The notes under the pieces: generated by a model
What the model was told of the DNA's origin: nothing
Seen by the model: only the letters and a program-made list of their open reading frames with translations
Databases searched by the model: none
Translations under genes and position numbers: made by a program
NCBI GenBank assembly: GCA_021783095.1
Contig: JAJXUG010000001.1
Span: forward strand, 119,570 to 183,569
Source: Chloroflexota bacterium
Lineage (GTDB): Bacteria; Chloroflexota; Limnocylindria; Limnocylindrales; CSP1-4
Length of the DNA stretch: 64,000 nt
Direction: 5' to 3'
In this document: piece after piece, positions 1 to 64,000 of the stretch
Position numbering within the stretch: position 1 is the stretch's first letter
How the letters are laid out: each line of letters opens with the position of its first letter

Positions 1-437
1 AGCCCGACCAGTACGTCCTGATCGACCGCATCTCGCACCTCTGGAGCCCTTACCAGCGCGGCCAGGTCATCGTGTTCCGCCCGCCCAAGAGCGCAAGCGA
101 GCAGGGCGACCCGTTCATCAAGCGCGTCATCGGCGTGGGCGGCGACACGGTCGACATCCACGACGGGCAGGTGTTCGTGAACGGCAAGGCCCTCGACGAG
201 CCCTACCTGTACCGCAACGACACCGGCGAGACGGAGCCGACCGAGGCCAATGGCGGACTGTCGCACTGGGTCGTCCCCGACGGCCACCTGTTCGTGATGG
301 GCGACCACCGGCAGGTCTCCGTCGACAGCCGGATGTTCGGCTTCGTCCCCGTCTCGTCGGTCATCGGCCGCGCCATCCTCCGCTATTGGCCGCTGTCGGC
401 CTTCGAGGTCGTGCAGACCCCGACGTACGCTCAGTAG
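1..437 (+). CDS. lepB: Signal peptidase I (LepB), 5'-truncated by the window edge (C-terminal about 145 aa present)
   Basis: Frame 3 is open from nt 3 with no upstream stop. The translation reads PDQYVLIDRISHLWSPYQRGQVIVFRPPK...IKRVIGVGGDTVDIHDGQVFVNG...VPDGHLFVMGDHRQVSVDSRMFGFVP. These are the typical S26 boxes D and E (GDHR...DSR). Confidence 0.8.
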   Translation, partial: PDQYVLIDRISHLWSPYQRGQVIVFRPPKSASEQGDPFIKRVIGVGGDTVDIHDGQVFVNGKALDEPYLYRNDTGETEPTEANGGLSHWVVPDGHLFVMGDHRQVSVDSRMFGFVPVSSVIGRAILRYWPLSAFEVVQTPTYAQ

Positions 438-722
438 ACGGCGCGCGCGCGGCCGCCCTGCGGTCCGCGAGTCACCTCGGAGGCGACGAATTCGGCCCTC
501 CACAGTCGAATCGTCGCCGCGCGGGCGACGACGCGACCCTGAATGGCGTCTGGAGCCGCGGACTCACGTCGGTTCGTCGCCAAGCAGGCCACGGAACGAT
601 CGCCGAGGCGAGATTCCGTCGCCTCAGAGGCGATCCGGGCGCAGCCATGGCCGGCCACCCCCTTGACGCCCCGCCTCCGTGGTGAGATAGTTGCACGTGC
701 AACAATATTCAGGAGCGCCCCC

Positions 723-1724
723 ATGCCGGCCGTCAGCGTTGACGACATCACCATCCTCCCCCGCATCCCCGCCCCGGACCCGATCGCCGCGAAGCACCGG
801 GCGGTCGTCGACCTCACCACGGCCCCGTCGGGCTTCGAGGGCGACGGCTTCCCCGTCCGCCGCGCGTTCGCGGGCGCCCACCTCGAGGACCTCGACCCGT
901 TCATCCACCTCGACCAGATGGGCGAGGTCGAGTACGCGCCCGGCGAGGCGAAGGGCACGCCGTGGCACCCGCACCGCGGCTTCGAGACCGTGACCTACAT
1001 GCTCGACGGCGTGTTCGAGCACGCCGATTCCAACGGCGGCGGCGGCGTGATCACCAACGGCGACACGCAGTGGATGACCGCCGGCGCCGGGATCCTGCAC
1101 ATCGAGCGCCCGCCCGATTGGCTGGTTGCCCAGGGCGGCCTGTTCCACGGCTTCCAGTTGTGGGTCAACCTGCCGCGCGACCAGAAGCTCGCCACGCCGC
1201 GCTACCAGGACATCCGGGCCGGCGAGGTCGCCCTCGCGTCATCGCCCGACGGCGGCGCGCTCGTGCGCGTCATCGCCGGCGAGGTGGCGGGCCACAAGGG
1301 CCCGGGCTCGACCTGCACGCCCATCACCCTCGTCCACGCGACGCTCTCGCCCGGTGCCGAGCTGGTGCTGCCGTGGCGCGCCGACTTCAACGCGCTCGGC
1401 TACGTGCTCGCCGGGCAGGGCACGGCGGGAACCGAACGACGGCCGGCCGGGATGGGCCAGCTCGCGGTCTTCGGCCCCGGCAACACGCTCACCTTCGCGG
1501 CCGACGGGATCCAGGAGTCGCGCGCGCCGACGTTCGACGTCCTCATCCTGGGCGGGCGGCCGATCCGGGAGCCGATCGCATGGATGGGCCCGTTCGTGAT
1601 GAACACGCGCGAGGAGGTCCTCACGGCCTTCCGCGACTACCAGGCCGGGCGCATCGGGACGATCCCCGCGGTCCACGGCGCGCCGACGACGATCCAGACG
1701 TCGAGTCCGTCCGACCGAGCGTAG
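723..1724 (+). CDS. Pirin family protein (bicupin, quercetin 2,3-dioxygenase-like)
   Basis: ATG at 723 is preceded by caggagcg. The protein contains HPHRGFETVTYMLDG...HADSNGGGG...QWMTAGAGILHIE and a C-terminal cupin. The longer ORF from 543 is an N-terminal over-extension. Confidence 0.85.
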   Translation: MPAVSVDDITILPRIPAPDPIAAKHRAVVDLTTAPSGFEGDGFPVRRAFAGAHLEDLDPFIHLDQMGEVEYAPGEAKGTPWHPHRGFETVTYMLDGVFEHADSNGGGGVITNGDTQWMTAGAGILHIERPPDWLVAQGGLFHGFQLWVNLPRDQKLATPRYQDIRAGEVALASSPDGGALVRVIAGEVAGHKGPGSTCTPITLVHATLSPGAELVLPWRADFNALGYVLAGQGTAGTERRPAGMGQLAVFGPGNTLTFAADGIQESRAPTFDVLILGGRPIREPIAWMGPFVMNTREEVLTAFRDYQAGRIGTIPAVHGAPTTIQTSSPSDRA

Positions 1725-1771
1725 GGGCGAGGGGATCAGGGGCGCACGTGCGGCCCGGCGCGCCCGATACG

Positions 1772-3841
1772 ATGGAGGGCATGCCCACCTCGTACCCCGT
1801 GCCGCCCACCTCCGACCAGGCCGACGACTACCACGGCACCCTGATCGCGGACCCGTACCGCCCGCTCGAGGATGCCGACGCGCCGGCAACCCGGGCCTGG
1901 ATCGAGGCCGAGAACGAGCTGACCGAATCGCTGCTGGCGGCGGTCGCCGGCCGCGGGGCGATCAGGTCCCGGCTCGCGCAGCTGTGGGACGTCGCGCGCA
2001 GCGGGGTGCCCTGGCGGCGCGGCGACCGCTGGTTCCAGCTGCGCAACACGGGCCTCCAGAACCAGGACGTGCTGTGGACGTCCGACCGGCCCGGGGCCGA
2101 GGGCCGCGTCCTGCTCGACCCGAACGTGCTCAACGATGCCGGGACGACCACGCTGAGCTCGATCTCGGTCTCGGAGAGCGGACGCCTGGTCGCGATCGCG
2201 ACCTCCGAGGCGGGCTCCGACTGGCAGACCTGGCGGGTCCTCCGGGCCGACGACGGCACCGAGCTCCCCGATCGGATCCCGTGGAGCAAGTTCGCGGGGG
2301 CCGCGTGGACGCACGACGAGGCCGGGTTCGTCTACGGGCGCTTCCCGGAGCCCGCGCCGGGGGACGCCTTCGACGCGCCGAACCTCGGCATGCAGCTCCG
2401 CTACCACCGGCTCGGGTCGGACCCCGCCGATGACCCCATCGTCTACGAGCGGCCCGACCACGACGACTGGGGCTTCGAGCCCGAGGTCTCCGAGGACGGC
2501 GACCTGATGGTGATCACGGTCTGGCGCGGGACCGACCCCGAGACGCGGATCCACGTGGTCGACCTCCGAGGGTACGCGGGCGACGGTCCGCTCGAGGTGC
2601 GCCCGCTCCTCGACGCCGCGGACGCCGAGTACGAGCTCGTGGCGACCGTCGGCCGAACCCTCTACCTGCGGACGAACCTCGACGCCCCCAACCGCCGCCT
2701 CGTCGGGGTCGACGCCGACGATCCCGCCGCGGCGCTGCGCGAGGTCATCGCCGAGGGCCCGGACGCGCTCGAGCGCGTCACGCTCGTGGGCGGTCGGTTC
2801 GCCGCCGTCACCCTCCACGACGCCCACAGTCGCCTCGCCCTGTTCGAGCTCGACGGCACCCCCGTCGGCCCGGTCGAGATCCCGGGCACCGGCACGATCG
2901 ACGCAACGGCCGGCCGGCGCGGGGACGAGACGCTCTACCTCGGCCTGGACCAGTTCACCGCGCCCAAGCGGGTGCTGGCGGTGCGGATCGCCGACGGCCG
3001 CGTCGCGGTCCTCCCCGACGAGGGCCTGCCGTGGGACCCCGACGCGTTCGTCACCGAGGAGGTGTTCCCGGTGTCGGCCGACGGGACGCGCTTCCCGCTG
3101 TTCCTCGTGCGTCGCCGGGACGTCGAGCCCAACGGCGACGTGCCGACGATCCTCTACGGCTACGGCGGGTTCAGCATCGCGGTCGGGCCCCGGTTCAAGC
3201 CCGAGTGGCTCGCCTGGATGGAGCGCGGCGGGCTGCTTGCGGTCGCCTCGCTGCGCGGCGGCTCGGAGTACGGCACGGCCTGGCACGACGCCGGCCGCCT
3301 CGCCAACAAGCAGAACGTGTTCGACGACTTCGCCGCCGCCCTCCGCTGGCTCGCCGGCAGCGGCTGGACCCGGCCCGCTCGGATCGGGATCACGGGGCGC
3401 TCCAACGGCGGGCTGCTCGTGGGCGCGACGCTCACCCAGCACCCCGAGCTGCTGGGCGCGGCGGTCCCCGAGGTGGGCGTGATGGACATGCTCCGCTTCC
3501 ACCGGTTCACGATCGGCTGGGGCTGGACGAGCGACTACGGCAACCCCGACGACCCCGAGCAGTTCGCATGGGTGCTCGGGTACTCGCCGCTGCACCGCAT
3601 TCGGCCCGGCACCGCCTACCCGCCGACGCTGGTGACCACCGCCGACCACGACGACCGCGTGGTGCCCGGCCACTCGTTCAAGTTCGCCGCCGCGCTCCAG
3701 GCGGCCCAGGCGGGCGAGGCCCCGGTCCTGATCCGGGTCGACACCGACGCGGGCCACGGCGCCGGCAAGCCGGTCAGCAAGCTCATCGCGGAGCGCGCCG
3801 ACGTGCTCGCGTTCCTGGAGTCGGCGCTGGGCGAGACGTAG
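1772..3841 (+). CDS. Prolyl oligopeptidase (peptidase S9A family)
   Basis: N-terminus reads DDYHGTLIADPYRPLEDADAPATRAWIEAENELT, the hallmark of the S9A beta-propeller domain. The catalytic serine box is GITGRSNGGLLVGA, followed by C-terminal Asp and His regions. The 959-aa ORF from 962 is a frame over-extension; an alternative start is 1781 (MPTSYP). Confidence 0.85.
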   Translation: MEGMPTSYPVPPTSDQADDYHGTLIADPYRPLEDADAPATRAWIEAENELTESLLAAVAGRGAIRSRLAQLWDVARSGVPWRRGDRWFQLRNTGLQNQDVLWTSDRPGAEGRVLLDPNVLNDAGTTTLSSISVSESGRLVAIATSEAGSDWQTWRVLRADDGTELPDRIPWSKFAGAAWTHDEAGFVYGRFPEPAPGDAFDAPNLGMQLRYHRLGSDPADDPIVYERPDHDDWGFEPEVSEDGDLMVITVWRGTDPETRIHVVDLRGYAGDGPLEVRPLLDAADAEYELVATVGRTLYLRTNLDAPNRRLVGVDADDPAAALREVIAEGPDALERVTLVGGRFAAVTLHDAHSRLALFELDGTPVGPVEIPGTGTIDATAGRRGDETLYLGLDQFTAPKRVLAVRIADGRVAVLPDEGLPWDPDAFVTEEVFPVSADGTRFPLFLVRRRDVEPNGDVPTILYGYGGFSIAVGPRFKPEWLAWMERGGLLAVASLRGGSEYGTAWHDAGRLANKQNVFDDFAAALRWLAGSGWTRPARIGITGRSNGGLLVGATLTQHPELLGAAVPEVGVMDMLRFHRFTIGWGWTSDYGNPDDPEQFAWVLGYSPLHRIRPGTAYPPTLVTTADHDDRVVPGHSFKFAAALQAAQAGEAPVLIRVDTDAGHGAGKPVSKLIAERADVLAFLESALGET

Positions 3842-3973
3842 CGCCGCACGGCGTCGACACCAGCGGACCCAGCTCGCTCTTCGGGCGCTGGGCCCATCGC
3901 CGTCCGTTGGATAGCCGTCGCACGGAGGCGACAGAGCGAAGCGCCCGCGGTCGGCCAAGATCCGGCGAAGGTA

Positions 3974-3989
3974 CGCAATATATATTGCG
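3974..3989. promoter_or_regulatory. 16-bp perfect AT-rich palindrome CGCAATATATATTGCG, candidate ArsR/SmtB-type operator overlapping the -10 region
   Basis: The sequence is exactly self-complementary and sits 31 bp upstream of the ATG at 4020 of the ArsR-family gene. It is an extreme AT islet in a roughly 70% GC genome. Confidence 0.5.
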
Positions 3990-4019
3990 CACTACTCGTT
4001 GCGGATCTACCATGACCGC

Positions 4020-4610
4020 ATGAGCGAACCACGCGTCAAGCAGGTCACCGATCTGGCCGGGCTCCGGGCCCTCGGCCACCCACTCCGGCTCCGGCTCCTC
4101 GGCCTGCTTCGGGCAGGCGGCCCCGCAACGGCAACCGCGCTCGGGGACAAGGTGGGCGCCGCACCCAACGCGGTCAGCTACCACCTTCGACAACTCGCCA
4201 GGGCGGGGTTCATCGAGCCGGCCGAGACCTCCGGCGGCGACCGGCGTGAGCACGCCTGGAAGGCGAGCCACGAGACGACCTCGTGGGAGCCGTCGGGCTT
4301 CAAGGATTCGCCGGCGTCAAGCGCCGCAGCGGAACTCGTCCGTCGCCGGATCTTCGACGCCTACGACCAGGCCCTCGAGGCCTACCTCCTCGGCGAGCAC
4401 GGGGAGCCGGCATCGTGGCGGGCGGCTGCCGGGTTCGGCGACCTCGCATTCCGCGCCAGCCCGGGCGATCTCAAGGCCGTGCTGGCGGAGGTGAACGCTG
4501 TCGTCGCCCGCTCCCAGCAGCGCGCAATCGGGACCCTGGGCGATCCCGACCCCGACGCACGGACCGTCATGGTCATCTGGCACGGCTTCCCGCTGCCGGT
4601 GGACCGATGA
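4020..4610 (+). CDS. ArsR/SmtB-family winged-HTH transcriptional regulator
   Basis: MSEPRVKQVTDLAGLRALGHPLRLRLLGLLRAGGPATATALGDKVGAAPNAVSYHLRQLARAGFIE is a typical ArsR HTH. An alternative upstream ATG at 3999 would leave only 10 bp after the palindrome. The stop overlaps the next gene's ATG (ATGA). Confidence 0.7.
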   Translation: MSEPRVKQVTDLAGLRALGHPLRLRLLGLLRAGGPATATALGDKVGAAPNAVSYHLRQLARAGFIEPAETSGGDRREHAWKASHETTSWEPSGFKDSPASSAAAELVRRRIFDAYDQALEAYLLGEHGEPASWRAAAGFGDLAFRASPGDLKAVLAEVNAVVARSQQRAIGTLGDPDPDARTVMVIWHGFPLPVDR

Positions 4611-5932
4611 GCGGCCAGCCCCGTCCGGCCCTCGCCCGCCGCGTCGCGGGGCGCCTCGTCTCCCCCCTGCTCCACGAGCGGGACTTCCGGCGCTTCTGGC
4701 TCGGCCAGACCATTTCGGTGTTCGGCGACCAGGTCACCCAGCTCGGGGTCCCGCTGGTCGCGGTGCTCGTGCTGGGCGCGGACGCGACCCAGATGGGGAC
4801 CCTGCTCGCGGTGGGGCTGCTGCCGCACCTGCTGTTCTCGCTGCCGGCCGGCGTCTGGCTGGACCGGGTTCGCCATCGCCGCCGCCTGATGATCGCCGCC
4901 GACCTCGCTCGCGCGGCCTTGATCGCCAGCATCCCGGCCGCGTACGTGGCGGGCGTCCTGTCGATGGCCCAGCTCTACGTCGTCGGGTTCCTGACCGGCT
5001 CGATGGCGGTCGTGTTCGACATCTCGTGGAACACGCTGCTGGTGGCGGTGGTCCGGCGGGAGGCCTTCGTCCAGGCCAACGCGCTCTTCTCCGGCGGCCG
5101 CGCGCTCGCCTTCGTGGGCGGCCCCCCGCTGGCCGGTGTCCTGGTCCAGGTGCTCACGGCGCCGATCGCGCTGGTCGCGGACGCCCTGTCGTTCCTCGGG
5201 TCGGCGTTCTACCTCGCGCGCATCCGCGCAGCCGAGCCGCCCATCGAGATCGTGGAGGAGTCCATGCGCTCGCGGCTGTCGACCGGGCTGGTGTTCATCC
5301 TCCGCGACTCGATCATGCGCCCGATCCTGCTCTCGGTCGCGACGATCAACCTGTTCAACTTCTGCTTCCAGGCGCTCTTCATCCTGTACGTCACGGCCGG
5401 CCTCGGGGTGAGCCCGGGCGTGCTCGGCGCGGCCCTCGGCGCGGGTGCGGTCGGCGGCGTCCTCGGCGCGGTGATCGCCACCCGGGTCGGCGGCCGCCTC
5501 GGGCTGGGCGGGGCCTTCACGCTCGGCTGCGTGCTCTTCCCGGCCCCGATCATCCTCGTGCCGCTGGTCTCGGGCCCATCCGAGGCCGTCATCGCCATGC
5601 TGTTCGCGGTCGAGTTCCTGGCCGGGCTCGGCGTGCAGATCCTCGACATCAACGTGGGGGCGGTCATCGCGGCGCGGACCCCCGACGCAATCCGCTCCCG
5701 GTCCGGCGGCGCCTTCCGGTTCATCAACTACGGGATGCGGCCGGTCGGGGCGTTCCTGGGCGGGCTGCTCGGCGGGGTCATCGGAGTCCGCGAGACGCTG
5801 CTCGTCGTGACGATCGCGGCGTCCCTGGGCGTTGTGTGGCTGGTCGGGTCGCCGATCCCCGGCCTGCGCAACCTGCCCGAGGCGGCCCGGCAGGGGCCTG
5901 AGCCGGCTACCGACGCCCCGGGCTATGGCTAG
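4607..5932 (+). CDS. MFS transporter (EntS/enterobactin-exporter-like, 12 TM)
   Basis: Hydrophobic 12-helix pattern with an FRRFWLGQTISVFGDQVTQLGVPL start. It is translationally coupled to the ArsR gene through an ATGA overlap at 4607-4610. Confidence 0.8.
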   Translation: MSGQPRPALARRVAGRLVSPLLHERDFRRFWLGQTISVFGDQVTQLGVPLVAVLVLGADATQMGTLLAVGLLPHLLFSLPAGVWLDRVRHRRRLMIAADLARAALIASIPAAYVAGVLSMAQLYVVGFLTGSMAVVFDISWNTLLVAVVRREAFVQANALFSGGRALAFVGGPPLAGVLVQVLTAPIALVADALSFLGSAFYLARIRAAEPPIEIVEESMRSRLSTGLVFILRDSIMRPILLSVATINLFNFCFQALFILYVTAGLGVSPGVLGAALGAGAVGGVLGAVIATRVGGRLGLGGAFTLGCVLFPAPIILVPLVSGPSEAVIAMLFAVEFLAGLGVQILDINVGAVIAARTPDAIRSRSGGAFRFINYGMRPVGAFLGGLLGGVIGVRETLLVVTIAASLGVVWLVGSPIPGLRNLPEAARQGPEPATDAPGYG

Positions 5933-6175
5933 AGCCGTGCTTCCGGCCTGCTGCGAGTCCACGCCACGTTAGGCGTCCCGTCTCCGCCATCCAGGCAAAG
6001 GACGACTGCGCCGTCGGGTGCCGGCCGTCAGACGAGCGATCTCGAGGCCGAATCGGCTCGAATCCCCGCCAGACAGTCGCCAGCCACGCAGATGACGATT
6101 TCCCCGGTCAGGCGTAGTCGTCCTCTGACTGGCTGGCGGAGGGGCGGGGGCCGGCGGGTTGGCACCCGCGAGCGC

Positions 6176-7834
<1,659 letters not shown>

Positions 7835-8212
7835 CGGGACCTCGGATGGGCGGGCGGGTCGTCGTGCTCACGATAGCGCGGGGCGTGGGTCAGGTTGGCA
7901 ACCTGCCGGAGTTGAGGCCGCCTGCGTCCTCTCCGGCCCAGGCCCGTTGACGCCGCAGCGCTCGGAACGGCCCAAGCGGAACTCGGACGACGGTCGAGGT
8001 CGTCGGAGGCGAGCGTCTCGCGTGCGGGACGCTCGCGTCTGCCGTCAGCCTGGAACTGCTCCCATCGCGCCATTGTGCAGGGCTCCCGCAGAAGCGTAGG
8101 ATGCGCCTGACCCGAACCAGCTCCTCGTACGGGGCTCGTCCGAGACCGCCAGCTTGTTCCGGCGGCCGGATGCATGAGCCCGCGATGCCCTGGGCGGGAT
8201 GGAGGTTCTTGC

Positions 8213-9313
<1,101 letters not shown>

Positions 9314-9387
9314 CCCCGAACTCGCACCCTCGGCAGCGACCGGCCCGGCGCGCGGCGGGCCGGTCGTTCCACGTCCAGGAGGCCCGC

Positions 9388-9999
9388 ATGACCGACCACG
9401 CTCCCGATCCCCTCCCCGCTGACGACCCGCTGGCCGAGCGCGTCGTGGCGTCCGAGGTGGTGCACCGCGGGCGCTACATGGAGTTCCGCGTCGACACGAT
9501 CGAGCGCGCGGACGGCAGCCGCAGCACGCGCGACATCGTGGGCCACCCGGGCGCCGTGGCGATCCTCGCGGTGGACGGGCTGGGCCGGGTGCTGTTCGTG
9601 CGCCAGTGGCGCGTGGCGGCCGGCCAGGGCCTGCTCGAGATCCCGGCCGGAACGCTCGACGTGCACGACGGCGTCACCGAGGACCCCGACGTCGCCGCCC
9701 GTCGCGAACTCGAGGAGGAGACCGGCCACCGAGCCGCCTCGTGGCGCAAGCTGGCATCCTTCTGGACCGCGCCCGGCTTCGCGTCCGAGAAGATGCACCT
9801 CTACCTCGCCGAGGGGCTGGTGCCGGTCGCCGACGACGACGATCGCCTCGCGCCCGACGAGGACGAGGCGCTCGAGCTGCGACACCTGTCCCTGGACGAG
9901 GCAGTCGGACTGGTGGAGACGGGGCGGATCGCCGACGCCAAGACCATCCTGGGCATCCTGTGGCTCGACCGGATGGGCCGGGGCACCGGCGTCGGCTGA
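9388..9999 (+). CDS. NUDIX hydrolase (ADP-ribose pyrophosphatase-like)
   Basis: The Nudix box is spread over GLLEIPAGTLDVHDGVTEDPDVAARRELEEETG. AGGAGG is 6 nt upstream of ATG 9388. Confidence 0.8.
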   Translation: MTDHAPDPLPADDPLAERVVASEVVHRGRYMEFRVDTIERADGSRSTRDIVGHPGAVAILAVDGLGRVLFVRQWRVAAGQGLLEIPAGTLDVHDGVTEDPDVAARRELEEETGHRAASWRKLASFWTAPGFASEKMHLYLAEGLVPVADDDDRLAPDEDEALELRHLSLDEAVGLVETGRIADAKTILGILWLDRMGRGTGVG

Positions 10000-10072
10000 C
10001 GGCGTCGGCTGACGGCGTCGGCCAGGGCGGGCCCAGGCAGGGGCGGACCTGCGGACCCGCCGCCCTCGGCCC

Positions 10073-10489
10073 TCAGGACCTCCCGGGCGCGCCCGGGAGC
10101 CACGCCGACGCACGGCGGAGAGCCCCGCGGTAGAGCGCCGACTCGGGCGCCATCGCACAGGCGAGCCGCAGGTGGGTCACCGCCTCGGGGACGCGATCGA
10201 GCTTGCGCAGGCTCTGTGCCAGGGCGAAGTGCCCGTAGCTCGACGAGGGGTCCACCTCGAGGAGCGCCTCGAACACCTCCCGCGCCCGGTCAGGCTGGCC
10301 GGCGTTGAAGCAGGCTCGTCCGAGGGCCTCGAGGATCGACCCGCGCCCGGGCTCGAGCCGCGCGGCGCGCTCGAGGACGACGGCGGCCTGCGCATTGTGG
10401 CGGCGCAGCATCAGTGACCGGCCCCGCTGGAGCAGCTCGTAGGCCGACTCCTGGGGCTCGTCAGGAGTCGACGTCGCATCGTCCTGCAT
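10073..10489 (-). CDS. Tetratricopeptide (TPR) repeat protein
   Basis: Two to three TPR-like helical repeats (AYELLQRG...LERAARLEP, ALGRACFNAGQPDRAREVFEALLEVDP, HFALAQSLRKLDRVPEAVTHLRLA). Coding-like GC3 bias. Confidence 0.5.
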   Translation of the reverse strand: MQDDATSTPDEPQESAYELLQRGRSLMLRRHNAQAAVVLERAARLEPGRGSILEALGRACFNAGQPDRAREVFEALLEVDPSSSYGHFALAQSLRKLDRVPEAVTHLRLACAMAPESALYRGALRRASAWLPGAPGRS

Positions 10490-10586
10490 GGCGGGATGGT
10501 CGCACGATGGGCTCGGGCGCGCCCGCGCGAGCGCCGGCCGCGGTCGGCCGGTCGGCTGGGATCGCCTCGTCCCGAACCTCGAGACG

Positions 10587-11606
10587 CTAGTCGCGCCAGG
10601 CGGCCAGGTCGAGGGTCTTGAGCCGCGGGCTCACCGTCACGCCGGGGATCCGCCCGCGCTTGGCGATCGGCTGCCCGTCGATCTCCTTGATGTCGCCGGT
10701 GAAGTCGATCGGCGTGGCGCCCGAGATGTAGCTGCCGACGGCGAACGAATCGACCGGGGCGGCCTTCTCCTTGAAGTGCTGGATCCGCTCGGGGGTCAGG
10801 CCGCCGGACACGACGATGCGGACGTGGCCGTGGCCCTCACGGTCGAGCCGCGCCCGGACCTCGGTCACGAGGTCGGCGGTGACACGACCGCGCTCGGACG
10901 GCGTGTCGAGACGGACGCCGTACAGCCGGTCGCCCAGTGCCTTGGCCACGCGGAGCGCCTCCTCCGCCTCGTCCTTGAACGTGTCCACGAGCACGATCCG
11001 AGGCACGTCGGGGGGCATGTCCCGGTCGAATGCCTCGGCGGCGCGCACGGTGTCGCCGAAGATCAGCACGAGCGAGTGGGGCATCGTCCCGGTGGGGTTG
11101 AGCTTCGCGAGACGCGCGCCGGCCGGGGTCGACGCCCCGACGCAGCCGCCGACGATCGCCGCGTAGTCGAGCACGTCGGTGATGTCCGGGTGCACGTGAC
11201 GGGCGCCGAACGAGATCACCGGCTGCGGGGCCGCGGCCTCGACACACCGGCGGGCAGCGGTGGCCCAGCCCGTGGACTGCGAGAGCATGCCCAGCATGGC
11301 GGTCTCGTACAGGGCGAAGGCGCGGTACCGAGCGTGGATGCGGAGGACGACCTCCTTGGGCGTGACGAGGTCGCCGTCCTCCATCGCCTCCACGACGGCG
11401 CCGGGTTCGTCCGCGAGCACGTGGCCGATCAGGTTGGTCGCCTCGCCCATGCCGCACAGGACCGCGTCCTCGCGGCAGAAGACCTCCATCGTCACCACGG
11501 GGTCGACGCCCTCGCGGTCGAGGATGCTGTTGGCGCGCGCGAAGTAGACGTCGGCCGTCGCGCCCGAGAGGATCTCCATGGACGGGCGGGTGCGCTGCAG
11601 ACCCAT
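10587..11606 (-). CDS. pncB: Nicotinate phosphoribosyltransferase (short archaeal/actinobacterial type)
   Basis: NAPRTase family motifs SFGARHV, IVLVDTFKDE and RLDTPSERG. The ORF is over-extended at its N-terminus; plausible starts are MGLQ (11606) or MEIL (11579). Confidence 0.75.
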   Translation of the reverse strand: MGLQRTRPSMEILSGATADVYFARANSILDREGVDPVVTMEVFCREDAVLCGMGEATNLIGHVLADEPGAVVEAMEDGDLVTPKEVVLRIHARYRAFALYETAMLGMLSQSTGWATAARRCVEAAAPQPVISFGARHVHPDITDVLDYAAIVGGCVGASTPAGARLAKLNPTGTMPHSLVLIFGDTVRAAEAFDRDMPPDVPRIVLVDTFKDEAEEALRVAKALGDRLYGVRLDTPSERGRVTADLVTEVRARLDREGHGHVRIVVSGGLTPERIQHFKEKAAPVDSFAVGSYISGATPIDFTGDIKEIDGQPIAKRGRIPGVTVSPRLKTLDLAAWRD

Positions 11607-11643
11607 CAAGCGCTCACCGCCTCCCGGGCGCTGGCCATGACGA

Positions 11644-14259
11644 TCACTGCGCTCCTTCGTCCTGCCGCTCGGCCGGGGACTGGGGCGTGGGCCCGGCCGC
11701 CGCACTGGCCGGGAGTATAGGGTACGGCCCGGGTGGCGCCGGGGGCGCTGACGGCACGGGAGGTGCCCACCAGGGCGGCGGCGCGGGCGGGGCGAGGCTC
11801 GGGTCGATCCAGTCGTCGCCGCCCGGAGCGACGTCACCGCGGCCCGCGGAAATGCCCGGGGCAAGCCAGGTGGCCCCGCCCAGGGGCGCCTCGGCGGGGC
11901 GCCCGGCGACGGGCGCCACCCCTTGGGTCGAGCCGTCGCGCGATGCGCCGACCACCAGCGCCAGGCCCGGGGAGGTGAAAGACGCTCCCGCGGCAGCCGA
12001 CGCTCGCCTCCTCGAGGCCGATCGTCGCCGGACGATCGTGACGGCCAGGATCACCAGTAGCGCGAGGGCGACGATCCCGGCGCCGATCGCGACGAGTCGC
12101 AGCCTGCCTGCGTCGGCGGCCACCAGGAGCGCGGCGTGGGCACTCGCGGCCCCGGACGCGGCCCCGGACGCGTCGCCTGACGTCCACGCGACCCGAGCCG
12201 CGGCGAGTTCGCCTGAGGGGTCCTGCCCGACGAGGCCCAGCGTGACCAGCCAGTCGCGCGGCGCCTGGAGGGCGTCGTCGGCCGCCGCCACCGCGTCCAG
12301 CGACCGGTGCAGCGCCTGCTCGTCCTCGGCGGCCTGCTTGAGCGCCTCGGGGCTCGAGGCCGTCTGGTAGGCGGTCTGGAGTTCGGCCGGGACCGCGAGA
12401 TGCTCGGCTGCAGCCTCGCCCCGGAGCGCATCGCGGAGGGCGAGCACCGCGGTCGCGTCATCGATGGTGCTCGTGGCGCCCGTGAAGTCCCAGGCGTCGA
12501 GGTCCATCCGGACGACGACCGGCGCCGCCCAGTCGCCGCCCTGCGCGACGAGGGCGTGGTAGGCGCTCCTCGCTGCGGCGCGCGGGGCGAGCAGCGCGCG
12601 CTCTGCCGTCGTCAGCACCCACGGGCCGATCATCTCTGCGATCCCGCGCCCGCCGCCAACCTCCTCGGCCAGGTCGACGAAGCGTCGCCAGTCGGCGCGC
12701 AGCGTGCTGCGCTCGGGCGCGCCCCCGGCGGGGTAGGCGGTGGTCCCGGCCTTCGCGGCCGCGAACACGGCCGCCATCTTCGTCTCGCCCAGCTTGGTGA
12801 CGGCCTGCCGCACGACCGTCCAGGACGCGTCGTAGCCCCACTGCTCGCGAGCGTCCTGGGTCCTGGTCTTGATGGGCGCGGGCGTGCCCCACGTGTCCAG
12901 CGGGAAGGCCACCGAGGCGTTGGCGCGAACCTTGGCGGGCCCGTCGACGGCCACGCCGAGGCCCTTCAGCGTCCGGTAGGCGTACTCGTCCGCGAGCCCC
13001 TCGGTGAGCCATCGGTCGGTGAACAGCGATGCGTTGAACCAGGCGTGCGAGGCCTCGTGGACAACCGTGAGCGGGTCGACGGTCTCGCTGATCGTGATCT
13101 GCTGGTTGCTGGGCGAGTAGAAGCCCGCGTACCCCTCGAGCATCGCCCCCGAGACCTCGAGCACCGACAGCTGACCGGTCACCGGCCACGGCAGGCCGAT
13201 CCGCTTCACCAGCGACGGGATGGCCGAGGTGAGCGTGCTCGCGACGTCCTTCTCCCAGGTGGGGTCCTCGGGCCAGGCGCGGACCACCACCTGCTCGCCG
13301 CCGGGGAGCTTGATCGCGCGGCTGGTGAGCGCCGCGTCGTCGCGCGCGTTGATCCAGGCGTACCAGTCGACGGGGTCGTTGACCGTCGCGGCGAGGACCT
13401 GCTGCGCGCCCGCCCCTGCTGTCTGCTCCATGGCGCTGCCCGAGGTGGCCACGGCGAATCGAGCCGGGACGTCGACCTCGACGGTCCCGCGATCGCCGAA
13501 GGCCCACGCGACGAACGTCGTGGACGCGGCGCCCACGCGGACCTGGCTGGTGGAGCGCGGGGCGCCGGCGGGCAGCAGGTACGCGACGTGGAGGTGCGCC
13601 GTCTGGCCGACATAGAGGCGCGATGCGAACTGGACCGTCAGCAGCCGGTAGCCGGTCTTCGCCTGGCTGGTGGTGCGGTCGCGGGCGCCGCCCTCATCGG
13701 CCACGATCTGGCTGGCCTCAGGCTGCACCGCGAGATTGACGCCCGGGTAGTACAACGCGGGGCCGGGGGTCACCGGGAGGCGGTTGACGGCCGTGATGTC
13801 GACGGCGACCCGGACCACCCGCGCGACCGGGTCGACCACGTAGGTCGTGTCCGTCGCCACGTCGAGGTTGTCGGCCGCGGCGAGCATGGGGCCTGGTGCG
13901 ACTCCCCGGGGCGGGGGCGGCGCGTCGAGGACGGGCGTCTGCGGCGTGGTTCGTGGCGGCGGGGCGTCGTGGGCAGGGCCCGTTGGTGTCGGGGTGGCTG
14001 GCGCGGCAATGCCCGCGGCCTGCGCCGCGACCGGGAAGGACGGGCTGGTCGCGGCAGCCGGGAAGGTGATGCTGGCGGCGACCGGGCTCGTCGGGTCGGC
14101 CGCGACCACGCTCGTCTCGGCGGCTGCCCAGGTGCCTGCCGGGGCGGGCCAGGCAAGCGCGGGGCCCTTCGCGCCGCCGGGAACGAGCGTCGCCGTGGCG
14201 ATGGCCGCGGTGCCCAGCACGGCGACCAGCCGGGCCCGCCACCCCCCGATGCTTCTCAC
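11644..14259 (-). CDS. Membrane-anchored M1-like (gluzincin) zinc metallopeptidase homologue, paralogue A
   Basis: N-terminal signal/anchor (RSIGGWRARLVAVLGTAAIATATLVPG) and a Pro-rich linker. A GAMLEGYAGFY motif sits about 25 aa before VHEASHAWFN...WLTEGLADEY, with HEXXH-X14-E spacing rather than the canonical X18. A C-terminal TM helix (LVAIGAGIVALALLVILAVTIV) is followed by an RRR stop-transfer and a Pro-rich cytoplasmic tail. The start is assigned to GTG at 14259 because upstream it would overlap the paralogue. Confidence 0.6.
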   Translation of the reverse strand: MRSIGGWRARLVAVLGTAAIATATLVPGGAKGPALAWPAPAGTWAAAETSVVAADPTSPVAASITFPAAATSPSFPVAAQAAGIAAPATPTPTGPAHDAPPPRTTPQTPVLDAPPPPRGVAPGPMLAAADNLDVATDTTYVVDPVARVVRVAVDITAVNRLPVTPGPALYYPGVNLAVQPEASQIVADEGGARDRTTSQAKTGYRLLTVQFASRLYVGQTAHLHVAYLLPAGAPRSTSQVRVGAASTTFVAWAFGDRGTVEVDVPARFAVATSGSAMEQTAGAGAQQVLAATVNDPVDWYAWINARDDAALTSRAIKLPGGEQVVVRAWPEDPTWEKDVASTLTSAIPSLVKRIGLPWPVTGQLSVLEVSGAMLEGYAGFYSPSNQQITISETVDPLTVVHEASHAWFNASLFTDRWLTEGLADEYAYRTLKGLGVAVDGPAKVRANASVAFPLDTWGTPAPIKTRTQDAREQWGYDASWTVVRQAVTKLGETKMAAVFAAAKAGTTAYPAGGAPERSTLRADWRRFVDLAEEVGGGRGIAEMIGPWVLTTAERALLAPRAAARSAYHALVAQGGDWAAPVVVRMDLDAWDFTGATSTIDDATAVLALRDALRGEAAAEHLAVPAELQTAYQTASSPEALKQAAEDEQALHRSLDAVAAADDALQAPRDWLVTLGLVGQDPSGELAAARVAWTSGDASGAASGAASAHAALLVAADAGRLRLVAIGAGIVALALLVILAVTIVRRRSASRRRASAAAGASFTSPGLALVVGASRDGSTQGVAPVAGRPAEAPLGGATWLAPGISAGRGDVAPGGDDWIDPSLAPPAPPPWWAPPVPSAPPAPPGPYPILPASAAAGPTPQSPAERQDEGAQ

Positions 14260-16370
14260 GGCTCGGGCGCCACGGACCGGGTGCGAGAGGGTCGACGGGA
14301 GCGCAGGGCCCGGCTCGCGAGCGACGCGGCCATGACCCCGAGCGCCACGACCAGCGCGGCCCCCATCAGAGCGCGCCGGCGGCCCTCGCCGCTGGCATCG
14401 CCCCACATCTGCAGGGAGGCCCGGGCAGCGGTCAGCGCCGTGGCGGTGTCGCCAGCCGCGAGGGCGGCCCTCGCGGAGGTCAGGTCGAGCTCCGGGTCCA
14501 GGCCGATCATCCCCACGCTTGTCAGCATGTCATTGCGGCCCTGGGCGCGTCCATCGAGCGCCGCTCCGATCGCCGCGATCGCCGACTCCTCGAGCTGCGC
14601 CTCGGTCACCGCGCCCGCGAGGTCGCCCGCCTCGAACAGCCGCTGCACCGTGGGCGGCAGCGTCAGGCCTGCCGCCGACGCCTGGCCCTCGAGCTTGGTC
14701 CGCTCGGCCAGCGCCGCCCGGGCCTGCGCGATGAGCGAGTCAGCCGTGTCGAACCGCCATGCCCGCAGCGCGTCGCGGATCGACCGCGGCAGGGCCCAGC
14801 CGTCCGCTGCGGCGAGCGCGCCCTGGTAGGCGGTCCTGGCTGCGGCGCGCCGGTCGAGCTGTCCGGCATCGCTGGGCCGCACGACCCACGTGCGCCACAG
14901 CGTGGTGAAGTCACTGCCGGTCTCTGCCTCCAGCAGGTCGAGGAGGCCCCGCCAGTCGGGCGCCCCGTCCACGGTCTCGGGCGTGCTGGACTGTCCGGAC
15001 GGCGGCTGGTACGCGCCGATGTGCGATGCGGCGTCAGCCCAGACCCGGGCGAGGGCGTCGGGGCCCGCCTGCTTGAGGATCTGCGCTGCCAGCGTGTAGG
15101 ACGCGGCATAGCCGAAGGATTCGGCGGCCGCGGTCGGCGCCGGGGTGGCGGGCCAGTCGTTGAGCGGGAAGCCCGCCGCCTGGAGCTTCGTCGTCAGCTC
15201 GGGTGGGGACGACTTGATCTTGAGCGCGGTGAGCGCCCGCTGTGCGTACAGGCTCGCGAAGCCCTCGACCGCCCAGCGGTCCGCCAGGAGGGTGCCGTTG
15301 AACCACGCGTGGGCGGCCTCGTGGACCACGATCGCCGAGCTCGCCCAGTAGGCCACCTGGATCGTCGACGCCATCGGGTCGTACAGCCCGGCGAAGCCGC
15401 CCGTGCTTCGGCTGACGGCCTCCTGGACGACGACCGGACCGTCATGGGGCCAGGCCAGCCCGATGTCCGAGCGCAGGAGCGGCAGTGACCGCGTGAACAG
15501 CGGCCCCACCCGGCCGGCCCAGCTCCGGTCGTCCTTCCAGGCGCGCATCGTGAGCGGGATCGTGCCGTCCGCGACCTTCACGTTGAGCTGGGTTGACAGG
15601 TACGTGGCCGGCTGCTGGGCCGAGACGAAGGCGAAGAACCCGAGCGGGTTGGCGAGGGCGTTGGTGCCGAGGACGACGCCGCCGTCCGACGCGTGCGTCT
15701 GGGTCGCGAAGGAGCCGGTCTCGACGCTGACGTCGTAGCCCTTGGGGAACTGCACGGTCACGCGGCTGCCCGAGGCGCCATCCGAGGCGTAGGCCCAGAC
15801 GGGGAAGGTGACGAGGCTCGCGCCCACGCGGACCAGGCGCTGGACGGCCGTGCCGGTGTCCCGCAGGTCGAAGGAGAACCGGAACGATGTGGTGTGCCCG
15901 CCGAACAGCTGGGCGAAGTCGAGGCGCAGCGTGGTCGCGTCCGCCCCCCGGGACGCGATGCCCACCGAGGCGCCGCTGGGGCCCTTCGTCACCTTGGGGT
16001 TGGCCGCACCGGGCTGCACGTTGAGGAACGCGTGGTCGTAGTAGAAGCGGTTGACCCGCGTGTCGGCCTCGTGATTGGAGATCGAGACGTCGACCACGAC
16101 GCTCACCCTGCCCTGGCTCGGCAGGACCGTGTAGCGGGCGGCGGTCACGATCGTCGGGCCGCTGCTCGCGCCGCGGGCGGTCGGGGCGGCAACGATGCCC
16201 GCGGGGCCGAGCAGGAGGCCGAGCATCCCGAGCACGCCGATGGCGACCACCAGCGACGCCGCCTGCCGAGGGAGGCGGGACAGCGCCGGGTGCCGCGGGG
16301 ACCGTCCGTTGATCGCCTGCGGCAGGTCGTCGCCAACCTGAGCACCGCTCGGCGGCAGCGGGGCCCTCAC
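14256..16370 (-). CDS. Membrane-anchored M1-like (gluzincin) zinc metallopeptidase homologue, paralogue B (lacks a GAMEN-like motif)
   Basis: Same architecture as paralogue A: N-terminal anchor ASLVVAIGVLGMLGLLLGPAGIVAAP, VHEAAHAWFNGTLLADRWAVEGFASLY (HEXXH-X14-E) and a C-terminal TM ALMGAALVVALGVMAASLA. The GAMEN position instead carries GGFAGLYDP. Confidence 0.6.
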   Translation of the reverse strand: MRAPLPPSGAQVGDDLPQAINGRSPRHPALSRLPRQAASLVVAIGVLGMLGLLLGPAGIVAAPTARGASSGPTIVTAARYTVLPSQGRVSVVVDVSISNHEADTRVNRFYYDHAFLNVQPGAANPKVTKGPSGASVGIASRGADATTLRLDFAQLFGGHTTSFRFSFDLRDTGTAVQRLVRVGASLVTFPVWAYASDGASGSRVTVQFPKGYDVSVETGSFATQTHASDGGVVLGTNALANPLGFFAFVSAQQPATYLSTQLNVKVADGTIPLTMRAWKDDRSWAGRVGPLFTRSLPLLRSDIGLAWPHDGPVVVQEAVSRSTGGFAGLYDPMASTIQVAYWASSAIVVHEAAHAWFNGTLLADRWAVEGFASLYAQRALTALKIKSSPPELTTKLQAAGFPLNDWPATPAPTAAAESFGYAASYTLAAQILKQAGPDALARVWADAASHIGAYQPPSGQSSTPETVDGAPDWRGLLDLLEAETGSDFTTLWRTWVVRPSDAGQLDRRAAARTAYQGALAAADGWALPRSIRDALRAWRFDTADSLIAQARAALAERTKLEGQASAAGLTLPPTVQRLFEAGDLAGAVTEAQLEESAIAAIGAALDGRAQGRNDMLTSVGMIGLDPELDLTSARAALAAGDTATALTAARASLQMWGDASGEGRRRALMGAALVVALGVMAASLASRALRSRRPSRTRSVAPEP

Positions 16371-16912
16371 GAGCCGGATCCGCCGAAGTCAGTCAACAGC
16401 TCCGCCAGCTCCGCCGAGTAGCGCGCCATGAGGCGCATGCCGGGCCCGTCGGGGTCGGCCGGGGGCGCGGTGCGCCAGCCGCCCGCCTTGAGCCACTCGA
16501 TCGACTCCGCGTGGAGGCGGTCGGCGACGGCCACCTGCCGGGCGAGGGCCAGCCCGAGGTCGTCGCGTCCGACGGTGGCGGCGGGCATCTCCGCGACCAG
16601 CAGCGGGCGCTCGTCCTCGCCGACGCTGAACTTGACGAACGGCAGCTCGTCGTTCCAGCGCAGCAGCTTGCGGTACGACTTGCGGAAGCTGTCGTTGACC
16701 GGGGGCGCGAAGTGGCACCAGCAGATGAGCGCCAGGCCGGGATCCAGGATCAGCGTGATCCGCAGCGAGGCGCGCCGGCGCCCGTCGAGGACGATGTCCC
16801 ACGAGGTCACGCCCTCGCGGTCGCTGCGCTCGAGCGGGGTGACGCCAAGGTCGGCGAGCCAGGCCTCGACGTCGGCGGGACCGCACGCCTCGGCCCGGGG
16901 AGCGATGGACAT
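16367..16912 (-). CDS. Hypothetical protein, YbjN-like (putative sensory-transduction regulator/T3SS-chaperone-like fold)
   Basis: Start MSIAPRAEACG at 16912; the ORF from 16990 is over-extended. WDIVLDGRRRASLRITLILDP...ALICWCHF fits a YbjN-like pattern. Its stop overlaps the start of paralogue B by 4 nt. Confidence 0.4.
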   Translation of the reverse strand: MSIAPRAEACGPADVEAWLADLGVTPLERSDREGVTSWDIVLDGRRRASLRITLILDPGLALICWCHFAPPVNDSFRKSYRKLLRWNDELPFVKFSVGEDERPLLVAEMPAATVGRDDLGLALARQVAVADRLHAESIEWLKAGGWRTAPPADPDGPGMRLMARYSAELAELLTDFGGSGS

Positions 16913-17035
16913 GGCCCGCAGTCTACCCGAGGGCGCGGAACCGTCGGCCAGGGGACGCGCTTCCGTGGAGCCGTCAGAGGAGCCGCTCACTCGCTGGCGA
17001 CGCGACGAGGAGCCTGCGCCGCCGTCGGCCGAGAG

Positions 17036-18397
17036 CTAGGTGGCCCCGATCACCTGGTCCTCGTCGTCGGGGGCGCGATCGGGCCGCCGCTCCACGGTCC
17101 CCCCGGCGCGGACGATCCGCGTCGAGAAGTCGGACGAGCGGACCTGGCCGCCCACCTTCACGTTCCGGCCGAGGCGCGCGCCGCGCGGGATGATCGACTG
17201 CTTGCCGATCACGGTGATGCCGGTGTTGAGGCGGCTGGGCTCGGCCCTGTTCGGGGTGTCGAAGTCGGGCCCGTCGCCGACGATCGCGCCCTGGCCGACC
17301 GTGACCTCCTTGTCGAGGATCGCCCGGTCCACCACGGCGCCGCTGCGGACGACGGTGTCGAACATCAGGATCGAGTCTCGGACCACGGCGCCCACGTCCA
17401 CCCGGACGCCCGGCGACAGCACGCTGTTGACCACCGTGCCGTTGATGACGCAGCCGTGCGAGATGAGGCTCCGGTGCACCTGCGCCGTCGGGCCCACCTT
17501 GGCCGGCGCGCGCTCCTCGGACCGGGTGTGGATCAGCCACTCGCGGTCGTACAGGTCGAGCTCGGGGTTGTCGTCCAGCAGCGCCATGTTGGCTTCCCAG
17601 AACGTCTGGACCGTCCCCACATCCTGCCAGTAGCCGTCGAAGCGGTAGCCGAACACGCGGGCGCCGGCCTCGAGCATGGCGGGGACGACGTGGCCCCCGA
17701 AGTCGGTCCGCTCCTCGGACAGGAAGCGCCGCAGCGCGCGCTTGGAGAACACGTAGACGCCCATCGACGCGAGGTCGCTCTTGGGCTGCTTGGGCTTCTC
17801 CTGCCACTCGATGACGCGCTCCTGGTCGTCCAGGGCCAGGATGCCCATCCGGCTCGCCTCGGACAGCGGCACGCGCCGAACGGCGATCGTCACGTCCGCG
17901 CGGCGGCGGCGGTGGGCGGCGACGAACGGCGTGTAGTCCATCTTGTAGATGTGGTCGCCGGCCAGGACCAGCACGGTGTCGCCGGCATCGTGCTCGATGA
18001 CGTTGAAGTTCTGGAGCACGGCGTCGGCGGTGCCGCGGTACCACTCGGCCACGCGCCCGCGCTTCACGTACGGCTGGAGCATCTTCACGCCGCCGGTGTT
18101 GCGGTCGAGGTCCCACGGTCGCCCCAGGCCGATGTGGTCGTTGAGCGACCGGGGATTGTACTGGGTCAGCACCATGACGTGCTGGATGCCCGAGTTGACG
18201 CAGTTCGACAGGGTGAAGTCGATGATCCGGTACTTGCCGCCGAATGGCACGGCGGGCTTGGCGCGCACCGAGGACAGGATCGACAGCCGCTCGCCCTCGC
18301 CGCCAGCGAGGATGATCGCCATGACGGGTTTCGCCAACGTCGTTCCTCCGGACCTGCGGGGACCTGCCCCGATCCTAGCACCGCCCGACTTCGCCAT
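17036..18397 (-). CDS. glgC: Glucose-1-phosphate adenylyltransferase
   Basis: AIILAGGEGERL (G-rich NTP-binding loop), KPAVPFGGKYRIIDF and the C-terminal left-handed beta-helix region. Start taken at MAKSGG (18397); an alternative is the ATG about 75 nt downstream giving MAIILAGG. Confidence 0.9.
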   Translation of the reverse strand: MAKSGGARIGAGPRRSGGTTLAKPVMAIILAGGEGERLSILSSVRAKPAVPFGGKYRIIDFTLSNCVNSGIQHVMVLTQYNPRSLNDHIGLGRPWDLDRNTGGVKMLQPYVKRGRVAEWYRGTADAVLQNFNVIEHDAGDTVLVLAGDHIYKMDYTPFVAAHRRRRADVTIAVRRVPLSEASRMGILALDDQERVIEWQEKPKQPKSDLASMGVYVFSKRALRRFLSEERTDFGGHVVPAMLEAGARVFGYRFDGYWQDVGTVQTFWEANMALLDDNPELDLYDREWLIHTRSEERAPAKVGPTAQVHRSLISHGCVINGTVVNSVLSPGVRVDVGAVVRDSILMFDTVVRSGAVVDRAILDKEVTVGQGAIVGDGPDFDTPNRAEPSRLNTGITVIGKQSIIPRGARLGRNVKVGGQVRSSDFSTRIVRAGGTVERRPDRAPDDEDQVIGAT

Positions 18398-18416
18398 GTG
18401 ACCCGCGAAGTCCCTG

Positions 18417-19772
18417 CTAGGTGAACAGCTGCGGGTTAACGAACGTCCCGTTGAACTCCACCATCCAGTGGAGGTGGGCACCGGTCGAGTGGCCGGTGCT
18501 GCCCTCGTAGCCGATGACCTGCCCCCGGCTCACGTGGTCCCCCGCGCGGACCGGGTAGGTGGGCTGCATGTGGGCGTACCAGGTCACGAGCGAGGTGCTG
18601 TGGGCGATGATCACGATCCAGGCCGGGTTGGCGCCGTCGGCGTAGTTCCAGCCCACGTAGACCACGGTGCCGTCGCCGGCCGAGTGGACCGGCGTCCCGT
18701 ACGGCGCCACCAGGTCGATCCCGTTGTGGTAGTGGGCGCAGTTGCCGTAGGGCGGCTCCCAGATGAACCCGGTGCAGCCGAACGGCTGGGTGATGGACCC
18801 GGACATCGGCCATTGGAGGGTGCCGTTGTACTGGCTCGGGATGTTCCCGTGGCTCGCCTGGGCGGCGATGATCGAGTCGATCTTCCTCTGGAGCTGGGCG
18901 CGGGCCGCGCCGGCCTTGGCGAGGGCAGCACGGAGGGCCGCCTTGTTGGCCGAGACGGTCGCGTACTGCGCCTTCTGGGCCGCCAGCGCCGCCTTGGCGG
19001 CCGCCTCGAGCGCCTTGAGGCGCTTGGTGGCGGCGGCCAGGTCGGCGATCTTGCGGTCGAGGGCCTGCTTCTGGACGGCGGCCTGCTGGCCCAAAACCTC
19101 GGTCTGGTCGCGAGTCTCCGAGACCGTCTGGTGGAGCGCGAGCAGCGTCGCCTGGTCGGACGCGACCTGCGCCGCGAGCTGCTGGTCCTGCGACGCGGCG
19201 TCGAGCTGGGTCGACATCGCCGCGAGCATGTCGGTGAACGACGCGCCCGAGAGCAGGGTCTCGAGCAGCGAGGTGCGCTGGTCGTCGTAGGCCACCCGGA
19301 CGCGCTCCGCGAGCTGCGCCTGGTGCTGGCCGAGCTCCACCCGCTTGGCCGCCTCCTGCGCCTCGATCGAGGCCAGCTGTGCGTCGAGGTCCGCGAGGCT
19401 CGACATCAGGTCGTTGTACTGGCCCTGGACGGTGGCGAGGTCCTTCGTCAGGGCGGAGACCTGCTGGCGCGTGGCCGCAAGGTTCTGGGTGATGCCCGCG
19501 AGCTGCGTCGTGGTCTGGCTGATCTGGCCGGCGAGCGAGGCCTGGGACGCGTTGAGCGCCGCGATCTGCGACTTCTCCGCCGCGATCTTGGCCTCGAGCG
19601 CCTTCTTCTGCGCCTGCGCGTCCGAGAGCTGGTCCGCGAAGACGGCCGAGGGCGCGGCGACATGGCCCGCGAAGGCGCCCATCAGCAGCGGCACGATGAG
19701 CAGGGCGGTGATGGTGCGTCGCCCGATGCCACGACGGGCTCGGGGGAAGTGCTGCGCGACGGTGCGGGTCAA
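18417..19772 (-). CDS. Secreted M23 family peptidase with a long N-terminal coiled-coil (EnvC/RipA-like)
   Basis: Signal peptide (ALLIVPLLMGAFAGHVAAPSAVFA), about 280 aa of heptad-rich Ala/Gln coiled coil, then an M23 LytM domain (HNGIDLVAPYGTPVHSAGDGTV...HSTGAHLHWMVEFNG). Confidence 0.85.
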   Translation of the reverse strand: MTRTVAQHFPRARRGIGRRTITALLIVPLLMGAFAGHVAAPSAVFADQLSDAQAQKKALEAKIAAEKSQIAALNASQASLAGQISQTTTQLAGITQNLAATRQQVSALTKDLATVQGQYNDLMSSLADLDAQLASIEAQEAAKRVELGQHQAQLAERVRVAYDDQRTSLLETLLSGASFTDMLAAMSTQLDAASQDQQLAAQVASDQATLLALHQTVSETRDQTEVLGQQAAVQKQALDRKIADLAAATKRLKALEAAAKAALAAQKAQYATVSANKAALRAALAKAGAARAQLQRKIDSIIAAQASHGNIPSQYNGTLQWPMSGSITQPFGCTGFIWEPPYGNCAHYHNGIDLVAPYGTPVHSAGDGTVVYVGWNYADGANPAWIVIIAHSTSLVTWYAHMQPTYPVRAGDHVSRGQVIGYEGSTGHSTGAHLHWMVEFNGTFVNPQLFT

Positions 19773-20014
19773 CGAAGAGGCGTCCTCATCTCGTGCGAGC
19801 TGTCTCCGTCATCGTCGACGCCCCTCGGCGCCGGGGTGCTCGGCTACCACGCTCGCCGGATACGGCGCCGCCTCGGAAGGGCACGCCCGAGACGACAGTG
19901 AACCGGCGCTGCTCGGAGTGTAACAGCGGGATCAACCCGCGGCCGCGGGACGTGTCGCGGCCGCGGGACGATGGTCCCGGCATTGCAGCAGACCCAGGCA
20001 CACCGGACGCGAAG

Positions 20015-20047
20015 CGGCCCCGGGTCCGCGTGGAGCCCGGGGCCGCC
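20015..20047 (-). terminator. GC-rich hairpin (11-bp stem GCGGCCCCGGG / CCCGGGGCCGC, 11-nt loop) 16 nt downstream of the stop of the 20063-20362 gene
   Basis: Perfect inverted repeat read directly from the sequence. There is no U-tract, which is common in high-GC actinobacteria. It marks the probable end of the long minus-strand operon. Confidence 0.35.
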
Positions 20048-20062
20048 GTCGAGGTCAGGGGA

Positions 20063-20362
20063 TCAGCTGCCGGTCCAGCCGGTGCCGGCCATCCAGGCCT
20101 TCCAGACGTCCGGGTGGGCGTCGACCCACTTCTTGGCGGCGTCGTCATCGGACATCTTGTTGGAGATGTCGGTGGCGACCGCGTTCTGGTCGTCGTTGGT
20201 CCACTTGAAGTTCTTGATGAAGGCGACGGCGGGGCTGCCGCTGTTCACGAACGTGGTGGACGCGACCTTGTTGAGGTTGTACGGCGGGTAGTCGCAGGTC
20301 ATCGACTTCGAGTTGCTGTCACAAAGGGGCGTCAGGCTCGTTGTGCAGACTGCGTTTGTCAT
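20063..20362 (-). CDS. 99-aa ORF encoding only an OpuAC-type (glycine betaine-binding SBP) internal helical segment: orphan fragment, possibly a gene remnant
   Basis: ...DYPPYNLNKVASTTFVNSGSPAVAFIKNFKWTNDDQNAVATDISNKMSDDDAAKKWVDAHPDVWKAWMAGTGW matches the OpuAC block ...AAKLLSQFKWTQDEMGEIM...[27 protein letters not shown]. Codon usage is genome-typical, and the ATG overlaps the iclR stop (ATGA). Confidence 0.5.
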   Translation of the reverse strand: MTNAVCTTSLTPLCDSNSKSMTCDYPPYNLNKVASTTFVNSGSPAVAFIKNFKWTNDDQNAVATDISNKMSDDDAAKKWVDAHPDVWKAWMAGTGWTGS

Positions 20363-21168
20363 GCCGTCCCCCTCCGGTCGCGCCAGCCGAGTCGGCGCCC
20401 GATCTCGTCGCCGGCCGCCATCACGGCCGCAGCGACGGCCTCGAACCGGTCCGGGCCCAGCCGATACGTGGGTCCCGAGACGCTCACGGCGGCCACCACG
20501 GCGCCGTCGTGGCCGCGGATGGGTGCGGCGATCGCGTTGAGCCCCACCTCGAGCTCCTCGGTCGTGGAGGCCCAGCCGGACGCCGCCGCGCGGGCCAGCT
20601 CACGCTCGAGGACCGAGCGGTTGGTGATGGTCGCCGGCGTGAAGCGCTCCAGCGGCCGTGCCAGCAGCCGGGCGCGCTCCGCGGGGTCCGCGCTGGCGAG
20701 CAGCACCTTGCCGCTCGAGGTGGCGTGGAGCGGCGTTCGCTGGCCCACCCAGTTCTGCGTGGCGACGGTGGCGCCTCCGAGCACCTGGTCCACGTTGACC
20801 ACAGCGTCGCCCTCAAGCCTGGCCACGTTCACCGTCTCCCCCACCTCGGCGGCGAGGCGCCGCGACACGGACCGGCTCTGTTCCACGAGGTCGAGCCGAC
20901 CCGCGGTGGCGCCAGCGAGCCTGACCAGCCCGAAGCCGAGCCGGTAGCGGCCGCGCTCGCTGACCTGCTCCACGAGGCCGCGAGCCTCGAGGACCGCCAG
21001 CAGCCGGTGCGCGGTGCTCTTGTGGACGCCCAGGGCCGCGGCGAGGTCGGTCACCGCCCCGTCCTCGCGCTCGGCGAGGTACTCGAGCACGTCGATGGCG
21101 CGGTCGACCGACTGGATGACGGCCGGCGACCCGATGACGGCGGCCGCCCCGCTTCGGCCCTCAGCCAT
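20359..21168 (-). CDS. IclR-family transcriptional regulator
   Basis: N-terminal wHTH (SVDRAIDVLEYLAEREDGAVTDLAAALGVHKSTAHRLLAVLEARGLV) and a C-terminal IclR effector domain (GLNAIAAPIRGHDGAVVAAVSVSGP). Confidence 0.85.
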   Translation of the reverse strand: MAEGRSGAAAVIGSPAVIQSVDRAIDVLEYLAEREDGAVTDLAAALGVHKSTAHRLLAVLEARGLVEQVSERGRYRLGFGLVRLAGATAGRLDLVEQSRSVSRRLAAEVGETVNVARLEGDAVVNVDQVLGGATVATQNWVGQRTPLHATSSGKVLLASADPAERARLLARPLERFTPATITNRSVLERELARAAASGWASTTEELEVGLNAIAAPIRGHDGAVVAAVSVSGPTYRLGPDRFEAVAAAVMAAGDEIGRRLGWRDRRGTA

Positions 21169-21550
21169 CGGTGGCTCCCGCTCCCCCGTCGACGCCGGGC
21201 GACATCGCGGCGAACGCCGCCATCAGCGCGGCGCGGGTGCCGCCGAAGGCTTCGGCTGCCTCGTCCGGGCTGGGGTCGGCCCGGCCGGCGAGATCGGGCT
21301 CGGTCCACACCCAGGTCGGGTGGTCGTGCGCCGCCAGCTGGCGGAAGCGCGGCGTCCAGACCTCCGCATCGACCGCGGCCAGGTGGACGACGATCCGGAC
21401 CGGCGTCCACCCGCCATCGTGTCCCGGCGCGGTCGCCGCGTCGCCCAGCCGGTGCACCATGGCGCCCGCCCACTCCGCCGCCTCGCGCAGCGCTGGCAGG
21501 AGGGCGGCGACCTCGGCCCTGGGACCGGGCACCGCGTCGGGCATCGTCAC
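21161..21550 (-). CDS. Small hypothetical protein (about 129 aa), weakly DinB/MDMPI-N-like, translationally wedged between the MttB-family gene and iclR
   Basis: GTG at 21550 overlaps the mttB-family stop (GTGA); an alternative ATG is at 21544. Its 3' end overlaps the iclR start by 8 nt. Coding-like codon bias, no recognisable motif. Confidence 0.4.
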   Translation of the reverse strand: MTMPDAVPGPRAEVAALLPALREAAEWAGAMVHRLGDAATAPGHDGGWTPVRIVVHLAAVDAEVWTPRFRQLAAHDHPTWVWTEPDLAGRADPSPDEAAEAFGGTRAALMAAFAAMSPGVDGGAGATDG

Positions 21551-23088
21551 TCCGCCGCGTCGGGCATCGACGCCTTGCGGCGCGCGACGAAGTCCAGCAG
21601 CGCCTCGTCCACCGCGGGGTCGATGGCCGGCGCCTCGTACTCGGCGAGCATCTTCTTCCAGACCCGGTTGGCCCGCGCCCGGGCGTCAAGCTCGCCGTCC
21701 TCGAGCCACTGCTCGTAGCTGTTGTTGTCGGCGATCTCGGAACGGTAGAACGCGGTCTCGAAGTTCGCCAGGGTGTGCGCCGTGCCCAGGAAGTGCTGCC
21801 CCGGGCCGTTCTCGCGGATGGCGTCGAGCGCCTGCCCGTTCTCGGACAGGTCCACGCCCTTGGCGAACACGCTCATCATCCCGAGCTGGTCCGCGTCCAT
21901 GACGAGCTTCTCGTAGCCGATCGTCAGGCCGCCCTCGAGCCAGCCGGCGGCGTGGAGGACGAAGTTGGTGCCGGCGAGGACCGTGGGCTGGAGCGTGGCC
22001 GCGGACTCGTAGGCCGCCTGCGCGTCCTCGATCTTCGACGCGGTCAGGCTGCCGCCGGAGCGGAACGGGACGCCGAGTCGGCGGGCGAGCGCGGCCATCG
22101 TGTACAGGACGAGCGCGGGCTCCGGGGTGCCGAACGTGGGCGCACCCGACTGCATCGACATCGAGCTCGCGAAGGAGCCGAGGATCACCGGCGCCCCGGG
22201 GCGCACCAGCTGGGCGAGCGTCATGCCTCCCAGCGCCTCGGCCAGCGTCTGCGCCGCCACGCCGGCGGAGGTCACCGGCGCCATCGCGCCGGCCAGGATG
22301 AACGGGGTGACGAGGCAGGCCTGGTTCGCCGCGGCGTAGGTGCGCAGCGAGCCCAGCATCGTGGCGTCCCAGACCAGCGGCGAGTTCGCGTTGATCAGGC
22401 TGGTGACGACCGCGTTCTGGTCGACGAAGTCCGCGCCGAACACGATCTTCGCCATCTCGACGGTGTCGGCGGCGCGCTCGGGCGCCGTGACCGAGCCCAT
22501 GAACGGCTTGTCCGAGTAGCGGATGTGGGCGTAGACCATGTCGAGGTGGCGCTTGTTGACGGCCACGTCGGTGGGCTCGCACACCGTGCCACCCGAGTGG
22601 TGCAGATGCGGCGAGGCGTAGGCGAGCTTGACGAAGTTCTCGAAGTCCTGGAGCGTCGCGTAGCGTCGGCCGCCGTCGAGGTCGCGCACGAACGGCGAGC
22701 CGTAGTTGGGCGCGAAGACCGTGTTCATCCCGCCGATCGTCACGCTGCGCTCAGGGTTCCGAGCGTGCTGCACGTAGGTGCGCGGGGCGCTCGCCTGGAC
22801 GATGGAGCGGCACAGCCCGGCCGGGAACCGGACGCGCTCGCCCTGGACATCTGCGCCGGCGCCGCGCAGCAGGCGCAGCGCCTCCGGGTCGCCGCGGAAC
22901 TCGAGGCCCACCTCCTGGAGGATCACGTCGGCGTTGTGCTCGATGAGCGAGAGGCCCTCCTCGGAGAGCACCTCGAACGGCGCCATGGTCCGGGTGAGGA
23001 ACGGGAGGCGTGCCACGGCGGCATGGGCGCGGGCCGCCTGCCGCCCGGCACGACCGCCGCTGCGGCGGTTGTGGAGATCGTCGGTCAT
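21547..23088 (-). CDS. MttB-superfamily (trimethylamine-methyltransferase-like) quaternary-amine:corrinoid methyltransferase, non-pyrrolysine type (MtgB/MtcB/MtpB-like)
   Basis: 513-aa TIM-barrel MttB family. The frame is continuous with no in-frame amber codon, so it is a non-Pyl member. ATG at 23088 lies 3 nt after a perfect AGGAGG (revcomp of ttcctcctcg at 23091-23100). The 1031-aa ORF is an over-extension. Confidence 0.85.
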   Translation of the reverse strand: MTDDLHNRRSGGRAGRQAARAHAAVARLPFLTRTMAPFEVLSEEGLSLIEHNADVILQEVGLEFRGDPEALRLLRGAGADVQGERVRFPAGLCRSIVQASAPRTYVQHARNPERSVTIGGMNTVFAPNYGSPFVRDLDGGRRYATLQDFENFVKLAYASPHLHHSGGTVCEPTDVAVNKRHLDMVYAHIRYSDKPFMGSVTAPERAADTVEMAKIVFGADFVDQNAVVTSLINANSPLVWDATMLGSLRTYAAANQACLVTPFILAGAMAPVTSAGVAAQTLAEALGGMTLAQLVRPGAPVILGSFASSMSMQSGAPTFGTPEPALVLYTMAALARRLGVPFRSGGSLTASKIEDAQAAYESAATLQPTVLAGTNFVLHAAGWLEGGLTIGYEKLVMDADQLGMMSVFAKGVDLSENGQALDAIRENGPGQHFLGTAHTLANFETAFYRSEIADNNSYEQWLEDGELDARARANRVWKKMLAEYEAPAIDPAVDEALLDFVARRKASMPDAAE

Positions 23089-25124
23089 CGTTCCTCCTCG
23101 TCGGCGGCGACGGGCTGGCGCCGCCGACGTCGTTCCGTTCGCTCGTCCCAGCCCGCGCGGCCCGCCACCGGCCGTGCCGGCAATTCGACGACTCGCGCCA
23201 GGTTCGGGTATTCGGCACTGCGGTGCGGGATCGCCAGCGCGTCGACGAAGTGCTCCTGGAATCGGGGCTCGATCGCGGTCTCGAGCTTGTGGACCTCGCG
23301 CACGACGGTCTCGATCTCGCGGCGGGCGGCGCCCGACAGCAGCGCGATGAGGGCCCCGGCGCCCGCAGCGTTGCCCACCGAGCGGACGCGCGCGAGGTCG
23401 CAGTCGGGCACCAGGCCCAGCACCATGGCATGGGTCGTGTCGATGTGGCTGCCGAAAGCGCCCGCGAGGCGGACCTCGTCCACCGCGTCCACGCCGTAGG
23501 CGTCCATCAGCAGCCGGGCGCCAGCGTAGAGGGCTGCCTTCGCGAGCTGGACGGCCCGCACGTCGCTCTGGGTGACCACGACGCACGGCTCGCCCTCGTG
23601 GAGGACATAGGCGAAGGTGCGCCCGTCGGGGATCACGCGCTGCGTGCGGGCTGCCAGCGCCCCGTCGATGATCCCGTCCGCGGTGATGACGCCCGCGAGG
23701 AACAGCTCGGCGATCACCTCGATGATCCCCGAGCCGCAGATGCCGGTGATCCCGGTGCCGGCCGTGGCCTCGGCGAAGCCGGGCTCGTCGGACCACAGCG
23801 CCGAGCCGATGACGCGGAAGCGCGGCTCGAGGGTGTCGCGGTCGATGCGGACGCGCTCGACGGCGCCGGGCGCGGCGCGCTGGCCGGACGAGATCTGCGC
23901 GCCCTCGAAGGCGGGGCCGGTGGGGCTCGAGGCGGCGAGCAGGCGGTGCCGGTTGCCCAGCACGAGCTCCGCGTTGGTCCCCACGTCCACGATGAGCGTG
24001 ACGGCCTCGGCGAGGTGCGGCTGCTCGGAGAGGATGACGCCGGCCGTGTCGGCGCCGACGTGCCCGGCGATGCAGGGCAGGACGTAGACGCGGGCCCCGG
24101 GGTGGACGCCGAGCTTGAGCTCGGCGGCGGTGGCGTGGACCGCGCGCTCCGTCGCCAGCGTGAACGGCGCCTGGCCGAGCGGCGTCGGGTCGAGGCCCAG
24201 CACGAGGTGGTGCATGATCGGGTTGCCGACCAGCGCGATCTCGAGGATCTCGTCGCGCGCCACGCCGGCCGCGATGGCCAGGCTGCCGATGAGGTCGCGC
24301 AGCGCCGTCCGGACCGCGGCGGTCATCTCGGCCGCGCCCCGCTCGTGGAGCATCGCGTACGAGACGCGGCTCATCAGGTCCTCGCCGAACCTGATCTGCG
24401 GGTTCATCACGCCGGCCGAGGCCAGCACCGACCCGTCGAGCAGGCTGGCCAGGTGGGCGGCAATCGTGGTCGACCCGATGTCCACCGCCACGCCGTACGC
24501 GCGGTCGCGGAAGCCCGGCCACGCGGCGATCAGCGTCCGCCCGTCGTGGACCGCGACCGTCACCTTGCCGCCGCCGCTCTCGACCGCGGCCTGGAGCGCG
24601 CGCGTCGCCGCGAGGTCCGCACCGAGGTCGTGGATCCCCCACTCGCGGGCCAGCGCCTCCTGCACCCGGGCGAGGTCCGAGGCCGGCGAAGCCAGGTCCG
24701 GCAGGGCGGCCTCGACGTAGTGGAGCCGGGTGACCGGGTCGAGGTCGAACGGGCGGACCTCGAGCTCCTTGCGCACCACCTGGCGGTGGACCTGGGAGCT
24801 GGCCGGCACGTCGATGACCGCGTCGCCCAGCAGCTCGGCCGTGCAGGCGAGCCGGCGCCTGGGCGCCAGGCCCTTGCGCGCCGCGTAGTCGGCCTCCACC
24901 GCGTCGGGCGCCGAGATGTGCGCCGGATCCGAGGCGATGCCGTGCTTGGGGAACGCGCCGACGCTCTGCTCCACCTGGCAGCGGCCGCAGATGCCCCGGC
25001 CGCCGCAGACCGAATCGATGTCCACGCCCAGCTTCCGGGCCGCGTCGAGCACGGTCGTGCCCGCGGGGAAGTGCCCCCGGCGGCCCGAGGGCGTGAAGAT
25101 CAGCAGGGGATCGGGCGATCCCAC
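23085..25124 (-). CDS. Corrinoid reductive activase (RACo-type: N-terminal plant-type [2Fe-2S] ferredoxin plus ASKHA ATPase/DUF4445)
   Basis: CGGRGICGRCQV...C ferredoxin cysteine pattern at the N-terminus. Large ASKHA-fold C-terminal domain with VDIGSTTIAAHL and VDVGTNAELVLG phosphate loops. Its stop overlaps the MttB start (ATGA at 23085-23088). Confidence 0.85.
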   Translation of the reverse strand: MGSPDPLLIFTPSGRRGHFPAGTTVLDAARKLGVDIDSVCGGRGICGRCQVEQSVGAFPKHGIASDPAHISAPDAVEADYAARKGLAPRRRLACTAELLGDAVIDVPASSQVHRQVVRKELEVRPFDLDPVTRLHYVEAALPDLASPASDLARVQEALAREWGIHDLGADLAATRALQAAVESGGGKVTVAVHDGRTLIAAWPGFRDRAYGVAVDIGSTTIAAHLASLLDGSVLASAGVMNPQIRFGEDLMSRVSYAMLHERGAAEMTAAVRTALRDLIGSLAIAAGVARDEILEIALVGNPIMHHLVLGLDPTPLGQAPFTLATERAVHATAAELKLGVHPGARVYVLPCIAGHVGADTAGVILSEQPHLAEAVTLIVDVGTNAELVLGNRHRLLAASSPTGPAFEGAQISSGQRAAPGAVERVRIDRDTLEPRFRVIGSALWSDEPGFAEATAGTGITGICGSGIIEVIAELFLAGVITADGIIDGALAARTQRVIPDGRTFAYVLHEGEPCVVVTQSDVRAVQLAKAALYAGARLLMDAYGVDAVDEVRLAGAFGSHIDTTHAMVLGLVPDCDLARVRSVGNAAGAGALIALLSGAARREIETVVREVHKLETAIEPRFQEHFVDALAIPHRSAEYPNLARVVELPARPVAGRAGWDERTERRRRRQPVAADEEER

Positions 25125-25139
25125 GTCGGGGCTCGGGCC

Positions 25140-26057
25140 TCAGCCGGCGGTGACCGCGGCACCCGCCCGGCGCCGGTTGACGCGCCGCTCGCGGCCGTCG
25201 GCCGCCTCGCCGGTGGGATCCCGGTTGGCGCGGATCCAGGCGGCGGCGTCGGCGTCGTTGCCGAGTAGCACGTCGGCGGCCATGATCGATTTGCGCACGT
25301 CGGGCAGCAGCGGGTTGGTGATCGCCGAGGTCAGGCCGTTGCTGATGGCCATGGCCAGGAACGCCGAGTTGACCCCCTCGCGGGCCGGCAGGCCGAAGCT
25401 GACGTTCGAGGCGCCGCAGGTGGTGTTCACCTTGAGCTCGTCGCGCAGCCGGTTGAGCAGGGCGAACACCTGGCGGCCGGCGGTGCGCATGGCGCCGATG
25501 GGCATGACCAGCGGGTCCACGATCACGTCCTCGCGCGGGATGCCGTGGTCGGCGGCGCGCTCGACGATCCGCTTGGCCACCGCGAACCGCACGTCCGGGT
25601 CGGTCGAGATGCCCGTGTCGTCGTTGGAGATGGCGACCACTGCCGCGCCGTACTTGCGGACCAGCGGCAGGACGCGCTCCATGCGCTCCTCCTCGCCGGT
25701 CACCGAGTTGACCAGCGCCTTGCCCTGGTAGACCGAGAGTCCCGCCTCGAGCGCGTCCATGACCGACGAGTCGATCGACAGCGGCAGGTCGGTCAGCGAC
25801 TGGACCAGCTTGACCGTGCGGGCGAGGATCCCGGGCTCGTCCGCGAGCGGGATGCCCGCGTTGACGTCGAGCATGTGGGCGCCGGCCTCGACCTGGGCGA
25901 TGACGTCGCGCTCGACCCGGCTGAAGTCGCCGTTGCGCATCTCCTCGCCCAGGAGCTTGCGCCCGGTGGGGTTGATCCGCTCGCCGATGACCACGAACGG
26001 GAGGTCACCGCTGATGACCACCTCGCGGGTCGCCGAGCTGATGACGGTGCGGGTCAT
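25140..26057 (-). CDS. Pterin-binding (DHPS-like TIM barrel) methyl-corrinoid:tetrahydrofolate methyltransferase (MtgA/MtqA/AcsE-like MT2)
   Basis: FVVIGERINPTG...DVNAG...LSIDS...ALVNSV...ISND pterin-binding domain pattern (PF00809-like), 305 aa. Overlaps the upstream DUF1638 gene by 4 nt. Confidence 0.8.
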   Translation of the reverse strand: MTRTVISSATREVVISGDLPFVVIGERINPTGRKLLGEEMRNGDFSRVERDVIAQVEAGAHMLDVNAGIPLADEPGILARTVKLVQSLTDLPLSIDSSVMDALEAGLSVYQGKALVNSVTGEEERMERVLPLVRKYGAAVVAISNDDTGISTDPDVRFAVAKRIVERAADHGIPREDVIVDPLVMPIGAMRTAGRQVFALLNRLRDELKVNTTCGASNVSFGLPAREGVNSAFLAMAISNGLTSAITNPLLPDVRKSIMAADVLLGNDADAAAWIRANRDPTGEAADGRERRVNRRRAGAAVTAG

Positions 26058-26902
26058 GGGGCCTCCGTGGGGACTGGCGCCGGGGATGCGGTCGGCGTGG
26101 CGGGTGGTGCGGCCGCGAAGCCGCGGCTGGCGGTGAGCGCAGCGAGGCGCGCGCGGGGGAACTCGGCTTCGATCCGCAGGGGCAGCATCGCCTTGGCCGT
26201 GCGGCGGCCCTCCTTGGCCGCCACTCCTGCCTCGGCCTGCTCGCGCCCTTCGCCCGCCTTCCTCGCGGGCCCGCCGGCCAGACGCGCCATCGCGCTGCCG
26301 AGCTCGCCGTAGCCCGTCGGCCGATGCTCGAACGCCAGCCCGAGCCGGACGGCCGCCCGGCGCGCCAACTCGAGGACTTCCGGGTCGTCATGCTGCGATA
26401 GGTAGACCACGCGCTGATAGCCCGCGAAGTACACAGGCAGCAACTCCGGGTGGCGGTCGAGCCCGAGGCCGCGGACCACGAGCGCCTCGAAGCTGCGGGC
26501 CAGGAAGTCGGTCAGGTAGAAGGTCCCGGGCTCCTCGGCCGCCAGCGCGGCGAACTCGGCGAGTCCCGTGAAGGTGGCGTAGCAGTGGGCGCCCGGCAGC
26601 CGATCAGCGCCGTGCCTGGCCAGCACCGTGTCGAGCGCACCGGCCGTGCCGCAGTCGGCGTACGCCACGAACACCCGGTCGTAGCCGTCCGCGAGCTGAG
26701 CGAGCTTCGCGTCGACCGCTGGCGCAATCTGCTCCGGGCGGTTGTGGAGCTGCGCGGGCAGGCAGCGCACGTCGACGGCCCCGGCCAGCCCGTTGCGCTC
26801 GACGAGCTCGAGCAGCTCGCGGGCGAGCGCGCCGCAGCCCACGACGAGCGTCGGGGCGAGGGCTTCGGAGGACGCCGTCGGCCGGAGCCCGCGATCGGTC
26901 AT
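26054..26902 (-). CDS. DUF1638 domain protein (accessory protein recurrently linked to corrinoid methyltransferase systems)
   Basis: Start MTDRGLRP at 26902, overlapping the corrinoid-protein stop (ATGA). C-terminal Ala/Pro-rich tail. The 528-aa ORF from 27640 runs in a different frame over the corrinoid gene and is an artefact. Confidence 0.65.
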   Translation of the reverse strand: MTDRGLRPTASSEALAPTLVVGCGALARELLELVERNGLAGAVDVRCLPAQLHNRPEQIAPAVDAKLAQLADGYDRVFVAYADCGTAGALDTVLARHGADRLPGAHCYATFTGLAEFAALAAEEPGTFYLTDFLARSFEALVVRGLGLDRHPELLPVYFAGYQRVVYLSQHDDPEVLELARRAAVRLGLAFEHRPTGYGELGSAMARLAGGPARKAGEGREQAEAGVAAKEGRRTAKAMLPLRIEAEFPRARLAALTASRGFAAAPPATPTASPAPVPTEAP

Positions 26903-27576
26903 GCGACGAACTTGCGGGCCGTTTCTGCCGCGATCGCGGCGTCGCGGCAGTAGGCGTCGGCACCGACCGCCATCGCGAACTCCTCGTTGAGCGGCGCGCC
27001 GCCCACGAGGACCACGTACTTGTCGCGGATGCCGCGGTCCTTGAGCGCCTGGATCACGACCTTCATGTACGGCATCGTGGTCGTCAGCAGCGCGGACATG
27101 CCGAGGATGTCGGCCTTGTGCTCCTCGAGCGCGGCCAGGAACTTGTCGGCGTCCGTGTTGACGCCGAGGTCGACGACGTCGAAGCCGGCGCCCTCGAGCA
27201 TCATCCCGACCAGGTTCTTGCCGATGTCGTGGATGTCCCCCTTCACGGTGCCGATGACGACCTTGCCGACCGGCTTGGCGCCCGTCTCGGCGAGCAGCGG
27301 GCGGAGCACCGCCATGCCGGCCTTCATCGCGTTGGCGGCGAGCAGCACCTCGGGGACGAACAGGATCCCGTCGCGGAAGTCGACGCCGACGATGCGCATG
27401 CCCTCGACGAGCGCCTCGGCCAGCACCTTGTCCGCGCCCCAGCCTCGCCCGAGGAGGACCTTCGTGCCCTCGACCGTCTCGGGCGCGAGCCCGTCGTAAA
27501 GGTCGTCGTGCATCTGGCTGACCAGTTCCTCGTCGCTCAGCGAGGCGAGGTCGAGTTCCTGCTCGTCGGTTCCCAT
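26899..27576 (-). CDS. Cobalamin-binding corrinoid protein (MtgC/MttC-like; B12-binding cap plus Rossmann domain)
   Basis: DxHxxG motif GDIHDIGKN with downstream SALLTTT and GGA motifs. 225 aa from MGTDEQ (27576); the 323-aa ORF is over-extended. Confidence 0.85.
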   Translation of the reverse strand: MGTDEQELDLASLSDEELVSQMHDDLYDGLAPETVEGTKVLLGRGWGADKVLAEALVEGMRIVGVDFRDGILFVPEVLLAANAMKAGMAVLRPLLAETGAKPVGKVVIGTVKGDIHDIGKNLVGMMLEGAGFDVVDLGVNTDADKFLAALEEHKADILGMSALLTTTMPYMKVVIQALKDRGIRDKYVVLVGGAPLNEEFAMAVGADAYCRDAAIAAETARKFVA

Positions 27577-27946
27577 TGGCTCCTGCCGGTGACGCTGTGT
27601 AGCGGATGGCGCAACGAGTTGCGGATTGCGCAACGGACAATAGACGAGAGCCGCGGCTCTGTCCAGACGGTATCGCGCTGCGGGCGGTCGCTGGGTGCGC
27701 GAGCCGGACGATCCGGGCGTCGGTTCGATCGCGCTGGCGTCGCCGGGATCCTCCGCATCGCGCGCCGCTCCCGATCGGATCCTCCAGATCGCCTCCGGGG
27801 GGCGCTTCGCCCCGTCGGCCAGATTGGCGGGCGCCTGCTCGTGCGTGAGCCGGCCGACGCTGGCGCCCATATCGCCTGCCGGGGGCGATTTGGCGGGATT
27901 CGCTTGGCTAAGCGCCGCCGAGAGGCGAAATGGCGGGGGCGGTGCG

Positions 27947-28010
27947 GCGCGGAGCCCGCACGCGGCGCGGAGCCCGCACGCGGCGCGGAGCCCGCACGCG
28001 GCGCGGAGCC
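27947..28010. repeat. Tandem repeat, 18-bp unit GCGCGGAGCCCGCACGCG x 3.6, inside a 470-bp intergenic region
   Basis: Three perfect head-to-tail copies at 27947-27964, 27965-27982 and 27983-28000, plus a 10-nt partial fourth copy. Read directly from the sequence. Confidence 0.7.
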
Positions 28011-28046
28011 TGGACGCCGAGCTTCGCGCCCAGGTGCGACGGGCCG

Positions 28047-28724
28047 CTAGGCGGCGGGGACGGAGTCGCCGCCTCGGTCGGCCGCCGAGAGGCGCTCCTC
28101 CGTGTACCGGTAGTGGGCGGCGACCGCGTCCGTTGCGCGCTGCGGATCCCGGGCCCCGATGGCGTCGGCGATGTGGCGGTGGACCTCGACGGGCGGAATC
28201 CAGGCGAGCGATGACCGCGTCGCCACCGCGGTCCGCATCAGCAGGACGGTCTGGGACGCCAGCTGCTCGAAGACCGCCAGGAGGCGGCCGTTGCCGGACA
28301 GCCGGCAGTAGCTGCGGTGGAACTCCATGTCGGCGTCCCAGGCTGCGGCGAGGTCGGGGCCCCGGTAGGCGTCCTCGACCACCTCGAGGGCCGCCCTGAG
28401 GTCGGTGAGCTCCTCGTCGGTGGCGTGGGAGATCGCGAGCCGCACCGCGACCTCCTCGATCGCCCGGCGGATGACGTACACCTCGTTGAGATCGGCCTCG
28501 GTCAGGCTGCTGACGAACGTCCCGCGTCGGGGAAGGTCAACTGCGAGACCCGTGCGGGCGAGCTCGGTGAGGGCGTCCCGGATAGGCCCGCGCGAGACGC
28601 CGAATCGGTCCGCGAGCTCGGTCTCGACCAGTCTCGAGCCCGCAGGAAGGCGCCCCTCGAGAATCTCGTCGCGCAGCTGGTCCGCAACTGCCTGCCAGAG
28701 TTGCTTGTGGTCGATCGTGGCCAT
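28047..28724 (-). CDS. GntR-family transcriptional regulator (FadR subfamily with FCD effector domain)
   Basis: wHTH (LVETELADRFGVSRGPIRDALTELARTGL) plus an all-helical C-terminal FCD-like domain. Divergent from the DMGO-like gene. Confidence 0.85.
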   Translation of the reverse strand: MATIDHKQLWQAVADQLRDEILEGRLPAGSRLVETELADRFGVSRGPIRDALTELARTGLAVDLPRRGTFVSSLTEADLNEVYVIRRAIEEVAVRLAISHATDEELTDLRAALEVVEDAYRGPDLAAAWDADMEFHRSYCRLSGNGRLLAVFEQLASQTVLLMRTAVATRSSLAWIPPVEVHRHIADAIGARDPQRATDAVAAHYRYTEERLSAADRGGDSVPAA

Positions 28725-28777
28725 CGGCTCCCAGCTTTCGCAGCGGTCACGAGCCGCGCGTCTCGCTCGCCAGATTG

Positions 28778-28804
28778 ACTGTTGACAGAAAGATTGTCAA
28801 CAGT
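28778..28804. promoter_or_regulatory. Perfect 10-7-10 inverted repeat ACTGTTGACA-gaaagat-TGTCAACAGT in the gntR/dmgO divergent promoter region (candidate GntR operator; contains TTGACA)
   Basis: Exact inverted repeat in an AT-richer stretch between gntR (start 28724) and the DMGO-like gene (start 28996). Flanked by direct repeats GATTGAC/GATTGTC. Confidence 0.5.
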
Positions 28805-28995
28805 TAGCGTCCCAGCATCGCCAGTCGGCGCGACTTGCGTCCCGTCGCCTCGGCGGCGACCCGTGACAAACGGACCTTGGTTTCGATAAGCGGCTCGGAT
28901 CGTCCCCCGGCGCCTTGCCGGAGCCCCGCCGCCTCATCTCGCGCGCGCCCTACGTCGCCGTCGATCGGTGTCCACACCCAAGGAGCAAGCTCCAC

Positions 28996-31524
28996 ATGGC
29001 CACGTTCCCGTCCAGCGCCAAGGTCGTGATCATCGGCGCCGGCATCGTCGGCAACAGCATCGCCTACCACTTGGCGAAGCTGGGCTGGACGGACATCGTC
29101 CAGATCGACAAGGGCCCGCTCCCGAACCCCGGCGGCTCCACCGGCCACGCGTCGAACTTCATCTACCTGGCCGATCACAACAAGGAGATGGCGGAGCTCA
29201 CGCTCGAGTCCGCTCGCCAGTACCGCGAGTGGGACGTCTACACGACGTGCGGCGGCCTCGAGGTCGCCCGGTCGGAGACTCGTCTCGAGGAGCTCCGGCG
29301 CAAGGTGGACTCGGCGAAGAACTGGGGCATCAACGCCTACATGGTGACCCCGGCCGAGATCAAGGAGATGGTCCCGTTCATCAACGAGGAGATCCTCGTC
29401 GGCGGGTTCTTCACGCCCGAGACGGGCGTCTGCGACTCGCTCCAGTTCGGCACCCTCTGCCGCGAGAAGGCCGAGGCGATGGGCGCGCTCCAGAGCTTCG
29501 CCAACACCGAGGTCACCGCGATGGGGGTCGAGGACGGCCGCATCAGGAGCGTGACCACCACCCGCGGCACCATCGAGGCCGAGTACGTCATCATCGCGTG
29601 CGGCGTCTGGGCGCCGCTCCTCGCCGAGATGGCCGGCGCACATATCCCGCTGACCCCGGTCGTCCACCAGATGGCCGACTACGGTCCCGTGCCGCTGTTC
29701 GAGAAGTCGTCCAAGGCGATCGAGTACCCGATCGTCCGCGACATGGACGTGCTCATGTACGAGCGCCAGGACGGCATCGGCTTCGAGGTCGGCTCGTACG
29801 CCCACCGATCGATCCTCCACGACCCGGAGGAGATCCCCTCGATCGAAGAGGCGAAGCTCTCGCCCACCGAGATGCCGTTCACGCAGGAGGACTTCGACCC
29901 CCAGCTCGAGGATGCGCTCGAGCTGTTCCCCGAGATCCTCGGCGACGAGAAGGTGGGCCAGAAGTACGCGATCAACGGCCTCATCTCGCTGACCCCCGAC
30001 GGCATGCCCGTCCTGGGCGAGACGCCCGAGGTCAAGGGCCTCTGGTCCGCCTGCGCCGTGTGGGTCAAGGAGGGCCCGGCAGTCGGCAAGTCGATCGCGG
30101 AGTGGATGACCCACGGCCAGCCCGAGATCGACTGCAACCAGAGCGACATCGCCCGCTTCCATGCGCACCAGAAGACGCGTCAGCACACCAAGGCGCGCGC
30201 CGACGAGGCGTTCCCGAAGACCTACGGCATCGTCCACCCGTCCGAGCAGTACCTCTCGGACCGGCCTGTCCGCAAGACGCCGATGTACGAGTGGCAGAAG
30301 GCGCACGGCGCCGAGTTCTTCGAGGTCGCCGGCTGGGAGCGCGCGCAGTGGTACGGCTCCAACGCGCCGCTGGTCGAGAAGTACGGCATCCAGGCCCGCC
30401 CCAACGAGTGGGACGCTCGCTGGTGGTCGCCCATCATCAACGCCGAGCACCTCGCGATGCGCGAGTCGGCGGGCCTCTTCGACCTCTCGTCGTTCGTGAT
30501 CTTCGACGTCGTCGGCGCGGGTGCGCTGGACACGGTCCAGAAGGTGTGCGTCCGGCAGATGGACGTGGCCGTGGGCCGCGTGGTCTACACGCCGGTCCTC
30601 TCGGTCACGGGCGGCTTCAAGTCCGACCTCACGGTGATGCGCCTCGCCAAGGACCACTTCCGGGTGGTCACCGGCGCCGCCCACGGCATGGCCGACATGA
30701 AGTGGTTCGCCGACAACGCGGCGGACCACACCTCGGTCATCGACCTCACCACGGCGTACACGACCATCGGCCTGTGGGGCCCGAACGCCCGCAAGATCAT
30801 CCAGAAGCTGACCCGCGCGGACATGTCCAACGCGGCCTTCAAGTTCGGCACCTGCAAGACCATCGAGGTCGGCAGCCAGCTTGCCCTCGCCTCGCGCATC
30901 AGCTACGTCGGCGACCTGGGCTGGGAGCTCTACGTCCCGATGGAGCAGGGCCAGCGACTCTGGGACGAGCTCTGGGAGGCCGGGCAGGAGTTCGGCATCA
31001 CCGCCTGCGGGATCGCGGTCTACGTGGGCACGGGCCGCCTCGAGAAGGGCTTCCGCGCCTACGGCACCGAGCTCGACAACGACTACAACCCGGTCGAGGC
31101 GGACATGCTGACGCCCCGGCTCAAGGCCCAGGACTTCATCGGTCGCGCGGCCCTGGAGCAGGCCCTGGGCGAGGAGCGGGCCGCCGTCTGCTGCACGCTC
31201 ACCGTGGACGACCACACGTCGTCGCGGACCGGCGAGAAGCGCTACCCGCTGGGCCGCCAGCCGATCGTGACCCCCGACGGCGCGCCGATCACGGACAGCA
31301 AGGGCCGCCAGTCCTACGCCAACTCGGCGGGCATGGGCCCGTCCCTCGGCAAGTACCTCATCCTGAGCTACCTGCCGCCCGAGCACGCGGTCGAGGGCAC
31401 CAAGCTCGCCGTCCAGTACTTCGGCGACCTCTACCCGGTCACCGTGGCCCGCGTCGGCTCCAAGCCGCTGTTCGACCCCGAGAACGATCGCGTCCGCGGC
31501 ATCGAGCCCGCGGCGGCGGGCTGA
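28996..31524 (+). CDS. Dimethylglycine oxidase/dehydrogenase family protein (FAD-dependent oxidoreductase fused to a GcvT-like tetrahydrofolate-binding domain), paralogue 1
   Basis: N-terminal FAD fingerprint VVIIGAGIVGNSIAYHLAKLG...GGSTGHAS and a C-terminal aminomethyltransferase (GcvT) fold, 842 aa. AAGGAG is 11 nt upstream of ATG 28996. Confidence 0.9.
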   Translation: MATFPSSAKVVIIGAGIVGNSIAYHLAKLGWTDIVQIDKGPLPNPGGSTGHASNFIYLADHNKEMAELTLESARQYREWDVYTTCGGLEVARSETRLEELRRKVDSAKNWGINAYMVTPAEIKEMVPFINEEILVGGFFTPETGVCDSLQFGTLCREKAEAMGALQSFANTEVTAMGVEDGRIRSVTTTRGTIEAEYVIIACGVWAPLLAEMAGAHIPLTPVVHQMADYGPVPLFEKSSKAIEYPIVRDMDVLMYERQDGIGFEVGSYAHRSILHDPEEIPSIEEAKLSPTEMPFTQEDFDPQLEDALELFPEILGDEKVGQKYAINGLISLTPDGMPVLGETPEVKGLWSACAVWVKEGPAVGKSIAEWMTHGQPEIDCNQSDIARFHAHQKTRQHTKARADEAFPKTYGIVHPSEQYLSDRPVRKTPMYEWQKAHGAEFFEVAGWERAQWYGSNAPLVEKYGIQARPNEWDARWWSPIINAEHLAMRESAGLFDLSSFVIFDVVGAGALDTVQKVCVRQMDVAVGRVVYTPVLSVTGGFKSDLTVMRLAKDHFRVVTGAAHGMADMKWFADNAADHTSVIDLTTAYTTIGLWGPNARKIIQKLTRADMSNAAFKFGTCKTIEVGSQLALASRISYVGDLGWELYVPMEQGQRLWDELWEAGQEFGITACGIAVYVGTGRLEKGFRAYGTELDNDYNPVEADMLTPRLKAQDFIGRAALEQALGEERAAVCCTLTVDDHTSSRTGEKRYPLGRQPIVTPDGAPITDSKGRQSYANSAGMGPSLGKYLILSYLPPEHAVEGTKLAVQYFGDLYPVTVARVGSKPLFDPENDRVRGIEPAAAG

Positions 31525-31526
31525 GC

Positions 31527-32291
31527 ATGCGCGTTCTCGTCTGCGTCAAGCGCGTCCCGGCCGTCGCCGGGCGCCTCACCCTCACCGAGGACGAGCGCGC
31601 CCTCGACACCAAGTACGTGGGGTTCCAGGTGGGGCCCCACGAGGAGTGCGCGGTCGAGGAGGCCGTCCGGCTGGTCGAGGCGCACGGCGGTGAGGCCGTC
31701 GTGCTCACCCTGGGTCCGGCCGAGGCCGTCGAGCAGCTGCGCGAGGCCATGGCCATCGGCGCTGCGCGCGCGATCCACCTCGTCACCGACGGCGGCGACT
31801 GGGACGCCGAGTCCACGGCGGGCGCCATCGTCGACGCGATCGGCGAGGATGAGGCCGCGAACGGCCCGTTCGACCTCGTCCTGGTGGGCAACGAGGCCGC
31901 CGACTCCGGCGGCTACCAGGTGGGCGCCCGCATCGGGCGCGCGCTCGGCCGGCCCGTCGTGACCGGGATCAAGGCGCTGTCCGTCGCCGATGGCACCGCC
32001 CGGTGCGAGCAGGAGTCCGGCGGCGGGCGCGACGTCTACGAGGTCCGGACGCCGGCCGTGGTCGCGGTGCTCGAGGGAATCAACCTCCCGCGCTACCCGT
32101 CCGTTCCCGGGCGCATCCGCGCCAAGTCGAAGCCCGTCGCTTCATCCTCGCCCGCCCGCCCGGCGCAGCGCCTCGAGCTGCGGCGCCTGGTCGTGCCGGT
32201 CACGGAGGCCAAGCAGGCGCAGGTGCTGGGCAAGGGCGCCGCGGCGGCGCCGGCCGTGGTCGAGCTCCTGGCCAGCGTGGGGGTGCTCTAG
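31527..32291 (+). CDS. etfB: Electron transfer flavoprotein beta subunit
   Basis: MRVLVCVKRVP...L.DE......N....ALE.A..L family pattern. ATG is 2 nt after the upstream stop. Confidence 0.9.
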   Translation: MRVLVCVKRVPAVAGRLTLTEDERALDTKYVGFQVGPHEECAVEEAVRLVEAHGGEAVVLTLGPAEAVEQLREAMAIGAARAIHLVTDGGDWDAESTAGAIVDAIGEDEAANGPFDLVLVGNEAADSGGYQVGARIGRALGRPVVTGIKALSVADGTARCEQESGGGRDVYEVRTPAVVAVLEGINLPRYPSVPGRIRAKSKPVASSSPARPAQRLELRRLVVPVTEAKQAQVLGKGAAAAPAVVELLASVGVL

Positions 32292-32293
32292 CC

Positions 32294-33256
32294 ATGGCCA
32301 CCGTCCTCGTCCTCATCACCACCGCAGACGGCGCGCCCGACAAGGTGGCGCTCCAGGCCCTCGCCCTGGGCTCCCAGCTCGCGGCGGGCGGGGCCGTCCA
32401 CGCCCTCGTCCTCGGTGACGACGCCGTCGCGGCCGGGCTCGGCGCGTGGGGGGCGACCAACGTCCACCTGGCCAGGCATCCGGCACTCGACGTGCCTGCG
32501 CCCGATGCTGCGGCGCGCATCCTCGACGACCTCGCCGGTTCTCTCGGCGCGCAGTTCGTGGTGGGCCCCGGCACCGAGGAGGGCAACACGATCCTCGCCC
32601 GCAGCGCCGCCCGCGCCGGCCTGCCGTTCGCCGCCAACTGCGTCTCCGTGACAGCCGGCTCGCCGGTCGCCGTCACGCGGAGCCGGTGGGGCGGCAGCCT
32701 CCTCGAGGAGGCGGTGATCAACGCCGACCGGGCCGTCCTCACGGTCGCCGCGCACGTCATCGAGGCCGTCGAGTCCGGCGGCTCCGCGTCCGTGACACCG
32801 TTCACGCCGCAGCTTGACGACGCGGACCTCGCCGTTCGGGTGGTCGGTCGCGTCCCGGCACCGGCCGGCGGCGTGTCGCTCACCGACGCCAAGGTGGTCG
32901 TGGCCGGCGGACGCGGTGCCGGTTCCGCCGAGGGGTTCGCCCCGATCGTGGAGCTCGCCTCGCTGCTCGGGGCGGCCGTCGGCTGCTCCCGCGCGGTGAC
33001 GATCGCCGGCTGGCGCCCGCACACCGAGCAGGTCGGGCAGACCGGCACCAAGATCGCCCCCGACCTGTACATCGCGGCCGGGATCTCAGGCGCCACGCAG
33101 CACCTCGCCGGGACCAAGGGCGCCAAGAGGATCCTCGCGATCAACAAAGACCCCGAGGCGCCGATCATGACGGCGGCCGACTACGCGGTGATCGGGGACC
33201 TGGCCGAGGTCCTGCCCGCGATCAGCGCCGAGATCCGGCGCAGGCGCGGCGCCTGA
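32294..33256 (+). CDS. etfA: Electron transfer flavoprotein alpha subunit
   Basis: C-terminal FAD-binding region VVAGGRGAGS...PDLYIAAGISGATQHLAGTKGAKRILAINKDPEAPI. ATG is 2 nt after the etfB stop. Confidence 0.9.
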   Translation: MATVLVLITTADGAPDKVALQALALGSQLAAGGAVHALVLGDDAVAAGLGAWGATNVHLARHPALDVPAPDAAARILDDLAGSLGAQFVVGPGTEEGNTILARSAARAGLPFAANCVSVTAGSPVAVTRSRWGGSLLEEAVINADRAVLTVAAHVIEAVESGGSASVTPFTPQLDDADLAVRVVGRVPAPAGGVSLTDAKVVVAGGRGAGSAEGFAPIVELASLLGAAVGCSRAVTIAGWRPHTEQVGQTGTKIAPDLYIAAGISGATQHLAGTKGAKRILAINKDPEAPIMTAADYAVIGDLAEVLPAISAEIRRRRGA

Positions 33257-33451
33257 GCGTGTCTGCCGCCATGCCGTCCACCCGGCAACAGCGCCAGCGG
33301 GAGCGTCCCGCCGGGACGGCGCCGAGCCCGACGGTCATGGCAGTCCACACCCCTCACGCCACGAGGAGGGGCACGGCCAAGTAAGGAGGTTCGCCGCCCG
33401 CTCGGTCATCGACGACCTGCGACAAGAGTCGACATTGGAGGAGATGCGATC

Positions 33452-34798
33452 GTGATCCGTTCTGGGACGAAGTACCGGATCGCCAGTCTGGCCGCTGCGA
33501 CGGTGCTCTTGGTGAGCGCCTGCGGCGGGTCCAGTGGCTCGAGCCCCGCCGCCACCACCGCGGCGAGCACCGCGCCGAGCTCCGGCGCCAGCCAGGCGGC
33601 CGGGAGTAGCTCGGGCACAGCCGCCACCCAGACCATCAACATCGGAATCGACGGGCCGTTCACCGGCCCCTCAGCGCTCACGGGCACTGAGATGAAGAAT
33701 GCCGCCCAGATGGCCTTCGACGCCATCAACTGGCAGGTCGGCAACTACAAGATCAACCCGATCTACGTGGACGATCAGGCCGATCCGGCCAAGGGCACCG
33801 CCGCGCTCGAGCAGGCGATCGTGGGCCAGAAGCTGGTCGCCGGAATCCTGGACTGGAACAGCTCGGTCGCCGCGGCCGACATGGAGCTCACGGCCAAGTA
33901 CAAGGTCCCCTGGTTCTTCGGGATGGGGGCCGCCGGCGTCGTGAACCAGAAGTTCCTCTCGGACAAGGCCAAGTACGGCTACTGGACCTCCAAGGGCTGG
34001 CCGGACCCGGTCAAGCTGACGGCCGCGTACGTCGGCGCCATCAACGACGCCATCGCGGCGGGCACGTACACCCCCGCGTCCAAGACCGTGGCCATCTACG
34101 GCGAGGACACCGACTGGGGCCGCTCCTTTGGCAAGGGCCTCAAGGACGGCTTCACCGCCAGCGGCTGGACCATCGCGAGCGAGGACTACTTCGCCACCAC
34201 GCAGACCGACTTCTCGGCGCTGATGTCGCGCTACAAGAGCGCCAACGTGCCGGTGATCGCGGGCACGAGCACGGCCGCGGCCTCCATCACCGCCTTCATC
34301 AAGGCTGAGGATGATGCGGGCATCAAGGCCCTGACGGTCGCCGACGGCCTCGGCTGGTTCGGTGACTGGTACAAGATGACCGGCTCGTCCTCGGACTACG
34401 TCCTCGACTCCGTGCCGGGCTTCGCCACCGACAAGGCAAAGAAGTTCCAAGCCGACTACAAGGCCAAGTACGGCTCCGACCCGAGTGCCGCGGCCGCCGG
34501 CCTCTCGTACGACTGGACCAACTTCTTCATCAAGGTCCTGAACTCGACCATCACCGACCAGGGCTCCATCACCAGTGACACGCTGATGAAGGAGGCCCAG
34601 GACAAGCTTTGGACCGGCCAGCTGACCTACACCGACGGGATCATCATGTCGAGCTACGACTTCAACGCAGACTCGATCCCGGACCCCGTCGTGGGCAAGG
34701 GCCACTACATCTTCCCGGTCACCCAGTACCACACCGGCCAGCAGACCGTGATCTGGCCGGCTGACCAGGCCTCGGGCAAGCTCGAGACCAAGCCCTGA
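33452..34798 (+). CDS. ABC transporter substrate-binding lipoprotein, LivJ/Peripla_BP_6 (HAAT) family
   Basis: GTG start with GGAGGAG 8 nt upstream. Lipobox LLVSAC and a Ser/Ala/Thr-rich linker. Type-I periplasmic binding fold pattern (IGIDGPFTG...). Confidence 0.85.
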   Translation: MIRSGTKYRIASLAAATVLLVSACGGSSGSSPAATTAASTAPSSGASQAAGSSSGTAATQTINIGIDGPFTGPSALTGTEMKNAAQMAFDAINWQVGNYKINPIYVDDQADPAKGTAALEQAIVGQKLVAGILDWNSSVAAADMELTAKYKVPWFFGMGAAGVVNQKFLSDKAKYGYWTSKGWPDPVKLTAAYVGAINDAIAAGTYTPASKTVAIYGEDTDWGRSFGKGLKDGFTASGWTIASEDYFATTQTDFSALMSRYKSANVPVIAGTSTAAASITAFIKAEDDAGIKALTVADGLGWFGDWYKMTGSSSDYVLDSVPGFATDKAKKFQADYKAKYGSDPSAAAAGLSYDWTNFFIKVLNSTITDQGSITSDTLMKEAQDKLWTGQLTYTDGIIMSSYDFNADSIPDPVVGKGHYIFPVTQYHTGQQTVIWPADQASGKLETKP

Positions 34799-34864
34799 CG
34801 CCATCCGAGCAACAAGTGGGGGCCGGCATCGCGCCGGCCCCCACTGCACCTAGAGCGAGGCCCC

Positions 34865-35593
34865 ATGGCGCTCCTTGAGCTCGACGGCGTCACCAAGCGG
34901 TTCGGTGGCCTGACAGCCGTCAACAACGTCACGTTCAGCGTCGAAGAGGGCGAGATCTTCGGGCTGATCGGCCCGAACGGCGCCGGCAAGTCCACGCTGC
35001 TCAACTGCCTGGCCGGCGCGCTTCGCCCGAACGCGGGAACCGTCCGCTTCAACGGCAAGAACACGACTGGCCTTCCGGCCGACAAGATGTGCCGCCTGGG
35101 CATCGGCCGCACGTTCCAGATCCCGCGGCCCTTCCCGCGTTTGTCCGTCCTCGAGAACGTCATCGTGGCGGCGTCGTTCGGCGATCCCAGCGCCGAGCAC
35201 GGCATGGCCGCCGACCGGGCGCTCAAGATGCTCCAGTACGTGGACTTCCCGCGCCCCGTGAGCACCGTCGCCGGGCACCTCAACGCGGTCCAGCTCAAGC
35301 GGCTCGACCTCGCCCGTGCCCTGGCCAGCCGCCCCAAGCTGCTGTTCCTCGACGAATTCGCATCGGGCCTCACGCCATCAGAGCTGACGACCATCGCCGC
35401 CCTGCTGCGCAAGATCCGCGATGACGGGGTGACGATCGTGATGGTCGAGCACGTCATGCGCCTGATCCTCGACCTGTGCGAGAACCTCGCGGTCCTCCAG
35501 TACGGCGAGCTCATCGCGCACGGCAACGCCGCGACGGTGGCCCAGGACGAGAAGGTCCGCGAGGCCTATCTCGGCGCCCAATTCATCCTCTGA
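34865..35593 (+). CDS. ABC transporter ATP-binding protein (LivG-like)
   Basis: Walker A GPNGAGKST, Q-loop, signature region and Walker B LLFLDEFASGL. Confidence 0.9.
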   Translation: MALLELDGVTKRFGGLTAVNNVTFSVEEGEIFGLIGPNGAGKSTLLNCLAGALRPNAGTVRFNGKNTTGLPADKMCRLGIGRTFQIPRPFPRLSVLENVIVAASFGDPSAEHGMAADRALKMLQYVDFPRPVSTVAGHLNAVQLKRLDLARALASRPKLLFLDEFASGLTPSELTTIAALLRKIRDDGVTIVMVEHVMRLILDLCENLAVLQYGELIAHGNAATVAQDEKVREAYLGAQFIL

Positions 35594-35621
35594 GCGGCCA
35601 GGGAGGCTCCAGGGAGACATC

Positions 35622-36326
35622 GTGCTCAAACTGACCGCTGTCGAAGCCGGCTACGACCTCCTGCAGGTCCTGTGGGGCGTGGACCTCCACGTCGAGGAGG
35701 GCGAGTTCGTCGCCATCCTGGGACCCAACGGTGCCGGCAAGACCACCACCCTGCGCTCGATCGCGGGCTTCGTGCCGCCGATCCACGGCTCGGTCACGTT
35801 CCGGGGCAAGGAGCTGCGCGGCACCCTCCCGCATCAGGTCAGCCGGATCGGCATCGGCTACGTGTCCGAGAGCCTGAACCTGTTCCCCTCGATGTCGGTC
35901 TACGAGAACCTGCTCGTGGGCGCCTACACGGTCAAGGACAAGAGCGCTGTCGCCGCCACGATGGACACGGTCTTCGAGCTCTTCCCGCGACTGCTCGAGC
36001 GCAAGGACCAGCTGGCGGGCACCCTCTCGGGCGGCGAGCGCAAGATGCTCGCGATCGGCCGCGGCCTGATGCCCAGGCCTTCGCTGCTGCTCGTGGACGA
36101 GCCGAGCCTGGGCCTGGCCCCGATCCCCACGCTCGCGACGTTCGAGGCGCTCAAGACGCTGCGCGAGCGGGGCATGACGATCCTGCTGGTGGAGCAGAAC
36201 GTGAACACGACGCTCCGGATCGTGGACCGCGCATACGTCCTCGAGCAGGGCCGCGTCGTCCTCGAGGGGACCGGCGATGAGCTGCTCGGCAACACCCATG
36301 TCCAGGAAGCGTACCTGGGGATCTGA
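35622..36326 (+). CDS. ABC transporter ATP-binding protein (LivF-like)
   Basis: Walker A GPNGAGKTT, signature LSGGERKMLAIGRGL and Walker B LLLVDEPSLGL. Confidence 0.9.
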   Translation: MLKLTAVEAGYDLLQVLWGVDLHVEEGEFVAILGPNGAGKTTTLRSIAGFVPPIHGSVTFRGKELRGTLPHQVSRIGIGYVSESLNLFPSMSVYENLLVGAYTVKDKSAVAATMDTVFELFPRLLERKDQLAGTLSGGERKMLAIGRGLMPRPSLLLVDEPSLGLAPIPTLATFEALKTLRERGMTILLVEQNVNTTLRIVDRAYVLEQGRVVLEGTGDELLGNTHVQEAYLGI

Positions 36327-36335
36327 GGCAGACCG

Positions 36336-37391
36336 ATGACGACGACCCCCGCCGCTGCCCCGACCAACCTGCGTCGGGTCCCGCTGGCCAAGCGCTTCCT
36401 GACCTTCACCTGGCTCACCGTCGGCCTCGCCATCGCGATCCTGGTGTTCTACACCTTCGTCCAGCCGTCGATCGTGGTCGACACGCTCGTCACGGGCGGC
36501 ATGTGGGCGCTGCTGGCCGCGGGCCTCGCGCTCGTGTTCGGCGTCATGAACATCCCCAACTTCGCCCACGGCGAGTTCTTCATGATCGGCTCGCTGACCG
36601 CGTTCTTCGTCTTCTCGCCCCTCCAGGACGCGATGTTCAACGACCCTGCCGGGACCGGCCTGCTCAAGATCGTCGCCCCCTTCCCGGGCATGATCGCCGC
36701 CCTGATCGTGGGGTTCGCTGTCGGCGCCGTGCTCGAGGTGATCCTGTTCCGGCCCCTGCGCAAGCGGAGCCGGGACCAGTGGGTGATGAACACCTTCCTG
36801 CTGACAGCGGGCGTCTCGGTGGTGCTGATCAACGGCGATCGCCTGATCTTCGGCAACGACTTCCGGGGCGCCACGCGCTACTGGGACGTCCGCCCGATCA
36901 GCATCCTCGGCACCTCGGTCTCGGTCGACCGGATCGCGGTGTTCGTGATCGCGATGGTCACGATCCTGCTGTTCTCGGCGTTCCTGCTGCGCACCCGGAC
37001 CGGGCGGGCGATGCGGGCTGTGGCCCAAGACGAGGCGGGCGCCCAGATGGCGGGCATCAGCCTCAACCGGATCTTCGTGCTGACGATGGGCCTCTCGTGC
37101 GCCCTGGCGGCGCTCGCGGGCGCCTCGCTGCTCTGGCTCTACCCCTCCTACCCAGACGTCGGCCTGCAGCCGCTGTACCTCGCCTGGTACGTGGTCATCC
37201 TCGCCGGTTTGGGGAATGTCCAAGGCGCCATCGTCGGGGCGTTCATCGTGTCCCTGATCCAGACGCTGACCGTGACCTACGTCGGCCTCGACTGGATCGA
37301 CGTCGTGCCCACCCTGTTCATCATCCTGATCCTGCTGTTCAAGCCGTCGGGCCTGTTCGGCAGCGAAGTGAAAGGCGTCTGGGAGCAGTAG
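36336..37391 (+). CDS. Branched-chain amino acid-type ABC permease (LivH-like)
   Basis: 8-10 TM helices with the HAAT permease pattern (FAHGEFFMIGS...). Confidence 0.85.
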   Translation: MTTTPAAAPTNLRRVPLAKRFLTFTWLTVGLAIAILVFYTFVQPSIVVDTLVTGGMWALLAAGLALVFGVMNIPNFAHGEFFMIGSLTAFFVFSPLQDAMFNDPAGTGLLKIVAPFPGMIAALIVGFAVGAVLEVILFRPLRKRSRDQWVMNTFLLTAGVSVVLINGDRLIFGNDFRGATRYWDVRPISILGTSVSVDRIAVFVIAMVTILLFSAFLLRTRTGRAMRAVAQDEAGAQMAGISLNRIFVLTMGLSCALAALAGASLLWLYPSYPDVGLQPLYLAWYVVILAGLGNVQGAIVGAFIVSLIQTLTVTYVGLDWIDVVPTLFIILILLFKPSGLFGSEVKGVWEQ

Positions 37392-38422
37392 TGGCCACCG
37401 TGATCGAAGAGACCACCCCCTCCCGCGTCGAGGCGAAGTCGGCCGCCCGGCGCCGGATGACCTTCGCCGCCGTCCTGATCGCGATCGCGGTCGCACTGCC
37501 GCTGATCCCGCCGTTCAACGGCCAGGACTACCAGCGGCTGCTGGTGACGGGCGCGCTCATGGCGGCGTACGCGGTGGCGTTCGACTTCACCGCCGGCTAC
37601 ATCGACATCGTCAACTTCGGCTTCGCGGCGTTCGTGGGGATCGGCGCCTACACGTCGGGGCTGCTCGCCGTGGACCTGGGCATCTCGCCCTGGATCGGCA
37701 TGGTGTGCGGCGCGCTCGTCTCGGGCTTCGTCGGCCTGCTCACCGGCATGCTGACCCTGCGCCTCCGGGGCATCTACGCGGCGGTCATGGCGTGGTTCGT
37801 GGGCCTGGCGCTCATGGGCGTGGTCCGGAACCTGCCGGACATCACCCGTGGCTCGCTTGGCCTGAGCGTTCCGCTGCTCCTCAACACCTCGGACAACCTG
37901 CCCTACTACTACCTGGTCCTCGGGATCCTTCTCCTCACCCTGGTCGTGCTGATGGCGGTCATCCGCTCCCGAATCGGCCTCGCCTTCCGGGCCATCGGCC
38001 AGAACCTGGCGGCGGCCAAGGCGTCCGGGATCAACCCCACCCGCTTCCTGGTCATCAACTTCACCCTGTCGTGCGCGTTCGCCGGCCTGCTCGGCGGGTT
38101 CTACGCGCACTACTACGGGATCCTCACGCCCGACCTCCTCGCGACCAGCCACACGGTTGAGGTCCTCGCCGTCGCCTACATCGGCGGGCGCGGCACGCTG
38201 TGGGGTCCAGCCGTGATCGCCTTCCCCCTGATGGTGGTCACGGGCCTGCTGCAGGCCCAGCTCGCCAGCCTCCCCGGCCTGGAGCTGGTCCTCTACGGCC
38301 TGCTCCTGATCCTGGTCATGGTCTTCCGGCCCACCGGCTTTGCCGGCCTGGTGACATCAGCCGCCAATCGAATCTGGAGGCCGCGGACAGACGCGGCTGA
38401 GACGGCGGCCCCGACGGCCTGA
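37391..38422 (+). CDS. Branched-chain amino acid-type ABC permease (LivM-like)
   Basis: GTG at 37391 overlaps the upstream TAG by 1 nt; an alternative ATG is at 37456. Polytopic membrane protein (DIVNFGFAAFVGIGAY...). Confidence 0.8.
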   Translation: MATVIEETTPSRVEAKSAARRRMTFAAVLIAIAVALPLIPPFNGQDYQRLLVTGALMAAYAVAFDFTAGYIDIVNFGFAAFVGIGAYTSGLLAVDLGISPWIGMVCGALVSGFVGLLTGMLTLRLRGIYAAVMAWFVGLALMGVVRNLPDITRGSLGLSVPLLLNTSDNLPYYYLVLGILLLTLVVLMAVIRSRIGLAFRAIGQNLAAAKASGINPTRFLVINFTLSCAFAGLLGGFYAHYYGILTPDLLATSHTVEVLAVAYIGGRGTLWGPAVIAFPLMVVTGLLQAQLASLPGLELVLYGLLLILVMVFRPTGFAGLVTSAANRIWRPRTDAAETAAPTA

Positions 38423-38473
38423 CCACCGGGCCGAGCCGGCCAGCAGGCCGGTGTGAACGGAGGGCACCGCGCC

Positions 38474-39712
38474 ATGCGCATCGCAGTCGTCGGGTCAGGG
38501 CTCGTCGGCCTGGCCACGGCGTATGAGCTCTCGCGCCGGGGCGCCGAGGTTGTGGTCGTCAGCGACCGCGATCCCGGCGCCGGGGCGTCGTCCAACAACG
38601 CAGGCTGGGTGGTGCCGGCCGAGAGCGGGCCGGTCCCGGGACCCGGCGTGGTGCTCCAGACCCTGCGCTGGATGGCCAAGCCCGACAGCCCGGTCTACGT
38701 GCGGCCGTCCCTCAGCCCCTCGTCCATCCGGTTCCTCACGGGGATGCTCCGCGCGTGCAACGCCGCGGCGTACGACCGGTCGTTCACCGCGACGGCAGCC
38801 CTGGCTCGCGGGACGATGGACGCGCTCGACGCCTGGGCCGCGGACGGCATGACGTTCGAGATGCACGCCCGTGGCGAGCTCCGCGCGTACATCGACCAGG
38901 CGGAGTACCGGCGCGCGGCCGCCGACCTGCCGCGGTACGAGCGCGCGGGCCTCGCCCCGGAGGCGCTCACCGGCGACGAGGCGCGGGCGGCGGTGCCGGT
39001 CCTCTCCGACGCGGTGACGGGCGCGATCCGCTTCCCGGGCGAACGCCACGTCCGACCCCAGGGGGTGGTGAACGCGCTGGCCGGCCGCGTGGCGGCACTG
39101 GGGGCGATCCAGGTTCGCGGACGCGTCACCGGCGCCTGGGCGCTGCCCTCGGGCGGGGTCGAGCTGCGCGGCGGGTTTGAGCCCGTGCGGGCGGACGTGC
39201 TGGTGATCGCTGCCGGCGCCTGGTCGGCACAGGTCGCGCGCCTGCTCGGCATCCGCCTGCCCGTCAGGCCGGGCAAGGGCTACAGCGTCGACTACACACC
39301 GGCCCAGCTCGACATGGGCCCGGTCGTGATGCTCTCCGAGGCGCACGTCGCGGTGACCCCGCTCGACGGCGGGACGCGAGTCGCCGGCACGATGGAGTTC
39401 GGGCGGCTCGACGAGACGGTCAGCCCGGTCCGCCTCCGGGCGGTTCAGCAGGCGCCGGGGCGCTACTTCCGCACGTGGGATCCGGACGCGCCGCACTCGG
39501 CCCCGTCCGCGGGCCTCCGCCCGATGATGCCCGACGGCATCGCCTGCATTGGCCGGCTCCGACCCTACCGGAACGTCTTCGTCGCCACCGGGCACGCGAT
39601 GCTGGGGCTCACCCTCGCCCCGCGCACCGCCGCCCTCCTCGCCTCGGCGATCCTCGACGACGCGGACCCCGACGAGCTGCGCCCCTTCAGCCCGGCGCGC
39701 TTCGGCGCCTGA
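38474..39712 (+). CDS. FAD-dependent oxidoreductase of the DAO family (D-amino acid dehydrogenase/glycine-sarcosine oxidase-like)
   Basis: MRIAVVGSGLVGLATAYELSRRGAEVVVV Rossmann dinucleotide fingerprint. 412 aa. GGAGGG is 10 nt upstream. Confidence 0.8.
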   Translation: MRIAVVGSGLVGLATAYELSRRGAEVVVVSDRDPGAGASSNNAGWVVPAESGPVPGPGVVLQTLRWMAKPDSPVYVRPSLSPSSIRFLTGMLRACNAAAYDRSFTATAALARGTMDALDAWAADGMTFEMHARGELRAYIDQAEYRRAAADLPRYERAGLAPEALTGDEARAAVPVLSDAVTGAIRFPGERHVRPQGVVNALAGRVAALGAIQVRGRVTGAWALPSGGVELRGGFEPVRADVLVIAAGAWSAQVARLLGIRLPVRPGKGYSVDYTPAQLDMGPVVMLSEAHVAVTPLDGGTRVAGTMEFGRLDETVSPVRLRAVQQAPGRYFRTWDPDAPHSAPSAGLRPMMPDGIACIGRLRPYRNVFVATGHAMLGLTLAPRTAALLASAILDDADPDELRPFSPARFGA

Positions 39713-39818
39713 CGGCTACAGTGCGGGGTCTGCCCGTCCGGAGGGCTTCGGCGCCCGACGCCCCGGGCCGACTGCCCTGTGCGGTGGGCGCCGAGCGAGC
39801 ATCGGCCCCGCGATCGGG

Positions 39819-40526
39819 CTAGGGGTTCCCCTCGATGGAGACGCGCTCGGGCGGTGCCGCGTCCTGGCCCCGGTCATCGACCGACCACTCGACCCGCGCC
39901 ACGACGCCCACGATCCCTGGCACTGACCGGACCACCCGCTCGACGATCGCCGCCGTGGACCGGCGGATCACCCTGCCGGTGACCGTGGCCACCCCGTCCG
40001 CGACCTCGACCTGGAACGACGACGGGTCGATCCAGAGCGCCTTCCAGAGGGCATCGCGGCGGACGTCCTGTGCCAAGTCGTCGTCGGACCTCGCCAGCGT
40101 CCGCACGACGTCGGCGCGGGCGACGATCCCGACCAGCCGCCCGCCGTCGACAACGGGGAGGCGGTTGACCTTCCGCTCGATCATCACGGCGGCCGCCTCA
40201 TGGATCGAAGCGTCGGCGCCGATCGTGATGGCCGGCGCGCTCATCGCCTGGCCGGCGGTCCTTGCCTCCGCCTTCGCGCGCAGGCTGCGCGTGTCGCGTG
40301 ACTCGCCGAAGATCCGAGCCAGTGGGCGTCGCTGCAGCGAGCCGAGACCGTGGCCCTTCACCAGGAGGTCGCCCTCGGTGACCACCCCGAGGATGGCGCC
40401 ATCCTCCCCGACTACGGGCAGACCGCTGATGCGGTGCTCGACCAGCAGCCGAGCGACCTCCTTGATCGGCATCTCCGGTGCAACCGAGATCACCGACCCG
40501 GTCATGACGTCGCGGACCGTTCTCAT
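39819..40526 (-). CDS. CBS-pair domain protein with a C-terminal BON-like domain
   Basis: Two CBS motifs (VMTGSVISVAPEMPIKEVARLLVEHRISGLPVV and AITIGADASIHEAAAVMIERKVNRLPVV). AAGGAG precedes ATG at 40526; the longer ORF is an over-extension. Confidence 0.75.
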   Translation of the reverse strand: MRTVRDVMTGSVISVAPEMPIKEVARLLVEHRISGLPVVGEDGAILGVVTEGDLLVKGHGLGSLQRRPLARIFGESRDTRSLRAKAEARTAGQAMSAPAITIGADASIHEAAAVMIERKVNRLPVVDGGRLVGIVARADVVRTLARSDDDLAQDVRRDALWKALWIDPSSFQVEVADGVATVTGRVIRRSTAAIVERVVRSVPGIVGVVARVEWSVDDRGQDAAPPERVSIEGNP

Positions 40527-40816
40527 GGCGATCGTGACTCCTTTGCCGGCGCCGCTCGTGTCGGCCGGCTGCCGGATGGCGCCGCGGCCGGACGGCGGGG
40601 ACTGCGCGGCGCGCAGTCGCGTGCGTGCCTCGTGGGCGCTGCCTTGTCCGAGCTGAACCCTGTAGGAGTGAGGATCCGGGGTCGCACCGACGCCTCGCCA
40701 CGGCGGAAGGTCACCGACCCGCGTGACACAATCCACGCCCACCACGGGCTTGGCGCACACGATCCGGCGCCGATCGGCCCGGTCGCGGATCGCCGGCCGC
40801 CAGCACGCGAAGCCGG

Positions 40817-43333
40817 TCAACCGCGCATGCGCAGGTTGTCGGGGTCGAAGACCGGGGTGGCACCCACCGCCGCCACCGAGACCGGATACAGCTCGCCGAT
40901 GTACTCGACGGCCAGCGGCCGCCCCACGACGGCATCATCGACCGGGAGGTATGCCATGAGCAGGTGCCTGCCCACCGATGGCCCCGATGCGGTGGTGGTC
41001 ACGAATGAGCGGCGGCCGCGCCGGTCGACCAGGACCGAGCCGTCGGGTCGGCAGATCGGCTCGCGGCCGAGCATGAACCGCCGTTCCCCGGACGCCGAGG
41101 TGTGGTCCTCCACTGCAAGCGTGCACAGCAGGCTCGCCGGCCCCTCGGCACGTTGCGCGAGGTAAGCCGCCCTGCCGATGAAGTCGGCCGCCTTGACGCG
41201 TGGCCGGGCGAGACCGGCCTCGACGAGGTTCCGGTCCAGCTCGAGATCGCTGCCCATGAGGCGGTAGCCCTTCTCCACCCGCAGGGTCCCGCCGTAGGCG
41301 GCGAGGCCGACTGGCGCGATCCCGTGGGCCCTCCCCGCCGCCATGAGGATGTCCCACAGCCGGGCGCCCTGCTCCGTCGGGACGTGCAGCTCCCAGCCCA
41401 GTTCGCCGACATAGCTGATCCGCGCGGCCAGCACCCGCACCGACTCAACGTCGATCGGCAGGCAGCTGCCGTACGGCAGAGCGGCATCGGACACGTCGTC
41501 GGCCGTCACAGAGGCGACCACGTCGCGGGCGCGCGGTCCCCAGATGGCGATCATCGTGAAGGCTGACGTGAGGTCTGCGAAGGTGACGCCCCCGCCCCCC
41601 GGGAGGTGGTCCGTCAGCCACTTCGCGTCGGCGCGGCCAGCGAAGCCGGCGTCCACGATCCTGAAGTGGTCGTGGCCGAGCCGCATGATCGTCACGTCGG
41701 CCTTGATCCCGCCGGCATCGTTGAGCAGCTGCGTGTAGACGAGGCGCCCCACGGGAACGTCGACCTGGCCGACCACCATGTGCTGCAGCCAGTCGAGCCC
41801 GCCGGGACCAGACACGTCGAACTCGGCGAACGCGGGGTTCTCGATGAGGCCAACGCGCTCGCGGAGCGCGAGGTGCTCAGCGTTGACGATCGGCGACCAC
41901 CACCGCCGGTCCCACTCGTGCGATCGGTCCATCACCCGGTCGCCGAACTCCTCGAGCAGCGGGGCGTTGCTGCGGTACCAGTTGGGCCGCTCCCAGCCTG
42001 AGATCTCCACGAACTCGCCGCCGAGGGCGACGTGCCGGTCGTGGGCGGCGCCGAGCCGCACGTTGCGGTCCGTCGCCCACTGCTCGAAGGGGTGCACGAT
42101 GCCGTAGAACTTGGGGAACAGCTCACCCACCCGGTGCTCGACGTGGTAGCGCGTCTTCTGCGTGTCGGAGAAGCGGGCGATGTTGACCGACGCCGGGTCC
42201 ATCTCGGGCTTGCCGTCGGTCATCCACTCCGCGAGCATCCGGACGATGGACGGAGCCTCCTTGATCCAGACGGCCGCGCACGCCCAGAGCCCCTTGACCT
42301 CCGGCGTCTCGCCGAGCAGGGACATCCCGTCCGGCGTGAACGACATGAGGCCGTTGATGGCGTGCTTGATGCCCACCCTCTCGTCGCCCACGATCGTGGG
42401 GTAGAGCTCGAGCACCGTCTCCACGTACGGGTCGAAGTGCTCCGAGGTGAAGGGCAGCTCGGTCGGGGACATCAGCGCTTGGTCGTTGGACGGGATGTCC
42501 TCCGGCTGCACCACGAGCGCCTCGTGCGCGTACGACCCGATCTCGAGGTCCGCGCCGCTCTGGCGCGCGTACATCTTGGCGTCCATGTCGCGGACCACCG
42601 GGTAGGCCAGCGGGTTGTCCAGCGCCGCGAACTCGGGCACCGGCCCGATGTCCACCATCTGGTGGACGGCCGGCACGAGCGGGATGGTGGCGCCCGCCAT
42701 TGCGGCGACCTTGCGGCTCCAGACGCCGCCGCACACGACGACCACGTCCGCGTGGACCGTGCCTCGGGTTGTCCGGACCGCGGTGATCCGGCCATCCGTG
42801 ACGTCGAGGCCCGTGACCTCCGTGTTGGCGAAGCTCCGCAGCGCCCCGAGCTCCATGGCCTTCTCGCGATACAGCGTGCCGGCGTGGAGCGGGTCAACGA
42901 CGCCGACATCGGGCGTGTGGAAGCCCCCGAGGATCCTGGACTCGTCCATGTACGGGACGAGCGCCTTGACCCGAGCCGGGTCCAGCACCTCAGCGTCGAC
43001 GCCCCAGCTGTGGGCCAGCGCAAGTCGCCGGTAGAGCTCGTGCATGCGCTCGCGCGTCCGGGCGATCTCGATGCCGCCGGTGCGCGTGAACGTGCCGAGG
43101 TCCTCGAACTCGCAAATGCTCTCGATGGACCAGATCGAGGTCTGGCGCGAGTGGTCCACCGCGAACGTGAAGGACGAGGCGTGGCCGGTGGACCCGCCCG
43201 GGTTCGGGAGCGGACCCTTGTCCACCTGGACGATGTCCCGCCAGCCGAGCCGGGCGAGGTGCCACGCCAAGCCGTTGCCGACGATGCCGGCCCCAATGAC
43301 CACCACCCGTGCCCGAACCGGAAGCTCGCTCAT
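40817..43333 (-). CDS. Dimethylglycine/sarcosine dehydrogenase family protein (FAD plus GcvT-like domain), paralogue 2
   Basis: MSELPVRARVVVIGAGIVGNGLAWHLARLGW...GGSTGHASSF, 838 aa. Start at 43333 with GGAG upstream; the 946-aa ORF is over-extended. Confidence 0.85.
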   Translation of the reverse strand: MSELPVRARVVVIGAGIVGNGLAWHLARLGWRDIVQVDKGPLPNPGGSTGHASSFTFAVDHSRQTSIWSIESICEFEDLGTFTRTGGIEIARTRERMHELYRRLALAHSWGVDAEVLDPARVKALVPYMDESRILGGFHTPDVGVVDPLHAGTLYREKAMELGALRSFANTEVTGLDVTDGRITAVRTTRGTVHADVVVVCGGVWSRKVAAMAGATIPLVPAVHQMVDIGPVPEFAALDNPLAYPVVRDMDAKMYARQSGADLEIGSYAHEALVVQPEDIPSNDQALMSPTELPFTSEHFDPYVETVLELYPTIVGDERVGIKHAINGLMSFTPDGMSLLGETPEVKGLWACAAVWIKEAPSIVRMLAEWMTDGKPEMDPASVNIARFSDTQKTRYHVEHRVGELFPKFYGIVHPFEQWATDRNVRLGAAHDRHVALGGEFVEISGWERPNWYRSNAPLLEEFGDRVMDRSHEWDRRWWSPIVNAEHLALRERVGLIENPAFAEFDVSGPGGLDWLQHMVVGQVDVPVGRLVYTQLLNDAGGIKADVTIMRLGHDHFRIVDAGFAGRADAKWLTDHLPGGGGVTFADLTSAFTMIAIWGPRARDVVASVTADDVSDAALPYGSCLPIDVESVRVLAARISYVGELGWELHVPTEQGARLWDILMAAGRAHGIAPVGLAAYGGTLRVEKGYRLMGSDLELDRNLVEAGLARPRVKAADFIGRAAYLAQRAEGPASLLCTLAVEDHTSASGERRFMLGREPICRPDGSVLVDRRGRRSFVTTTASGPSVGRHLLMAYLPVDDAVVGRPLAVEYIGELYPVSVAAVGATPVFDPDNLRMRG

Positions 43334-43412
43334 CGTGACTCCGTGGCAATTCTGGCGCAAGATCGGCTGCTTCCGCCGAGCGCCTCGCGGGGATTCTGCG
43401 CCGTCGGCCGTG

Positions 43413-45827
43413 TCAAGCCCGCACACGCTCGTTCGCCGCGTCCCAGACCGGCGCCGCCAGGACCGTCGCCCGGCGGCGGTCCCCGAGCAGCGCGATCTCG
43501 AGCGCCGTGCCGGGCGCCTCGTGCCCGCTCGCGACGTACGCGAACGCGAGGCTCCGGCCCGTCGCATGGCCATACCCGCCCGAGGTCGTGACCCCGATCG
43601 GGTCCCCGCCCGCGAACACGGGCTCGCCACCGGCCACGTCGAAGTCGAGCGCGTCAACCTCGAGGTAGACGAGGTGCGTGGTCGCGCCGGCGGCCAGCGC
43701 CGCCTCGAGCGCCGCGCGACCCGTGAAGGCGTGGTCGAGCTTCACGAAGCGCATCGTGTCCGCCTCGACCGGGGTGGCCTCGTTGGTGAGCTCGACGCCC
43801 CAGCCCTTGTAGGCCTTCTCCAGCCTGAGGCTGTTCATGGCGTACAGGCCGAAGTCCGCGATCCCCACCGGCTGGCCCGCGGCCCAGATGGCGTCGTAGA
43901 GCGCCGGGGCGCTGGCCATCGGGACGTGGAGCTCCCAGCCCAGCTCGCCCACGTAGTTCACCCGCAGCGCCTTGACGGGGACGCCGGCGACCTCGATCTC
44001 GCGGCCGGTCAGCCACGGGAATGCCGCGGTGGCGAGGTCGGCGGCCGTGAGCGGCGCGAGCAGATCCCGCGAGCGTGGGCCGGCCACGATGAGCGTGGTG
44101 AAGTCCTCGGTCCGGTCGGTGATCTCGACATCCTCGCCGGCCAGGATGGCCGAGCGCAGCAGGTCGAGGTCGCGCTGGTGCGCCGTGGCGCCCGAGAGCA
44201 GGAAGAACCGGTCCGGGGCGAGGCGGGTGATCGTGGTTTCGGTGGCGAAGCGGCCGTTGGCCGAGAGCGCATGGGCCAGCACGATCCCGCCCAGCTTGGG
44301 CATCCGGTTGGCGTAGACGCGGTTGAGGAGCGCCTCCGCGTCGGCCCCGCGGACGCCGTACGTGGCGAACGACGGCAGCTCCATCACGCCCACGCGCTCG
44401 CGGACCGCGGCGCACTCGACGGCCACGACGTCGAAGACGTTGTTCCGGCGGAAGGTGCCGTCCTCGTCGCGTCCGTCGAGGCTGAACCACTTCGGCCGCT
44501 CCCAGCCGAAGCCCTCGGTGAACACGCAGCCCTTGGCGGCCAGGCGCTCGAACAGCGGACTCCTCTTCGCGGGCCGGCCCTCCGGGCGCTCCTCGCCGGG
44601 TGGGATCAGCCGGTACATGTCCCAGTACTCGCGGTGGGCCTTCGCCTGGACGTAGGCCTTGTCGGCGTATCTGCCGTATCGGCGCGGGTCCATGCCCAGC
44701 ATGTTCACCTCGGCGTCGCCGTGGACCATCTGCTGGGCGAGGAAGCGCCCGCAGCCCGGCCCCTGCGCGATGCCGATGCCGGTCCCGGTGGCGAGCCAGA
44801 AGTTGCGCACGCCGGGCGCCGGCCCGACGAGCGGGTTGCTGTCGGGCGTGTGGCTGATGGCGCCGTTGACCACGCGCTTGATGCCCGCCTCGGCGAGGAT
44901 CGGCATCCGCTCCATGACGCGCTCGAGGTTGGGCAGGATGCGGTCCAGCTGCGGCTCGAACAGCTCGTGGTCGGACTCCCACGGCGGGGTCTGGCCGCCC
45001 CAGCCCTCCTCGGTGTCGTGGTCCTCGTAGATCCCGATGAGCGCCGACTTCTGCTCCTCGCGGTAGTACGAGGAGGCCCACGGGTCGCGCATGACGGGGA
45101 TCTCGCCGGGGCGGTCGAGGAACTCCCTGACGGGGCCGGTGACCACGTACTGGTGCTTGATGTTGGCGAACTGCGTCGAGACGTCCAGCCAGGCCGACAC
45201 CTTGTCGGCGTAGCAGCCCGCGGCATTGACCACGTGCTCTGCCGTGATGTCGCCCAGCTCTGTGCGGACGCGGAACTCGCCGGACGCCAGGCGCTCGATG
45301 CCGAGCGCCCGATTATGACGCGTGATCGTGGCGCCGAGCCCGCGCGACAGCTTCGACATCGCGTTGCAGGCGGAACTCGGGTCCACGTACCCGTCGTCGA
45401 GCGTCCACGCCCCGGCGAGCACGCCCTCGGTGGTGACGAACGGGTTGATCCGGCGAATCTCGTCCGGCCCGACGACCTGCATGCGGAATCCCATGAGGGC
45501 GGCGACGCCCTCGACCCGCTTGAAGTGATCGAGCTCCATCTGGTTCATGGCGAACCGGATGCCGCCGCTCGCGTGCCAGCCGGTGGCCTCGCCGGTCATC
45601 CCCTCGAGCTTGGCGTACAGGTCGTTCGAGTAGGCGTGGACCTTGGCGAGGGTGTAGTTGGCGATGAACGAGGGGCACTGACCCGCCGCGTGCCAAGTCG
45701 AGCCCGACGTGAGCTCGCCCTTCTCGATCAGCACGGTGTCGGTCCAGCCCTCGAGCGCGAGCCCGTACTGGAGACTGATCCCCATGACGCCACCGCCGAC
45801 GATGACGACGCGCGCCCGGTCCTGCAC
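43413..45827 (-). CDS. Dimethylglycine/sarcosine dehydrogenase family protein (FAD plus GcvT-like domain), paralogue 3
   Basis: MQDRARVVIVGGGVMGISLQYGLALEGW...SGSTWHAAG, 804 aa. A very strong SD GGAGGAGGAGG lies immediately upstream of ATG 45827. Confidence 0.85.
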   Translation of the reverse strand: MQDRARVVIVGGGVMGISLQYGLALEGWTDTVLIEKGELTSGSTWHAAGQCPSFIANYTLAKVHAYSNDLYAKLEGMTGEATGWHASGGIRFAMNQMELDHFKRVEGVAALMGFRMQVVGPDEIRRINPFVTTEGVLAGAWTLDDGYVDPSSACNAMSKLSRGLGATITRHNRALGIERLASGEFRVRTELGDITAEHVVNAAGCYADKVSAWLDVSTQFANIKHQYVVTGPVREFLDRPGEIPVMRDPWASSYYREEQKSALIGIYEDHDTEEGWGGQTPPWESDHELFEPQLDRILPNLERVMERMPILAEAGIKRVVNGAISHTPDSNPLVGPAPGVRNFWLATGTGIGIAQGPGCGRFLAQQMVHGDAEVNMLGMDPRRYGRYADKAYVQAKAHREYWDMYRLIPPGEERPEGRPAKRSPLFERLAAKGCVFTEGFGWERPKWFSLDGRDEDGTFRRNNVFDVVAVECAAVRERVGVMELPSFATYGVRGADAEALLNRVYANRMPKLGGIVLAHALSANGRFATETTITRLAPDRFFLLSGATAHQRDLDLLRSAILAGEDVEITDRTEDFTTLIVAGPRSRDLLAPLTAADLATAAFPWLTGREIEVAGVPVKALRVNYVGELGWELHVPMASAPALYDAIWAAGQPVGIADFGLYAMNSLRLEKAYKGWGVELTNEATPVEADTMRFVKLDHAFTGRAALEAALAAGATTHLVYLEVDALDFDVAGGEPVFAGGDPIGVTTSGGYGHATGRSLAFAYVASGHEAPGTALEIALLGDRRRATVLAAPVWDAANERVRA

Positions 45828-45875
45828 GGTGCCTCCTCCTCCCGCGCGCGGGCGGGTTCCTCGTCGCCCCTGTGC

Positions 45876-48365
45876 TCAGGCGCGAATGCGGGCGTTGGTG
45901 GGGTCGTACGGCGCCCGGAGCGATGCCCTGGCGCCGAAGCGCTCCGTCCCGATCTCGAGCTCATAACGGCCGGCCGCGATCCAGTCCGCGGTCACCGGAC
46001 CGTCCTTGCGCCTGACGTAGCCCAGACCGATCGACCGCCCCAGTGTGTGCCCGAACATCGCCGACGTGATCCAGCCGACGAGCTCCCCATCGCGCCAGAT
46101 GGGCTCGTTGTGGTACATGAGCGGCTCCGGGTCGTCGAGGACGAAGACTGTCAGCCGCCGGGTCGCACCTGCCTCGCGCTGGAGCAGGAGGGCCTCACGG
46201 CCGATGAAGCCCCCGGGCTTGTCCCACGCGGCGGTGAAGGCGAGGCCAGCCTCGACGAGGGTGTCCTCGTCGCTCATGTCGTGACCCCAGTGGCGGTACG
46301 CCTTCTCGATGCGCAGGCTGTTGAGCGCGTGGTAGCCAGCGTGCCTGAGCCCAAATGGCGCGCCCGCCTCGACGACGGCGTCGTACACGTGGGTCGCGAA
46401 CTCGCTCGGGACGTACAGCTCCCACCCCAGCTCACCCACATAGGTGGTGCGGGCGGCGCGGGCGAACGCGTAGCCGAGGTCGATCTCGCGGGCGGCACCG
46501 AAGGGGAACGCGGCGTTCGACAGGTCGGCATCGGTCATTGACGCCAGGAGCTCGCGCGAACGCGGCCCCATGACGCCGATGACGGTCTCGCCGGACGTGA
46601 CGTCGGTGACGACCACCCGCGCGTCGGGGTGGATGCTGCGGCGCAGCCAGTCCTGGTCGCGGACGGTCTGCGTGCCCGTCGTCACGACCAGGAACCGGTC
46701 CTCGGCGAGCCTGGTCACGGTCACGTCGGCCTCGACCCCGCCCCGCTCGTTGCACCACTGGGAGTACACGATCCGCCCGGGCTCGACGTCGACGTCGGCG
46801 GTGCAGACGCGGTTGAGCTCGCGCGCGGCGTCGCGGCCGGCCACCAGCACCTTGCCGAAGCTGGTCTGGTCGAACAGCGCCACGCTCTCGCGCGTCGCGC
46901 GGTGCTCCTCGGCCGAGTGCGGGAACCAGTTCTGGCGCCCGTAGCTGTACTCGTAGCGGGGCTCGACGCCGTCGGGCGCATACCAATTGGCGCGCTCCCA
47001 GCCGGCCACCTCGCCGAAGCAGGCGCCCCGGGCTGCGAGCCGGTCGTGGAGCGTCGAGCGGCGGATGCCGCGGGCGGTCTCGACCTGACGGAACGGCCAG
47101 TGCATCTCGTAGAGCAGCCCGAGGGTCTCGGTCGTACGCTCGTACAGGTAGCGGCGGTTGCGCTGGAACGGCATGAACCGCCGGATGTCAACCTCCCACA
47201 GGTCCATCGGCGGGCGGCCGTCCACCACCCAGTCGGCCACGGCCCTCCCCGCGCCGCCGCCCGACGCGAAGCCGACCGAGTTGAACCCGGCCGCGACGAA
47301 GTAGCCCGGGAGCTGCGGCGCCTCGCCGAGGATGTAGCGGTCGTCGGGCGTGAAGCTCTCGGGCCCGTTGAAGAACAGCTGGATGCCGACCTGGCCGAAC
47401 ACGGGCAGCCGCTTGGCGGCCTTGACGATGTACGGCTCGAGGTGGTCCCAGTCCTGGGGCAGGGTCAGGAACTCGGCGTCCTCGGGGATGCCCTCGGTCG
47501 CCCACGGCTTCGCGCCCGGCTCGAAGAAGCCGATCATGAGCTTGCCGGCCTCGTTGCGCGCGTACGCCTGCTCGTCGGGCATCCGCAGGGCGGGAAGGTC
47601 CGGGGTGAGCTGCTCGATGGGCTCGGTGATCAGGTAGAAGTGCTCCGCGGCGTGGAGCGGGACGACGACGTCGTCCTGACCGGCCAGCTGCCGCGCCCAC
47701 ATGCCCGTGCAGTTGACGACGACCTCGCAGTCGATCGTCCCGCGGTCCGTCTCCACCCCCGCCACGCGCCCGTCGCGCTGGATGATCCGCGTCGCCTTGG
47801 TGTTCTCGAAGACGAGTGCGCCGGCCATCTTCGCCGCCTTGGCGAGCGCCATCGTGGTGTCGGTCGGGTTCGCCACGCCATCGCCGGGGATGAACGCGGC
47901 GCCGATGATCCCCTCGGTGTTGAGCAGCGGCCACATCTCGCCTAGGCGCTCGGGGCCGATGAACTCCATGTCCACGTTCTGGAGCCGGGCCATCGACGCG
48001 TTCCGCCGGATCTCGTCCCAGCGCCCTGGCGTGTGCGCCACGAGCACCGATCCCGTCTGGATAAACCCCGTGCTGTCCCCCGTCTGGCGCTCGAGCTCAC
48101 GGAACAGGTCCTTCGCGTAACTCGCGAGGACCGTCATGTTGTAGGTCGCCCGGAGCTGTCCGACGAGGCCGGCTGCGTGCCAGGTCGTTCCGCTCGTCAG
48201 GCGCTTGCGCTCGAGCAGCACGACGTCCTTCCATCCCCGCTGCGTGAGGTGGAAGAGCACGCTCGTCCCGACGATGCCGCCACCGATGACGACGACACGG
48301 GCCTGCTTGGGGAACGCGGGCGCGCCGGCGCCCCCGGCAATGGCGGTGGGCGACCCGTCCGACAT
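45876..48365 (-). CDS. Dimethylglycine/sarcosine dehydrogenase family protein (FAD plus GcvT-like domain), paralogue 4
   Basis: ARVVVIGGGIVGTSVLFHLTQRGW...SGTTWHAAG, 829 aa from MSDGSP (48365) with GAGGAG 9 nt upstream. Confidence 0.85.
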   Translation of the reverse strand: MSDGSPTAIAGGAGAPAFPKQARVVVIGGGIVGTSVLFHLTQRGWKDVVLLERKRLTSGTTWHAAGLVGQLRATYNMTVLASYAKDLFRELERQTGDSTGFIQTGSVLVAHTPGRWDEIRRNASMARLQNVDMEFIGPERLGEMWPLLNTEGIIGAAFIPGDGVANPTDTTMALAKAAKMAGALVFENTKATRIIQRDGRVAGVETDRGTIDCEVVVNCTGMWARQLAGQDDVVVPLHAAEHFYLITEPIEQLTPDLPALRMPDEQAYARNEAGKLMIGFFEPGAKPWATEGIPEDAEFLTLPQDWDHLEPYIVKAAKRLPVFGQVGIQLFFNGPESFTPDDRYILGEAPQLPGYFVAAGFNSVGFASGGGAGRAVADWVVDGRPPMDLWEVDIRRFMPFQRNRRYLYERTTETLGLLYEMHWPFRQVETARGIRRSTLHDRLAARGACFGEVAGWERANWYAPDGVEPRYEYSYGRQNWFPHSAEEHRATRESVALFDQTSFGKVLVAGRDAARELNRVCTADVDVEPGRIVYSQWCNERGGVEADVTVTRLAEDRFLVVTTGTQTVRDQDWLRRSIHPDARVVVTDVTSGETVIGVMGPRSRELLASMTDADLSNAAFPFGAAREIDLGYAFARAARTTYVGELGWELYVPSEFATHVYDAVVEAGAPFGLRHAGYHALNSLRIEKAYRHWGHDMSDEDTLVEAGLAFTAAWDKPGGFIGREALLLQREAGATRRLTVFVLDDPEPLMYHNEPIWRDGELVGWITSAMFGHTLGRSIGLGYVRRKDGPVTADWIAAGRYELEIGTERFGARASLRAPYDPTNARIRA

Positions 48366-48594
48366 CCTGGTCGACTCCTCTGCGTGCGCGTGGGCGTTCG
48401 CCTGTGGGCGGCGGTCCTCGGTGGACCTGGTCAGTGGCGACGCTGGCGGGCGTCCTCGTTGTGGCGCCGCGCGCGAGACCGGGATCATAACATCGCAATA
48501 TTACGAATTCACAGCCGTTGCGCGCGGGGGGCGGCAGGATCGGGACACCAGCTCCCCGCGCTCGTCATGCACCCGAGCTCAAAGCCGTGCGGCG

Positions 48595-49200
48595 CTAGGA
48601 CACGGGCCGGAGGGTGGCCCGCGCGGTCTCCAGCATCAGCCTCCGCAGCTGCTCCGCGTCGACCCCCGGTGCCTGCAGCGCGAGGCCAACCGATGCGCCG
48701 TCCCCGAGCATGATGAACAGGTCCACGATGTCGTCGACCCGCGACACGGGGTCGAACACGCCTGCTTCGATCCCCTCCTCGATCACTTCCCGGAACGGCG
48801 GGCGCCACGCGTCATAGAAGCGGTCCATCTTGGCGCGGAGGTCGTCATCGCGGGCCATGGCGCAGAACTCGATCCAGATGCGGGAACGCGACAGGGCGGG
48901 CTCCGGGAGCGAGGCGTAGAGGAGCGTCACCAGCCTCGACCAGGCGTCGCCATCCCTGGGGAGGGCCTCGGTCCATGAGCGCAGGCGCCGCTCGGCCGAC
49001 CAGTCGAAGAGCTCGGCGATCAACCGGTCGCGCGAGTCGAAGTAGTGCTGGACGGTGCCGATCGAAACGCCTGCGGCCTCGGCCACATCGCGGAGGCGGC
49101 TGCGCTCGACGCCGTGGCTGACGAGCAGTGCTTCGGCGGCGGACAGGATGCGCTCGCGCTGCGCCTCCCGCTGCGCCTCGTTCCGGGGCCGACCGGCCAC
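48595..49200 (-). CDS. TetR-family regulator, BetI-like
   Basis: HTH VSIGTVQHYFDSRDRLIAELF and IWIEFCAMARDDD resemble E. coli BetI (TGIISHYFRDKNGLLEATM; AWLAFWASSMHQP). An AT-rich islet (atttgtaatacgagattatggcataa, 49216-49245) lies just upstream. Confidence 0.8.
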   Translation of the reverse strand: MAGRPRNEAQREAQRERILSAAEALLVSHGVERSRLRDVAEAAGVSIGTVQHYFDSRDRLIAELFDWSAERRLRSWTEALPRDGDAWSRLVTLLYASLPEPALSRSRIWIEFCAMARDDDLRAKMDRFYDAWRPPFREVIEEGIEAGVFDPVSRVDDIVDLFIMLGDGASVGLALQAPGVDAEQLRRLMLETARATLRPVS

Positions 49201-49285
49201 GCGCCACCCTCCCAGCAGATTTGTAATACGAGATTATGGCATAACGGGCGCACAGCATGCCCGAAGGAGGGCGCGGAGCGACGCT

Positions 49286-49540
49286 TCAGCCCCGGCGCCC
49301 GCGGATGGACGGGTGGTGCGGGAGCAGGTTGTGGGCGCCACACTGGGGACAGCCCACCCAGGACAGCCGGGAACCCCACAGCAGCTCCACCAGCCCGCGG
49401 CGGAAGCGCGCCCCGCAGGAGCCGCAGGTGACCTCCCAGCGGCTGATCAGCCCCAGGTTCCCGGGGAGCCAGCCGACCTGGACGGGGTCGATCCCCTCAA
49501 CCTCGACGGGGACGAGGCGGCGGTCCTGACCGGCTGGCAT
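49286..49540 (-). CDS. Small (84 aa) zinc-ribbon protein, hypothetical
   Basis: Two Cys pairs (CGSCG and CPQCG) about 22 aa apart. Strong SD GGAGGAGG in front of ATG 49540. The ORF from 49909 is over-extended. Confidence 0.5.
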   Translation of the reverse strand: MPAGQDRRLVPVEVEGIDPVQVGWLPGNLGLISRWEVTCGSCGARFRRGLVELLWGSRLSWVGCPQCGAHNLLPHHPSIRGRRG

Positions 49541-49554
49541 GAGGAGCCTCCTCC

Positions 49555-50475
49555 TCAGCTCCCCGACGGTGCGGCTGATCCGGACGCCGGGGCGGGCGAT
49601 GCGGAGCCGGAGGCTGCCGCGACGGCGGCCGCGATGTCGGCGAATGTCGCGTTCACGAAGGTGCCGTTCACGAGCACTGAGGGTGTCCCGTGGCCGGCGA
49701 CGGAGGCCGGCAGGCTCTGCTGCTCGGCCGCGATCTCGGCGTTGTGCGTCCCGTTCTGGAGGCAGGACGTGTAGCTCGTCATGTCCAGGCCCGCCGCCTG
49801 GCCGATCTTGAGCAGCCGGTCCATGGTGAACACGGACGCCGCCTCGCTCGTCTGGTTGGCGTACAGGTAGTCGTGCATGACCCAGAACTTGTTCTGGTCG
49901 GCGGCGCACCAGGCGGCGTTCGCGGCGTCACGTGACGCGTGCGACCCGTCGCCGTCGATGACCGTGAAGTCGTGCCAGACGAGCTTCGCCTTGCCGGTCG
50001 CGATGAGCTGGGTTTCGACCTGCCTGGCGGTGCCGCCCTCGGTGAACGAGTAGCAGGCCGAGCAGCGGAAGTCGGCGTACAGGTCGATCGTGACCGGGGC
50101 GTTGGGGTCGCCGAGCGTGCGGCCGCTGGAGGGGATCGAGGCCGGAGTCGAGTTGGCGGCCCCGGGCGCGATCACGGCGGCGCTGTCGACGACGGCCGGG
50201 CTGGAGCCCAGCTGCTGGATCGCGACGTAGGCCACGATCAGCACGCCCACGATGACGGCACCGATGGTGATCATCGCCGTGCGGCTCATTCTCGACGACG
50301 ACCTCGATGCGCTCACGCGGTTCGGCTGCCAGGGCTCGCCCGACTTCCGGCCCGCGGGGCGCTGGCCGGCGGGGCGCTGGCCGGCGGGCCGGTTCGACGG
50401 TGCCGACGACGCAGAGGGCGCCGGGGTCGCGGGACGGTTCGCGGCGCGATTGCTGCCGCGTGACTGCTTGGCCAT
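49555..50475 (-). CDS. DsbA-family thiol:disulfide oxidoreductase, membrane-anchored
   Basis: N-terminal TM (MITIGAVIVGVLIVAYVAI), thioredoxin active site CSACY and a Ser/Ala/Pro-rich tail. GAGGAG precedes ATG 50475. Confidence 0.75.
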   Translation of the reverse strand: MAKQSRGSNRAANRPATPAPSASSAPSNRPAGQRPAGQRPAGRKSGEPWQPNRVSASRSSSRMSRTAMITIGAVIVGVLIVAYVAIQQLGSSPAVVDSAAVIAPGAANSTPASIPSSGRTLGDPNAPVTIDLYADFRCSACYSFTEGGTARQVETQLIATGKAKLVWHDFTVIDGDGSHASRDAANAAWCAADQNKFWVMHDYLYANQTSEAASVFTMDRLLKIGQAAGLDMTSYTSCLQNGTHNAEIAAEQQSLPASVAGHGTPSVLVNGTFVNATFADIAAAVAAASGSASPAPASGSAAPSGS

Positions 50476-50483
50476 GGTCTCCT

Positions 50484-51932
50484 CTAGCCCAGGTTGATGA
50501 CGACGGTCTTGAGCTCGGTCAGCCGCTCCATCGAGAAGCGGCCGCCGACGCGACCCACGCCGCTGTCGGCGCCGGCGCCGCCGCCGAACGGGAGGTGCGA
50601 CTCCCAGTAGTTCGTGCCCTCGTTGATATTGACCCATCCGGTCCGAACCGACTCCGCGAACCGGAGGCCGCGCGCGAGGTCGCGCGTGAAGATACCTGCC
50701 AGCAGCCCGAACGGCGAGTCGTTGACGATTCTGAGCGCGTCGGCTTCGGATTCGATGACAGTGATCGGCGCCACGGGCCCGAACGTCTCGTCGCGGGCGA
50801 TCTCCATCGCGTCGGTGACGCCGTCGAGCACGGTGGGCTCGTAGAACAGCCGCGTCGCGAAGTCGGGCGCGCGCCGCCCGCCGGCAACCACGCGGGCCCC
50901 CTGGCCGATGGCGTCCTGGACGTGGCGGTCGGTCTTCGCTGCCTGCGCCTCGTTGTTGACCGGGCCCATCGTGGTGGCCTCGTCGCACGGGTCGCCGAGG
51001 CGGATGCGGGCGGCCACGGCGGCGGTCAGCTTCTCGACGTAGGCGTCGTGCACCGACGCCTGCACCAGGATCCGCTCCCCGGCCGTGCAGCTCTGCCCGG
51101 CGTTGAGGAAGCAGGCCGTCAGCGTCGCCTCGACGGCCTTGTCGAGGTCGGCGTCGTCGAGCACCACCAGCGGCCCGTTGCCGCCCAGCTCCAGGAGCAC
51201 GTCCTTGCCGACGGCCCGGGTGCCAACCTTCTTGCCCGCCTCGACCGAGCCCACGAAGCCCACCGCGCCCACGTCGCGATGGCCAGCGATCTCGTCGCCC
51301 ACCACGGAGCCCGGCCCGGTGACCAGGTTGAACACGCCTGCCGGCAGTCCCGCGTCGGCGAAGCAGCGCGCCATCTCGACCGAGCAGGCGGACGTGTTCG
51401 ACGCGGGGTTCCACACGACCGCGTTCCCGGCCGCGAGCGCCGGGGCGATGATCTCGCCGGCCATCGTGTAGGGCCAGTTCCAGGGCGTGATCACCGACAC
51501 GACGCCGCGCGGCACGCGGTAGACGAGGACGCGCTTCGCCGCGTCAACCGACGGCAGGATCAGCCCCTCGATCCGGGTCGCGTCCGCCGCGGCCATCTTG
51601 AAGTAGGCCAGCAGCTCCTCAACCTCGCCCCGGGCCTCGGTGATTGGCTTGCCCTGGTCGCGGCGGAGGGCCTGCGCCATCACCTCTCGGCGCTCCACGA
51701 CGAGCGCGCCAACCCGCTCAAGCGCGGCCGCCCGCTCGAAGGCGGACAGCCTGGCCCAGGCGGCCTGGGCGGCCTTCGCGGCGGCGATCGCGCGGCGCGC
51801 GTCCTCGCGCGAGCCCTTCGGGATCGAGGCGAAGGCCTCGCCCGTCGCGGGGTTGACGGCGTCGAACGTCTCGCCGGTCTCGGCGGCGCACCACGCGCCG
51901 TCGATGAACATGGCCAACTGCTCGGCCTCCAT
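50484..51932 (-). CDS. NAD(P)-dependent aldehyde dehydrogenase (betaine-aldehyde dehydrogenase by context)
   Basis: ALDH family: ELGGNGP, catalytic Cys in FLNAGQSCTAGERIL, and the glutamate/NAD-binding regions. GGAGGAGG precedes ATG 51932. Confidence 0.9.
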   Translation of the reverse strand: MEAEQLAMFIDGAWCAAETGETFDAVNPATGEAFASIPKGSREDARRAIAAAKAAQAAWARLSAFERAAALERVGALVVERREVMAQALRRDQGKPITEARGEVEELLAYFKMAAADATRIEGLILPSVDAAKRVLVYRVPRGVVSVITPWNWPYTMAGEIIAPALAAGNAVVWNPASNTSACSVEMARCFADAGLPAGVFNLVTGPGSVVGDEIAGHRDVGAVGFVGSVEAGKKVGTRAVGKDVLLELGGNGPLVVLDDADLDKAVEATLTACFLNAGQSCTAGERILVQASVHDAYVEKLTAAVAARIRLGDPCDEATTMGPVNNEAQAAKTDRHVQDAIGQGARVVAGGRRAPDFATRLFYEPTVLDGVTDAMEIARDETFGPVAPITVIESEADALRIVNDSPFGLLAGIFTRDLARGLRFAESVRTGWVNINEGTNYWESHLPFGGGAGADSGVGRVGGRFSMERLTELKTVVINLG

Positions 51933-51961
51933 TGCGCCCTCCTCCGATTCGCCGTGCCGTC

Positions 51962-53626
51962 TCAGGCAGGCGTGTGCCGGTAGAACTCGGTGCGCTCCGG
52001 AGCCAGCGGGGTGTTGCCCAGGATGAGGTCGGCCGCCTTCTCGGCGAGCATCATCACCGGTGCATAGATGTTGCCGTTGGTCACGTACGGCATCGCGGAC
52101 GCGTCGACGACCTTGAGGCCCTCGACGCCGTGGACGCCCATCGTGACCGGGTCCAGCACGCTCATGTCGTCGGTGCCCATGCGGGCGGTGCACGACGGGT
52201 GCAGTGCCGTCTCGCCGTCCCTGCCGACCCAGTCGAGGATCTCCGCGTCCGTCGACACCTTCGGCCCGGGCGAGGTCTCGCCCTTGTTGAACGGCTCGAA
52301 TGCCTTCTGATTGAGGATGTCGCGCGCCACGTGGATCGCCTCGACCCACTCCCGGCGGTCCTGATCGGTGGAGAGGTAGTTGAACCGCATCGCCGGGTGG
52401 ACGGTGGGGTCGGTGCTCTTGATCTTGATCGTGCCGCGGGCGTCCGAGTACATCGGCCCGACGTGGACCTGGTACCCGTGGCCGCCCTCGGGCTTGCTGC
52501 CGTCGTAGCGGATCGCCAGCGGCAGGAAGTGGAACATCAGGTTCGGGTAGGCCACCTCCTCGTTGGACCGGACGAAGCCGCCGGCCTCGAAGTGGTTGGT
52601 GGCCCCGGGCCCCGTGCGCAGGAACAGCCACTGGAAGCCGATCCACGGGCGGCGCCACGTCTGGAGCGCGGGTTGCATCGACACCGGCAGCTTCGAGCCG
52701 TACTGGACGTAGACCTCGAGGTGGTCCTGGAGGTGCTCGCCCACGCCCTTTACGTCAGCGACGGGGCTGATGCCGAGGGCCTTGAGCTCGTCGGCGTTGC
52801 CCACGCCCGAGAGCTGGAGGAGCTGCGGCGAGTTGATCGACCCGCCGGCCAGGACCACCGTGCCGGCGCGCGCCACGTGGCGCTCGTCGCCGCCCTTGCC
52901 GGTCGTGTACTCGACGCCCACCGCCCGCTTGCCCTCGAACAGGACCTTCGTGACGAAGGCGCGGGTCTTGACGGCGAGGTTCTTCCGGTCCATCACCGGA
53001 TGCAGGTACGCGCGGGATGCGGACAGCCGGCGGGCGTTCTTGATGTTCCGGTCGAACGGCGCGAAGCCCTCCTGACGGAACCCGTTGACGTCCTCGGTCA
53101 GCGGGTAGCCCGCCTGCTGGACGGCCTCGAAGAAGGCGCCGAAGAGCGGGCTGCTGGCTGGGCCGCGCTCGAGGTGGAGCGGGCCGGAGTGGCCGCGCCA
53201 GGGGTCCTTGAGGTCCGCCGCGGTGCACGACTCCATGCGGCGGAAGTACGGCAGGCAGTGGGCGTAGTCCCAGGTGTCCATGCCCTGGTCGCCCGCCCAG
53301 CGCTCGTAGTCCATCGGGTTGCCCCGCTGGAAGATCATCCCGTTGATCGACGAGCTGCCGCCGAGGATCTTGCCGCGGGCGTGGTAGATCCGCCGGTTGT
53401 GCATGAACGGCTCGGGCTCCGACTCGTACTTCCAGTCGTAGTACTTCGAGCCGATCGGGAACGTCAGCGCGGCCGGCATGTGGACGAAGACGTCGAACAG
53501 GTAGTCCGGACGCCCCGCCTCGAGCACCAGTACCTTCGTGCCCGGCTCCGCGCTCAGCCGATTGGCGAGCACCGAGCCCGCGGAGCCGCCCCCGACGATG
53601 ACGAAGTCGTACTGCGTGCTTGCCAT
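51962..53626 (-). CDS. betA: Choline dehydrogenase (GMC oxidoreductase)
   Basis: [23 protein letters not shown] fingerprint and the GMC signatures GGSSSINGM and C-terminal HPSCTARMG. 554 aa from MASTQYDF (53626). Confidence 0.9.
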
Positions 53627-53804
53627 TGACGGATCGTACCGAATCGCAGGGCGGCAAACGGCTGGCACGCGCGCGATGGGACGCGCGCGGGCGCGCGAGG
53701 GACGGCGATGCCACCAGGTCGTCGCGCGGGGCCGACTCGGGCCCCCGGAACCGGGCCACCCGCGCACGGGCCGGAGGGGCCTCGCGGCCGGGGGTGCCCC
53801 CCAC

Positions 53805-53983
53805 GATGCTTCAACGTTGGCGGAAGCATCGCGCCGGGTGCTCGCTGACCGCCACACGTGCGGGTGCCAGTCCGACCCCGCGGGCGAGGGCGCGGACCAC
53901 CCGGCATCGTCGCGACGGCGGCTGCACGAGCGCCGCGCTCATGGGGCATGGCAGCCCGATGCTTCCACGAAGTCGGAAGGATC
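53805..53983 (-). promoter_or_regulatory. Two related hairpin/inverted-repeat motifs (GATGCTTC-N10-GAAGCATC at 53805-53830; GATGCTTCC-N8-GGAAGGATC at 53958-53983) in the 447-bp region upstream of betA
   Basis: Read directly from the sequence. The first is a perfect 8-bp inverted repeat, the second has one mismatch, and both are followed by similar GGGTGCC-containing flanks. The function is unknown. Confidence 0.3.
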
Positions 53984-54073
53984 TCGACCCCCAAGCTGTG
54001 GCGGCGGTGCCACCCGGGTGCCGACCACGAGTGGCCTCGGTCGCGGCGGAAGGCACGACCGGGGAAAAGCGTC

Positions 54074-54721
54074 TCAGCCCGGCCCGAGCAGCCCCCAGAA
54101 CGCCCCGATGATGAGGAACGGCCCGTACGGGATGAAGCTGTGCAGCGTGATCCGGCGCGCGAGCAGCAGCGCCACGATCACGACGCCCGCCAGCAGGCAG
54201 CCGTCGATCACCCCCACGATCAGGCGCCACCCGCCGGCCATGAGCCCGACGGAGACGAGCAGCTTGAGGTCGCCCTGGCCGATCGCCCCCGCCCCGAACG
54301 GGATCGCGATCACGGCCAGCGCCAACGGCACGGCCAGCGCGATCCCAGCGGTCACGAGCAGCGCACCCGGTGGCACCATCGGGTTGAGGCCGGCCAACAC
54401 GAGCACGAGCGCAATGGGGATCGCGGGCAGCGTGATCTCGTTGGGCAGCAGCCGCTGGTCCAGGTCCGTCGCCAGCAGCAGCGTGAGCGCGACGACGTAG
54501 GCGCCGAAGATCGCGATCTGCAGGGGCTCTGCGAAGCGCACGGGCACCGCCGCCAGGCCCGCCGAGCCAACCACGACCGTCACCGCCGTGCGCCAGCCGG
54601 GAGCGCGCCCGCCCGGCAGCTCCGCTTCGTCGTGCTCCGGCCAGCGCACAGCGATCCGATCGGCGACAAGGCCCCAGGCCCCGCCGACGACCGCGAACAG
54701 GATCGCGAGCGGAGTCAGCAC
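54074..54721 (-). CDS. Prepilin peptidase (A24 family, TadV/CpaA-like short form)
   Basis: 215-aa polytopic membrane protein with the conserved aspartates in A24-like context (TDLDQRLLP...GQGDLKLL). Confidence 0.7.
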   Translation of the reverse strand: MLTPLAILFAVVGGAWGLVADRIAVRWPEHDEAELPGGRAPGWRTAVTVVVGSAGLAAVPVRFAEPLQIAIFGAYVVALTLLLATDLDQRLLPNEITLPAIPIALVLVLAGLNPMVPPGALLVTAGIALAVPLALAVIAIPFGAGAIGQGDLKLLVSVGLMAGGWRLIVGVIDGCLLAGVVIVALLLARRITLHSFIPYGPFLIIGAFWGLLGPG

Positions 54722-54812
54722 CGCGCGAGTCTACGTGCGCCGACCGCCCGCGGGCGAGCCGCTTGCGCGACCGGGCCGGCCGGCGCGAGGCTCAAAGAGG
54801 AGGCGGGGCCGC

Positions 54813-56318
54813 TCAGCTCTTGCCGGCCAGCGCCAGCTCCACCAGCGTCGCGTGGGCCGCACCGGAGGCGCCCCGCGGCGCGAAGGGGTAGCGCTTGGTG
54901 TAGTAGGCGGTCCCGGCGATGTCGAGGTGGGCCCATGGCACGGTGTGGAACCGGTCGAGGAACATGCCGCTCCGCACGAGCGAGCCCTCAGCCTCCCCGG
55001 AGTTCACGAGGTCGCCGTAGACCGACTCCATCTCTGGCGCGTAGTCGGGCACGAGCGGGAGGCGCCAGAAGCGCTCGCCGGCGCGCGCGGCCGCCGCGGC
55101 GACGTGGTCCCACCACGGGTCGTGCGAGGCGAAGGCGCCGCTCACCATGGTGCCCAGCGCCCGGGCCACGGCTCCGGTGAGTGTGGCGACGTCCACGAGA
55201 TGCGTCGCGCCGAGCTGCTCGGCGTAGGTCATCGCGTCGCCCAGGATGAGGCGGCCCTCGGCGTCGGTGTTGATGATGTCCACCCACTTGCCGTTGAGCG
55301 CCTTGACCACGTCGCCGGGCCGGGACGAGTGGGGCCCGGGCATGTTCTCGACGGCCGGCGCGACCGTCAGCATCGGCAGGCCTGGCGCGAGGCGCGAGAC
55401 GGTGGCGATGGCCGCGATCACGGTGCACGCACCGGTCTTGTCCATCTTCATCTCTTCCATGCGCGCGGCCGGCTTGATGCTGATGCCGCCCGAGTCGAAG
55501 CAGACCCCCTTGCCGATCAGCGCGAGCCGACGGCCGAGGCTGTCCTGGGCGCCCTCCTCGCCCGAGCGCATCACGATCATCCGCGGCGGGTTGTCGCTGC
55601 CCTTGCCGACGGCGAGGAACATGCCCATGCCCATCTCGGCGGCGCGGTGCTCGTCGATGACGTCAATCGAGAGCCCATGGGTCTCGGCGATCGCGGCCGC
55701 CTCCTCGGCGAGGACGACCGGCGTGACGTCGTTCGCGGAGCGGTTGGCGAGACGGCGGGCGAGGTTGGCGCCCTCGCCGATGATCTGTCCGCGCTCCGCC
55801 GCGGCGACCAGCGGCGCCACGGCGCTGCCCGGTGCCGCGACCAGGATCAGTTCGTCGAGCGCCGGCGGTGCCTCATCGGTGTCCGGGCGGTAGATGGCCT
55901 TCGGCTCGAACCCGCCCTCGACGACTCCGCGCGCCGCCTGCTCCGCGGCCGTCGCCTCGTCGTCCCCCAGCCCCTTGGCGAGGGGCGCCAGCCAGATGGC
56001 CACGGAGCCGACGGACCGACCAGCCAGGCGACGCATCGCGCTCGCCGCGACCCTGCGGGCGGTCTCGCGGTCGAGGGTCTCAGCCTTGCCCGCCCACACC
56101 ATGAGGATCCGTCGAACGGGCAGCTCACCCGGGGCGCCGAGGACGGCGGCGTACGCCGTCCGCACCTCGCCGAGCGCATGGAGCGCGCGGAGCTCGCCGC
56201 CCGACCGGCGGTCGATCTCGCCGAGTTCGTCGGCGAAGACTGGCTCCCCTGCGACCGGGACCACGAGGAGGTCAGCGGGAACCTCCCACGGACGGGCGGA
56301 AACGACACGGATCTGCAC
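54813..56318 (-). CDS. pepA: Leucyl aminopeptidase (M17)
   Basis: NTDAEGRLILGD...LVDVATLTGA M17 active-site region. Start assigned to GTG (MQIRVV) at 56318 with GGAGG 8 nt upstream; the ORF from 56435 is over-extended. Confidence 0.85.
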   Translation of the reverse strand: MQIRVVSARPWEVPADLLVVPVAGEPVFADELGEIDRRSGGELRALHALGEVRTAYAAVLGAPGELPVRRILMVWAGKAETLDRETARRVAASAMRRLAGRSVGSVAIWLAPLAKGLGDDEATAAEQAARGVVEGGFEPKAIYRPDTDEAPPALDELILVAAPGSAVAPLVAAAERGQIIGEGANLARRLANRSANDVTPVVLAEEAAAIAETHGLSIDVIDEHRAAEMGMGMFLAVGKGSDNPPRMIVMRSGEEGAQDSLGRRLALIGKGVCFDSGGISIKPAARMEEMKMDKTGACTVIAAIATVSRLAPGLPMLTVAPAVENMPGPHSSRPGDVVKALNGKWVDIINTDAEGRLILGDAMTYAEQLGATHLVDVATLTGAVARALGTMVSGAFASHDPWWDHVAAAAARAGERFWRLPLVPDYAPEMESVYGDLVNSGEAEGSLVRSGMFLDRFHTVPWAHLDIAGTAYYTKRYPFAPRGASGAAHATLVELALAGKS

Positions 56319-56468
56319 GGACAGGACCTCCGGTCCCGAGTTCGACGGCACGCGGAAACGGTGCCGGCTTGAAGGCTGGATGCGCTGCCGAGTGTACCGC
56401 CGCCCGGTGGCGCTTCCGGGCCCGGTCCGCACCACGCCGCGACGCCGCGACGCCGCCGGCCAGAATCC

Positions 56469-57476
56469 TTACGGCGCAGCCGACGCCGGGGGAGCGGCGG
56501 ACGGCGGGCTGGCACCGCCCGGCGACGTGGCCGGCGAAGCCGATGGCTGCGCCTCGATCGCCGCCGCGAGGGCGCCGCGCGCCACCTCGATGTCGATCAC
56601 GGACTGGTTCAGCCCGCCGCGCGCGATGTCGCCCATGATCACGACCAGGGCCTTGTTGTCAGTCGGCAGCGCCGCCTTCGCCGCCTCCTCCGCGGCGAAC
56701 GCGTTGCGGAGGTCCTTGGTGACTTTGCCCTTGGCCGCGAGCATCGCCGTGTACAGGTTGCGGAGCGCCGTGTCGTACGCGGCGTGGCGGTCGATCCAGG
56801 CCGTGAGCGTGGTGACGTCGGCGTTCTCCGCGAGGCTGTCACGGAGGTTGGCCGCCTGGGCGAGCGTCGCCACGGGCGCGTCGAGCAGCGCGATCGCCTG
56901 CTGGTAGCGGGCGGCCTCGCCCTGCTTCGCGGCGGCCGCGGCCTGCTGGTCGTGCTTGGCGAGCAGCGCGGGCAGCACCGACGCCGCCATGGCCCGGGCG
57001 GAGAGGACGTTCCAGTCGTCCTCGAGGTTCGAGGTCAGCGCGATCGTCGCCGCCAGCTGCTGGTACCGGGCGATGGTGGCGGCCGAGACGTGGAGCCCGC
57101 CGTCGGCCCCCGTGTACGGCACCGCGGCCAGTGCCGCCTTGAGGTCGCCGCTCGCTGTGGCGACCGTGGCCAGCTGAGTCGTCCCCGTCGCGAGCGTCGC
57201 GGTGAGCGCGTCGGTGTTGCCGGCAACGAAGCTGACCAGCGCCTGCTTCGACGAGGTGCCCAACGCGTCGACGGCATCCGAGAGCGCCTGGAGCCTGGCG
57301 GCCGCTGCATCCAGGGCGGACGCAGCCTGCTGGTCGCCGGCCCAGGTGAGCTCCGGGCGGGAGCCCGTGGCGGGCGCATGGTTGAGCGCGCTGGCCATGC
57401 CGGCCCCGCCGAGCGCGACGACGATCGCGATCGCGAACCAGGCCAGCGCGACGACCAGACGGCGGAGCCTTCTCAC
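56469..57476 (-). CDS. Hypothetical Ala-rich secreted/membrane-anchored protein
   Basis: N-terminal TM (LVVALAWFAIAIVVALGGAGMASA) then a low-complexity Ala/Leu-rich helical region. Coding-like codon bias, no motif. Confidence 0.45.
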   Translation of the reverse strand: MRRLRRLVVALAWFAIAIVVALGGAGMASALNHAPATGSRPELTWAGDQQAASALDAAAARLQALSDAVDALGTSSKQALVSFVAGNTDALTATLATGTTQLATVATASGDLKAALAAVPYTGADGGLHVSAATIARYQQLAATIALTSNLEDDWNVLSARAMAASVLPALLAKHDQQAAAAAKQGEAARYQQAIALLDAPVATLAQAANLRDSLAENADVTTLTAWIDRHAAYDTALRNLYTAMLAAKGKVTKDLRNAFAAEEAAKAALPTDNKALVVIMGDIARGGLNQSVIDIEVARGALAAAIEAQPSASPATSPGGASPPSAAPPASAAP

Positions 57477-57551
57477 GCCGGGCAGCGTAGCCGGTCGGTG
57501 GCCGCGGCGCGCTCCGGGGCCGCCCCGAACCGCAGCGTCAGGGCGTGCCGG

Positions 57552-58493
57552 TCAGCCCGGCTCCTGGTCCTTGAGCCGGCGCCGCAGGTGCGTGAGCCCG
57601 CCCTCCATCGGCCGAGGGTCGAAGCCGAAGCCGGCGTGGACGCTGTCAAGGGGGCCGATGTTGTCGTGGCGGAGCTGGCGGAGCTGGTCCGTGGCCACCG
57701 GGAACGGCGCCCTGACCGCCTCGGCGGCGCCCGCGACGGCCCGGATCACGGCCACCGGCATCGGCATGAGCAGGCGCCGGGCGCCCATCCCGCGGAGCAC
57801 CTCCTCGACGATCTCGCGGTAGGTCCAGTAGCGCGGCCCGCCGAGCAGCAGCTCCCGGCCCGCGTACGCGTCGTCGCCCAGCGCGATCACGCACGCCCGG
57901 GCGAGGTCCTCGATCGCGAGGGGCTGGAAGCGCGCCTTCCCGCTGCCGGTGATGGGCACGATCCCGGGCGACATCCGGACGAGGCCCGCGAGCAGGTTGA
58001 AGAACCCGTCGCGCGGCCCGAACAGCAGCGACGGCGCGAGGATCGTCGTGCGCAGCCCGCTCTCGCGCACGATCGCCATCGCCTTGGCCTTGGAGCTCCC
58101 GTAGTGGAGGTCCGGCTCGTCGGTCACGCCCAGCGCACCCAGGTGCACCAGCCGCTCAGCCCCGGCCGCCCGCATGGCGGCGACCACGTTGCGGGTGCCC
58201 TCGGTGTTGACCAGGCGCAGGGTCTCCCCGCCGTCCCAGTCGCGCGCGATCGCGGCCAGGTGCACGGTCGCGTCCACCCCGACGAGCGCTGCGGGCAGCG
58301 TGTCGGGCTTGGTGACGTCGCCCCGGCGCACCTCCACCCGTTCGCGCTGAGAGGCGGGCAGGCGGCGGACCACCAGCGCGCCGGCCTCGTCGTCGCGAAC
58401 CAGCGCGACCACGCTGTGGCCGGCGTCGAGCAGGGCCGGGACGACGTGGCTGCCGACGAAGCCGTTGGCGCCGGTGACGAGGATGGTCTTCAT
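57552..58493 (-). CDS. NAD(P)-dependent epimerase/dehydratase (extended SDR, NmrA/complex-I NDUFA9-like)
   Basis: MKTILVTGANGFVGSHVVPALLDAGHSV Rossmann motif. 313 aa from ATG 58493. Confidence 0.8.
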   Translation of the reverse strand: MKTILVTGANGFVGSHVVPALLDAGHSVVALVRDDEAGALVVRRLPASQRERVEVRRGDVTKPDTLPAALVGVDATVHLAAIARDWDGGETLRLVNTEGTRNVVAAMRAAGAERLVHLGALGVTDEPDLHYGSSKAKAMAIVRESGLRTTILAPSLLFGPRDGFFNLLAGLVRMSPGIVPITGSGKARFQPLAIEDLARACVIALGDDAYAGRELLLGGPRYWTYREIVEEVLRGMGARRLLMPMPVAVIRAVAGAAEAVRAPFPVATDQLRQLRHDNIGPLDSVHAGFGFDPRPMEGGLTHLRRRLKDQEPG

Positions 58494-58578
58494 GGCGCAC
58501 AGCATAAACTGGCTACTCGAAGCGCGCAAGATATCGGAACGCCGCGTGAGCGCCACGCGCGCGGCCTACCATCCCCTC

Positions 58579-59640
58579 ATGAGCGAACTGGACCCCCGGA
58601 CCCTGCGCGCCCTCGCCGGCGCCATGCCCAAGGCGGAGCTCCACCTGCACCTCGACGGCTCGCTGCGCCCCGAGACCGCGCTCGAGATCGCGCGGACGCG
58701 GGGCGTGGAGGCGCCGCGCACCTACGCCGGGATGCGCGGCGTGCTCGTCGGCCCGGAGCAGTCGGAGGACCAGGCGGCACTGCTGCTCGCCTTCGACCTC
58801 CCGATCGCGCTGATACAGGACGCCGCGGCGCTCGAGCGGATCGCCGCCGACCTGGTCGAGGACAAGGCCGCCGATCGCGTCCGGTACGCCGAGATCCGCT
58901 GGGCGCCGCTCCTCCACACGGATCGAGGGCTGACGGGCCCCCAGGTGGTCGAGGCCGTGGCGCGGGGTGCTGCGCGGGCGGCGGCGGGTCGCGACATCGA
59001 GGTCCGCCTGATCGCCACCCTCATGCGCAGCCATGCGCCGGAGCGGAACCTCGCGTTCGTCGCGGACATGGAGGCGCACGGCATCCCCGAGGGCCTGGTC
59101 GCCGTCGACCTCGCCGGGCAGGAGGCGCGGTTCCCCGACCCGGGGCTCCACCGGGCGGCCATCGAGCTCGCCCGCTCGATCGGGCTCCACGTGACGGTTC
59201 ATGCCGGCGAGTGGGGCGGCGCCGCGCAGGTGCGGCGGGCGCTCGCGCTCGAGCCGGAGCGGATCGCGCACGGCCCGCTCTCCATCGACGACCCGACGCT
59301 CGTCGCCGAGCTCATCTCGCGCGGCACCTGGCTCGACCTCTGCCCCACGTCCAACGTGCAGGCCAGCATCGTCCCCACGCTCGACGCGCACCCCCTCCGC
59401 CGGCTCCTCCACGCGGGCGTGCGCGTGACGCTCAGCACCGACGACCTCACGGTCTCCGACGTCACCCTGACCGAGGAGTACGTGCGCGCCGTGGAGCGGA
59501 TCGGGCTGACCGTGCCCGAGCTGTGGGCGATCGACCTCGCGGCGCTGGACGCCGCCTTCTGCGACGCGGCGACGCGGCAGCGGCTCAGGATCGAGTTCCG
59601 CGCGTGGGCGGCGAGCGTGCCGGAGCTGACGGGCGGCTGA
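58579..59640 (+). CDS. add: Adenosine deaminase
   Basis: LPKAELHLHLDGSLRPET metal-binding motif, internal HAGE and the C-terminal SxDD (LSTDD) motif. Start at MSELDP (58579). Confidence 0.85.
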   Translation: MSELDPRTLRALAGAMPKAELHLHLDGSLRPETALEIARTRGVEAPRTYAGMRGVLVGPEQSEDQAALLLAFDLPIALIQDAAALERIAADLVEDKAADRVRYAEIRWAPLLHTDRGLTGPQVVEAVARGAARAAAGRDIEVRLIATLMRSHAPERNLAFVADMEAHGIPEGLVAVDLAGQEARFPDPGLHRAAIELARSIGLHVTVHAGEWGGAAQVRRALALEPERIAHGPLSIDDPTLVAELISRGTWLDLCPTSNVQASIVPTLDAHPLRRLLHAGVRVTLSTDDLTVSDVTLTEEYVRAVERIGLTVPELWAIDLAALDAAFCDAATRQRLRIEFRAWAASVPELTGG

Positions 59641-59720
59641 CGGGCGGCTGACGGGCTGGCGCCTCGCTCCAGCCGGGGGGCGAGCCGGGGCGGGCGCGCC
59701 TGCGCCCGGAAGAGCGGTCG

Positions 59721-60563
59721 TCAGGCCTCGGCCAGCCCGCGGAGCGCCGCCTCGAGCCCGGCGGCGTCGGCGGCCACGCGGGTCGGCCGCTGGTCGGCGG
59801 GGACCTGATCGGCCATCGCGCGGGTCGTGACGCCGGTCAGCATGAGGATCGTGCGCGCGCCCACGGCCCGCCCCGCAGCGACGTCGGTCAGCGCGTCGCC
59901 GATCATCACCGCCTTGCGCACGTCCGCGCCGACGAGGCGGGCACCGGCCTCGAGCAGATACGGCCCCGGCTTGCCGATCACCACCTGCGGCTCTGCTCGG
60001 GCGGCGGTCGCCACCGCCGCCACCACCGACCCCGCGCCGGGCCGCAACCCCTGCGCGGTCGGGTAGACCGGGTCCCGATTCGTGGCCACGAAGGCGGCGC
60101 CCGCGCGGATGCAGTCGGCCGCGGCGGCGACGCGCAGGTACGACATCTGCGGGTCGAGCCCCACCACCACCGCATCGGGGTGGCCCGCGGCCGCCCAGCC
60201 GTCGATCCCCTCCTCGTGCATCCGGGTGGCGGCATGGCCGACCGTGACGACGTCGAAGCCTGCCTCGCGCAGCTCGCGCTCGAGCCCGGACGCGCCCACG
60301 GCGAGCACGCGTCGCACGCTCGGCAGCTGGTCGTGGATCCACACGGCCGCAGCACTTGCGGACGTCACCACGCGGTCGGGGCCGACGGGGGCGCCATGGC
60401 TCGCGAGCCGGGGCAGGTACTTGGCGCTGTACGTCATCGCGTTGTTCGTGACGTACACGATCTCGTCGCCGGCCGCCGCCCGGGCAGCGAGCACCGACGG
60501 CACGCCGGGCACCGTCTCGGTGCTGCGGTAGACGACGCCATCGAGATCAACGAGCAGGAGCAC
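59721..60563 (-). CDS. HAD-superfamily hydrolase, subfamily IIA (NagD-like)
   Basis: N-terminal LVDLDGVVY (motif I), VTNN (motif II) and C-terminal MIGDALTDVAAG (motif IV). Confidence 0.8.
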   Translation of the reverse strand: MLLLVDLDGVVYRSTETVPGVPSVLAARAAAGDEIVYVTNNAMTYSAKYLPRLASHGAPVGPDRVVTSASAAAVWIHDQLPSVRRVLAVGASGLERELREAGFDVVTVGHAATRMHEEGIDGWAAAGHPDAVVVGLDPQMSYLRVAAAADCIRAGAAFVATNRDPVYPTAQGLRPGAGSVVAAVATAARAEPQVVIGKPGPYLLEAGARLVGADVRKAVMIGDALTDVAAGRAVGARTILMLTGVTTRAMADQVPADQRPTRVAADAAGLEAALRGLAEA

Positions 60564-60585
60564 GGACCGATGCTACCGTCTGCCC

Positions 60586-61197
60586 ATGCCCGCAGCCCCT
60601 CGATCCCCGCTCGACGACACCGACCGCCTGATCGTCGACGGCACCAACATGCTCCGCCGGATCGGCCCGACGGCGCCCGCGTCGACGATCGTCGGCCGCA
60701 TCCGCGCCGCGGTCCCGCTGACGATCACGATCGAGCTCGTGTTCGACGGGGTCGGCCACGGGGTGAACGGCCGCCTCGCCCAGGCGATGCGGGTGCGCTA
60801 CTCGGGCCGCCGGACAGCCGACGAGGCGATCCTCGACTTGGTGGGCGACGCCGCCACCGGCGGCCCGGGGCCCCTGGTGGCGGCGCGGACGCTGGTCGTC
60901 ACCGACGACCGCGCCCTCCGGATCGCGCTGACCGCGAGGGGCGCGCGCACGGCGGGCGTGGTCTGGCTGCTGGGGCGGATGCAGGTGCCGGCGCTGGCCA
61001 TCCCCACGGGCCGCCGCTCGACGTCGATCGGGTCGGGCCGCCCGCCGCTGCTCCTCGGGACCACCGGGGTCGGCCCGGGGTCGGGCAAGGACGAGGCCGA
61101 CGCCCGGCCGGGCTGGAAGCCCGGTCGCGGCGCCACGGCCAAGACCGGGACGCCGAAGCGCGTGGCGCGACATCGGCGGCATCCGCGCCAACCCTGA
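60586..61197 (+). CDS. NYN-domain (YacP/Rae1-like) putative ribonuclease
   Basis: LIVDGTNMLRR...ELVFDG...ADEAILDLV...LVVTDDRALR parallels B. subtilis YacP (LLVDGYNMI...VVFDA...ADERIE...VATSD). Arg/Pro-rich C-terminal tail. Confidence 0.6.
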   Translation: MPAAPRSPLDDTDRLIVDGTNMLRRIGPTAPASTIVGRIRAAVPLTITIELVFDGVGHGVNGRLAQAMRVRYSGRRTADEAILDLVGDAATGGPGPLVAARTLVVTDDRALRIALTARGARTAGVVWLLGRMQVPALAIPTGRRSTSIGSGRPPLLLGTTGVGPGSGKDEADARPGWKPGRGATAKTGTPKRVARHRRHPRQP

Positions 61198-61240
61198 CCG
61201 CGCAAGCCCGCGTTCCCGAGCGCGCTGTTAGGATGCGCCC

Positions 61241-61714
61241 GTGATCCTCGATCAGCTCAACCAGTTCTGGACGGGCGTGCTGCAGTTCCTCGCCCAGATC
61301 GTCACGCCCGACTGGGGCAAGCTCATCGTCGTGATCCCGGTGCTCCTCGCGCTGGCGGTGGTCGGCCCGATCCTCACGATCCTGGTGCTCGCGTGGCTCC
61401 GGTACGGTGTCGTCCGCCCGCGCCGGCACGTGCGCTTCGCCGACACCCGGCGTTCGGCCGAACTCGACGCGGACGGCCAGCCGGTCTACCCGCCGGGCGA
61501 GCCGTACTCCCCCGTCGAGCGGATGGTCTACGAGCCGGGGGCGACGCGTTCCCTCTCGGGCGAGACGCTGGTCGTCGCCTGCCCCAAGTGCGGCCTCGTC
61601 CGCAGCGCCGAGCGTGAGACGTGCGGCAACTGCGGCCTGTCGTTCCACCTCAAGCCTGTCGTGCGCTCGAGCGGCGCCGCCAATCGACCCTCCGGCGGGG
61701 CAGCGGCCGCCTGA
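61241..61714 (+). CDS. Hypothetical membrane protein with a C-terminal zinc ribbon
   Basis: One TM (LIVVIPVLLALAVVGPILTILVLAWL) and CPKCG...CGNCG two-pair Cys ribbon. Confidence 0.5.
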   Translation: MILDQLNQFWTGVLQFLAQIVTPDWGKLIVVIPVLLALAVVGPILTILVLAWLRYGVVRPRRHVRFADTRRSAELDADGQPVYPPGEPYSPVERMVYEPGATRSLSGETLVVACPKCGLVRSAERETCGNCGLSFHLKPVVRSSGAANRPSGGAAAA

Positions 61715-61804
61715 CTCCCGCCGTCGGGCCCCTCGCTCGGGCTGAGCGTCCAACCCGCCGTCCCCGCCCCCAGGCGAGGCGGCCCAAGCGTCCCGGGTCA
61801 TGCC

Positions 61805-62752
61805 ATGGCACAAGCGTCCTCGTTGCTGTTCATCCTCGGCACCATCGTCACGGCGGTCGCGCTCGGCCTGCACGTCGGGCACGCCGTCCTGCTCGCCAAC
61901 GGGCGGCGGATCGCCACGGCCTTCGCGCCGTCGCCGTCGCGCCAGCCCACGCTCGCGGCGGCCGGCGTGACCGGTTCATTCGTGATGTCGCGGGCCTCGC
62001 GCGAATCGGGTGGTCCCTCGCTCGCGGCCTCGGCCACGGGTTTGTCGCGCGCCGCGACGCTGACGGCGCTCGTCGCCTTCGCGCTGCTGCTGGCGTCGCT
62101 CCTGGCGCGCGCGATCGTGGTCGGGCGCGGGCCGTACGGCAACCTGTACGAGTTCAGCGAGGCGTTCGGGACCACCATCCTGGGCGGCTACCTGTTCCTC
62201 GCGCAGCGCTACTCCATCCGTCAGATCGGGTTCATCCCGGTGGGCGTGGCGCTGGCTGTGCTCCTGTACGCGTCGTCGCTGCCGGGGGACGTGTCGCCCC
62301 TCGTGCCGGCGCTCCAGAACGCGCCGCTGCTCACCATCCATGTCGGGATGGCGGTGCTCTCGTACGGGATCTTCGCGACCGCGTTCGCGGCGGGTGTCGG
62401 CTACCTGGTCCAGGGCACCGGCGACCGCTTCGCCTGGCTGCCCTCGCACCGGACGCTCGACGAGGTGGCATACCGGTCGGTGATCATCGCCTTCCCGATC
62501 TTCGCGACGATGATCGTGCTGGGCTCCTGGTGGGCGTCGATCGCGTGGTCCGCCTACTGGAGCTGGGACCCCAAGGAGACCTCGGCGCTCGTGACGTGGC
62601 TCACGTACGCGATCTACCTGCACGCGCGCAACCAGCGTCGCTGGGCGGGACGACCGGCCGCGCTGCTGCTGGTGGTGGGCTTCGGGATGGTGCTCGTCAC
62701 CTACTCCGGGTCGCTCTGGTTCACCGGGCTGCACTCGTACAGCGGGCTGTAG
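61805..62752 (+). CDS. ccsA: Cytochrome c-type biogenesis protein CcsA/ResC family (heme handling, WWD domain)
   Basis: WWD motif WSAYWSWDPKETSALVTWL followed by a conserved His (YLHARNQ). 8 predicted TM helices. Confidence 0.75.
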   Translation: MAQASSLLFILGTIVTAVALGLHVGHAVLLANGRRIATAFAPSPSRQPTLAAAGVTGSFVMSRASRESGGPSLAASATGLSRAATLTALVAFALLLASLLARAIVVGRGPYGNLYEFSEAFGTTILGGYLFLAQRYSIRQIGFIPVGVALAVLLYASSLPGDVSPLVPALQNAPLLTIHVGMAVLSYGIFATAFAAGVGYLVQGTGDRFAWLPSHRTLDEVAYRSVIIAFPIFATMIVLGSWWASIAWSAYWSWDPKETSALVTWLTYAIYLHARNQRRWAGRPAALLLVVGFGMVLVTYSGSLWFTGLHSYSGL

Positions 62753-63054
62753 CCCCGTCCCTCCCCACCGACAAGCCGCTGCGGTTCCCAGCCGCCGCGT
62801 CCCGCGCTTTCGAGCCCCAGATACTCGGCAAGCGGGTGTTGGGCGACTCGCATGTCTCATGCACCCGATCGCCGGGTATCTGGGGCTCGTCGCGAGTCAG
62901 GCACTCGCCCCGTGCGTGTGTGGCGATCCGGTCCCGTCCAACACTCGCCGTGCGAGTGTCTGGGGCGGGGCCGCGGGGCAGGGGCGGGGGTCGCGGGGCC
63001 GTGCCGCGTGTCCCGCCAAAGCGCGCGATAAGCCGCTCACGCCACACTCCAGCG

Positions 63055-63783
63055 ATGACCGACAAGGAGATCGGACGGGCGATCCGCGCGGTTCGGCTCA
63101 GGAAGCGTCTGCGCCAGATCGACGTCGCTCGCGCGGCCGAGATCTCCCAGCAGACGGTGTCGCGCATCGAACGCGGGGCGCTCGGAGAGGTGAGCCTGCC
63201 GATCATCCGGCGCGTCGCCGACGCGATCGACGCTCGGCTCGTCCTGGGCCTGAACTGGCAGGCAGCCGACCTCGACCGCCTCCTCGGCGCACGACACTCC
63301 GGCATGCACGAAGCGCTCGCCGGCATCTTCTCCGGCCTGCCCGAGTGGGTGGCGCTTTCCGAAGTCAGCTTCGCGATCTACGGGGAGCGCGGCGTCATCG
63401 ACATCCTGGCCTGGCACGCCCCAACGCGGAGCCTGCTGGTGATCGAGCTCAAGACGGAGCTCGCGGACATCCAAGCGACGCTCGGGACGTTCGACCGCAA
63501 GGTGAGGCTCGCGCGAGCCATTGCGAAGGAGCGTGGCTGGGACGCCAAGACCGTGAGCGCCTGGCTCGTGGTCGCGGACGGATCAACCAATCGGAGGCGC
63601 GTCGCGGCACACAGCGCCACGCTTCGGGCGGCGCTCCCCGACGACGGGCCCGCCGTCCGGGCGTGGCTTCGGCAGCCTGTTGCGCAGGTGCGCGCACTCA
63701 GCTTCCTCTCGGCCTCCGGCGCACGGCATTCGTTCGCCCAGACGGTACGGGTCGCCACCTGCAGGTCGAACGCCGCCGCCTGA
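63055..63783 (+). CDS. XRE-family HTH protein fused to a C-terminal PD-(D/E)xK-like putative nuclease-fold domain
   Basis: N-terminal HTH (LRQIDVARAAEISQQTVSRIERG). C-terminal half has a D...E-x-K arrangement (GVIDILAWH...LLVIELKTE). ATG at 63055; the long 61621 ORF upstream is a frame artefact. Confidence 0.6.
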   Translation: MTDKEIGRAIRAVRLRKRLRQIDVARAAEISQQTVSRIERGALGEVSLPIIRRVADAIDARLVLGLNWQAADLDRLLGARHSGMHEALAGIFSGLPEWVALSEVSFAIYGERGVIDILAWHAPTRSLLVIELKTELADIQATLGTFDRKVRLARAIAKERGWDAKTVSAWLVVADGSTNRRRVAAHSATLRAALPDDGPAVRAWLRQPVAQVRALSFLSASGARHSFAQTVRVATCRSNAAA

Positions 63784-64000
63784 GCCGTCGGCGCGACAGT
63801 TCGTACGCCCGTTCGATCCGCTATCGTGGACGACCGCGTGGACAAGCCCGCCGAACCTGTGGAAACGCGCGGTGCACAACGTGGACGATCCAGGGCCGAC
63901 TGTGGACGAACGGGGGTCGGGCGTGGACGGCCGCGGGATGGCATTACAGCCCGATTTCCCCACATCTTGCGATCGGGGCAACCATCGGACCACAACATCT

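Follow-up and report, generated by a model that had tools for sequence, protein, structure and literature searches.

Canonical ArsR/SmtB regulators such as SmtB, CzrA, NmtR, and ArsR are compact α1-α5 proteins of ~100 to 125 residues that dimerize via α1 and α5 and control autoregulated operons with an export gene, with inverted repeat(s) near or over the promoter. One or two 12-2-12 inverted repeats have been described for the family, in one case overlapping the −35 element (PMC8790569). The cassette that we describe here appears to be organized along similar lines: The gene of an ArsR-like regulator is coupled to that of a putative exporter, and conserved dyads lie at −46 and −32 from the regulator start codon, a placement that fits the ArsR/SmtB trait of binding to an imperfect inverted repeat at the own promoter, with release by the inducer. 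In contrast to the 12-2-12 arrangement, the candidate operator consists of two overlapping 5-6-5 dyads with a 14-bp offset, and the regulator, with 196 residues instead of ~100 to 125, contains neither an α3N or α5 metal site nor a single cysteine.

The cassette lies in a window of 64,000 nucleotides (the whole stretch of DNA that was analysed; G+C of 0.72). Downstream of the end of an S9 peptidase gene (3841), we find the perfect 16-bp palindrome CGCAATATATATTGCG at 3974 to 3989, followed on the plus strand by the regulator gene (4020 to 4610, ATG at 4020) and by a gene for a 441-residue MFS transporter (4607 to 5932). With a probability of roughly 75%, we read the palindrome as the upstream component of an operator with two parts, through which the adjacent regulator would autorepress an effector-released efflux cassette. 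The evidence for an operator is comparative; the palindrome count alone is near chance in this window. We first turn to the orthologous promoters, i.e., those of nine further distinct loci whose regulators are 61 to 85% identical and whose flanking genes differ.

The half-sites were invariant across 10 orthologous promoters (regulators 61 to 97% identical). On both strands of ~119 kb of ortholog loci plus the window, the pattern yGCAA-N6-TTGCv had no occurrence other than those at −46 and −32 relative to the start codon. Two abutting dyads can thereby be aligned. Dyad 1, CGCAA-N6-TTGCG at 3974 to 3989 (−46 to −31), is perfect in the window, where its TnCGCAA half-sites widen it to a 22-bp near-palindrome (3971 to 3992) with one mismatched pair; in the other orthologs it retains 5 to 7 of 8 pairs, with (C/T)GCAA...TATTGCG as the conserved part. 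Dyad 2, CGCAC-N6-TTGCG at 3988 to 4003 (−32 to −17), is degenerate in the window (4/8 pairs) and better formed in orthologs (4 to 7 of 8 pairs), in which its CGCA and TTGC columns are invariant. The two dyads overlap by 2 nt, their centres are 14 bp apart, and they share a TTGCGCA(A/C) junction that reads TTGCGCAC in the window and TTGCGCAA in orthologs. Judged from this alignment, the candidate operator is bipartite, and the second dyad had been missed in the initial annotation, which described a single one. Its interpretation is partly supported. The central idea, a candidate operator serving the neighbouring ArsR-like regulator, holds on comparative evidence: The half-sites recur at −46 and −32 in all nine further loci, whereas absence of the palindrome upstream of orthologous regulator-MFS pairs would have spoken against it. 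Only in the lineage of the window, however, is the dyad perfect and its core AT-rich; positions 6, 8, and 9 vary among orthologs.

A consensus scanner (threshold of 9/12 matches) found no sigma-70-like promoter in 3700 to 6300, and the promoter was for this reason taken from the conserved ortholog consensus TTGCGC-N17-TATCAT-N6-ATG. The window accordingly offers a −35-like hexamer TTGCGC (3985 to 3990, plus strand), which lies inside the junction common to both dyads, and, 17 nt downstream, a −10-like hexamer TACCAT (4008 to 4013, plus strand), with 3/6 and 4/6 consensus positions, respectively. The −10-like element reads TATCAT, TACGAT, TATATT, or TATCCT in eight of nine orthologs and CATGAT in the remaining one (L170), and a TAnnnT sequence is conserved 6 nt before the start codon. 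With a gap of 6 nt between the −10-like hexamer and the ATG, the two genes are probably transcribed as a leaderless mRNA that is predicted to start at or next to 4020. The dyads cover −46 to −17, i.e., the −35-like hexamer and the whole spacer, and stop short of TACCAT, at variance with an earlier suggestion that the operator overlaps its own −10 element.

The sequences show where the sites lie and that they are conserved, how the genes are coupled, which domains the proteins have, and that this plan recurs throughout the family; the mechanism that follows is inferred. One dimer of the 196-residue protein would occupy each dyad; a winged-helix dimer suits such a site because the half-site centres are 11 bp, or one helical turn, apart. 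With dyad centres 14 bp apart, two dimers would sit ~120° apart around the helix, an arrangement in which simultaneous occupancy is not guaranteed. The bound dimers would keep RNA polymerase off the promoter, and the repressor would thus shut off both its own gene and that of the MFS_3/DHA3-like exporter, to which it is translationally coupled through ATGA. The effector is most likely an organic pump substrate rather than a thiophilic metal. By binding to the helical domain at the C-terminus, or else at the dimer interface, it would release the repressor and induce export.

The same regulator might instead bind these sites as an activator or a dual regulator, or as one tetramer over both dyads. 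A −35-like element with only 3/6 matches is of the weak kind typical of activator-dependent promoters, and the arrays of three to five repeats in Micromonospora-type loci (see below) suggest higher-order oligomers. We nevertheless regard these variants as unlikely, because the sites, at −46 to −17, extend over the −35 hexamer and all of the spacer. Such cover is a repressor-type position, whereas class II activator sites usually end near −35, and characterized ArsR-family proteins and efflux-linked winged-helix regulators are mostly repressors.

What the effector of the predicted repressor might be can be approached from its protein sequence. The regulator comprises an N-terminal ArsR-like winged HTH (residues ~6 to 89; recognition helix ~49 to 61, AAPNAVSYHLRQLA) and a C-terminal domain with helices at 98 to 128, 131 to 137, and 148 to 171, followed by a conserved tail. 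Residues 18 to 66 match Pfam HTH_20 (54.6 bits, cut-off 27) and HTH_5 (27.5 bits, cut-off 22), and PDB profiles of ArsR (6j0e), NmtR (2lkp), and SmtB match residues 12 to 70 (E values of 9e-8 to 2e-3), so that the winged HTH is of the same ArsR type as in canonical members. Those members align with the regulator over 70 to 105 residues only, and their α5 region is replaced here by a different helical domain. We therefore keep the ArsR-family label of the initial annotation for the winged HTH and, on its sequence, class the whole protein as an atypical two-domain relative of the family, which scores 42.1 bits against the cut-off of 55 for the NCBIfam ArsR/SmtB metalloregulator model (NF033788). 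The accompanying remark that no CxC or α5 His/Asp site is evident proved right: The Cys pairs and triads of α3, α3N, and α5c are missing, as is an α5 Asp/His/Glu site, and the C-terminal domain is unlike that of canonical members. Against a near-identical strain, 9 of the 12 differences over 6.6 kb fell within an 88-bp patch of this gene (4275 to 4362, plus strand; codons 86 to 115, reaching from the end of the wing to where the long helix begins), and 7 of these 9 were nonsynonymous.

The transporter gene begins within the regulator stop codon in an ATGA overlap (4607 to 4610), as initially described, with a weak SD-like GGTGGA at 4598 to 4603; the 4-nt overlap is kept in all orthologs, and we conclude from the sequence arrangement that the transporter is translationally coupled to the regulator. 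The protein matches Pfam MFS_1 (85.3 bits, cut-off 33.4) and, over residues 22 to 423, MFS_3 (PF05977; 85.1 bits, cut-off 27). A crude hydropathy scan revealed six hydrophobic hairpins and a central loop at ~205 to 235, which fits a 6+6 topology and, along with these scores and the motifs described next, bears out the 12-TM MFS assignment that had been made for it. In MFS proteins, the loop between TM2 and TM3 carries motif A (GxxxDRxxRR), and TM5 of antiporters carries motif C. Here, motif A reads G82VWLDRVRHRR92, and a motif-C-like segment, GGRALAFVGGPPLAGVL, is found at residues 163 to 179, the match to motif C being approximate. That transport would be directed outward is our guess from family resemblance, and so is the kind of effector proposed above.

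An alternative in which the palindrome is an operator and the effector is a metal ion, with the MFS protein exporting the metal or a metal chelate in the manner of EntS-like siderophore export, seems quite improbable. It would accord with the matches of the winged HTH to ArsR, NmtR, and SmtB structures, with the weak similarity of the transporter to the enterobactin exporter EntS (61.3 bits versus an equivalog cut-off of 324), and with the conservation of His78, His84, and His188 among orthologs. Across the wider family, however, no histidine is invariant except H20 and H55, which both belong to the DNA-binding fold, and the ortholog loci display no consistent metal-handling neighbours; the missing cysteines and canonical α5 helix and site, and the score below the metalloregulator cut-off, point the same way.

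The plan of an autoregulated repressor-exporter pair extends well beyond the orthologs. We examined 161 nonidentical upstream regions of distant homologues (35 to 42% identity, mostly Actinomycetota). An MFS gene lay directly downstream in 151 of 158 loci, and the 4-nt stop/start overlap was found in 110 of 140. TAnnnT-N5-8-ATG/GTG occurred in the regulator frame at 149 of 161 loci, compared with 9 and 1 for the other two frames, with a spacer between TAnnnT and the start of 6 nt in 114 loci and 7 nt in 31. Counting 5-N6-5 dyads with one mismatch discriminated poorly (136/161 real regions, ~132 shuffles, 148 coding controls), because the spacing differs by lineage and short palindromes abound in GC-rich coding DNA; we relied instead on autocorrelation and motif classes. 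The autocorrelation peaked at 13, 14, 26, and 28 nt in the upstream regions, with these peaks absent from coding and far-upstream controls. Dyad spacing was lineage-dependent, at 13 or 14 bp, and Micromonospora-type loci displayed arrays of three to five repeats. Perfect 8-mer palindromes as such were nonspecific (118/161 upstream versus 93/161 coding); the dominant ones in the real upstream set were TGTGCACA, TTTGCAAA, and TTGCGCAA.

Among the distant homologues, the half-site class followed residues 47 to 52, which lie where the recognition helix begins. TGTGCA half-sites went with T47-N48-G50-T52 (83/83), TTGCAA half-sites with G50-T52 (46/46), and TGCGCA half-sites with V52 (16/18), an association that may reflect shared ancestry alone, as a rough NJ tree places the window clade on one side together with the Streptomyces TGCGCA group. 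We tentatively propose, at odds that we place below even, that the cassette represents a large subfamily of two-domain ArsR-like repressors (at least 628 clusters at 50% identity with E ≤ 1e-30) that loads cooperatively on arrays of two to five half-site-sharing dyads (13- to 14-bp period) over leaderless regulator-MFS promoters and senses organic pump substrates by its C-terminal helical domain. At least four specificity classes (TTGCGCAA, TGTGCACA, TTTGCAAA, and CACAAG/CTTGTG) would be set by residues 47 to 52, mutually insulated paralogues would coexist in single genomes, and the patch at codons 86 to 115 would represent a fast-evolving effector-specificity region.

These family data also bear on whether the motif might serve another trans-acting regulator, or act as a structural or RNA element, e.g., a terminator hairpin of the upstream peptidase gene. 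The end of that gene at 3841 and the folding of 3960 to 4019, which is somewhat better than that of shuffles (−18.7 kcal/mol, z = −2.1), would be in line with such an element. A terminator or RNA hairpin was rejected all the same: No U-tract follows the palindrome, no terminator-like site was found in 3700 to 6300, the folding score is modest, and the orthologs keep the half-site sequence rather than the pairing, with positions 6 and 11 mostly unpaired and no compensatory changes. Moreover, the motif stays with the regulator gene while the upstream genes at the ortholog loci change (toxin-antitoxin, phosphodiesterase-like, unannotated ORFs), and the half-site class of distant homologues tracks their own recognition helix, which together make this set of readings very unlikely.

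Within the window, the perfect 16-bp palindrome at 3974 to 3989 is as first reported, with two measures revised: Its AT-only core AATATATATT spans 10 nt (3977 to 3986) rather than 8, and the 31-bp spacing to the ATG is correct as a difference (4020 − 3989), while the actual gap is 30 nt. Taken by itself, the palindrome is no more than chance expectation, with 6 perfect 16-bp palindromes observed versus 4.8 expected under a first-order Markov model. CGCAATATATATTGCG stands apart because it holds the sole AT-only run of ≥8 nt in 64 kb, because it is unique in the window at up to three mismatches (0 matches in 100 shuffles), and because its half-sites are kept at a fixed promoter position in orthologs; the other five palindromes are GC-rich and lie inside coding sequence. 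A functionless intergenic coincidence, to which the palindrome count would lend itself were such counts alone not uninformative, is scarcely credible and was rejected, given that every ortholog keeps the half-sites at one fixed position and that they are absent elsewhere in those loci. The operator otherwise has only two one-mismatch matches in the window (10192 and 54410), at chance level, and one TTGCGCAA lies at 27626 in an unrelated promoter region; we found no further convincing operator site and no paralogue of the regulator or the MFS gene elsewhere in the window.

Overall, the cassette is probably an ordinary kind of bacterial switch, adding a routine annotation of an autoregulated repressor-exporter pair to a genome that is probably of Limnocylindria (Chloroflexota) origin. 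Of broader value is the picture of the family, in which regulator-MFS pairs by the hundreds to thousands, most of them from Actinomycetota, display a common cis-regulatory plan (abutting dyads, leaderless promoter, and 4-nt gene overlap) and an operator class that may be readable from a few recognition-helix residues. A search for a characterized subfamily member or its motifs yielded nothing relevant in the open-access literature. If true, this picture would supply predicted operators for a regulator subfamily for which no studied member was found. Biosensor design would gain a set of repressor/operator pairs that are probably orthogonal, and there would be a point of departure for finding out what many orphan exporters of antibiotic producers transport.

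Beyond canonical ArsR/SmtB proteins, the regulator may be compared with the archaeal two-domain ArsR homologues PH1932 (1uly/2cwe) and Phr (2p4w). These comprise ~190 to 200 residues, with a long-helix dimerization domain behind the N-terminal winged HTH. Their sequence similarity to the regulator is confined to the winged HTH (E values of 2e-5 and 7e-3), with only about half of the model superposing; their trigger is heat instead of a known ligand, and no MFS genes are paired with them. The only full-length structural relative of the C-terminal helical domain is a protein from Kribbella flavida, Kfla_6221 (PDB 4g6q), which was deposited by structural genomics and has 15 to 18% identity to the regulator and no sequence-profile link to it at E ≤ 10; to our knowledge, it has no known function, operator, or gene context. 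On the transporter side, the closest groups are MFS_3 (EntS-like) and DHA3 (TIGR00900, TC 2.A.1.21), which includes Mef and Tap-type 12-TM drug:H+ antiporters. The protein has motif A and the motif-C-like segment and aligns end to end with TIGR00900 (167.6 bits), yet remains below the curated cut-offs of both TIGR00900 (319.6) and EntS. In regulatory logic, the cassette would resemble the MarR/TetR systems MepR-MepA, EmrR-EmrAB, QacR-QacA, and TetR-TetA, where a small dimeric repressor adjoins an MFS exporter, acts at promoter palindromes, and is released by pump substrates; QacR binds one extended site as a pair of dimers. These repressors belong to a different family and are divergently transcribed, whereas the regulator described here is the first gene of a coupled, probably leaderless transcript.

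The candidate operator CGCAATATATATTGCG at 3974-3989 is a perfect 16-bp palindrome, extended to a 22-bp near-palindrome at 3971-3992, and it lies, as the initial annotation had noticed, upstream of an ArsR-family ATG, in the 178-nt gap between the end of a prolyl-oligopeptidase (S9) gene at 3841 and the start of the regulator ORF (196 codons, ATG 4020, end 4610). The regulator TGA overlaps the ATG (4607) of a 441-codon MFS transporter ORF that ends at 5932 and is followed by a convergent phosphoglucomutase (PGM) gene, so that the regulator-MFS unit is bicistronic. By itself, a perfect 16-bp palindrome is not beyond chance in the window: a first-order Markov model predicts 4.8 and six were observed, the remaining five being GC-rich and within coding sequence. 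What sets this one apart is its composition, its uniqueness and, above all, its conservation. It contains the only AT-only run of at least 8 nt in 64 kb of 0.72 G+C, a core of 10 nt (3977-3986) rather than the 8 nt first reported, and no further match to the 16-mer with up to three mismatches was found in the window, or any in shuffled sequences. The whole operator is also surrounded by an imperfect inverted repeat (3947-3964 and 4002-4019; 18-nt arms, 72% complementary, inner ends GATCCG...CGGATC), which is not conserved in orthologs.

Twenty-seven proteins, all from metagenomes or metagenome-assembled genomes, are 61-97% identical to the regulator, the named ones belonging to Candidatus Limnocylindria/Limnocylindrales (Chloroflexota). 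We aligned the upstream regions of ortholog loci, which supplied nine further distinct promoter sequences beside the window, and tabulated them per position. The conserved sequence reads (C/T)GCAAnAnnTATTGCGCAAT-N4-(G/A)TTGC(G/A/C). It comprises a pair of 16-bp dyads (CGCAA-N6-TTGCG), which overlap by 2 nt and have a central TTGCGCAA in common. The half-sites are invariant at a fixed promoter position, with their centres within one dyad 11 bp apart, i.e., one helical turn. The AT-rich core and the perfection of the dyad, which had been taken as the key features, did not hold up as such: positions 6, 8 and 9 of dyad 1, part of that core, vary freely, and dyad 1 scores 8/8 only in the window and its 97% twin (5-7 of 8 in other orthologs). 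Dyad 2 is degenerate in the window (3988-4003, CGCACTACTCGTTGCG; 4/8). A search of both strands of every ortholog locus and the entire window found yGCAA-N6-TTGCv at no positions other than -46 and -32 relative to the start codon (one locus has it at -47 and -33); the window matches exactly at -46 only, and allowing one mismatch adds dyad 2 and two chance-level matches.

Elsewhere in the window, at 27590-27650, GGCGCAACGAGTTGCGGATTGCGCAACGGACAATAG includes CGCAA-N4-TTGCG and, after it, the window's only exact TTGCGCAA. It sits upstream of a corrinoid (B12-binding) protein gene on the minus strand (26899-27573) and downstream of a GntR/FCD regulator gene (28047-28724). Its half-sites resemble those of the operator with a different spacing, and it probably belongs to another regulator. 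Between the same two genes lies a perfect 18-bp tandem repeat of 3.7 copies (GCGGCGCGGAGCCCGCAC, 27944-28010).

The dyads span -46 to -17, and thus cover the -35 region and fill the spacer while leaving the -10 element clear, contrary to the -10 overlap proposed initially. The observation itself is confirmed and its interpretation holds in the main: the palindrome stands as candidate operator of the cassette, while the emphasis on AT core, perfection and -10 overlap falls away. Downstream of dyad 2, the ortholog alignment reveals a -10-like hexamer, TACCAT at 4008-4013, which reads TATCAT, TACGAT, TATATT or TATCCT in eight of nine orthologs (CATGAT in the locus L170) and ends 6 nt before the ATG or GTG (7 nt in one locus). 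A -35-like TTGCGC (3985-3990) lies 17 nt upstream of it, at the junction of both dyads. The predicted promoter would therefore be TTGCGC-N17-TACCAT, with a transcript that begins at or beside the A of the ATG, yielding a leaderless mRNA. No Shine-Dalgarno sequence precedes the regulator ATG, nor is there room for one. A weak SD-like GGTGGA (4598-4603) lies ahead of the MFS start. A consensus scanner missed the promoter because it required 9 of 12 matches.

In every ortholog locus the MFS gene directly follows the regulator with the same 4-nt overlap, bearing out the proposed ATGA fusion. The flanks comprise the S9 peptidase and PGM in the window clade, and toxin-antitoxin, glyoxalase, phosphodiesterase-like, GGDEF and ECF-sigma genes outside it. 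Since the flanking genes differ while the coupling is kept, the pair behaves as the self-contained module that had been suggested. The transporter is the more conserved partner (80-100% identity versus 61-97% for the regulator, whose C-terminal half is its most variable part).

Five of the more distant loci (L164, L165, L166, L168 and L170) carry, within ~1-2 kb of the pair, an ECF-type sigma factor gene with DUF6596 (Sigma70_r2, r4_2 and PF20239), frequently accompanied by a YCII gene; the flanks recovered for the window clade lack this sigma factor gene. In L171 the MFS gene is disrupted (3606-4935; a 207-aa fragment and a spurious minus-strand ORF), although it is intact in L170, which encodes an identical regulator (P0021), and in L163 (798-2940) the S9 gene falls into two ORFs. 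Both cases are probably explained by frameshift errors in long-read metagenome assemblies, or by pseudogenisation. The longest S9 ORF of the window starts with a GTG at 962 and encodes 959 aa (962-3841). In the near-identical locus L161, the gene is called at 697 aa with a Pirin gene ahead of it, so the true start probably lies near 1748, and the Pirin gene likely corresponds to ORF 543-1724.

The regulator matches ArsR-type winged-helix profiles over residues 18-66 (HTH_20, 54.6 bits; HTH_5, 27.5 bits; both above gathering scores) and scores 42.1 against the NCBIfam ArsR/SmtB metalloregulator model, below its cut-off of 55. An AlphaFold2 model (mean pLDDT 85) places the winged helix at residues 6-89, followed by long helices (98-128, 131-137, 148-171) and a conserved tail; PDB sequence matches are confined to the winged helix. 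The protein contains no cysteine, and so no CxC site, as noted initially. Together with the lack of a family-wide conserved metal-ligand cluster, this speaks against sensing of a thiophilic metal or of redox state. The transporter scores 85 bits with each of Pfam MFS_1 and MFS_3, and its alignment to TIGR00900 (DHA3 H+ antiporters) is end to end (167.6 bits, under the 319.6 cut-off). It carries motif A (G82VWLDRVRHRR92), a motif-C-like segment at 163-179 and six hydrophobic hairpins, consistent with the 12 TM segments proposed.

Window and L161 differ at 12 of 6,591 collinear bases (window 1020-7610), without indels, and share an identical operator, promoter and entire MFS gene. Nine differences fall within an 88-bp patch at 4275-4362 (L161:3256-3343; regulator codons 86-115): T86A, K95G (2 nt), A99E, E105D, A114V, Y115H and two synonymous changes. 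K95, A99 and E105 are derived in the window, other orthologs having G, E and D. Recombination could explain the patch, as could diversifying selection where the wing meets the long helix.

The dyad plan extends to a large family. At 50% identity clustering, a profile search yielded 628 clusters with E <= 1e-30 and 2,676 with E <= 1e-10; almost all of the best matches are 185-220 aa long and align over their full length. We analysed 172 loci, mostly of homologues 35-42% identical from Micromonospora, Streptomyces, Blastococcus, Agromyces, Jiangellales and soil metagenomes; together the loci supplied 161 non-identical upstream regions. A same-strand MFS homologue follows immediately in 151 of the 158 loci with room for one (jackhmmer), with the 4-nt stop/start overlap in 110 of 140 (ATGA 63, GTGA 47). 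TAnnnT-N5-8-ATG/GTG, in the regulator frame and open through to the HTH, occurs in 149 of 161 (control frames, 9 and 1), mostly with a 6-nt (114) or 7-nt (31) spacer. Base autocorrelation in the upstream regions has peaks at 13 (0.38 versus ~0.25), 14, 26 and 28 nt, whereas controls from coding and far-upstream DNA display 3-nt periodicity only. The underlying arrays are obvious by eye: TTGCGCAA-N6-TTGyGCAA in Streptomyces, three to five TGTGCAyA units with a 13-bp period in Micromonospora, CACAAG...CTTGTG in Agromyces and TTTGCAAA-N6-TTTGCAAA-N6-TTTGCr in many other loci. Half-site class tracks the residues that start the recognition helix (47-52, window numbering): TGTGCA pairs with T47-N48-(T/S)49-G50-A51-T52 (four of these positions invariant in 83/83), TTGCAA with G50-T52 (46/46), and TGCGCA with A48 and V52 (16-17 of 18). 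A cognate regulator-operator pair would predict such tracking, which could not be separated from shared ancestry.

What the comparison shows is that dyads are conserved at a fixed position in the promoter of a regulator-exporter pair coupled in translation, and that this plan recurs across the family with lineage-specific half-sites. We propose that a winged-helix dimer would occupy each dyad, which the 11-bp half-site spacing would suit, and that two dimers, or a dimer of dimers, on centres 14 bp apart would occlude the -35 region and spacer and repress both genes. An effector bound outside the winged helix would release the regulator, whereupon the first gene would be translated from the leaderless mRNA and the pump by coupling. 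By analogy with MarR/TetR-pump cassettes, our guess is that the effector is most likely an organic substrate of the pump.

As a system this is of an ordinary kind: the cassette would work like ArsR/SmtB or MarR/TetR repressor-exporter systems. The regulator subfamily and operator plan are, as far as we could find, undescribed; the open-access literature yielded no characterised member, and NCBI gives the homologues generic names ("winged helix-turn-helix domain-containing protein"). SmtB/ArsR systems use one or two 12-2-12 inverted repeats near the promoter, some over the -35 (PMC8790569). Compared with these canonical systems, the regulator described here differs in its length, lacks their sensing sites and has a C-terminal domain that may resemble those of PH1932, Phr and 4g6q, and its operator consists of two overlapping 5-6-5 dyads.

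Follow-up and report, generated by a model that had tools for sequence, protein, structure and literature searches.

Layout of the locus

The window, by which we mean the whole 64,000 nt stretch of DNA that was analysed, carries on its minus strand three genes that are transcribed in the order YbjN-like, B, A (Table 1). Two paralogous genes of 872 and 704 codons had been described in the initial annotation, and we found both of them. In a pairwise alignment A and B are 31% identical over ~635 residues (E 4e-61), which is far above chance level, and they are paralogues.

Given the minus-strand orientation, the YbjN-like gene is the first in transcription and not the last. The initial annotation was right that this gene overlaps the pair, but it put the overlap at the 3' end; the gene is upstream, where its stop codon and the start codon of B share the sequence GTGA. 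A second GTGA junction joins the stop of B to the GTG start of A. The suggestion that the YbjN-like gene and the pair form one unit agrees with these overlaps at both junctions and with the close spacing of the genes in most other loci. A promoter and terminator scan over positions 9900-20000 gave no informative signal.

Table 1. Genes and predicted features of the YbjN-B-A locus (positions in the window)
Feature	Positions	Strand	Basis or remark
YbjN-like gene, 181 aa from ATG at 16912	16367..16912	minus	longest ORF starts at 16990
Paralogue B, 704 aa	14256..16370	minus	N-terminal anchor, M1-like beta domain, M1-like catalytic domain, helical stalk, C-terminal TM helix
B N-terminal signal-anchor, residues 38-60	16191..16259	minus	hydropathy, translation; preceded by an Arg-containing segment
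B zinc site (predicted), HEAAH-X14-E: H350, E351, H354, E369	15264..15323	minus	motif
B Tyr421, candidate transition-state tyrosine, equivalent to PepN Tyr381	15108..15110	minus	hhalign to PepN
B C-terminal TM helix, residues 666-689	14304..14375	minus	hydropathy, model; followed by a short Arg-rich tail
Paralogue A, 871 aa plus stop (872 codons)	11644..14259	minus	longest ORF extends to 14406
A N-terminal hydrophobic anchor or signal, residues 9-30	14170..14235	minus	hydropathy
A Pro/Ala-rich linker, residues 31-125	13885..14169	minus	translation
A GAMLEG loop, possible GXMEN equivalent	13132..13149	minus	only Glu375-Gly-Tyr conserved
A zinc site (predicted), HEASH-X14-E: H401, E402, H405, E420	13000..13059	minus	motif
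A Tyr476, aligned with PepN Tyr381	12832..12834	minus	BLASTP and hhalign
A C-terminal TM helix region, residues 717-748	12016..12111	minus	hydropathy, translation
A predicted cytoplasmic Pro-rich tail, 123 aa	11644..12015	minus	ends in conserved PY(P/A)(I/T)LP...DEGA

Architecture. We were able to locate the hydrophobic segments behind the proposed N-terminal signal or anchor and single C-terminal TM helix of each paralogue, as well as the Pro-rich tail of A. The architecture of A is that of B with a Pro/Ala-rich linker and the tail added. The linker is expanded in the lineage of the window and is far shorter in the orthologue consensus. Within the family the conserved motifs of the cytoplasmic tails are PYATLP...DEGA and RMQAHRxK. 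Of the features that had been read from the sequence, the beta-rich N-terminal part and the long run of helices towards the C-terminus are both seen in the predicted structure model, where the C-terminal 180 aa form a generic helical stalk that ends at the TM helix and differs from domains III/IV of M1 peptidases.

The predicted zinc site and the candidate catalytic tyrosine

Both proteins carry the motif that had been noted in them (VHEASHAWFN...WLTEGLA in A and VHEAAHAWFNG...WAVEGFA in B), with a Glu exactly 14 residues past HExxH, and in the window both keep the full set of H, E, H, E and Y. This spacing is a property of the family: X14 was found in 322 of ~360 motif instances among 383 homologues. 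It fits the MA(E) gluzincins, in which the Glu that serves as third ligand is permitted 14 or more residues after HEXXH (PMC10221039). It does not fit the M1 zinc motif, HEXXH-X18-E, and both the HMMER and the hhalign alignments to M1 require a 4-residue gap between HExxH and the Glu.

The possibility that these residues vary among orthologues had been raised with the initial annotation, and we found them conserved. In A-type sequences H401, E402, H405, E420 and Tyr476 are each present in 173/174. The B-type values are lower (H350 161/174, E351 163/174, H354 170/174, E369 172/174, Tyr421 142/174), and ~7-18% of B-type sequences no longer have the catalytic Glu, the Tyr or one of the predicted zinc ligands.

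M1 enzymes have a catalytic Tyr downstream of the Glu ligand (PepN Tyr381, LTA4H Tyr383), and A and B have a conserved candidate for it. H297, H301, E320 and Y381 of E. coli PepN are co-linear with H401, H405, E420 and Y476 of A, and at the catalytic Tyr GYDASWTVVRQAVTKLGE aligned to VYEKGAEVIRMIHTLLGE of PepN, with weak alignment statistics (E 0.05-1.8). By analogy with M1 chemistry, both His of HExxH and the Glu 14 residues downstream would bind zinc, the Glu of HExxH would activate water, and the Tyr equivalent to PepN Tyr381 would stabilise the transition state.

The GXMEN-like loop

M1 enzymes also have an exopeptidase motif, GXMEN, upstream of HEXXH, and A and B lack a conserved form of it. 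The initial annotation held that A keeps a GAMEN-like motif, GAMLEG. The "GAM" is a coincidence, as it is limited to the lineage of the window, the orthologue consensus is TPLLEGYAG, and only the Glu is conserved (131/174). At the loop position B has S-T-G-G-F, and the two types differ as LLEGY (A) versus GGY (B). hhalign sets the A loop onto the GAMEN of PepN, in a weak alignment of low confidence.

There is an alternative candidate for the GXMEN Glu, E317 in B and E368 in A, which precedes HExxH by 33 residues. The HMMER alignment, which is ungapped, speaks for this residue; the GG(Y/F)AG loop is preferred by the alignments made with hhalign and by the three-strand pattern seen in the model. 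We also considered the invariant Arg181 (VRVG) as a substitute for Glu121 of the PepN N-domain, and the extended hhalign alignment did not support it. Since GXMEN is not conserved, aminopeptidase specificity cannot be assumed for these proteins.

Relation to known peptidase families

The initial annotation had called the pair divergent, membrane-anchored and M1-like, and the searches agree. Peptidase_M1 (PF01433) was the sole Pfam match for A and B, and it was below threshold (13.6 bits for A and 14.8 for B, against 27.7); the NCBIfam search with both proteins gave no match. Searched against PDB sequences, the family profile found only M1 aminopeptidases and one unrelated designed protein (E 0.004), and the A-type profile had no match at E <= 10. 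Alignment of the family to M1 by hhalign was statistically marginal (E 0.05-0.3). The structure comparison that had been proposed ranks M1 enzymes first: with the B model the best 50 Foldseek matches are all M1, at E ~1e-14. In this model an N-terminal beta domain is predicted to precede a thermolysin-like catalytic domain, as in M1 peptidases; the catalytic fold is also that of MA(E) gluzincins. M61 glycyl aminopeptidase, M30 hyicolysin/lugdulysin and thermolysin (M4) were structural matches that ranked below M1, and they lack the WFN/EGFA signature.

We considered whether A and B are ordinary M1 aminopeptidases, similar to aminopeptidase N, whose poor scores have no other cause than high G+C and compositional bias; there would then be nothing new. 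The best fold matches are to M1, the HExxHxWFN...EGFA motif is M1-like, the Tyr aligns, and some fusion proteins have a precomputed PF01433 match. However, both proteins fall below the Pfam gathering score with NCBIfam empty, X14 in place of X18 holds throughout the family, GXMEN is absent, the C-terminal domain is not M1-like, there are two TM anchors, and the named database entries are all "hypothetical protein". We find this explanation highly improbable.

The differences from M1 are several. In the M1 family (PepN, ERAP1/2, IRAP, PSA, LTA4H, tricorn factor F3 and the two-domain M1dr, 6A8Z) the Glu ligand follows at X18. A C-terminal helical (ERAP1_C or ARM-like) domain is typical of M1, although not universal; A and B do not have one, and their helical-bundle stalk matches no M1 C-terminal domain. 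Unlike M1, the family is anchored at both termini, occurs as a tandem paralogue pair or a fusion, and is coupled to a YbjN-like gene. Searches of the literature on Limnocylindria peptidases, on YbjN as chaperone or with peptidases, and on M1 GAMEN motifs, pseudoenzymes and heterodimers returned nothing on the A/B family, which bears out its earlier description as uncharacterised. A and B are best read as members of a gluzincin family that has not been classified and that derives from the fold of M1 aminopeptidases.

Distribution, synteny and loss of A

Relatives were found in 273 genomes, all labelled Chloroflexota or Limnocylindrales except for a few MAGs, which are likely mislabelled. The family amounts to ~2,200 clusters at 50% identity and has no Pfam or NCBIfam model of its own. 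Co-occurrence of the pair with the YbjN-like gene had been put forward as a check, and we saw the synteny of the module in 80 loci, with A absent in many; most B-to-A junctions have an overlap or a gap of at most 16 nt. YbjN and B make up a near-universal core and B is the universally retained copy. The A and B clades are reciprocally monophyletic, and the sequences indicate that A is an ancient paralogue that was lost repeatedly and is the dispensable copy. Because the module is confined to one class of Chloroflexota (Limnocylindria), YbjN-B-A is new at the level of a peptidase family and does not represent a novel type of system.

Probable partnership of B and A

Degeneration. B is degenerate in 13/46 paired genomes and in 2/31 single-copy genomes (Fisher p = 0.02, by a test that ignores phylogenetic non-independence), through at least 4 independent changes (NE, RQ, and HQ twice). 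In paired genomes A is intact in 44/44 readable cases. The two exceptions among single-copy genomes, L008 (QExxH) and L045 (HQxxH), apparently have no intact copy at the locus; the other 29/31 single-copy B proteins are catalytically intact. The idea of an active enzyme with an altered or inactive partner gains support from those 13 of the 46 paired genomes and from the near-complete conservation of A-type sites, but not from the window, where B is intact.

Fusion. We found natural B-A fusion proteins in 12 clusters, laid out as TM, B ectodomain, TM, short Arg-rich loop, TM, A ectodomain, TM. The third TM helix of these proteins is the counterpart of residues 9-30 of A. The fusions may trace to no more than two events within one clade.

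These two observations are what we set against the view that A and B are independent membrane-tethered peptidases of differing specificities, with no physical association and with the tandem arrangement and coupling serving merely for co-expression. Their ancient divergence into separate clades, the different GXMEN-like loops, the many lineages in which A is missing while B stays, and the intact catalytic residues of both paralogues in the window all agree with that view. However, in-frame B-A fusions have been retained through a diversified clade, and B loses catalytic residues mainly where A is present, which suggests a non-catalytic role of B that is tied to A. Independence seems to us a minority possibility. 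We consider that A and B probably form a heterodimer, on the basis of the fusions and the degeneration pattern. It cannot be an obligatory one, because A has been lost repeatedly.

Paralogous peptidase pairs of a similar kind are MPP alpha/beta (M16; PMC11266112) and ERAP1-ERAP2 (PMC9234130), in which, as here, the catalytic residues of one subunit never go missing, whereas the other preserves the fold and may lose those residues without being lost itself. A subunit without catalytic residues, as in MPP, is found in the 13 other paired genomes counted above and not in the window, where both subunits are intact. MPP differs in clan and fold, the association of A and B is a prediction, and here it is the accessory copy, A, that is the always-active one.

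The YbjN-like protein

The protein encoded upstream of B matches Pfam PF10722 (E 8.5e-11, 42.6 bits against a cutoff of 22), the domain that it has in common with the YbjN family (E. coli YbjN, Erwinia AmyR and Deinococcus DR1245), and the same domain is precomputed for 120/120 of the orthologues listed. Hydropathy gave no hydrophobic segment. All 120 matches listed in the homologue search are at least 71% identical, those with a name are Chloroflexota or Limnocylindrales, and none of the 120 provided an out-of-clade gene context. Orthologues are 180-181 aa long and lie upstream of B in 76/79 assessable loci, with the NTGA overlap to B kept in 63/71. YbjN proteins have a partner-binding fold that resembles class I T3SS chaperones, as seen in AmyR and in DR1245, a protein that binds a specific partner (PMC3575483, PMC5398634). 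What sets the gene in the window apart from known YbjN genes is its class-wide translational coupling to the gene of a membrane ecto-peptidase; our literature search did not find a paper that ties a YbjN protein to a peptidase partner.

The YbjN-like gene, A and the tail are absent together in three genomes (L005, L008, L009). However, YbjN is retained in many genomes that lack A or the PYATL tail, so there is no clean correlation between YbjN and the tail motif.

The coupling could be given a different meaning, in which hydrolysis is not the main function of the proteins: their M1-like ectodomain would be a peptide-binding sensor or scaffold, and the YbjN-like "sensory transduction regulator" would receive its signal by way of the TM helices and tails. 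The conserved tail motifs are in line with this, as are the tight coupling of the YbjN-like protein and its much higher conservation compared with A or B, and the retention of B after its catalytic residues have degenerated. Peptide-binding M1 pseudoenzymes such as Tma108 provide a precedent (PMC11266112). However, the proteins have no signalling output domain, and the five catalytic residues are near-perfect in A-type sequences and intact in almost all single-copy B proteins, which argues that catalysis is under selection. We regard a pure sensor or scaffold as very unlikely.

Proposed model

In our preferred reading, to which we give a probability of roughly 60%, the locus encodes an extracytoplasmic zinc peptidase module specific to Limnocylindria, with genes in the order YbjN-like, B, A; the peptidase would probably be a heterodimer served by its own chaperone or adaptor in the cytoplasm. 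A and B would each be tethered to the cytoplasmic membrane by the N-terminal anchor and the C-terminal TM helix, with the catalytic ectodomain predicted to face outward. B would be the indispensable copy, always present and translationally coupled to the YbjN-like protein, and A the accessory copy whose active site appears never to be lost. Selection appears to act against losing the last intact active site of a genome; both sites can thus be active in the lineage of the window while B is non-catalytic elsewhere. The YbjN-like protein would most likely be a dedicated chaperone or adaptor for B, acting in export, assembly or tail binding.

A stronger version of this model would make the module an envelope machine of a new kind, a heterodimeric ecto-peptidase anchored at both ends, with B, the ancestral subunit, mainly a scaffold or regulatory partner and with the tail motifs linking it to the T3SS-chaperone-like protein, such that extracytoplasmic proteolysis is coupled to cytoplasmic assembly or signalling. 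As GXMEN is missing, the specificity would then not be that of an aminopeptidase. We think this version unlikely.

Significance

Limnocylindria are abundant in soil and freshwater, but they are poorly known and very few of their proteins have been characterised. The analysis delimits an unannotated peptidase family that is a near-universal syntenic core gene of the class. The YbjN-B-A module does not indicate a new biochemical principle. What it adds to the M1 fold is threefold: the minimal HEXXH-X14-E spacing, the loss of GXMEN, and a new C-terminal stalk combined with membrane anchors at both ends. Single copy, intact pair, pair with one degenerate member and fused pair also form, in this order, a natural series in which the evolution of paralogous peptidase partners can be studied. 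For the YbjN family, whose function is vague, the class-wide coupling to a membrane peptidase provides a concrete, testable partner.

Gene order and architecture

Paralogues A and B and the YbjN-like gene lie on the minus strand of the window (about 72% G+C), and the YbjN-like/B and B/A junctions are both GTGA stop/start overlaps. The YbjN-like gene is therefore the first in transcription order, with its stop over the start of B, whereas the initial annotation placed it behind the pair and over a 3' end. A and B are 31% identical over about 635 aligned residues (E = 4e-61). The zinc motifs quoted earlier are present, HEASH...WLTEGLA in A and HEAAH...WAVEGFA in B, with the Glu exactly 14 residues past HExxH. 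We also found the N-terminal hydrophobic segments and one C-terminal TM helix in both proteins, and the Pro-rich tail of A, which is 123 residues long. The Pro/Ala-rich linker between the anchor and the beta domain of A has no counterpart in most orthologues, so we regard it as a lineage-specific expansion.

Coordinates of features in the window
Feature	Position	Strand	Remarks
M23 peptidase with PcsB/EnvC-like coiled coil	18417-19772	-	directly upstream of module
GlgC-type nucleotidyltransferase	17036-18481	-	directly upstream of module
YbjN-like gene	16367-16912	-	ATG start; longest ORF to 16990
Paralogue B	14256-16370	-	704 aa
Paralogue A	11644-14259	-	871 aa; longest ORF to 14406
Linker of A	13885-14169	-	~95 residues, Pro/Ala-rich, low complexity
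Conserved tail motif of A, C-terminus	11644-11740	-	PYPILPAS...QDEGAQ, then stop
'NAPRT' (quinolinate/nicotinate-type phosphoribosyltransferase)	10587-11606	-	~37 nt past A stop
MalK-like ABC ATPase ORF	8174-9313	+	ABC_tran + OB_MalK + TOBE_2
malK-III RNA motif	8113-8215	+	Rfam RF03009, 75.5 bits, E 2.6e-15; at 5' end of the MalK-like ORF

A search for terminator-like sites gave none here, so 'NAPRT' may be co-transcribed with the module.

Synteny across genomes

We retrieved 80 homologous loci, and the order in them is M23 peptidase, GlgC, YbjN, B, (A), 'NAPRT' and a TPR protein. This order is constant, although the phosphoribosyltransferase gene is absent from some loci, and the synteny is unusually stable given that the genes are functionally unrelated. 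The M23, GlgC and phosphoribosyltransferase neighbours are conserved in position and give no functional clue. YbjN is upstream of B in 76 of the 79 assessable loci, and in 63/71 the two genes still overlap by NTGA (as ATGA, GTGA or TTGA), even where B identity is only 42–45%. Judged by identity across loci, conservation is much higher in the YbjN-like protein (55–93%) than in B (42–83%) or A (38–74%). The proposed check of co-occurrence gave a class-wide YbjN-B core with A as a tightly linked accessory.

The sole YbjN loss observed among the retrieved loci is in a sub-clade near the window's organism (loci L005, L008 and L009), where both the YbjN-like gene and A are lost and B terminates straight after the TM helix.

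Fold and catalytic site

An AlphaFold model of B, made from an alignment of 32 sequences, was confident (mean pLDDT 85.5, pTM 0.74) and shows an M1-like fold. It opens with a helix at the N-terminus, followed by a beta domain (about 72–278), a helix and three strands, then the HExxH helix (345–357), the Glu369 helix (365–382) and an all-helical region leading into the C-terminal TM helix.

Resemblance to M1 at the sequence level is marginal throughout. Searching PDB sequences with a B-family profile returned M1 aminopeptidases only, plus one unrelated designed protein (best E 0.004); the M1 match spans HExxHxWFN...EGFA and requires a 4-residue gap. An A-type profile had no match among PDB sequences. 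BLASTP and hhalign alignments to E. coli PepN are weak singly (E 1.8, 0.055, 0.19) but co-linear, and they pair PepN H297, H301, E320 and Tyr381 with A H401, H405, E420 and Tyr476. The PepN 'HPIR' segment is aligned to 'PAPIK' of A. The zinc-site and Tyr residues are strongly constrained.

Conservation of catalytic residues among aligned A-type (n = 174) and B-type (n = 174) proteins
Residue	A-type	B-type
First His	173/174	161/174
Catalytic Glu	173/174	163/174
Second His	173/174	170/174
Glu ligand	173/174	172/174
Tyr	173/174	142/174

The X14 spacing was found in 322 motif instances. According to a review of clan MA(E), the Glu ligand is at least 14 residues past HEXXH, and the two M1 signatures are HEXXH-X18-E and GAMEN (PMC10221039). 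The A/B family therefore has the minimum spacing for the clan and falls outside the M1 signature.

The initial annotation had also read a GAMEN-like motif in A. GAMLEG is there in the sequence, with STGGFAG facing it in B, but its 'GAM' is specific to the window's lineage. The A-type consensus of this loop is T-P-L-L-E-G-Y-A-G (Glu in 131/174), and B-type and single-copy proteins (those with a B-type copy and no A at the locus) have S-T-G-G-Y-A-G. There are two placements of the GAMEN of PepN. hhalign sets the A/B loop on it, and the three-strand pattern of the B model agrees. Ungapped extension of the HMMER alignment points instead to another Glu (E317 in B, E368 in A) which is conserved in both types (165–168/174) and is 33 residues before HExxH, the same distance as from E264, the GAMEN Glu of PepN, to H297. 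By sequence, a canonical GXMEN is absent whichever placement holds, so exopeptidase specificity is not assured for A or B.

Loss, degeneration and fusion

A occurs in 46 genomes. Another 31 lack it, and in these B is followed, as the next gene recognised, by the phosphoribosyltransferase or TPR gene. In a neighbour-joining tree, A-type and B-type proteins are reciprocally monophyletic with congruent internal topology, and single-copy proteins are scattered at several positions within the B clade. From this pattern the duplication is old, and A was lost repeatedly while B was always kept. A is dispensable in many lineages, and the core paralogue is B, a correction to the initial annotation.

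The earlier idea of an active enzyme with an altered or inactive partner gained support. HExxH..E of A is intact in 44/44 readable cases, and B is degenerate (HQxxH, RQxxH, NExxH) in 13 of the 46 paired genomes, through at least 4 independent changes, versus just 2 of the 31 single-copy genomes (Fisher p = 0.02, a statistic that ignores phylogeny). Those two appear to be exceptions to a pattern of at least one intact site: L045 (B at 6001–8007 of that locus) has HQAAH, and L008 has QEAAH on a contig of about 1.75x coverage. They may reflect sequencing errors or another copy outside the locus.

In-frame B-A fusions form 12 protein clusters (1,354–1,436 aa) from different sources, and both HExxH motifs are retained in 11 of them. 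They may derive from one or two events. Their layout is TM, B ectodomain, TM, short Arg-rich loop, TM, A ectodomain, TM and tail, which indicates that the N-terminal hydrophobic segment of A is able to act as a membrane anchor. Both proteins are predicted to be tethered to the membrane twice, and the fusions fit a putative topology with ectodomains outside and termini and loops inside.

The predicted cytoplasmic tail of A carries a conserved motif, PYATLP...(D/E)EGA(D/E), found in A-type and many single-copy B-type proteins (L015, L017, L024, L029, L031, L033, L035, L043, L044, L047, L048, L050, L051, L055, L061, L072, L076, L077, L079). Further B tails have a basic RMQAHRxK / VQAHRVR motif. 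Both resemble short linear motifs of the kind that a cytoplasmic partner would bind.

Database status and spread

The Pfam search proposed earlier gave Peptidase_M1 as the sole match for A and B, below threshold in both (A 13.6 bits, B 14.8 bits, against a gathering score of 27.7). The YbjN-like protein matched Pfam YbjN at 42.6 bits (cutoff 22), and an NCBIfam search had no match above threshold. Homologues are numerous: word seeding gave more than 1,100 for B and 352 for A, and with an exhaustive profile search the totals were 2,216 clusters (50% identity) at E <= 1e-3 and 1,009 at E <= 1e-30. All named entries are 'hypothetical protein', and the few that state an organism come from Candidatus Limnocylindrales or Chloroflexota MAGs. 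When one genome was scanned per species, 273 genomes had relatives. The 80 loci carry Chloroflexota or Limnocylindrales labels, apart from a few Anaerolineaceae or Saccharimonadales, which are probably mislabelled because they share the same synteny.

Proposed mechanism and significance

We infer that the ectodomains would act as zinc peptidases on the outer side of the cytoplasmic membrane, with selection keeping one or more active sites intact in each module. Since B is retained even if inactive, it may have an extra non-catalytic role. A and B probably associate; the alpha/beta subunits of mitochondrial processing peptidase are a comparable paralogous pair (PMC11266112). The fold of YbjN relatives is T3SS-chaperone-like, and a specific protein partner is known for one of them, DR1245 (PMC5398634, PMC3575483), so by analogy the YbjN-like protein, presumably cytoplasmic, probably serves B as a dedicated chaperone or adaptor.

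The initial interpretation was essentially right, apart from gene order, the GAMEN claim and the choice of core paralogue. We regard the module as a family-level variant of the M1/gluzincin kind, new and unannotated and unusual in its architecture, rather than as a categorically new system. The A/B set makes an informative evolutionary series.

What the first reader, a model, noticed from the sequence alone, without database searches (positions are those of the whole stretch)
20063..53626. A 33-kb island assembling the entire choline to glycine pathway, mixing oxidative (flavoprotein/ETF) and corrinoid/THF-dependent demethylation steps
Within one contiguous region I find:
- betA (51962-53626) and an aldehyde dehydrogenase (50484-51932) under a BetI-like TetR (48595-49200), taking choline to glycine betaine;
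- the MttB/corrinoid module for betaine demethylation;
- four paralogous DMGDH/DMGO-family enzymes (28996-31524 on plus; 40817-43333, 43413-45827 and 45876-48365 in tandem on minus), taking dimethylglycine to sarcosine to glycine and generating 5,10-methylene-THF;
- etfBA (31527-33256) as the electron acceptor;
- a DadA-like FAD oxidase (38474-39712);
- a five-gene HAAT ABC importer (33452-38422);
- three dedicated regulators (IclR, GntR and TetR/BetI-like).

Two THF-dependent C1 outputs (methyl-THF from MT2, methylene-THF from the DMGDH paralogues) are produced by neighbouring operons. Four paralogues where two would suffice implies extra N-methyl substrates or redox-partner specialisation (an oxidase versus ETF-linked dehydrogenases).
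Basis: partly seen in the sequence, partly recalled or inferred. Interest (0 to 1): 0.75.

Follow-up and report, generated by a model that had tools for sequence, protein, structure and literature searches.

The report
Choline-to-glycine catabolic gene cluster
This is a real, conserved chromosomal gene cluster in an uncultured soil or sediment Chloroflexota bacterium that most likely breaks choline and glycine betaine down to glycine, using a vitamin-B12-dependent first demethylation followed by flavoprotein steps, a pathway design first published in 2025 for marine bacteria.

Summary

The region (20063-53767) encodes:
- BetA, an aldehyde dehydrogenase, a DsbA-like protein and a TetR regulator;
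- three tandem DMGDH-family enzymes plus a fourth in an operon with etfBA;
- a HAAT-type ABC importer and a DadA/glycine-oxidase-like flavoenzyme;
- GntR and IclR regulators;
- a five-gene corrinoid operon: corrinoid protein, DUF1638, methyl-THF methyltransferase, RACo-type activase and a non-pyrrolysine MttB.

The clustering is not fortuitous. The corrinoid operon keeps its gene order across at least five phyla and recurrently sits next to the DMGO-like/etfBA operon, betA and opuA. Close relatives (Candidatus Limnocylindrales MAGs) carry the cluster at the same chromosomal site. It is therefore a stable locus, not a mobile island.

The design, B12-dependent MtgBCD demethylation followed by oxidative steps, was published for aerobic marine Proteobacteria (Mausz et al. 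2025). This is a new member of a known kind.

New details found here:
- the opuA betaine importer is deleted, leaving a remnant;
- a close relative has only two of the four paralogues at this locus;
- the four paralogues fall into three ancient clades;
- the TetR travels with one paralogue, not with betA.

Interest is about 0.3.

The parts
20063..20362 (-). Remnant (last ~80-99 codons) of an OpuAC-type glycine-betaine-binding protein gene. The rest of the opuA importer is deleted.
   Evidence: Pfam OpuAC matches only profile positions 198-256. The ORF is 70-74% identical to the C-terminus of full-length OpuAC genes at the syntenic position in L167/L168, where opuAA-opuAB-opuAC lie between IclR and the M23 peptidase.
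20359..21168 (-). IclR-family regulator, the last intact gene of the corrinoid operon
   Evidence: HTH_IclR + IclR_C. The best NCBIfam match is BhcR at 194 bits, below the 350 cut-off. An IclR gene is adjacent to the MttB operon in 34 of 80 loci.
21161..21550 (-). 129-aa ORF with weak DinB_2 similarity; uncertain gene. It is absent at this position in the closest relatives.
   Evidence: GC3 0.91. DinB_2 E=6e-4, below the gathering score. Only partial homologues were found in other Limnocylindrales loci. L167/L168 have a 55-bp MttB-IclR gap here.
21547..23088 (-). Non-pyrrolysine MttB-superfamily methyltransferase: a predicted glycine betaine:corrinoid methyltransferase (MtgB-like, MT1)
   Evidence: PF06253 766 bits. 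The Pyl-type TIGR02369 model scores 269, below its 525 cut-off, and the ORF has no internal stop. PDB: 4yyc 743 bits; D. hafniense MtgB 2qne/9yce 425 bits. Of the betaine-binding residues, Y97/R312/H348 are conserved as Y129/R343/H379, and F356 is replaced by G387 with W383 nearby. The pattern Y-R-H-W-G is invariant in 88 orthologues.
23085..25124 (-). RACo-type ATP-dependent reductive activase of the corrinoid protein (N-terminal 2Fe-2S plus ASKHA domain)
   Evidence: Fer2 + RACo_linker + Raco_middle + RACo_C_ter. AcsV model 352 bits, below its 800 cut-off. It is conserved next to MttB in 58 of 80 loci.
25140..26057 (-). Methylcorrinoid:tetrahydrofolate methyltransferase (MT2, MtgD-like)
   Evidence: Pterin_bind 102 bits. 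NF005719, methyl-THF:corrinoid methyltransferase, 353 bits against a cut-off of 259.
26054..26902 (-). DUF1638 protein (implicated in cobalamin reactivation), fused in frame to the decayed remnant of a PF13769 small gene
   Evidence: DUF1638 95 bits. Relatives have separate DUF1638 (224-259 aa) and PF13769 (116 aa) genes. The window C-terminus aligns to residues 16-40 of the L167 PF13769 protein, and by eye its last ~30 residues resemble that protein's C-terminal tail.
26899..27576 (-). Corrinoid (B12-binding) protein, MtgC-like, 225 aa
   Evidence: B12-binding_2 + B12-binding. The start was fixed by alignment to relatives, and the DxHxxG motif reads 'GDIHDIG'. The MtgC_2 model scores 203, below its 370 cut-off. 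It is 75% identical to the Paracoccus methylovorus orthologue.
27599..27634 (-). Two tandem GTTGCG-N5-CGCAAC inverted repeats just upstream of the corrinoid operon: a candidate operator/promoter region
   Evidence: Only the ~100 nt upstream of the corrinoid-protein gene are conserved with L002/L167/L168. The repeat arms are conserved while the spacers vary. Function is inferred.
28047..28724 (-). GntR/FCD-family regulator, divergent from the DMG1-etfBA operon
   Evidence: GntR + FCD. The same position is kept in L002, L164/L167 and L168.
28780..28802 (.). Perfect palindrome TGTTGACA-N7-TGTCAACA in the GntR/DMG1 divergent intergenic region: a candidate GntR operator overlapping a TTGACA -35-like box
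   Evidence: Unique in the window (0.04 expected by chance). The arms are conserved and the spacer varies at the same place in L168 and L167/L164. Function is inferred.
28996..31524 (+). DMG1: DMGO-like FAD/THF-dependent N-methyl amine dehydrogenase, first gene of an operon with etfBA
   Evidence: DAO+FAO_M+GCV_T+GCV_T_C. Best PDB match is A. globiformis dimethylglycine oxidase 1pj5 at 502 bits, against 306 for human DMGDH. A 2-bp gap separates it from etfB. DMG1+etfBA lies next to the MttB operon in about 21 of 80 loci.
31527..33256 (+). etfB (31527-32291) and etfA (32294-33256): electron-transfer flavoprotein
   Evidence: ETF and ETF_alpha domains. The genes have 2-bp spacings.
33452..38422 (+). 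Five-gene HAAT-family ABC importer (binding protein, two ATPases, two permeases); substrate unknown
   Evidence: Peripla_BP_6, ABC_tran x2 and BPD_transp_2 x2. Only remote PDB matches to LIV-binding proteins. It is conserved between etfA and DMG4 in relative L164, whose contig also carries opuA (L167).
38453..39712 (+). DadA/glycine-oxidase-like FAD enzyme (the public gene call starts at 38474)
   Evidence: DAO 192 bits. DadA subfamily 226 bits, below its 383 cut-off. The closest solved structures are glycine oxidases at 74 bits or less. The gene is absent from relative L164.
39819..40820 (-). CBS-pair + BON domain protein (the public gene call is shorter, 39819-40526); role unknown, accessory
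   Evidence: CBS x2 + BON. Found only in near-identical contigs.
40817..43333 (-). DMG2: second DMGO-like paralogue (53% identical to DMG1)
   Evidence: Absent from relative L164 and present in L085.
43413..45827 (-). DMG3: paralogue closest to mammalian dimethylglycine dehydrogenase
   Evidence: PDB: 5l46 583 bits against DMGO 302 bits. It is paired with a DMG4-type gene in 36 of 80 metagenome loci.
45876..48365 (-). DMG4: third clade of the family (sarcosine/DMG dehydrogenase-like). It is kept in relative L164 and usually preceded by the TetR.
   Evidence: PDB: DMGDH 450 bits, DMGO 394 bits. Homologues carry inconsistent automatic names. Context.
48595..49200 (-). TetR-family regulator with a BetI-type C-terminal domain, linked to DMG4 in relatives
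   Evidence: TetR_N + TetR_C_6. The BetI equivalog model scores 44, below its 201 cut-off. TetR is directly upstream of DMG4 in L084, L087, L098, L165 and L166.
49286..49540 (-). 84-aa ORF with two CxxC pairs (zinc-ribbon-like), absent from relative L164
   Evidence: A gene is called here in the public collection. The sequence was read. No family was assigned.
49555..50475 (-). DsbA-like thioredoxin-fold protein in the betA-ALDH operon
   Evidence: Thioredoxin_4 87 bits. Conserved after the ALDH in L164 at 61% identity.
50484..51932 (-). Aldehyde dehydrogenase, predicted betaine-aldehyde dehydrogenase by context only
   Evidence: Aldedh 511 bits. The BADH model TIGR01804 scores 393, below its 669 cut-off, and several other ALDH models score equally well. 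Adjacent to betA here and in L164.
51962..53626 (-). BetA choline dehydrogenase (the longest ORF runs to 53767)
   Evidence: TIGR01810 betA equivalog 814 bits against a cut-off of 732.

Best explanation
The cluster is a chromosomal catabolic locus of a Candidatus Limnocylindrales (Chloroflexota) bacterium that converts choline and glycine betaine to glycine.

Proposed steps:
1. **Choline to betaine.** BetA oxidises choline to betaine aldehyde, and the adjacent aldehyde dehydrogenase oxidises that to glycine betaine.
2. **First demethylation (B12-dependent).** The MttB-family enzyme (MtgB-like) transfers one betaine methyl group to the Co(I) corrinoid protein, yielding dimethylglycine. The pterin-binding methyltransferase passes the methyl group on to tetrahydrofolate. 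The RACo-type activase and DUF1638 re-reduce corrinoid that has been oxidised to Co(II).
3. **Second and third demethylations (flavoprotein).** Dimethylglycine and then sarcosine are oxidatively demethylated by FAD/THF-dependent DMGDH-family enzymes. These release 5,10-methylene-THF and glycine and pass electrons to EtfBA, at least for DMG1, which shares an operon with etfBA.
4. **Regulation and uptake.** The GntR, IclR and TetR regulators each control their adjacent operons. The HAAT importer takes up a pathway substrate.

What is shown here: gene content, family membership, operon structure and conserved linkage. What is inferred: the substrates, the direction of flux, the ETF coupling and the operator sites. 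The inference rests on family knowledge and on the Ruegeria pomeroyi MtgBCD work.
For: **Family assignments**
- BetA is above its equivalog cut-off, MT2 is above the NF005719 cut-off, and MttB is a non-Pyl PF06253 member.
- The corrinoid protein carries the DxHxxG motif.
- Three of the four experimentally defined betaine-binding residues of D. hafniense MtgB are conserved (PMC13080624). The residue pattern is invariant in 88 orthologues and absent from 21 divergent paralogues.

**Operon structure**
- The corrinoid operon genes overlap by 4-8 bp or lie up to 15 bp apart, and DMG1-etfB-etfA have 2-bp gaps.

**Conserved linkage**
- The corrinoid operon keeps its order in about 50 of 80 genomes from Chloroflexota, Actinomycetota, Acidobacteriota, Alpha- and Gammaproteobacteria.
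- It neighbours DMG1+etfBA in about 21 of the 80 and betA in 11.
- A full opuA betaine importer lies at the syntenic position in L167 and L168.
- Relative contig Ga0130016_10000016 carries betA-ALDH-Trx-DMG4-ABC-etfAB-DMG1-GntR-corrinoid operon-IclR-opuA between the same flanking genes.

**Link to the characterised system**
- The orthologous operon in cultured aerobic Paracoccus methylovorus (MttB 69%, corrinoid protein 75% identical) also contains metF.
- Mausz et al. 2025 showed that mtgC and mtgD are required for growth on betaine in aerobic R. pomeroyi. RamA and DUF1638 proteins were induced, and the downstream demethylation genes are often colocated.
Against: - No member of this particular MttB clade (the 4yyc type, Y-R-H-W-G) has been assayed. 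One of the four betaine-binding residues (F356) is not conserved in the alignment.
- In R. pomeroyi the genetic proof is for mtgC and mtgD, not for an individual mtgB.
- The ALDH fails the BADH equivalog cut-off.
- None of the 50 window proteins scanned has an MTHFR, FolD or PurU domain, so the fate of methyl-THF is not encoded here.
- The dedicated betaine importer is deleted in this genome, and the substrate of the HAAT importer is unknown.
- Sequence cannot settle which paralogue acts on dimethylglycine and which on sarcosine.
Confidence: 0.75

Rival explanations
1. The MttB/corrinoid module demethylates a quaternary or tertiary amine other than glycine betaine (for example proline betaine, carnitine, gamma-butyrobetaine, choline or trimethylamine). 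The neighbouring DMGDH-family enzymes would then act on that product, not on dimethylglycine.
For: - MttB-superfamily members have diverse substrates (PMC12478193 discussion; PMC13080624).
- F356 of MtgB aligns to G387 here.
- The closest solved structure, 4yyc, is only a 'putative trimethylamine methyltransferase'.
- Both NCBIfam MtgC models score below their cut-offs.
Against: - Y97, R312 and H348 equivalents are conserved, and an invariant Trp lies four residues after the His.
- BetA, which makes betaine, and OpuAC-type betaine-binding proteins recur next to this operon.
- There is no pyrrolysine codon, which argues against trimethylamine.
[quoted passage not shown] Here one of the pair is kept and the other is plausibly substituted.
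Confidence: 0.12
2. The corrinoid protein and the pterin methyltransferase serve mainly as a split cobalamin-dependent methionine synthase (anabolic direction), and their position beside the catabolic genes is secondary.
For: [quoted passage not shown]
Against: - No homocysteine-binding (MtgE / S-methyltransferase) gene was found among the 50 window proteins scanned.
- The two genes are translationally coupled in one operon with MttB.
- That operon is linked to betA, DMGDH and opuA genes across phyla.
- A dual role cannot be excluded, because the rest of the genome is not in the window.
Confidence: 0.05
3. The accessory segment (TetR, DMG4, DMG3, DMG2, CBS-BON and the DAO enzyme, possibly with the HAAT importer) is a separate module. 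It would act on other N-methylated amino compounds, such as N-methyl amino acids, 4-methylaminobutanoate or demethylation products of other betaines, and would not be redundant dimethylglycine/sarcosine capacity.
For: - The paralogues form three clades only 31-34% identical to each other.
- A close relative has only DMG1 and DMG4 at this locus.
- In another relative, TetR-DMG4-(divergent MttB)-DMG3-etfBA-IclR-DMG2 form their own cluster.
- Divergent MttB paralogues that lack the betaine-binding residues sit directly upstream of DMG3 orthologues in about 17 metagenome loci.
- JGI automatic names for DMG4 homologues include 4-methylaminobutanoate oxidase.
Against: - DMG3 is the paralogue closest to bona fide mammalian DMGDH.
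- The DMG3-DMG4 pair is widely conserved, as expected for a dimethylglycine plus sarcosine enzyme pair.
- Orthologous MtgB-type MttB genes lie next to DMG3-DMG4 in five loci.
- The automatic names are inconsistent with each other.
Confidence: 0.35
4. The clustering is fortuitous, or an assembly chimera of unrelated genes.
For: The window comes from a metagenome assembly.
Against: - The same arrangement appears on independent assemblies from other samples, on contigs of 213-773 kb.
- Gene order is conserved across phyla.
- G+C content is uniform across the region.
Confidence: 0.02

Closest known systems
Aerobic cobalamin-dependent glycine betaine demethylase MtgBCD with RamA and DUF1638 (Ruegeria pomeroyi DSS-3; Mausz et al. 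2025, PNAS, PMC12478193)
   Same: - The component set is the same: PF06253 MttB-family MT1, a small corrinoid protein, a pterin-binding MT2, an ASKHA reductive activase and DUF1638.
- The host is also an aerobe.
- The genes for the later demethylation steps are colocated, as that paper reports for marine Alpha-, Gamma- and Deltaproteobacteria.
- The orthologous operon in the rhodobacteral Paracoccus methylovorus is 49-75% identical, protein by protein.
   Different: - Here all five genes form one tight operon, whereas they are scattered in R. pomeroyi.
- The host is Chloroflexota (Limnocylindrales) from a non-marine lineage, which that study does not mention.
- No mtgE or metF2 lies nearby in the window.
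- The downstream enzymes are four DMGDH-family paralogues plus ETF.
- No direct sequence comparison with the SPO proteins was possible.
Anaerobic MtgB/MtgC system of Desulfitobacterium hafniense (Ticak et al. 2014 [from memory, not retrieved]; active site in Picking et al. 2026, PMC13080624)
   Same: - TIM-barrel MttB-superfamily enzyme without pyrrolysine, 425 bits to 2qne/9yce.
- Y97, R312 and H348 equivalents are conserved.
- It also uses a corrinoid protein with an activase.
   Different: - Similarity is much lower than to 4yyc (425 against 743 bits).
- F356 is replaced (G387, with W383 nearby).
- The corrinoid protein scores below both NCBIfam MtgC cut-offs.
- The context is an aerobic respiratory host with oxidative follow-up steps, not anaerobic respiration or acetogenesis.
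Arthrobacter globiformis dimethylglycine oxidase (DMGO, PDB 1pj5) and mammalian dimethylglycine/sarcosine dehydrogenases (PDB 5l46, 4paa)
   Same: - The four-domain architecture is the same (DAO, FAO_M, GCV_T, GCV_T_C).
- The His that carries covalent FAD in this family is conserved in all four paralogues (role of this His recalled from the DMGO/DMGDH literature, not checked here).
- DMG1 and DMG2 are closest to DMGO, and DMG3 is closest to DMGDH.
   Different: - DMG1 is DMGO-like but shares an operon with etfBA in many phyla. This implies a dehydrogenase that uses ETF rather than an O2-using oxidase (inference).
- DMG4 is intermediate between the two references.
Classical aerobic betaine catabolism: GbcAB Rieske monooxygenase plus DgcAB plus SoxBDAG (Pseudomonas) or BHMT (SAR11)
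   Same: The overall route is the same, choline -> betaine -> dimethylglycine -> sarcosine -> glycine, and betA with an aldehyde dehydrogenase performs the first two steps.
   Different: - No Rieske, DgcAB, SoxBDAG or BHMT-type domains were found among the 50 window proteins scanned.
- The first demethylation is a B12/THF-dependent methyl transfer that conserves the methyl group as methyl-THF instead of releasing formaldehyde.

Membership tests
MtgB (glycine betaine:corrinoid methyltransferase, MttB superfamily) | PF06253 TIM-barrel domain over the full length | tested here: met
   766 bits, residues 9-509 against profile positions 1-500.
MtgB (glycine betaine:corrinoid methyltransferase, MttB superfamily) | No pyrrolysine (no in-frame UAG); not the Pyl-type trimethylamine enzyme | tested here: met
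   Uninterrupted 513-codon ORF. TIGR02369 scores 269, below its 525 cut-off. Only 106 bits to the Pyl MttB structure 7xcl.
MtgB (glycine betaine:corrinoid methyltransferase, MttB superfamily) | The four betaine-binding residues of D. hafniense MtgB (Y97, R312, H348, F356) | tested here: inconclusive
   Y129, R343 and H379 are conserved. F356 aligns to G387, and an invariant W383 lies in the same loop. Whether W383 completes the aromatic cage was not tested, because no coordinates were available.
MtgB (glycine betaine:corrinoid methyltransferase, MttB superfamily) | [quoted passage not shown] | not testable with these tools
   This needs an enzyme assay.
Aerobic MtgBCD system (Mausz et al. 2025) | Small corrinoid protein (MtgC) with B12-binding_2 + B12-binding domains and the DxHxxG motif | tested here: met
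   Pfam domains. 225 aa with 'GDIHDIG'.
Aerobic MtgBCD system (Mausz et al. 2025) | Pterin-binding methyltransferase (MtgD) | tested here: met
   PF00809. NF005719 353 bits against a cut-off of 259.
Aerobic MtgBCD system (Mausz et al. 2025) | Associated reductive reactivation proteins (RamA-like ASKHA activase and DUF1638) | tested here: met
   RACo domains plus Fer2, and DUF1638. Both are in the operon in 47-58 of 80 loci.
Aerobic MtgBCD system (Mausz et al. 2025) | Orthology to the R. pomeroyi proteins (SPO2160, SPO1863, SPO2108/2134) | not tested
A proxy is the 49-75% identity to the operon of the rhodobacteral Paracoccus methylovorus.
Aerobic MtgBCD system (Mausz et al. 2025) | Dual role with MtgE as a split methionine synthase | not testable with these tools
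   No MtgE-type domain was found among the 50 window proteins scanned. The rest of the genome was not seen.
BetA choline dehydrogenase | Score above the TIGR01810 equivalog cut-off | tested here: met
   814 bits against 732.
BetB betaine-aldehyde dehydrogenase | Score above the TIGR01804 / PRK13252 equivalog cut-offs | tested here: not met
   393 bits against 669, and 381 against 593. Several other ALDH models score equally well. The assignment rests on adjacency to betA only.
BetI choline-responsive repressor | Score above the TIGR03384 equivalog cut-off, and linkage to betA | tested here: not met
   44 bits against 201. In relatives the TetR is linked to DMG4, and betA occurs without it in L164. 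Only the TetR_C_6 domain type is shared.
Dimethylglycine oxidase/dehydrogenase-sarcosine dehydrogenase family | DAO + FAO_M + GCV_T + GCV_T_C architecture, with the conserved His for covalent FAD | tested here: met
   All four paralogues have it. Full-length matches to 1pj5, 5l46 and 4paa.
Dimethylglycine oxidase/dehydrogenase-sarcosine dehydrogenase family | Substrate (dimethylglycine versus sarcosine versus other N-methyl amines) and electron acceptor (O2 versus ETF) | not testable with these tools
   Only context is available: DMG1 shares an operon with etfBA.
Genomic (horizontally acquired) island | Deviant composition, tRNA or integrase borders, and absence from the same site in relatives | tested here: not met
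   G+C is 67-75% across the region, much like the flanks. No tRNA. No mobile-element domains were found in the cluster. Relatives have the same flanking genes.

The most novel reading that the evidence does not exclude
Three linked readings remain open.
1. The DMGO-like clade (DMG1/DMG2) may be ETF-coupled dehydrogenases rather than oxidases.
2. The variable TetR-DMG4-DMG3-DMG2-DAO segment, with the HAAT importer, may extend the locus to N-methylated compounds other than dimethylglycine and sarcosine. These could be the products of the still uncharacterised MttB paralogues seen next to DMG3 orthologues elsewhere.
3. Together with the very wide spread of the 4yyc-type operon (at least 595 species-level genomes), this would make B12-dependent betaine demethylation a major route of osmolyte turnover in soil and sediment Chloroflexota, Actinomycetota and Acidobacteriota. 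That route has so far been documented only for marine Proteobacteria.
Probability: 0.3. Interest if true: 0.5.

Novelty: new member of a known kind. Interest (0 to 1): 0.3.

Why it matters
- **Wider reach of a recent pathway.** If the prediction holds, the recently described aerobic B12-dependent route of glycine betaine demethylation extends from marine Proteobacteria to abundant uncultured soil and sediment lineages (Limnocylindrales, Acidimicrobiia, Gaiellales, Acidobacteriota). That would tie betaine and choline turnover, and the C1 and ammonium it releases, to cobalamin availability in those habitats.
- **Annotation correction.** It also matters for metagenome annotation. These genes are routinely labelled 'trimethylamine methyltransferase' and read as markers of anaerobic methylotrophy (for example PMC11264602). 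Here the context points to aerobic osmolyte catabolism.
- **A compact test case.** The single-locus arrangement gives a convenient set of genes for heterologous reconstitution of the whole pathway.

Tried and rejected
- **Riboswitch upstream of the corrinoid operon.** I looked in the long GntR-to-corrinoid-protein spacer (27577-28046). Rfam at gathering score found only a malK-III RNA elsewhere. The permissive search found only a sub-threshold sRNA-Xcc1 hit inside the GntR gene. Only the last ~100 nt of the spacer are conserved in relatives. The riboswitch idea was dropped.
- **Mobile island.** No tRNA genes, no compositional shift and the same flanks in relatives. Rejected.
- **Actinomycete origin.** This was suggested by the 72% G+C. 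It was rejected after the closest homologues and syntenic contigs proved to be Candidatus Limnocylindrales / CSP1-4 Chloroflexota.
- **Naming DMG4 from database labels.** The labels are inconsistent ('sarcosine oxidase gamma subunit', '4-methylaminobutanoate oxidase', 'GcvT family protein').
- **Naming DMG4 from its Paracoccus denitrificans orthologue.** That neighbourhood was uninformative.
- **Substrate of the HAAT binding protein.** Solved structures gave only remote LIV-binding matches.
- **Literature on DMGO-like enzymes with ETF in bacteria, and on this pathway in Limnocylindria.** The searches found nothing specific.
- **Structure prediction of MttB.** I did not run it to test whether W383 replaces F356, because model coordinates cannot be inspected with the available tools.

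Full report
**1. Checking the observation**

The window is 67-75% G+C throughout, so raw ORF lists are swamped by spurious frames. A third-position G+C filter gives a clean, nearly gap-free gene map.

- **BetA** (51962-53626, or 53767 for the longest ORF) exceeds the TIGR01810 equivalog cut-off (814 against 732 bits).
- **Aldehyde dehydrogenase** (50484-51932).
- **TetR** (48595-49200), with the BetI-type C-terminal domain.
- **Four full-length DAO+FAO_M+GCV_T+GCV_T_C proteins**: DMG1 28996-31524(+), DMG2 40817-43333(-), DMG3 43413-45827(-), DMG4 45876-48365(-).
- **etfB/etfA** (31527-33256).
- **Five-gene HAAT ABC system** (33452-38422).
- **DadA-like flavoenzyme** (38453/38474-39712).
- **IclR** (20359-21168) and **GntR/FCD** (28047-28724).
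- **Corrinoid operon** on the minus strand: corrinoid protein, DUF1638, pterin-binding methyltransferase, RACo-type activase and MttB.

- a CBS-BON protein (39819-40820);
- a DsbA-like thioredoxin (49555-50475);
- an 84-aa CxxC protein (49286-49540);
- a weak DinB_2-like ORF (21161-21550);
- at the left edge, a 99-codon ORF (20063-20362) that matches only the last quarter of the OpuAC profile.

**2. Where the window comes from**

An identical MttB is on public metagenome and MAG contigs of up to 213 kb. A 97% identical protein is labelled Candidatus Limnocylindrales, and an 83% one is from 'Chloroflexi bacterium CSP1-4'. The best genome matches are all Limnocylindrales or 'uncultured Chloroflexia' MAGs. 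DMG4 homologues say the same. The host is therefore a high-G+C Chloroflexota (Limnocylindria) bacterium, not an actinomycete.

**3. Is the clustering meaningful?**

*MttB scan.* I scanned one genome per species with MttB. At least 595 genomes encode a relative, and the best 80 are 69-85% identical. They span Chloroflexota, Actinomycetota (Acidimicrobiia, Gaiellales), Acidobacteriota, and Alpha-, Beta- and Gammaproteobacteria.

*Neighbourhoods in those 80 loci.* Searching them with the window's proteins shows:
- the order corrinoid protein-DUF1638-MT2-activase-MttB in about 50 of 80;
- an IclR gene next to it in 34;
- a DMG1-type gene with etfB-etfA in about 21;
- betA in 11.

L002 reproduces etfA-etfB-DMG1-GntR-corrinoid operon-IclR at 65-88% identity.

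*Close relatives at the same site.* Two close relatives on very long contigs give the whole picture. In JGI contig Ga0130016_10000016 (372 kb) the order is:

HAD hydrolase - adenosine deaminase - epimerase - M17 - A24 - betA - ALDH - DsbA-like - DMG4 - HAAT ABC - etfAB - DMG1 - GntR - corrinoid operon - IclR - opuAA - opuAB - opuAC - M23 peptidase - GlgC-like - YbjN.

The flanks on both sides are the same genes as in the window. The cluster is therefore a stable chromosomal locus of this lineage. With the flat G+C profile and no tRNA, nothing marks it as a mobile island.

**4. What differs in this genome**

Compared with those relatives, the window shows losses and gains.

*Losses:*
- It has lost the opuA betaine importer. 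The ORF at 20063-20362 is 70-74% identical to the C-terminus of the relatives' full-length OpuAC and abuts the IclR stop codon.
- It has lost most of a small PF13769 gene. Its remains are fused in frame to DUF1638.

*Gains:*
- It carries a TetR and a CxxC ORF between the DsbA-like gene and DMG4.
- It carries DMG3, DMG2, CBS-BON and the DAO enzyme between DMG4 and the ABC genes (compare).

**5. The corrinoid module**

*The MttB enzyme.* MttB has no in-frame stop and fails the pyrrolysine-type model. Its closest solved structure is 4yyc, a 'putative trimethylamine methyltransferase' (743 bits). Next comes D. hafniense MtgB (2qne, and the betaine-bound 9yce; 425 bits). The true Pyl MttB scores only 106 bits.

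*Betaine-binding residues.* Picking et al. 2026 defined these residues by mutagenesis and a liganded structure: Y97 and F356 form cation-pi contacts, and R312 and H348 hold the carboxylate. Mapping through the alignment gives Y129, R343 and H379 conserved. F356 aligns to G387, with a Trp (W383) four residues after the His. All 88 orthologues at 65% identity or more in the fetched loci carry exactly Y-R-H-W-G. The 21 divergent paralogues (below 40% identity) carry none of these residues. Three of four residues are thus met, and the fourth is undecided.

*The other components.*
- The corrinoid protein starts at 27576 (225 aa) and has the DxHxxG motif.
- MT2 exceeds the cut-off of the methyl-THF:corrinoid methyltransferase model.
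- The activase has the 2Fe-2S plus ASKHA architecture of RACo.
- Adjacent genes in the operon overlap by 4-8 bp or lie up to 15 bp apart.

*Cultured aerobes.* The same operon is found in Paracoccus methylovorus, P. aminovorans, Sinorhizobium, Shinella and Azoarcus KH32C at 66-70% MttB identity. In P. methylovorus the operon also contains metF.

**6. Comparison with what is known**

Mausz et al. 2025 (PMC12478193) worked on aerobic Ruegeria pomeroyi. They showed that a corrinoid protein (MtgC) and a pterin-binding methyltransferase (MtgD) are required for growth on betaine. PF06253 proteins (MtgB), a RamA-like activase and a DUF1638 protein were induced by betaine, choline and carnitine. They also report that in marine Alpha-, Gamma- and Deltaproteobacteria the genes for the later demethylation steps are often colocated with mtgBCD.

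That paper does not mention Chloroflexota or ETF, and it reports only 5% of ocean mtgC reads as Actinomycetota. A floodplain MAG survey noted mttB/mtgB genes in Limnocylindria but discussed them under anaerobic methylotrophy. The present cluster is therefore a new, unusually compact member of a known kind.

**7. The four paralogues**

*Relationships.* They are not recent duplicates. DMG1 and DMG2 are 53% identical, and every other pair is 31-34%. All four keep the conserved His that, from prior knowledge of DMGO/DMGDH, carries covalent FAD.

*Closest references.*

| Paralogue | Best solved match | Other reference |
|---|---|---|
| DMG1 | A. globiformis DMGO, 502 bits | human DMGDH, 306 bits |
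| DMG3 | mammalian DMGDH, 583 bits | DMGO, 302 bits |
| DMG4 | DMGDH, 450 bits | DMGO, 394 bits |

DMG2 shares 53% identity and the same sequence motifs with DMG1. The automatic names of DMG4 homologues are contradictory.

*Context.*
- DMG1 has 2-bp junctions with etfBA. This three-gene unit is the one most often found beside the corrinoid operon. A DMGO-like enzyme probably works here as an ETF-linked dehydrogenase (inference).
- DMG3 and DMG4 orthologues are adjacent in 36 of 80 metagenome loci, down to 56% identity.
- The TetR sits directly upstream of DMG4 in five relatives.
- The close relative L164 has only DMG1 and DMG4 at this locus.
- In L165 a separate cluster reads TetR-DMG4-(divergent MttB)-DMG3-etfBA-IclR-DMG2.

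*Reading.* I take DMG1+ETF and DMG4 to be the core pair, and DMG2, DMG3, the DAO enzyme and CBS-BON to be an accessory block. Sequence cannot say which enzyme takes dimethylglycine and which takes sarcosine. It also cannot say whether the accessory enzymes take other N-methyl amines.

**8. Regulation**

- The TetR fails the BetI equivalog model (44 against 201 bits) and follows DMG4, not betA. 'betA under BetI' is not supported.
- The divergent GntR/DMG1 intergenic region holds a perfect palindrome, TGTTGACA-N7-TGTCAACA, at 28780-28802. It is unique in the window. Its arms are conserved and its spacer is free in L168 and L167/L164.
- Two tandem GTTGCG-N5-CGCAAC repeats (27599-27634) lie just upstream of the corrinoid-protein gene and are conserved in L002, L167 and L168.
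- Both sites are candidate operators, by inference only.
- No riboswitch was found.

**9. Gaps in the pathway as encoded here**

- None of the 50 window proteins scanned carries an MTHFR, FolD, PurU, GlyA or homocysteine-methyltransferase domain. The oxidation of methyl-THF and any link to methionine synthesis must be encoded elsewhere.
- The dedicated betaine importer is deleted.
- The HAAT importer is conserved in a relative that also has opuA. It is therefore not a simple replacement, and its ligand is unknown.
- The ALDH is assigned to betaine aldehyde by position only.
- The DAO enzyme is nearest to glycine oxidases and DadA, but only weakly.

**10. Verdict**

The pathway design is already in the literature, so the finding is a new member of a known kind.

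The most useful new points are:
- the taxonomic and ecological reach of the 4yyc-type operon;
- the DMGO-like/ETF operon;
- the variable accessory paralogues;
- the local decay of opuA.

Interest is 0.3. The most novel reading still open is an accessory module for other N-methyl compounds, plus a major B12-dependent betaine sink in soils. I give it a probability of about 0.3.

Noticed in passing
window 20063-20362 (-): This is the C-terminal remnant of an OpuAC betaine-binding protein gene, abutting the IclR stop codon. Relatives L167 and L168 have intact opuAA-opuAB-opuAC here, so this genome has deleted about 4 kb of a betaine ABC importer.
   Followed up: yes
window 26054-26902 (-); L167 6701-7051; L168 6696-7046: Relatives carry a separate 116-aa PF13769 ('Virulence_fact') gene between DUF1638 and MT2. 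In the window only fragments survive, fused in frame to the end of DUF1638. In Paracoccus methylovorus, an 'MTHFR C-terminal domain' gene plus metF occupy the equivalent position.
   Followed up: partly
L105, L107, L109, L114, L116, L123, L124, L130, L135-L137, L153, L154 and others; also L165 12712-14055: A divergent MttB-family paralogue (24-31% identical to the window MttB) sits immediately upstream of DMG3 orthologues in about 17 mostly marine metagenome loci and in one Limnocylindrales relative. It lacks all the betaine-binding residues. This may be an uncharacterised methyltransferase/DMGDH-like pair.
   Followed up: partly
window ~27940-28015: Four tandem copies of a ~19-bp unit (GCGGCGCGGAGCCCGCACG) lie in the non-conserved part of the 470-bp spacer between GntR and the corrinoid-protein gene. 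The repeat is absent from relatives.
   Followed up: partly
window 8113-8215 (+): A malK-III RNA motif (RF03009, 75.5 bits against a gathering score of 50) lies directly upstream of a MalK-like ABC ATPase gene (8213-9313). It is the only Rfam hit in the window.
   Followed up: no
window 49555-50475 (-) and 49286-49540 (-): A DsbA-like thioredoxin-fold protein is co-operonic with betA and the ALDH, and it is conserved in relative L164 at 61% identity. It is followed by an 84-aa double-CxxC ORF that L164 lacks. Neither has an obvious role in choline oxidation.
   Followed up: partly
window 11644-14259 (-), 14256-16370 (-), 56469-57476 (-): Three sizeable ORFs with high GC3 (871, 704 and 335 aa) have no Pfam match at E<=1e-5. 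The first two overlap by 4 bp and precede a YbjN-like gene. A homologous large ORF follows YbjN in L167 and L168.
   Followed up: no
window 48480-48520 and 49215-49250: AT-rich patches in otherwise 70% G+C DNA lie upstream of DMG4 and upstream of the TetR gene. Examples are 'ATAACATCGCAATATTACGAATTC' and 'GATTTGTAATACGAGATTATGGCATAAC'. They share TA(A/T)TACGA-like elements and may be TetR operators or promoters.
   Followed up: no
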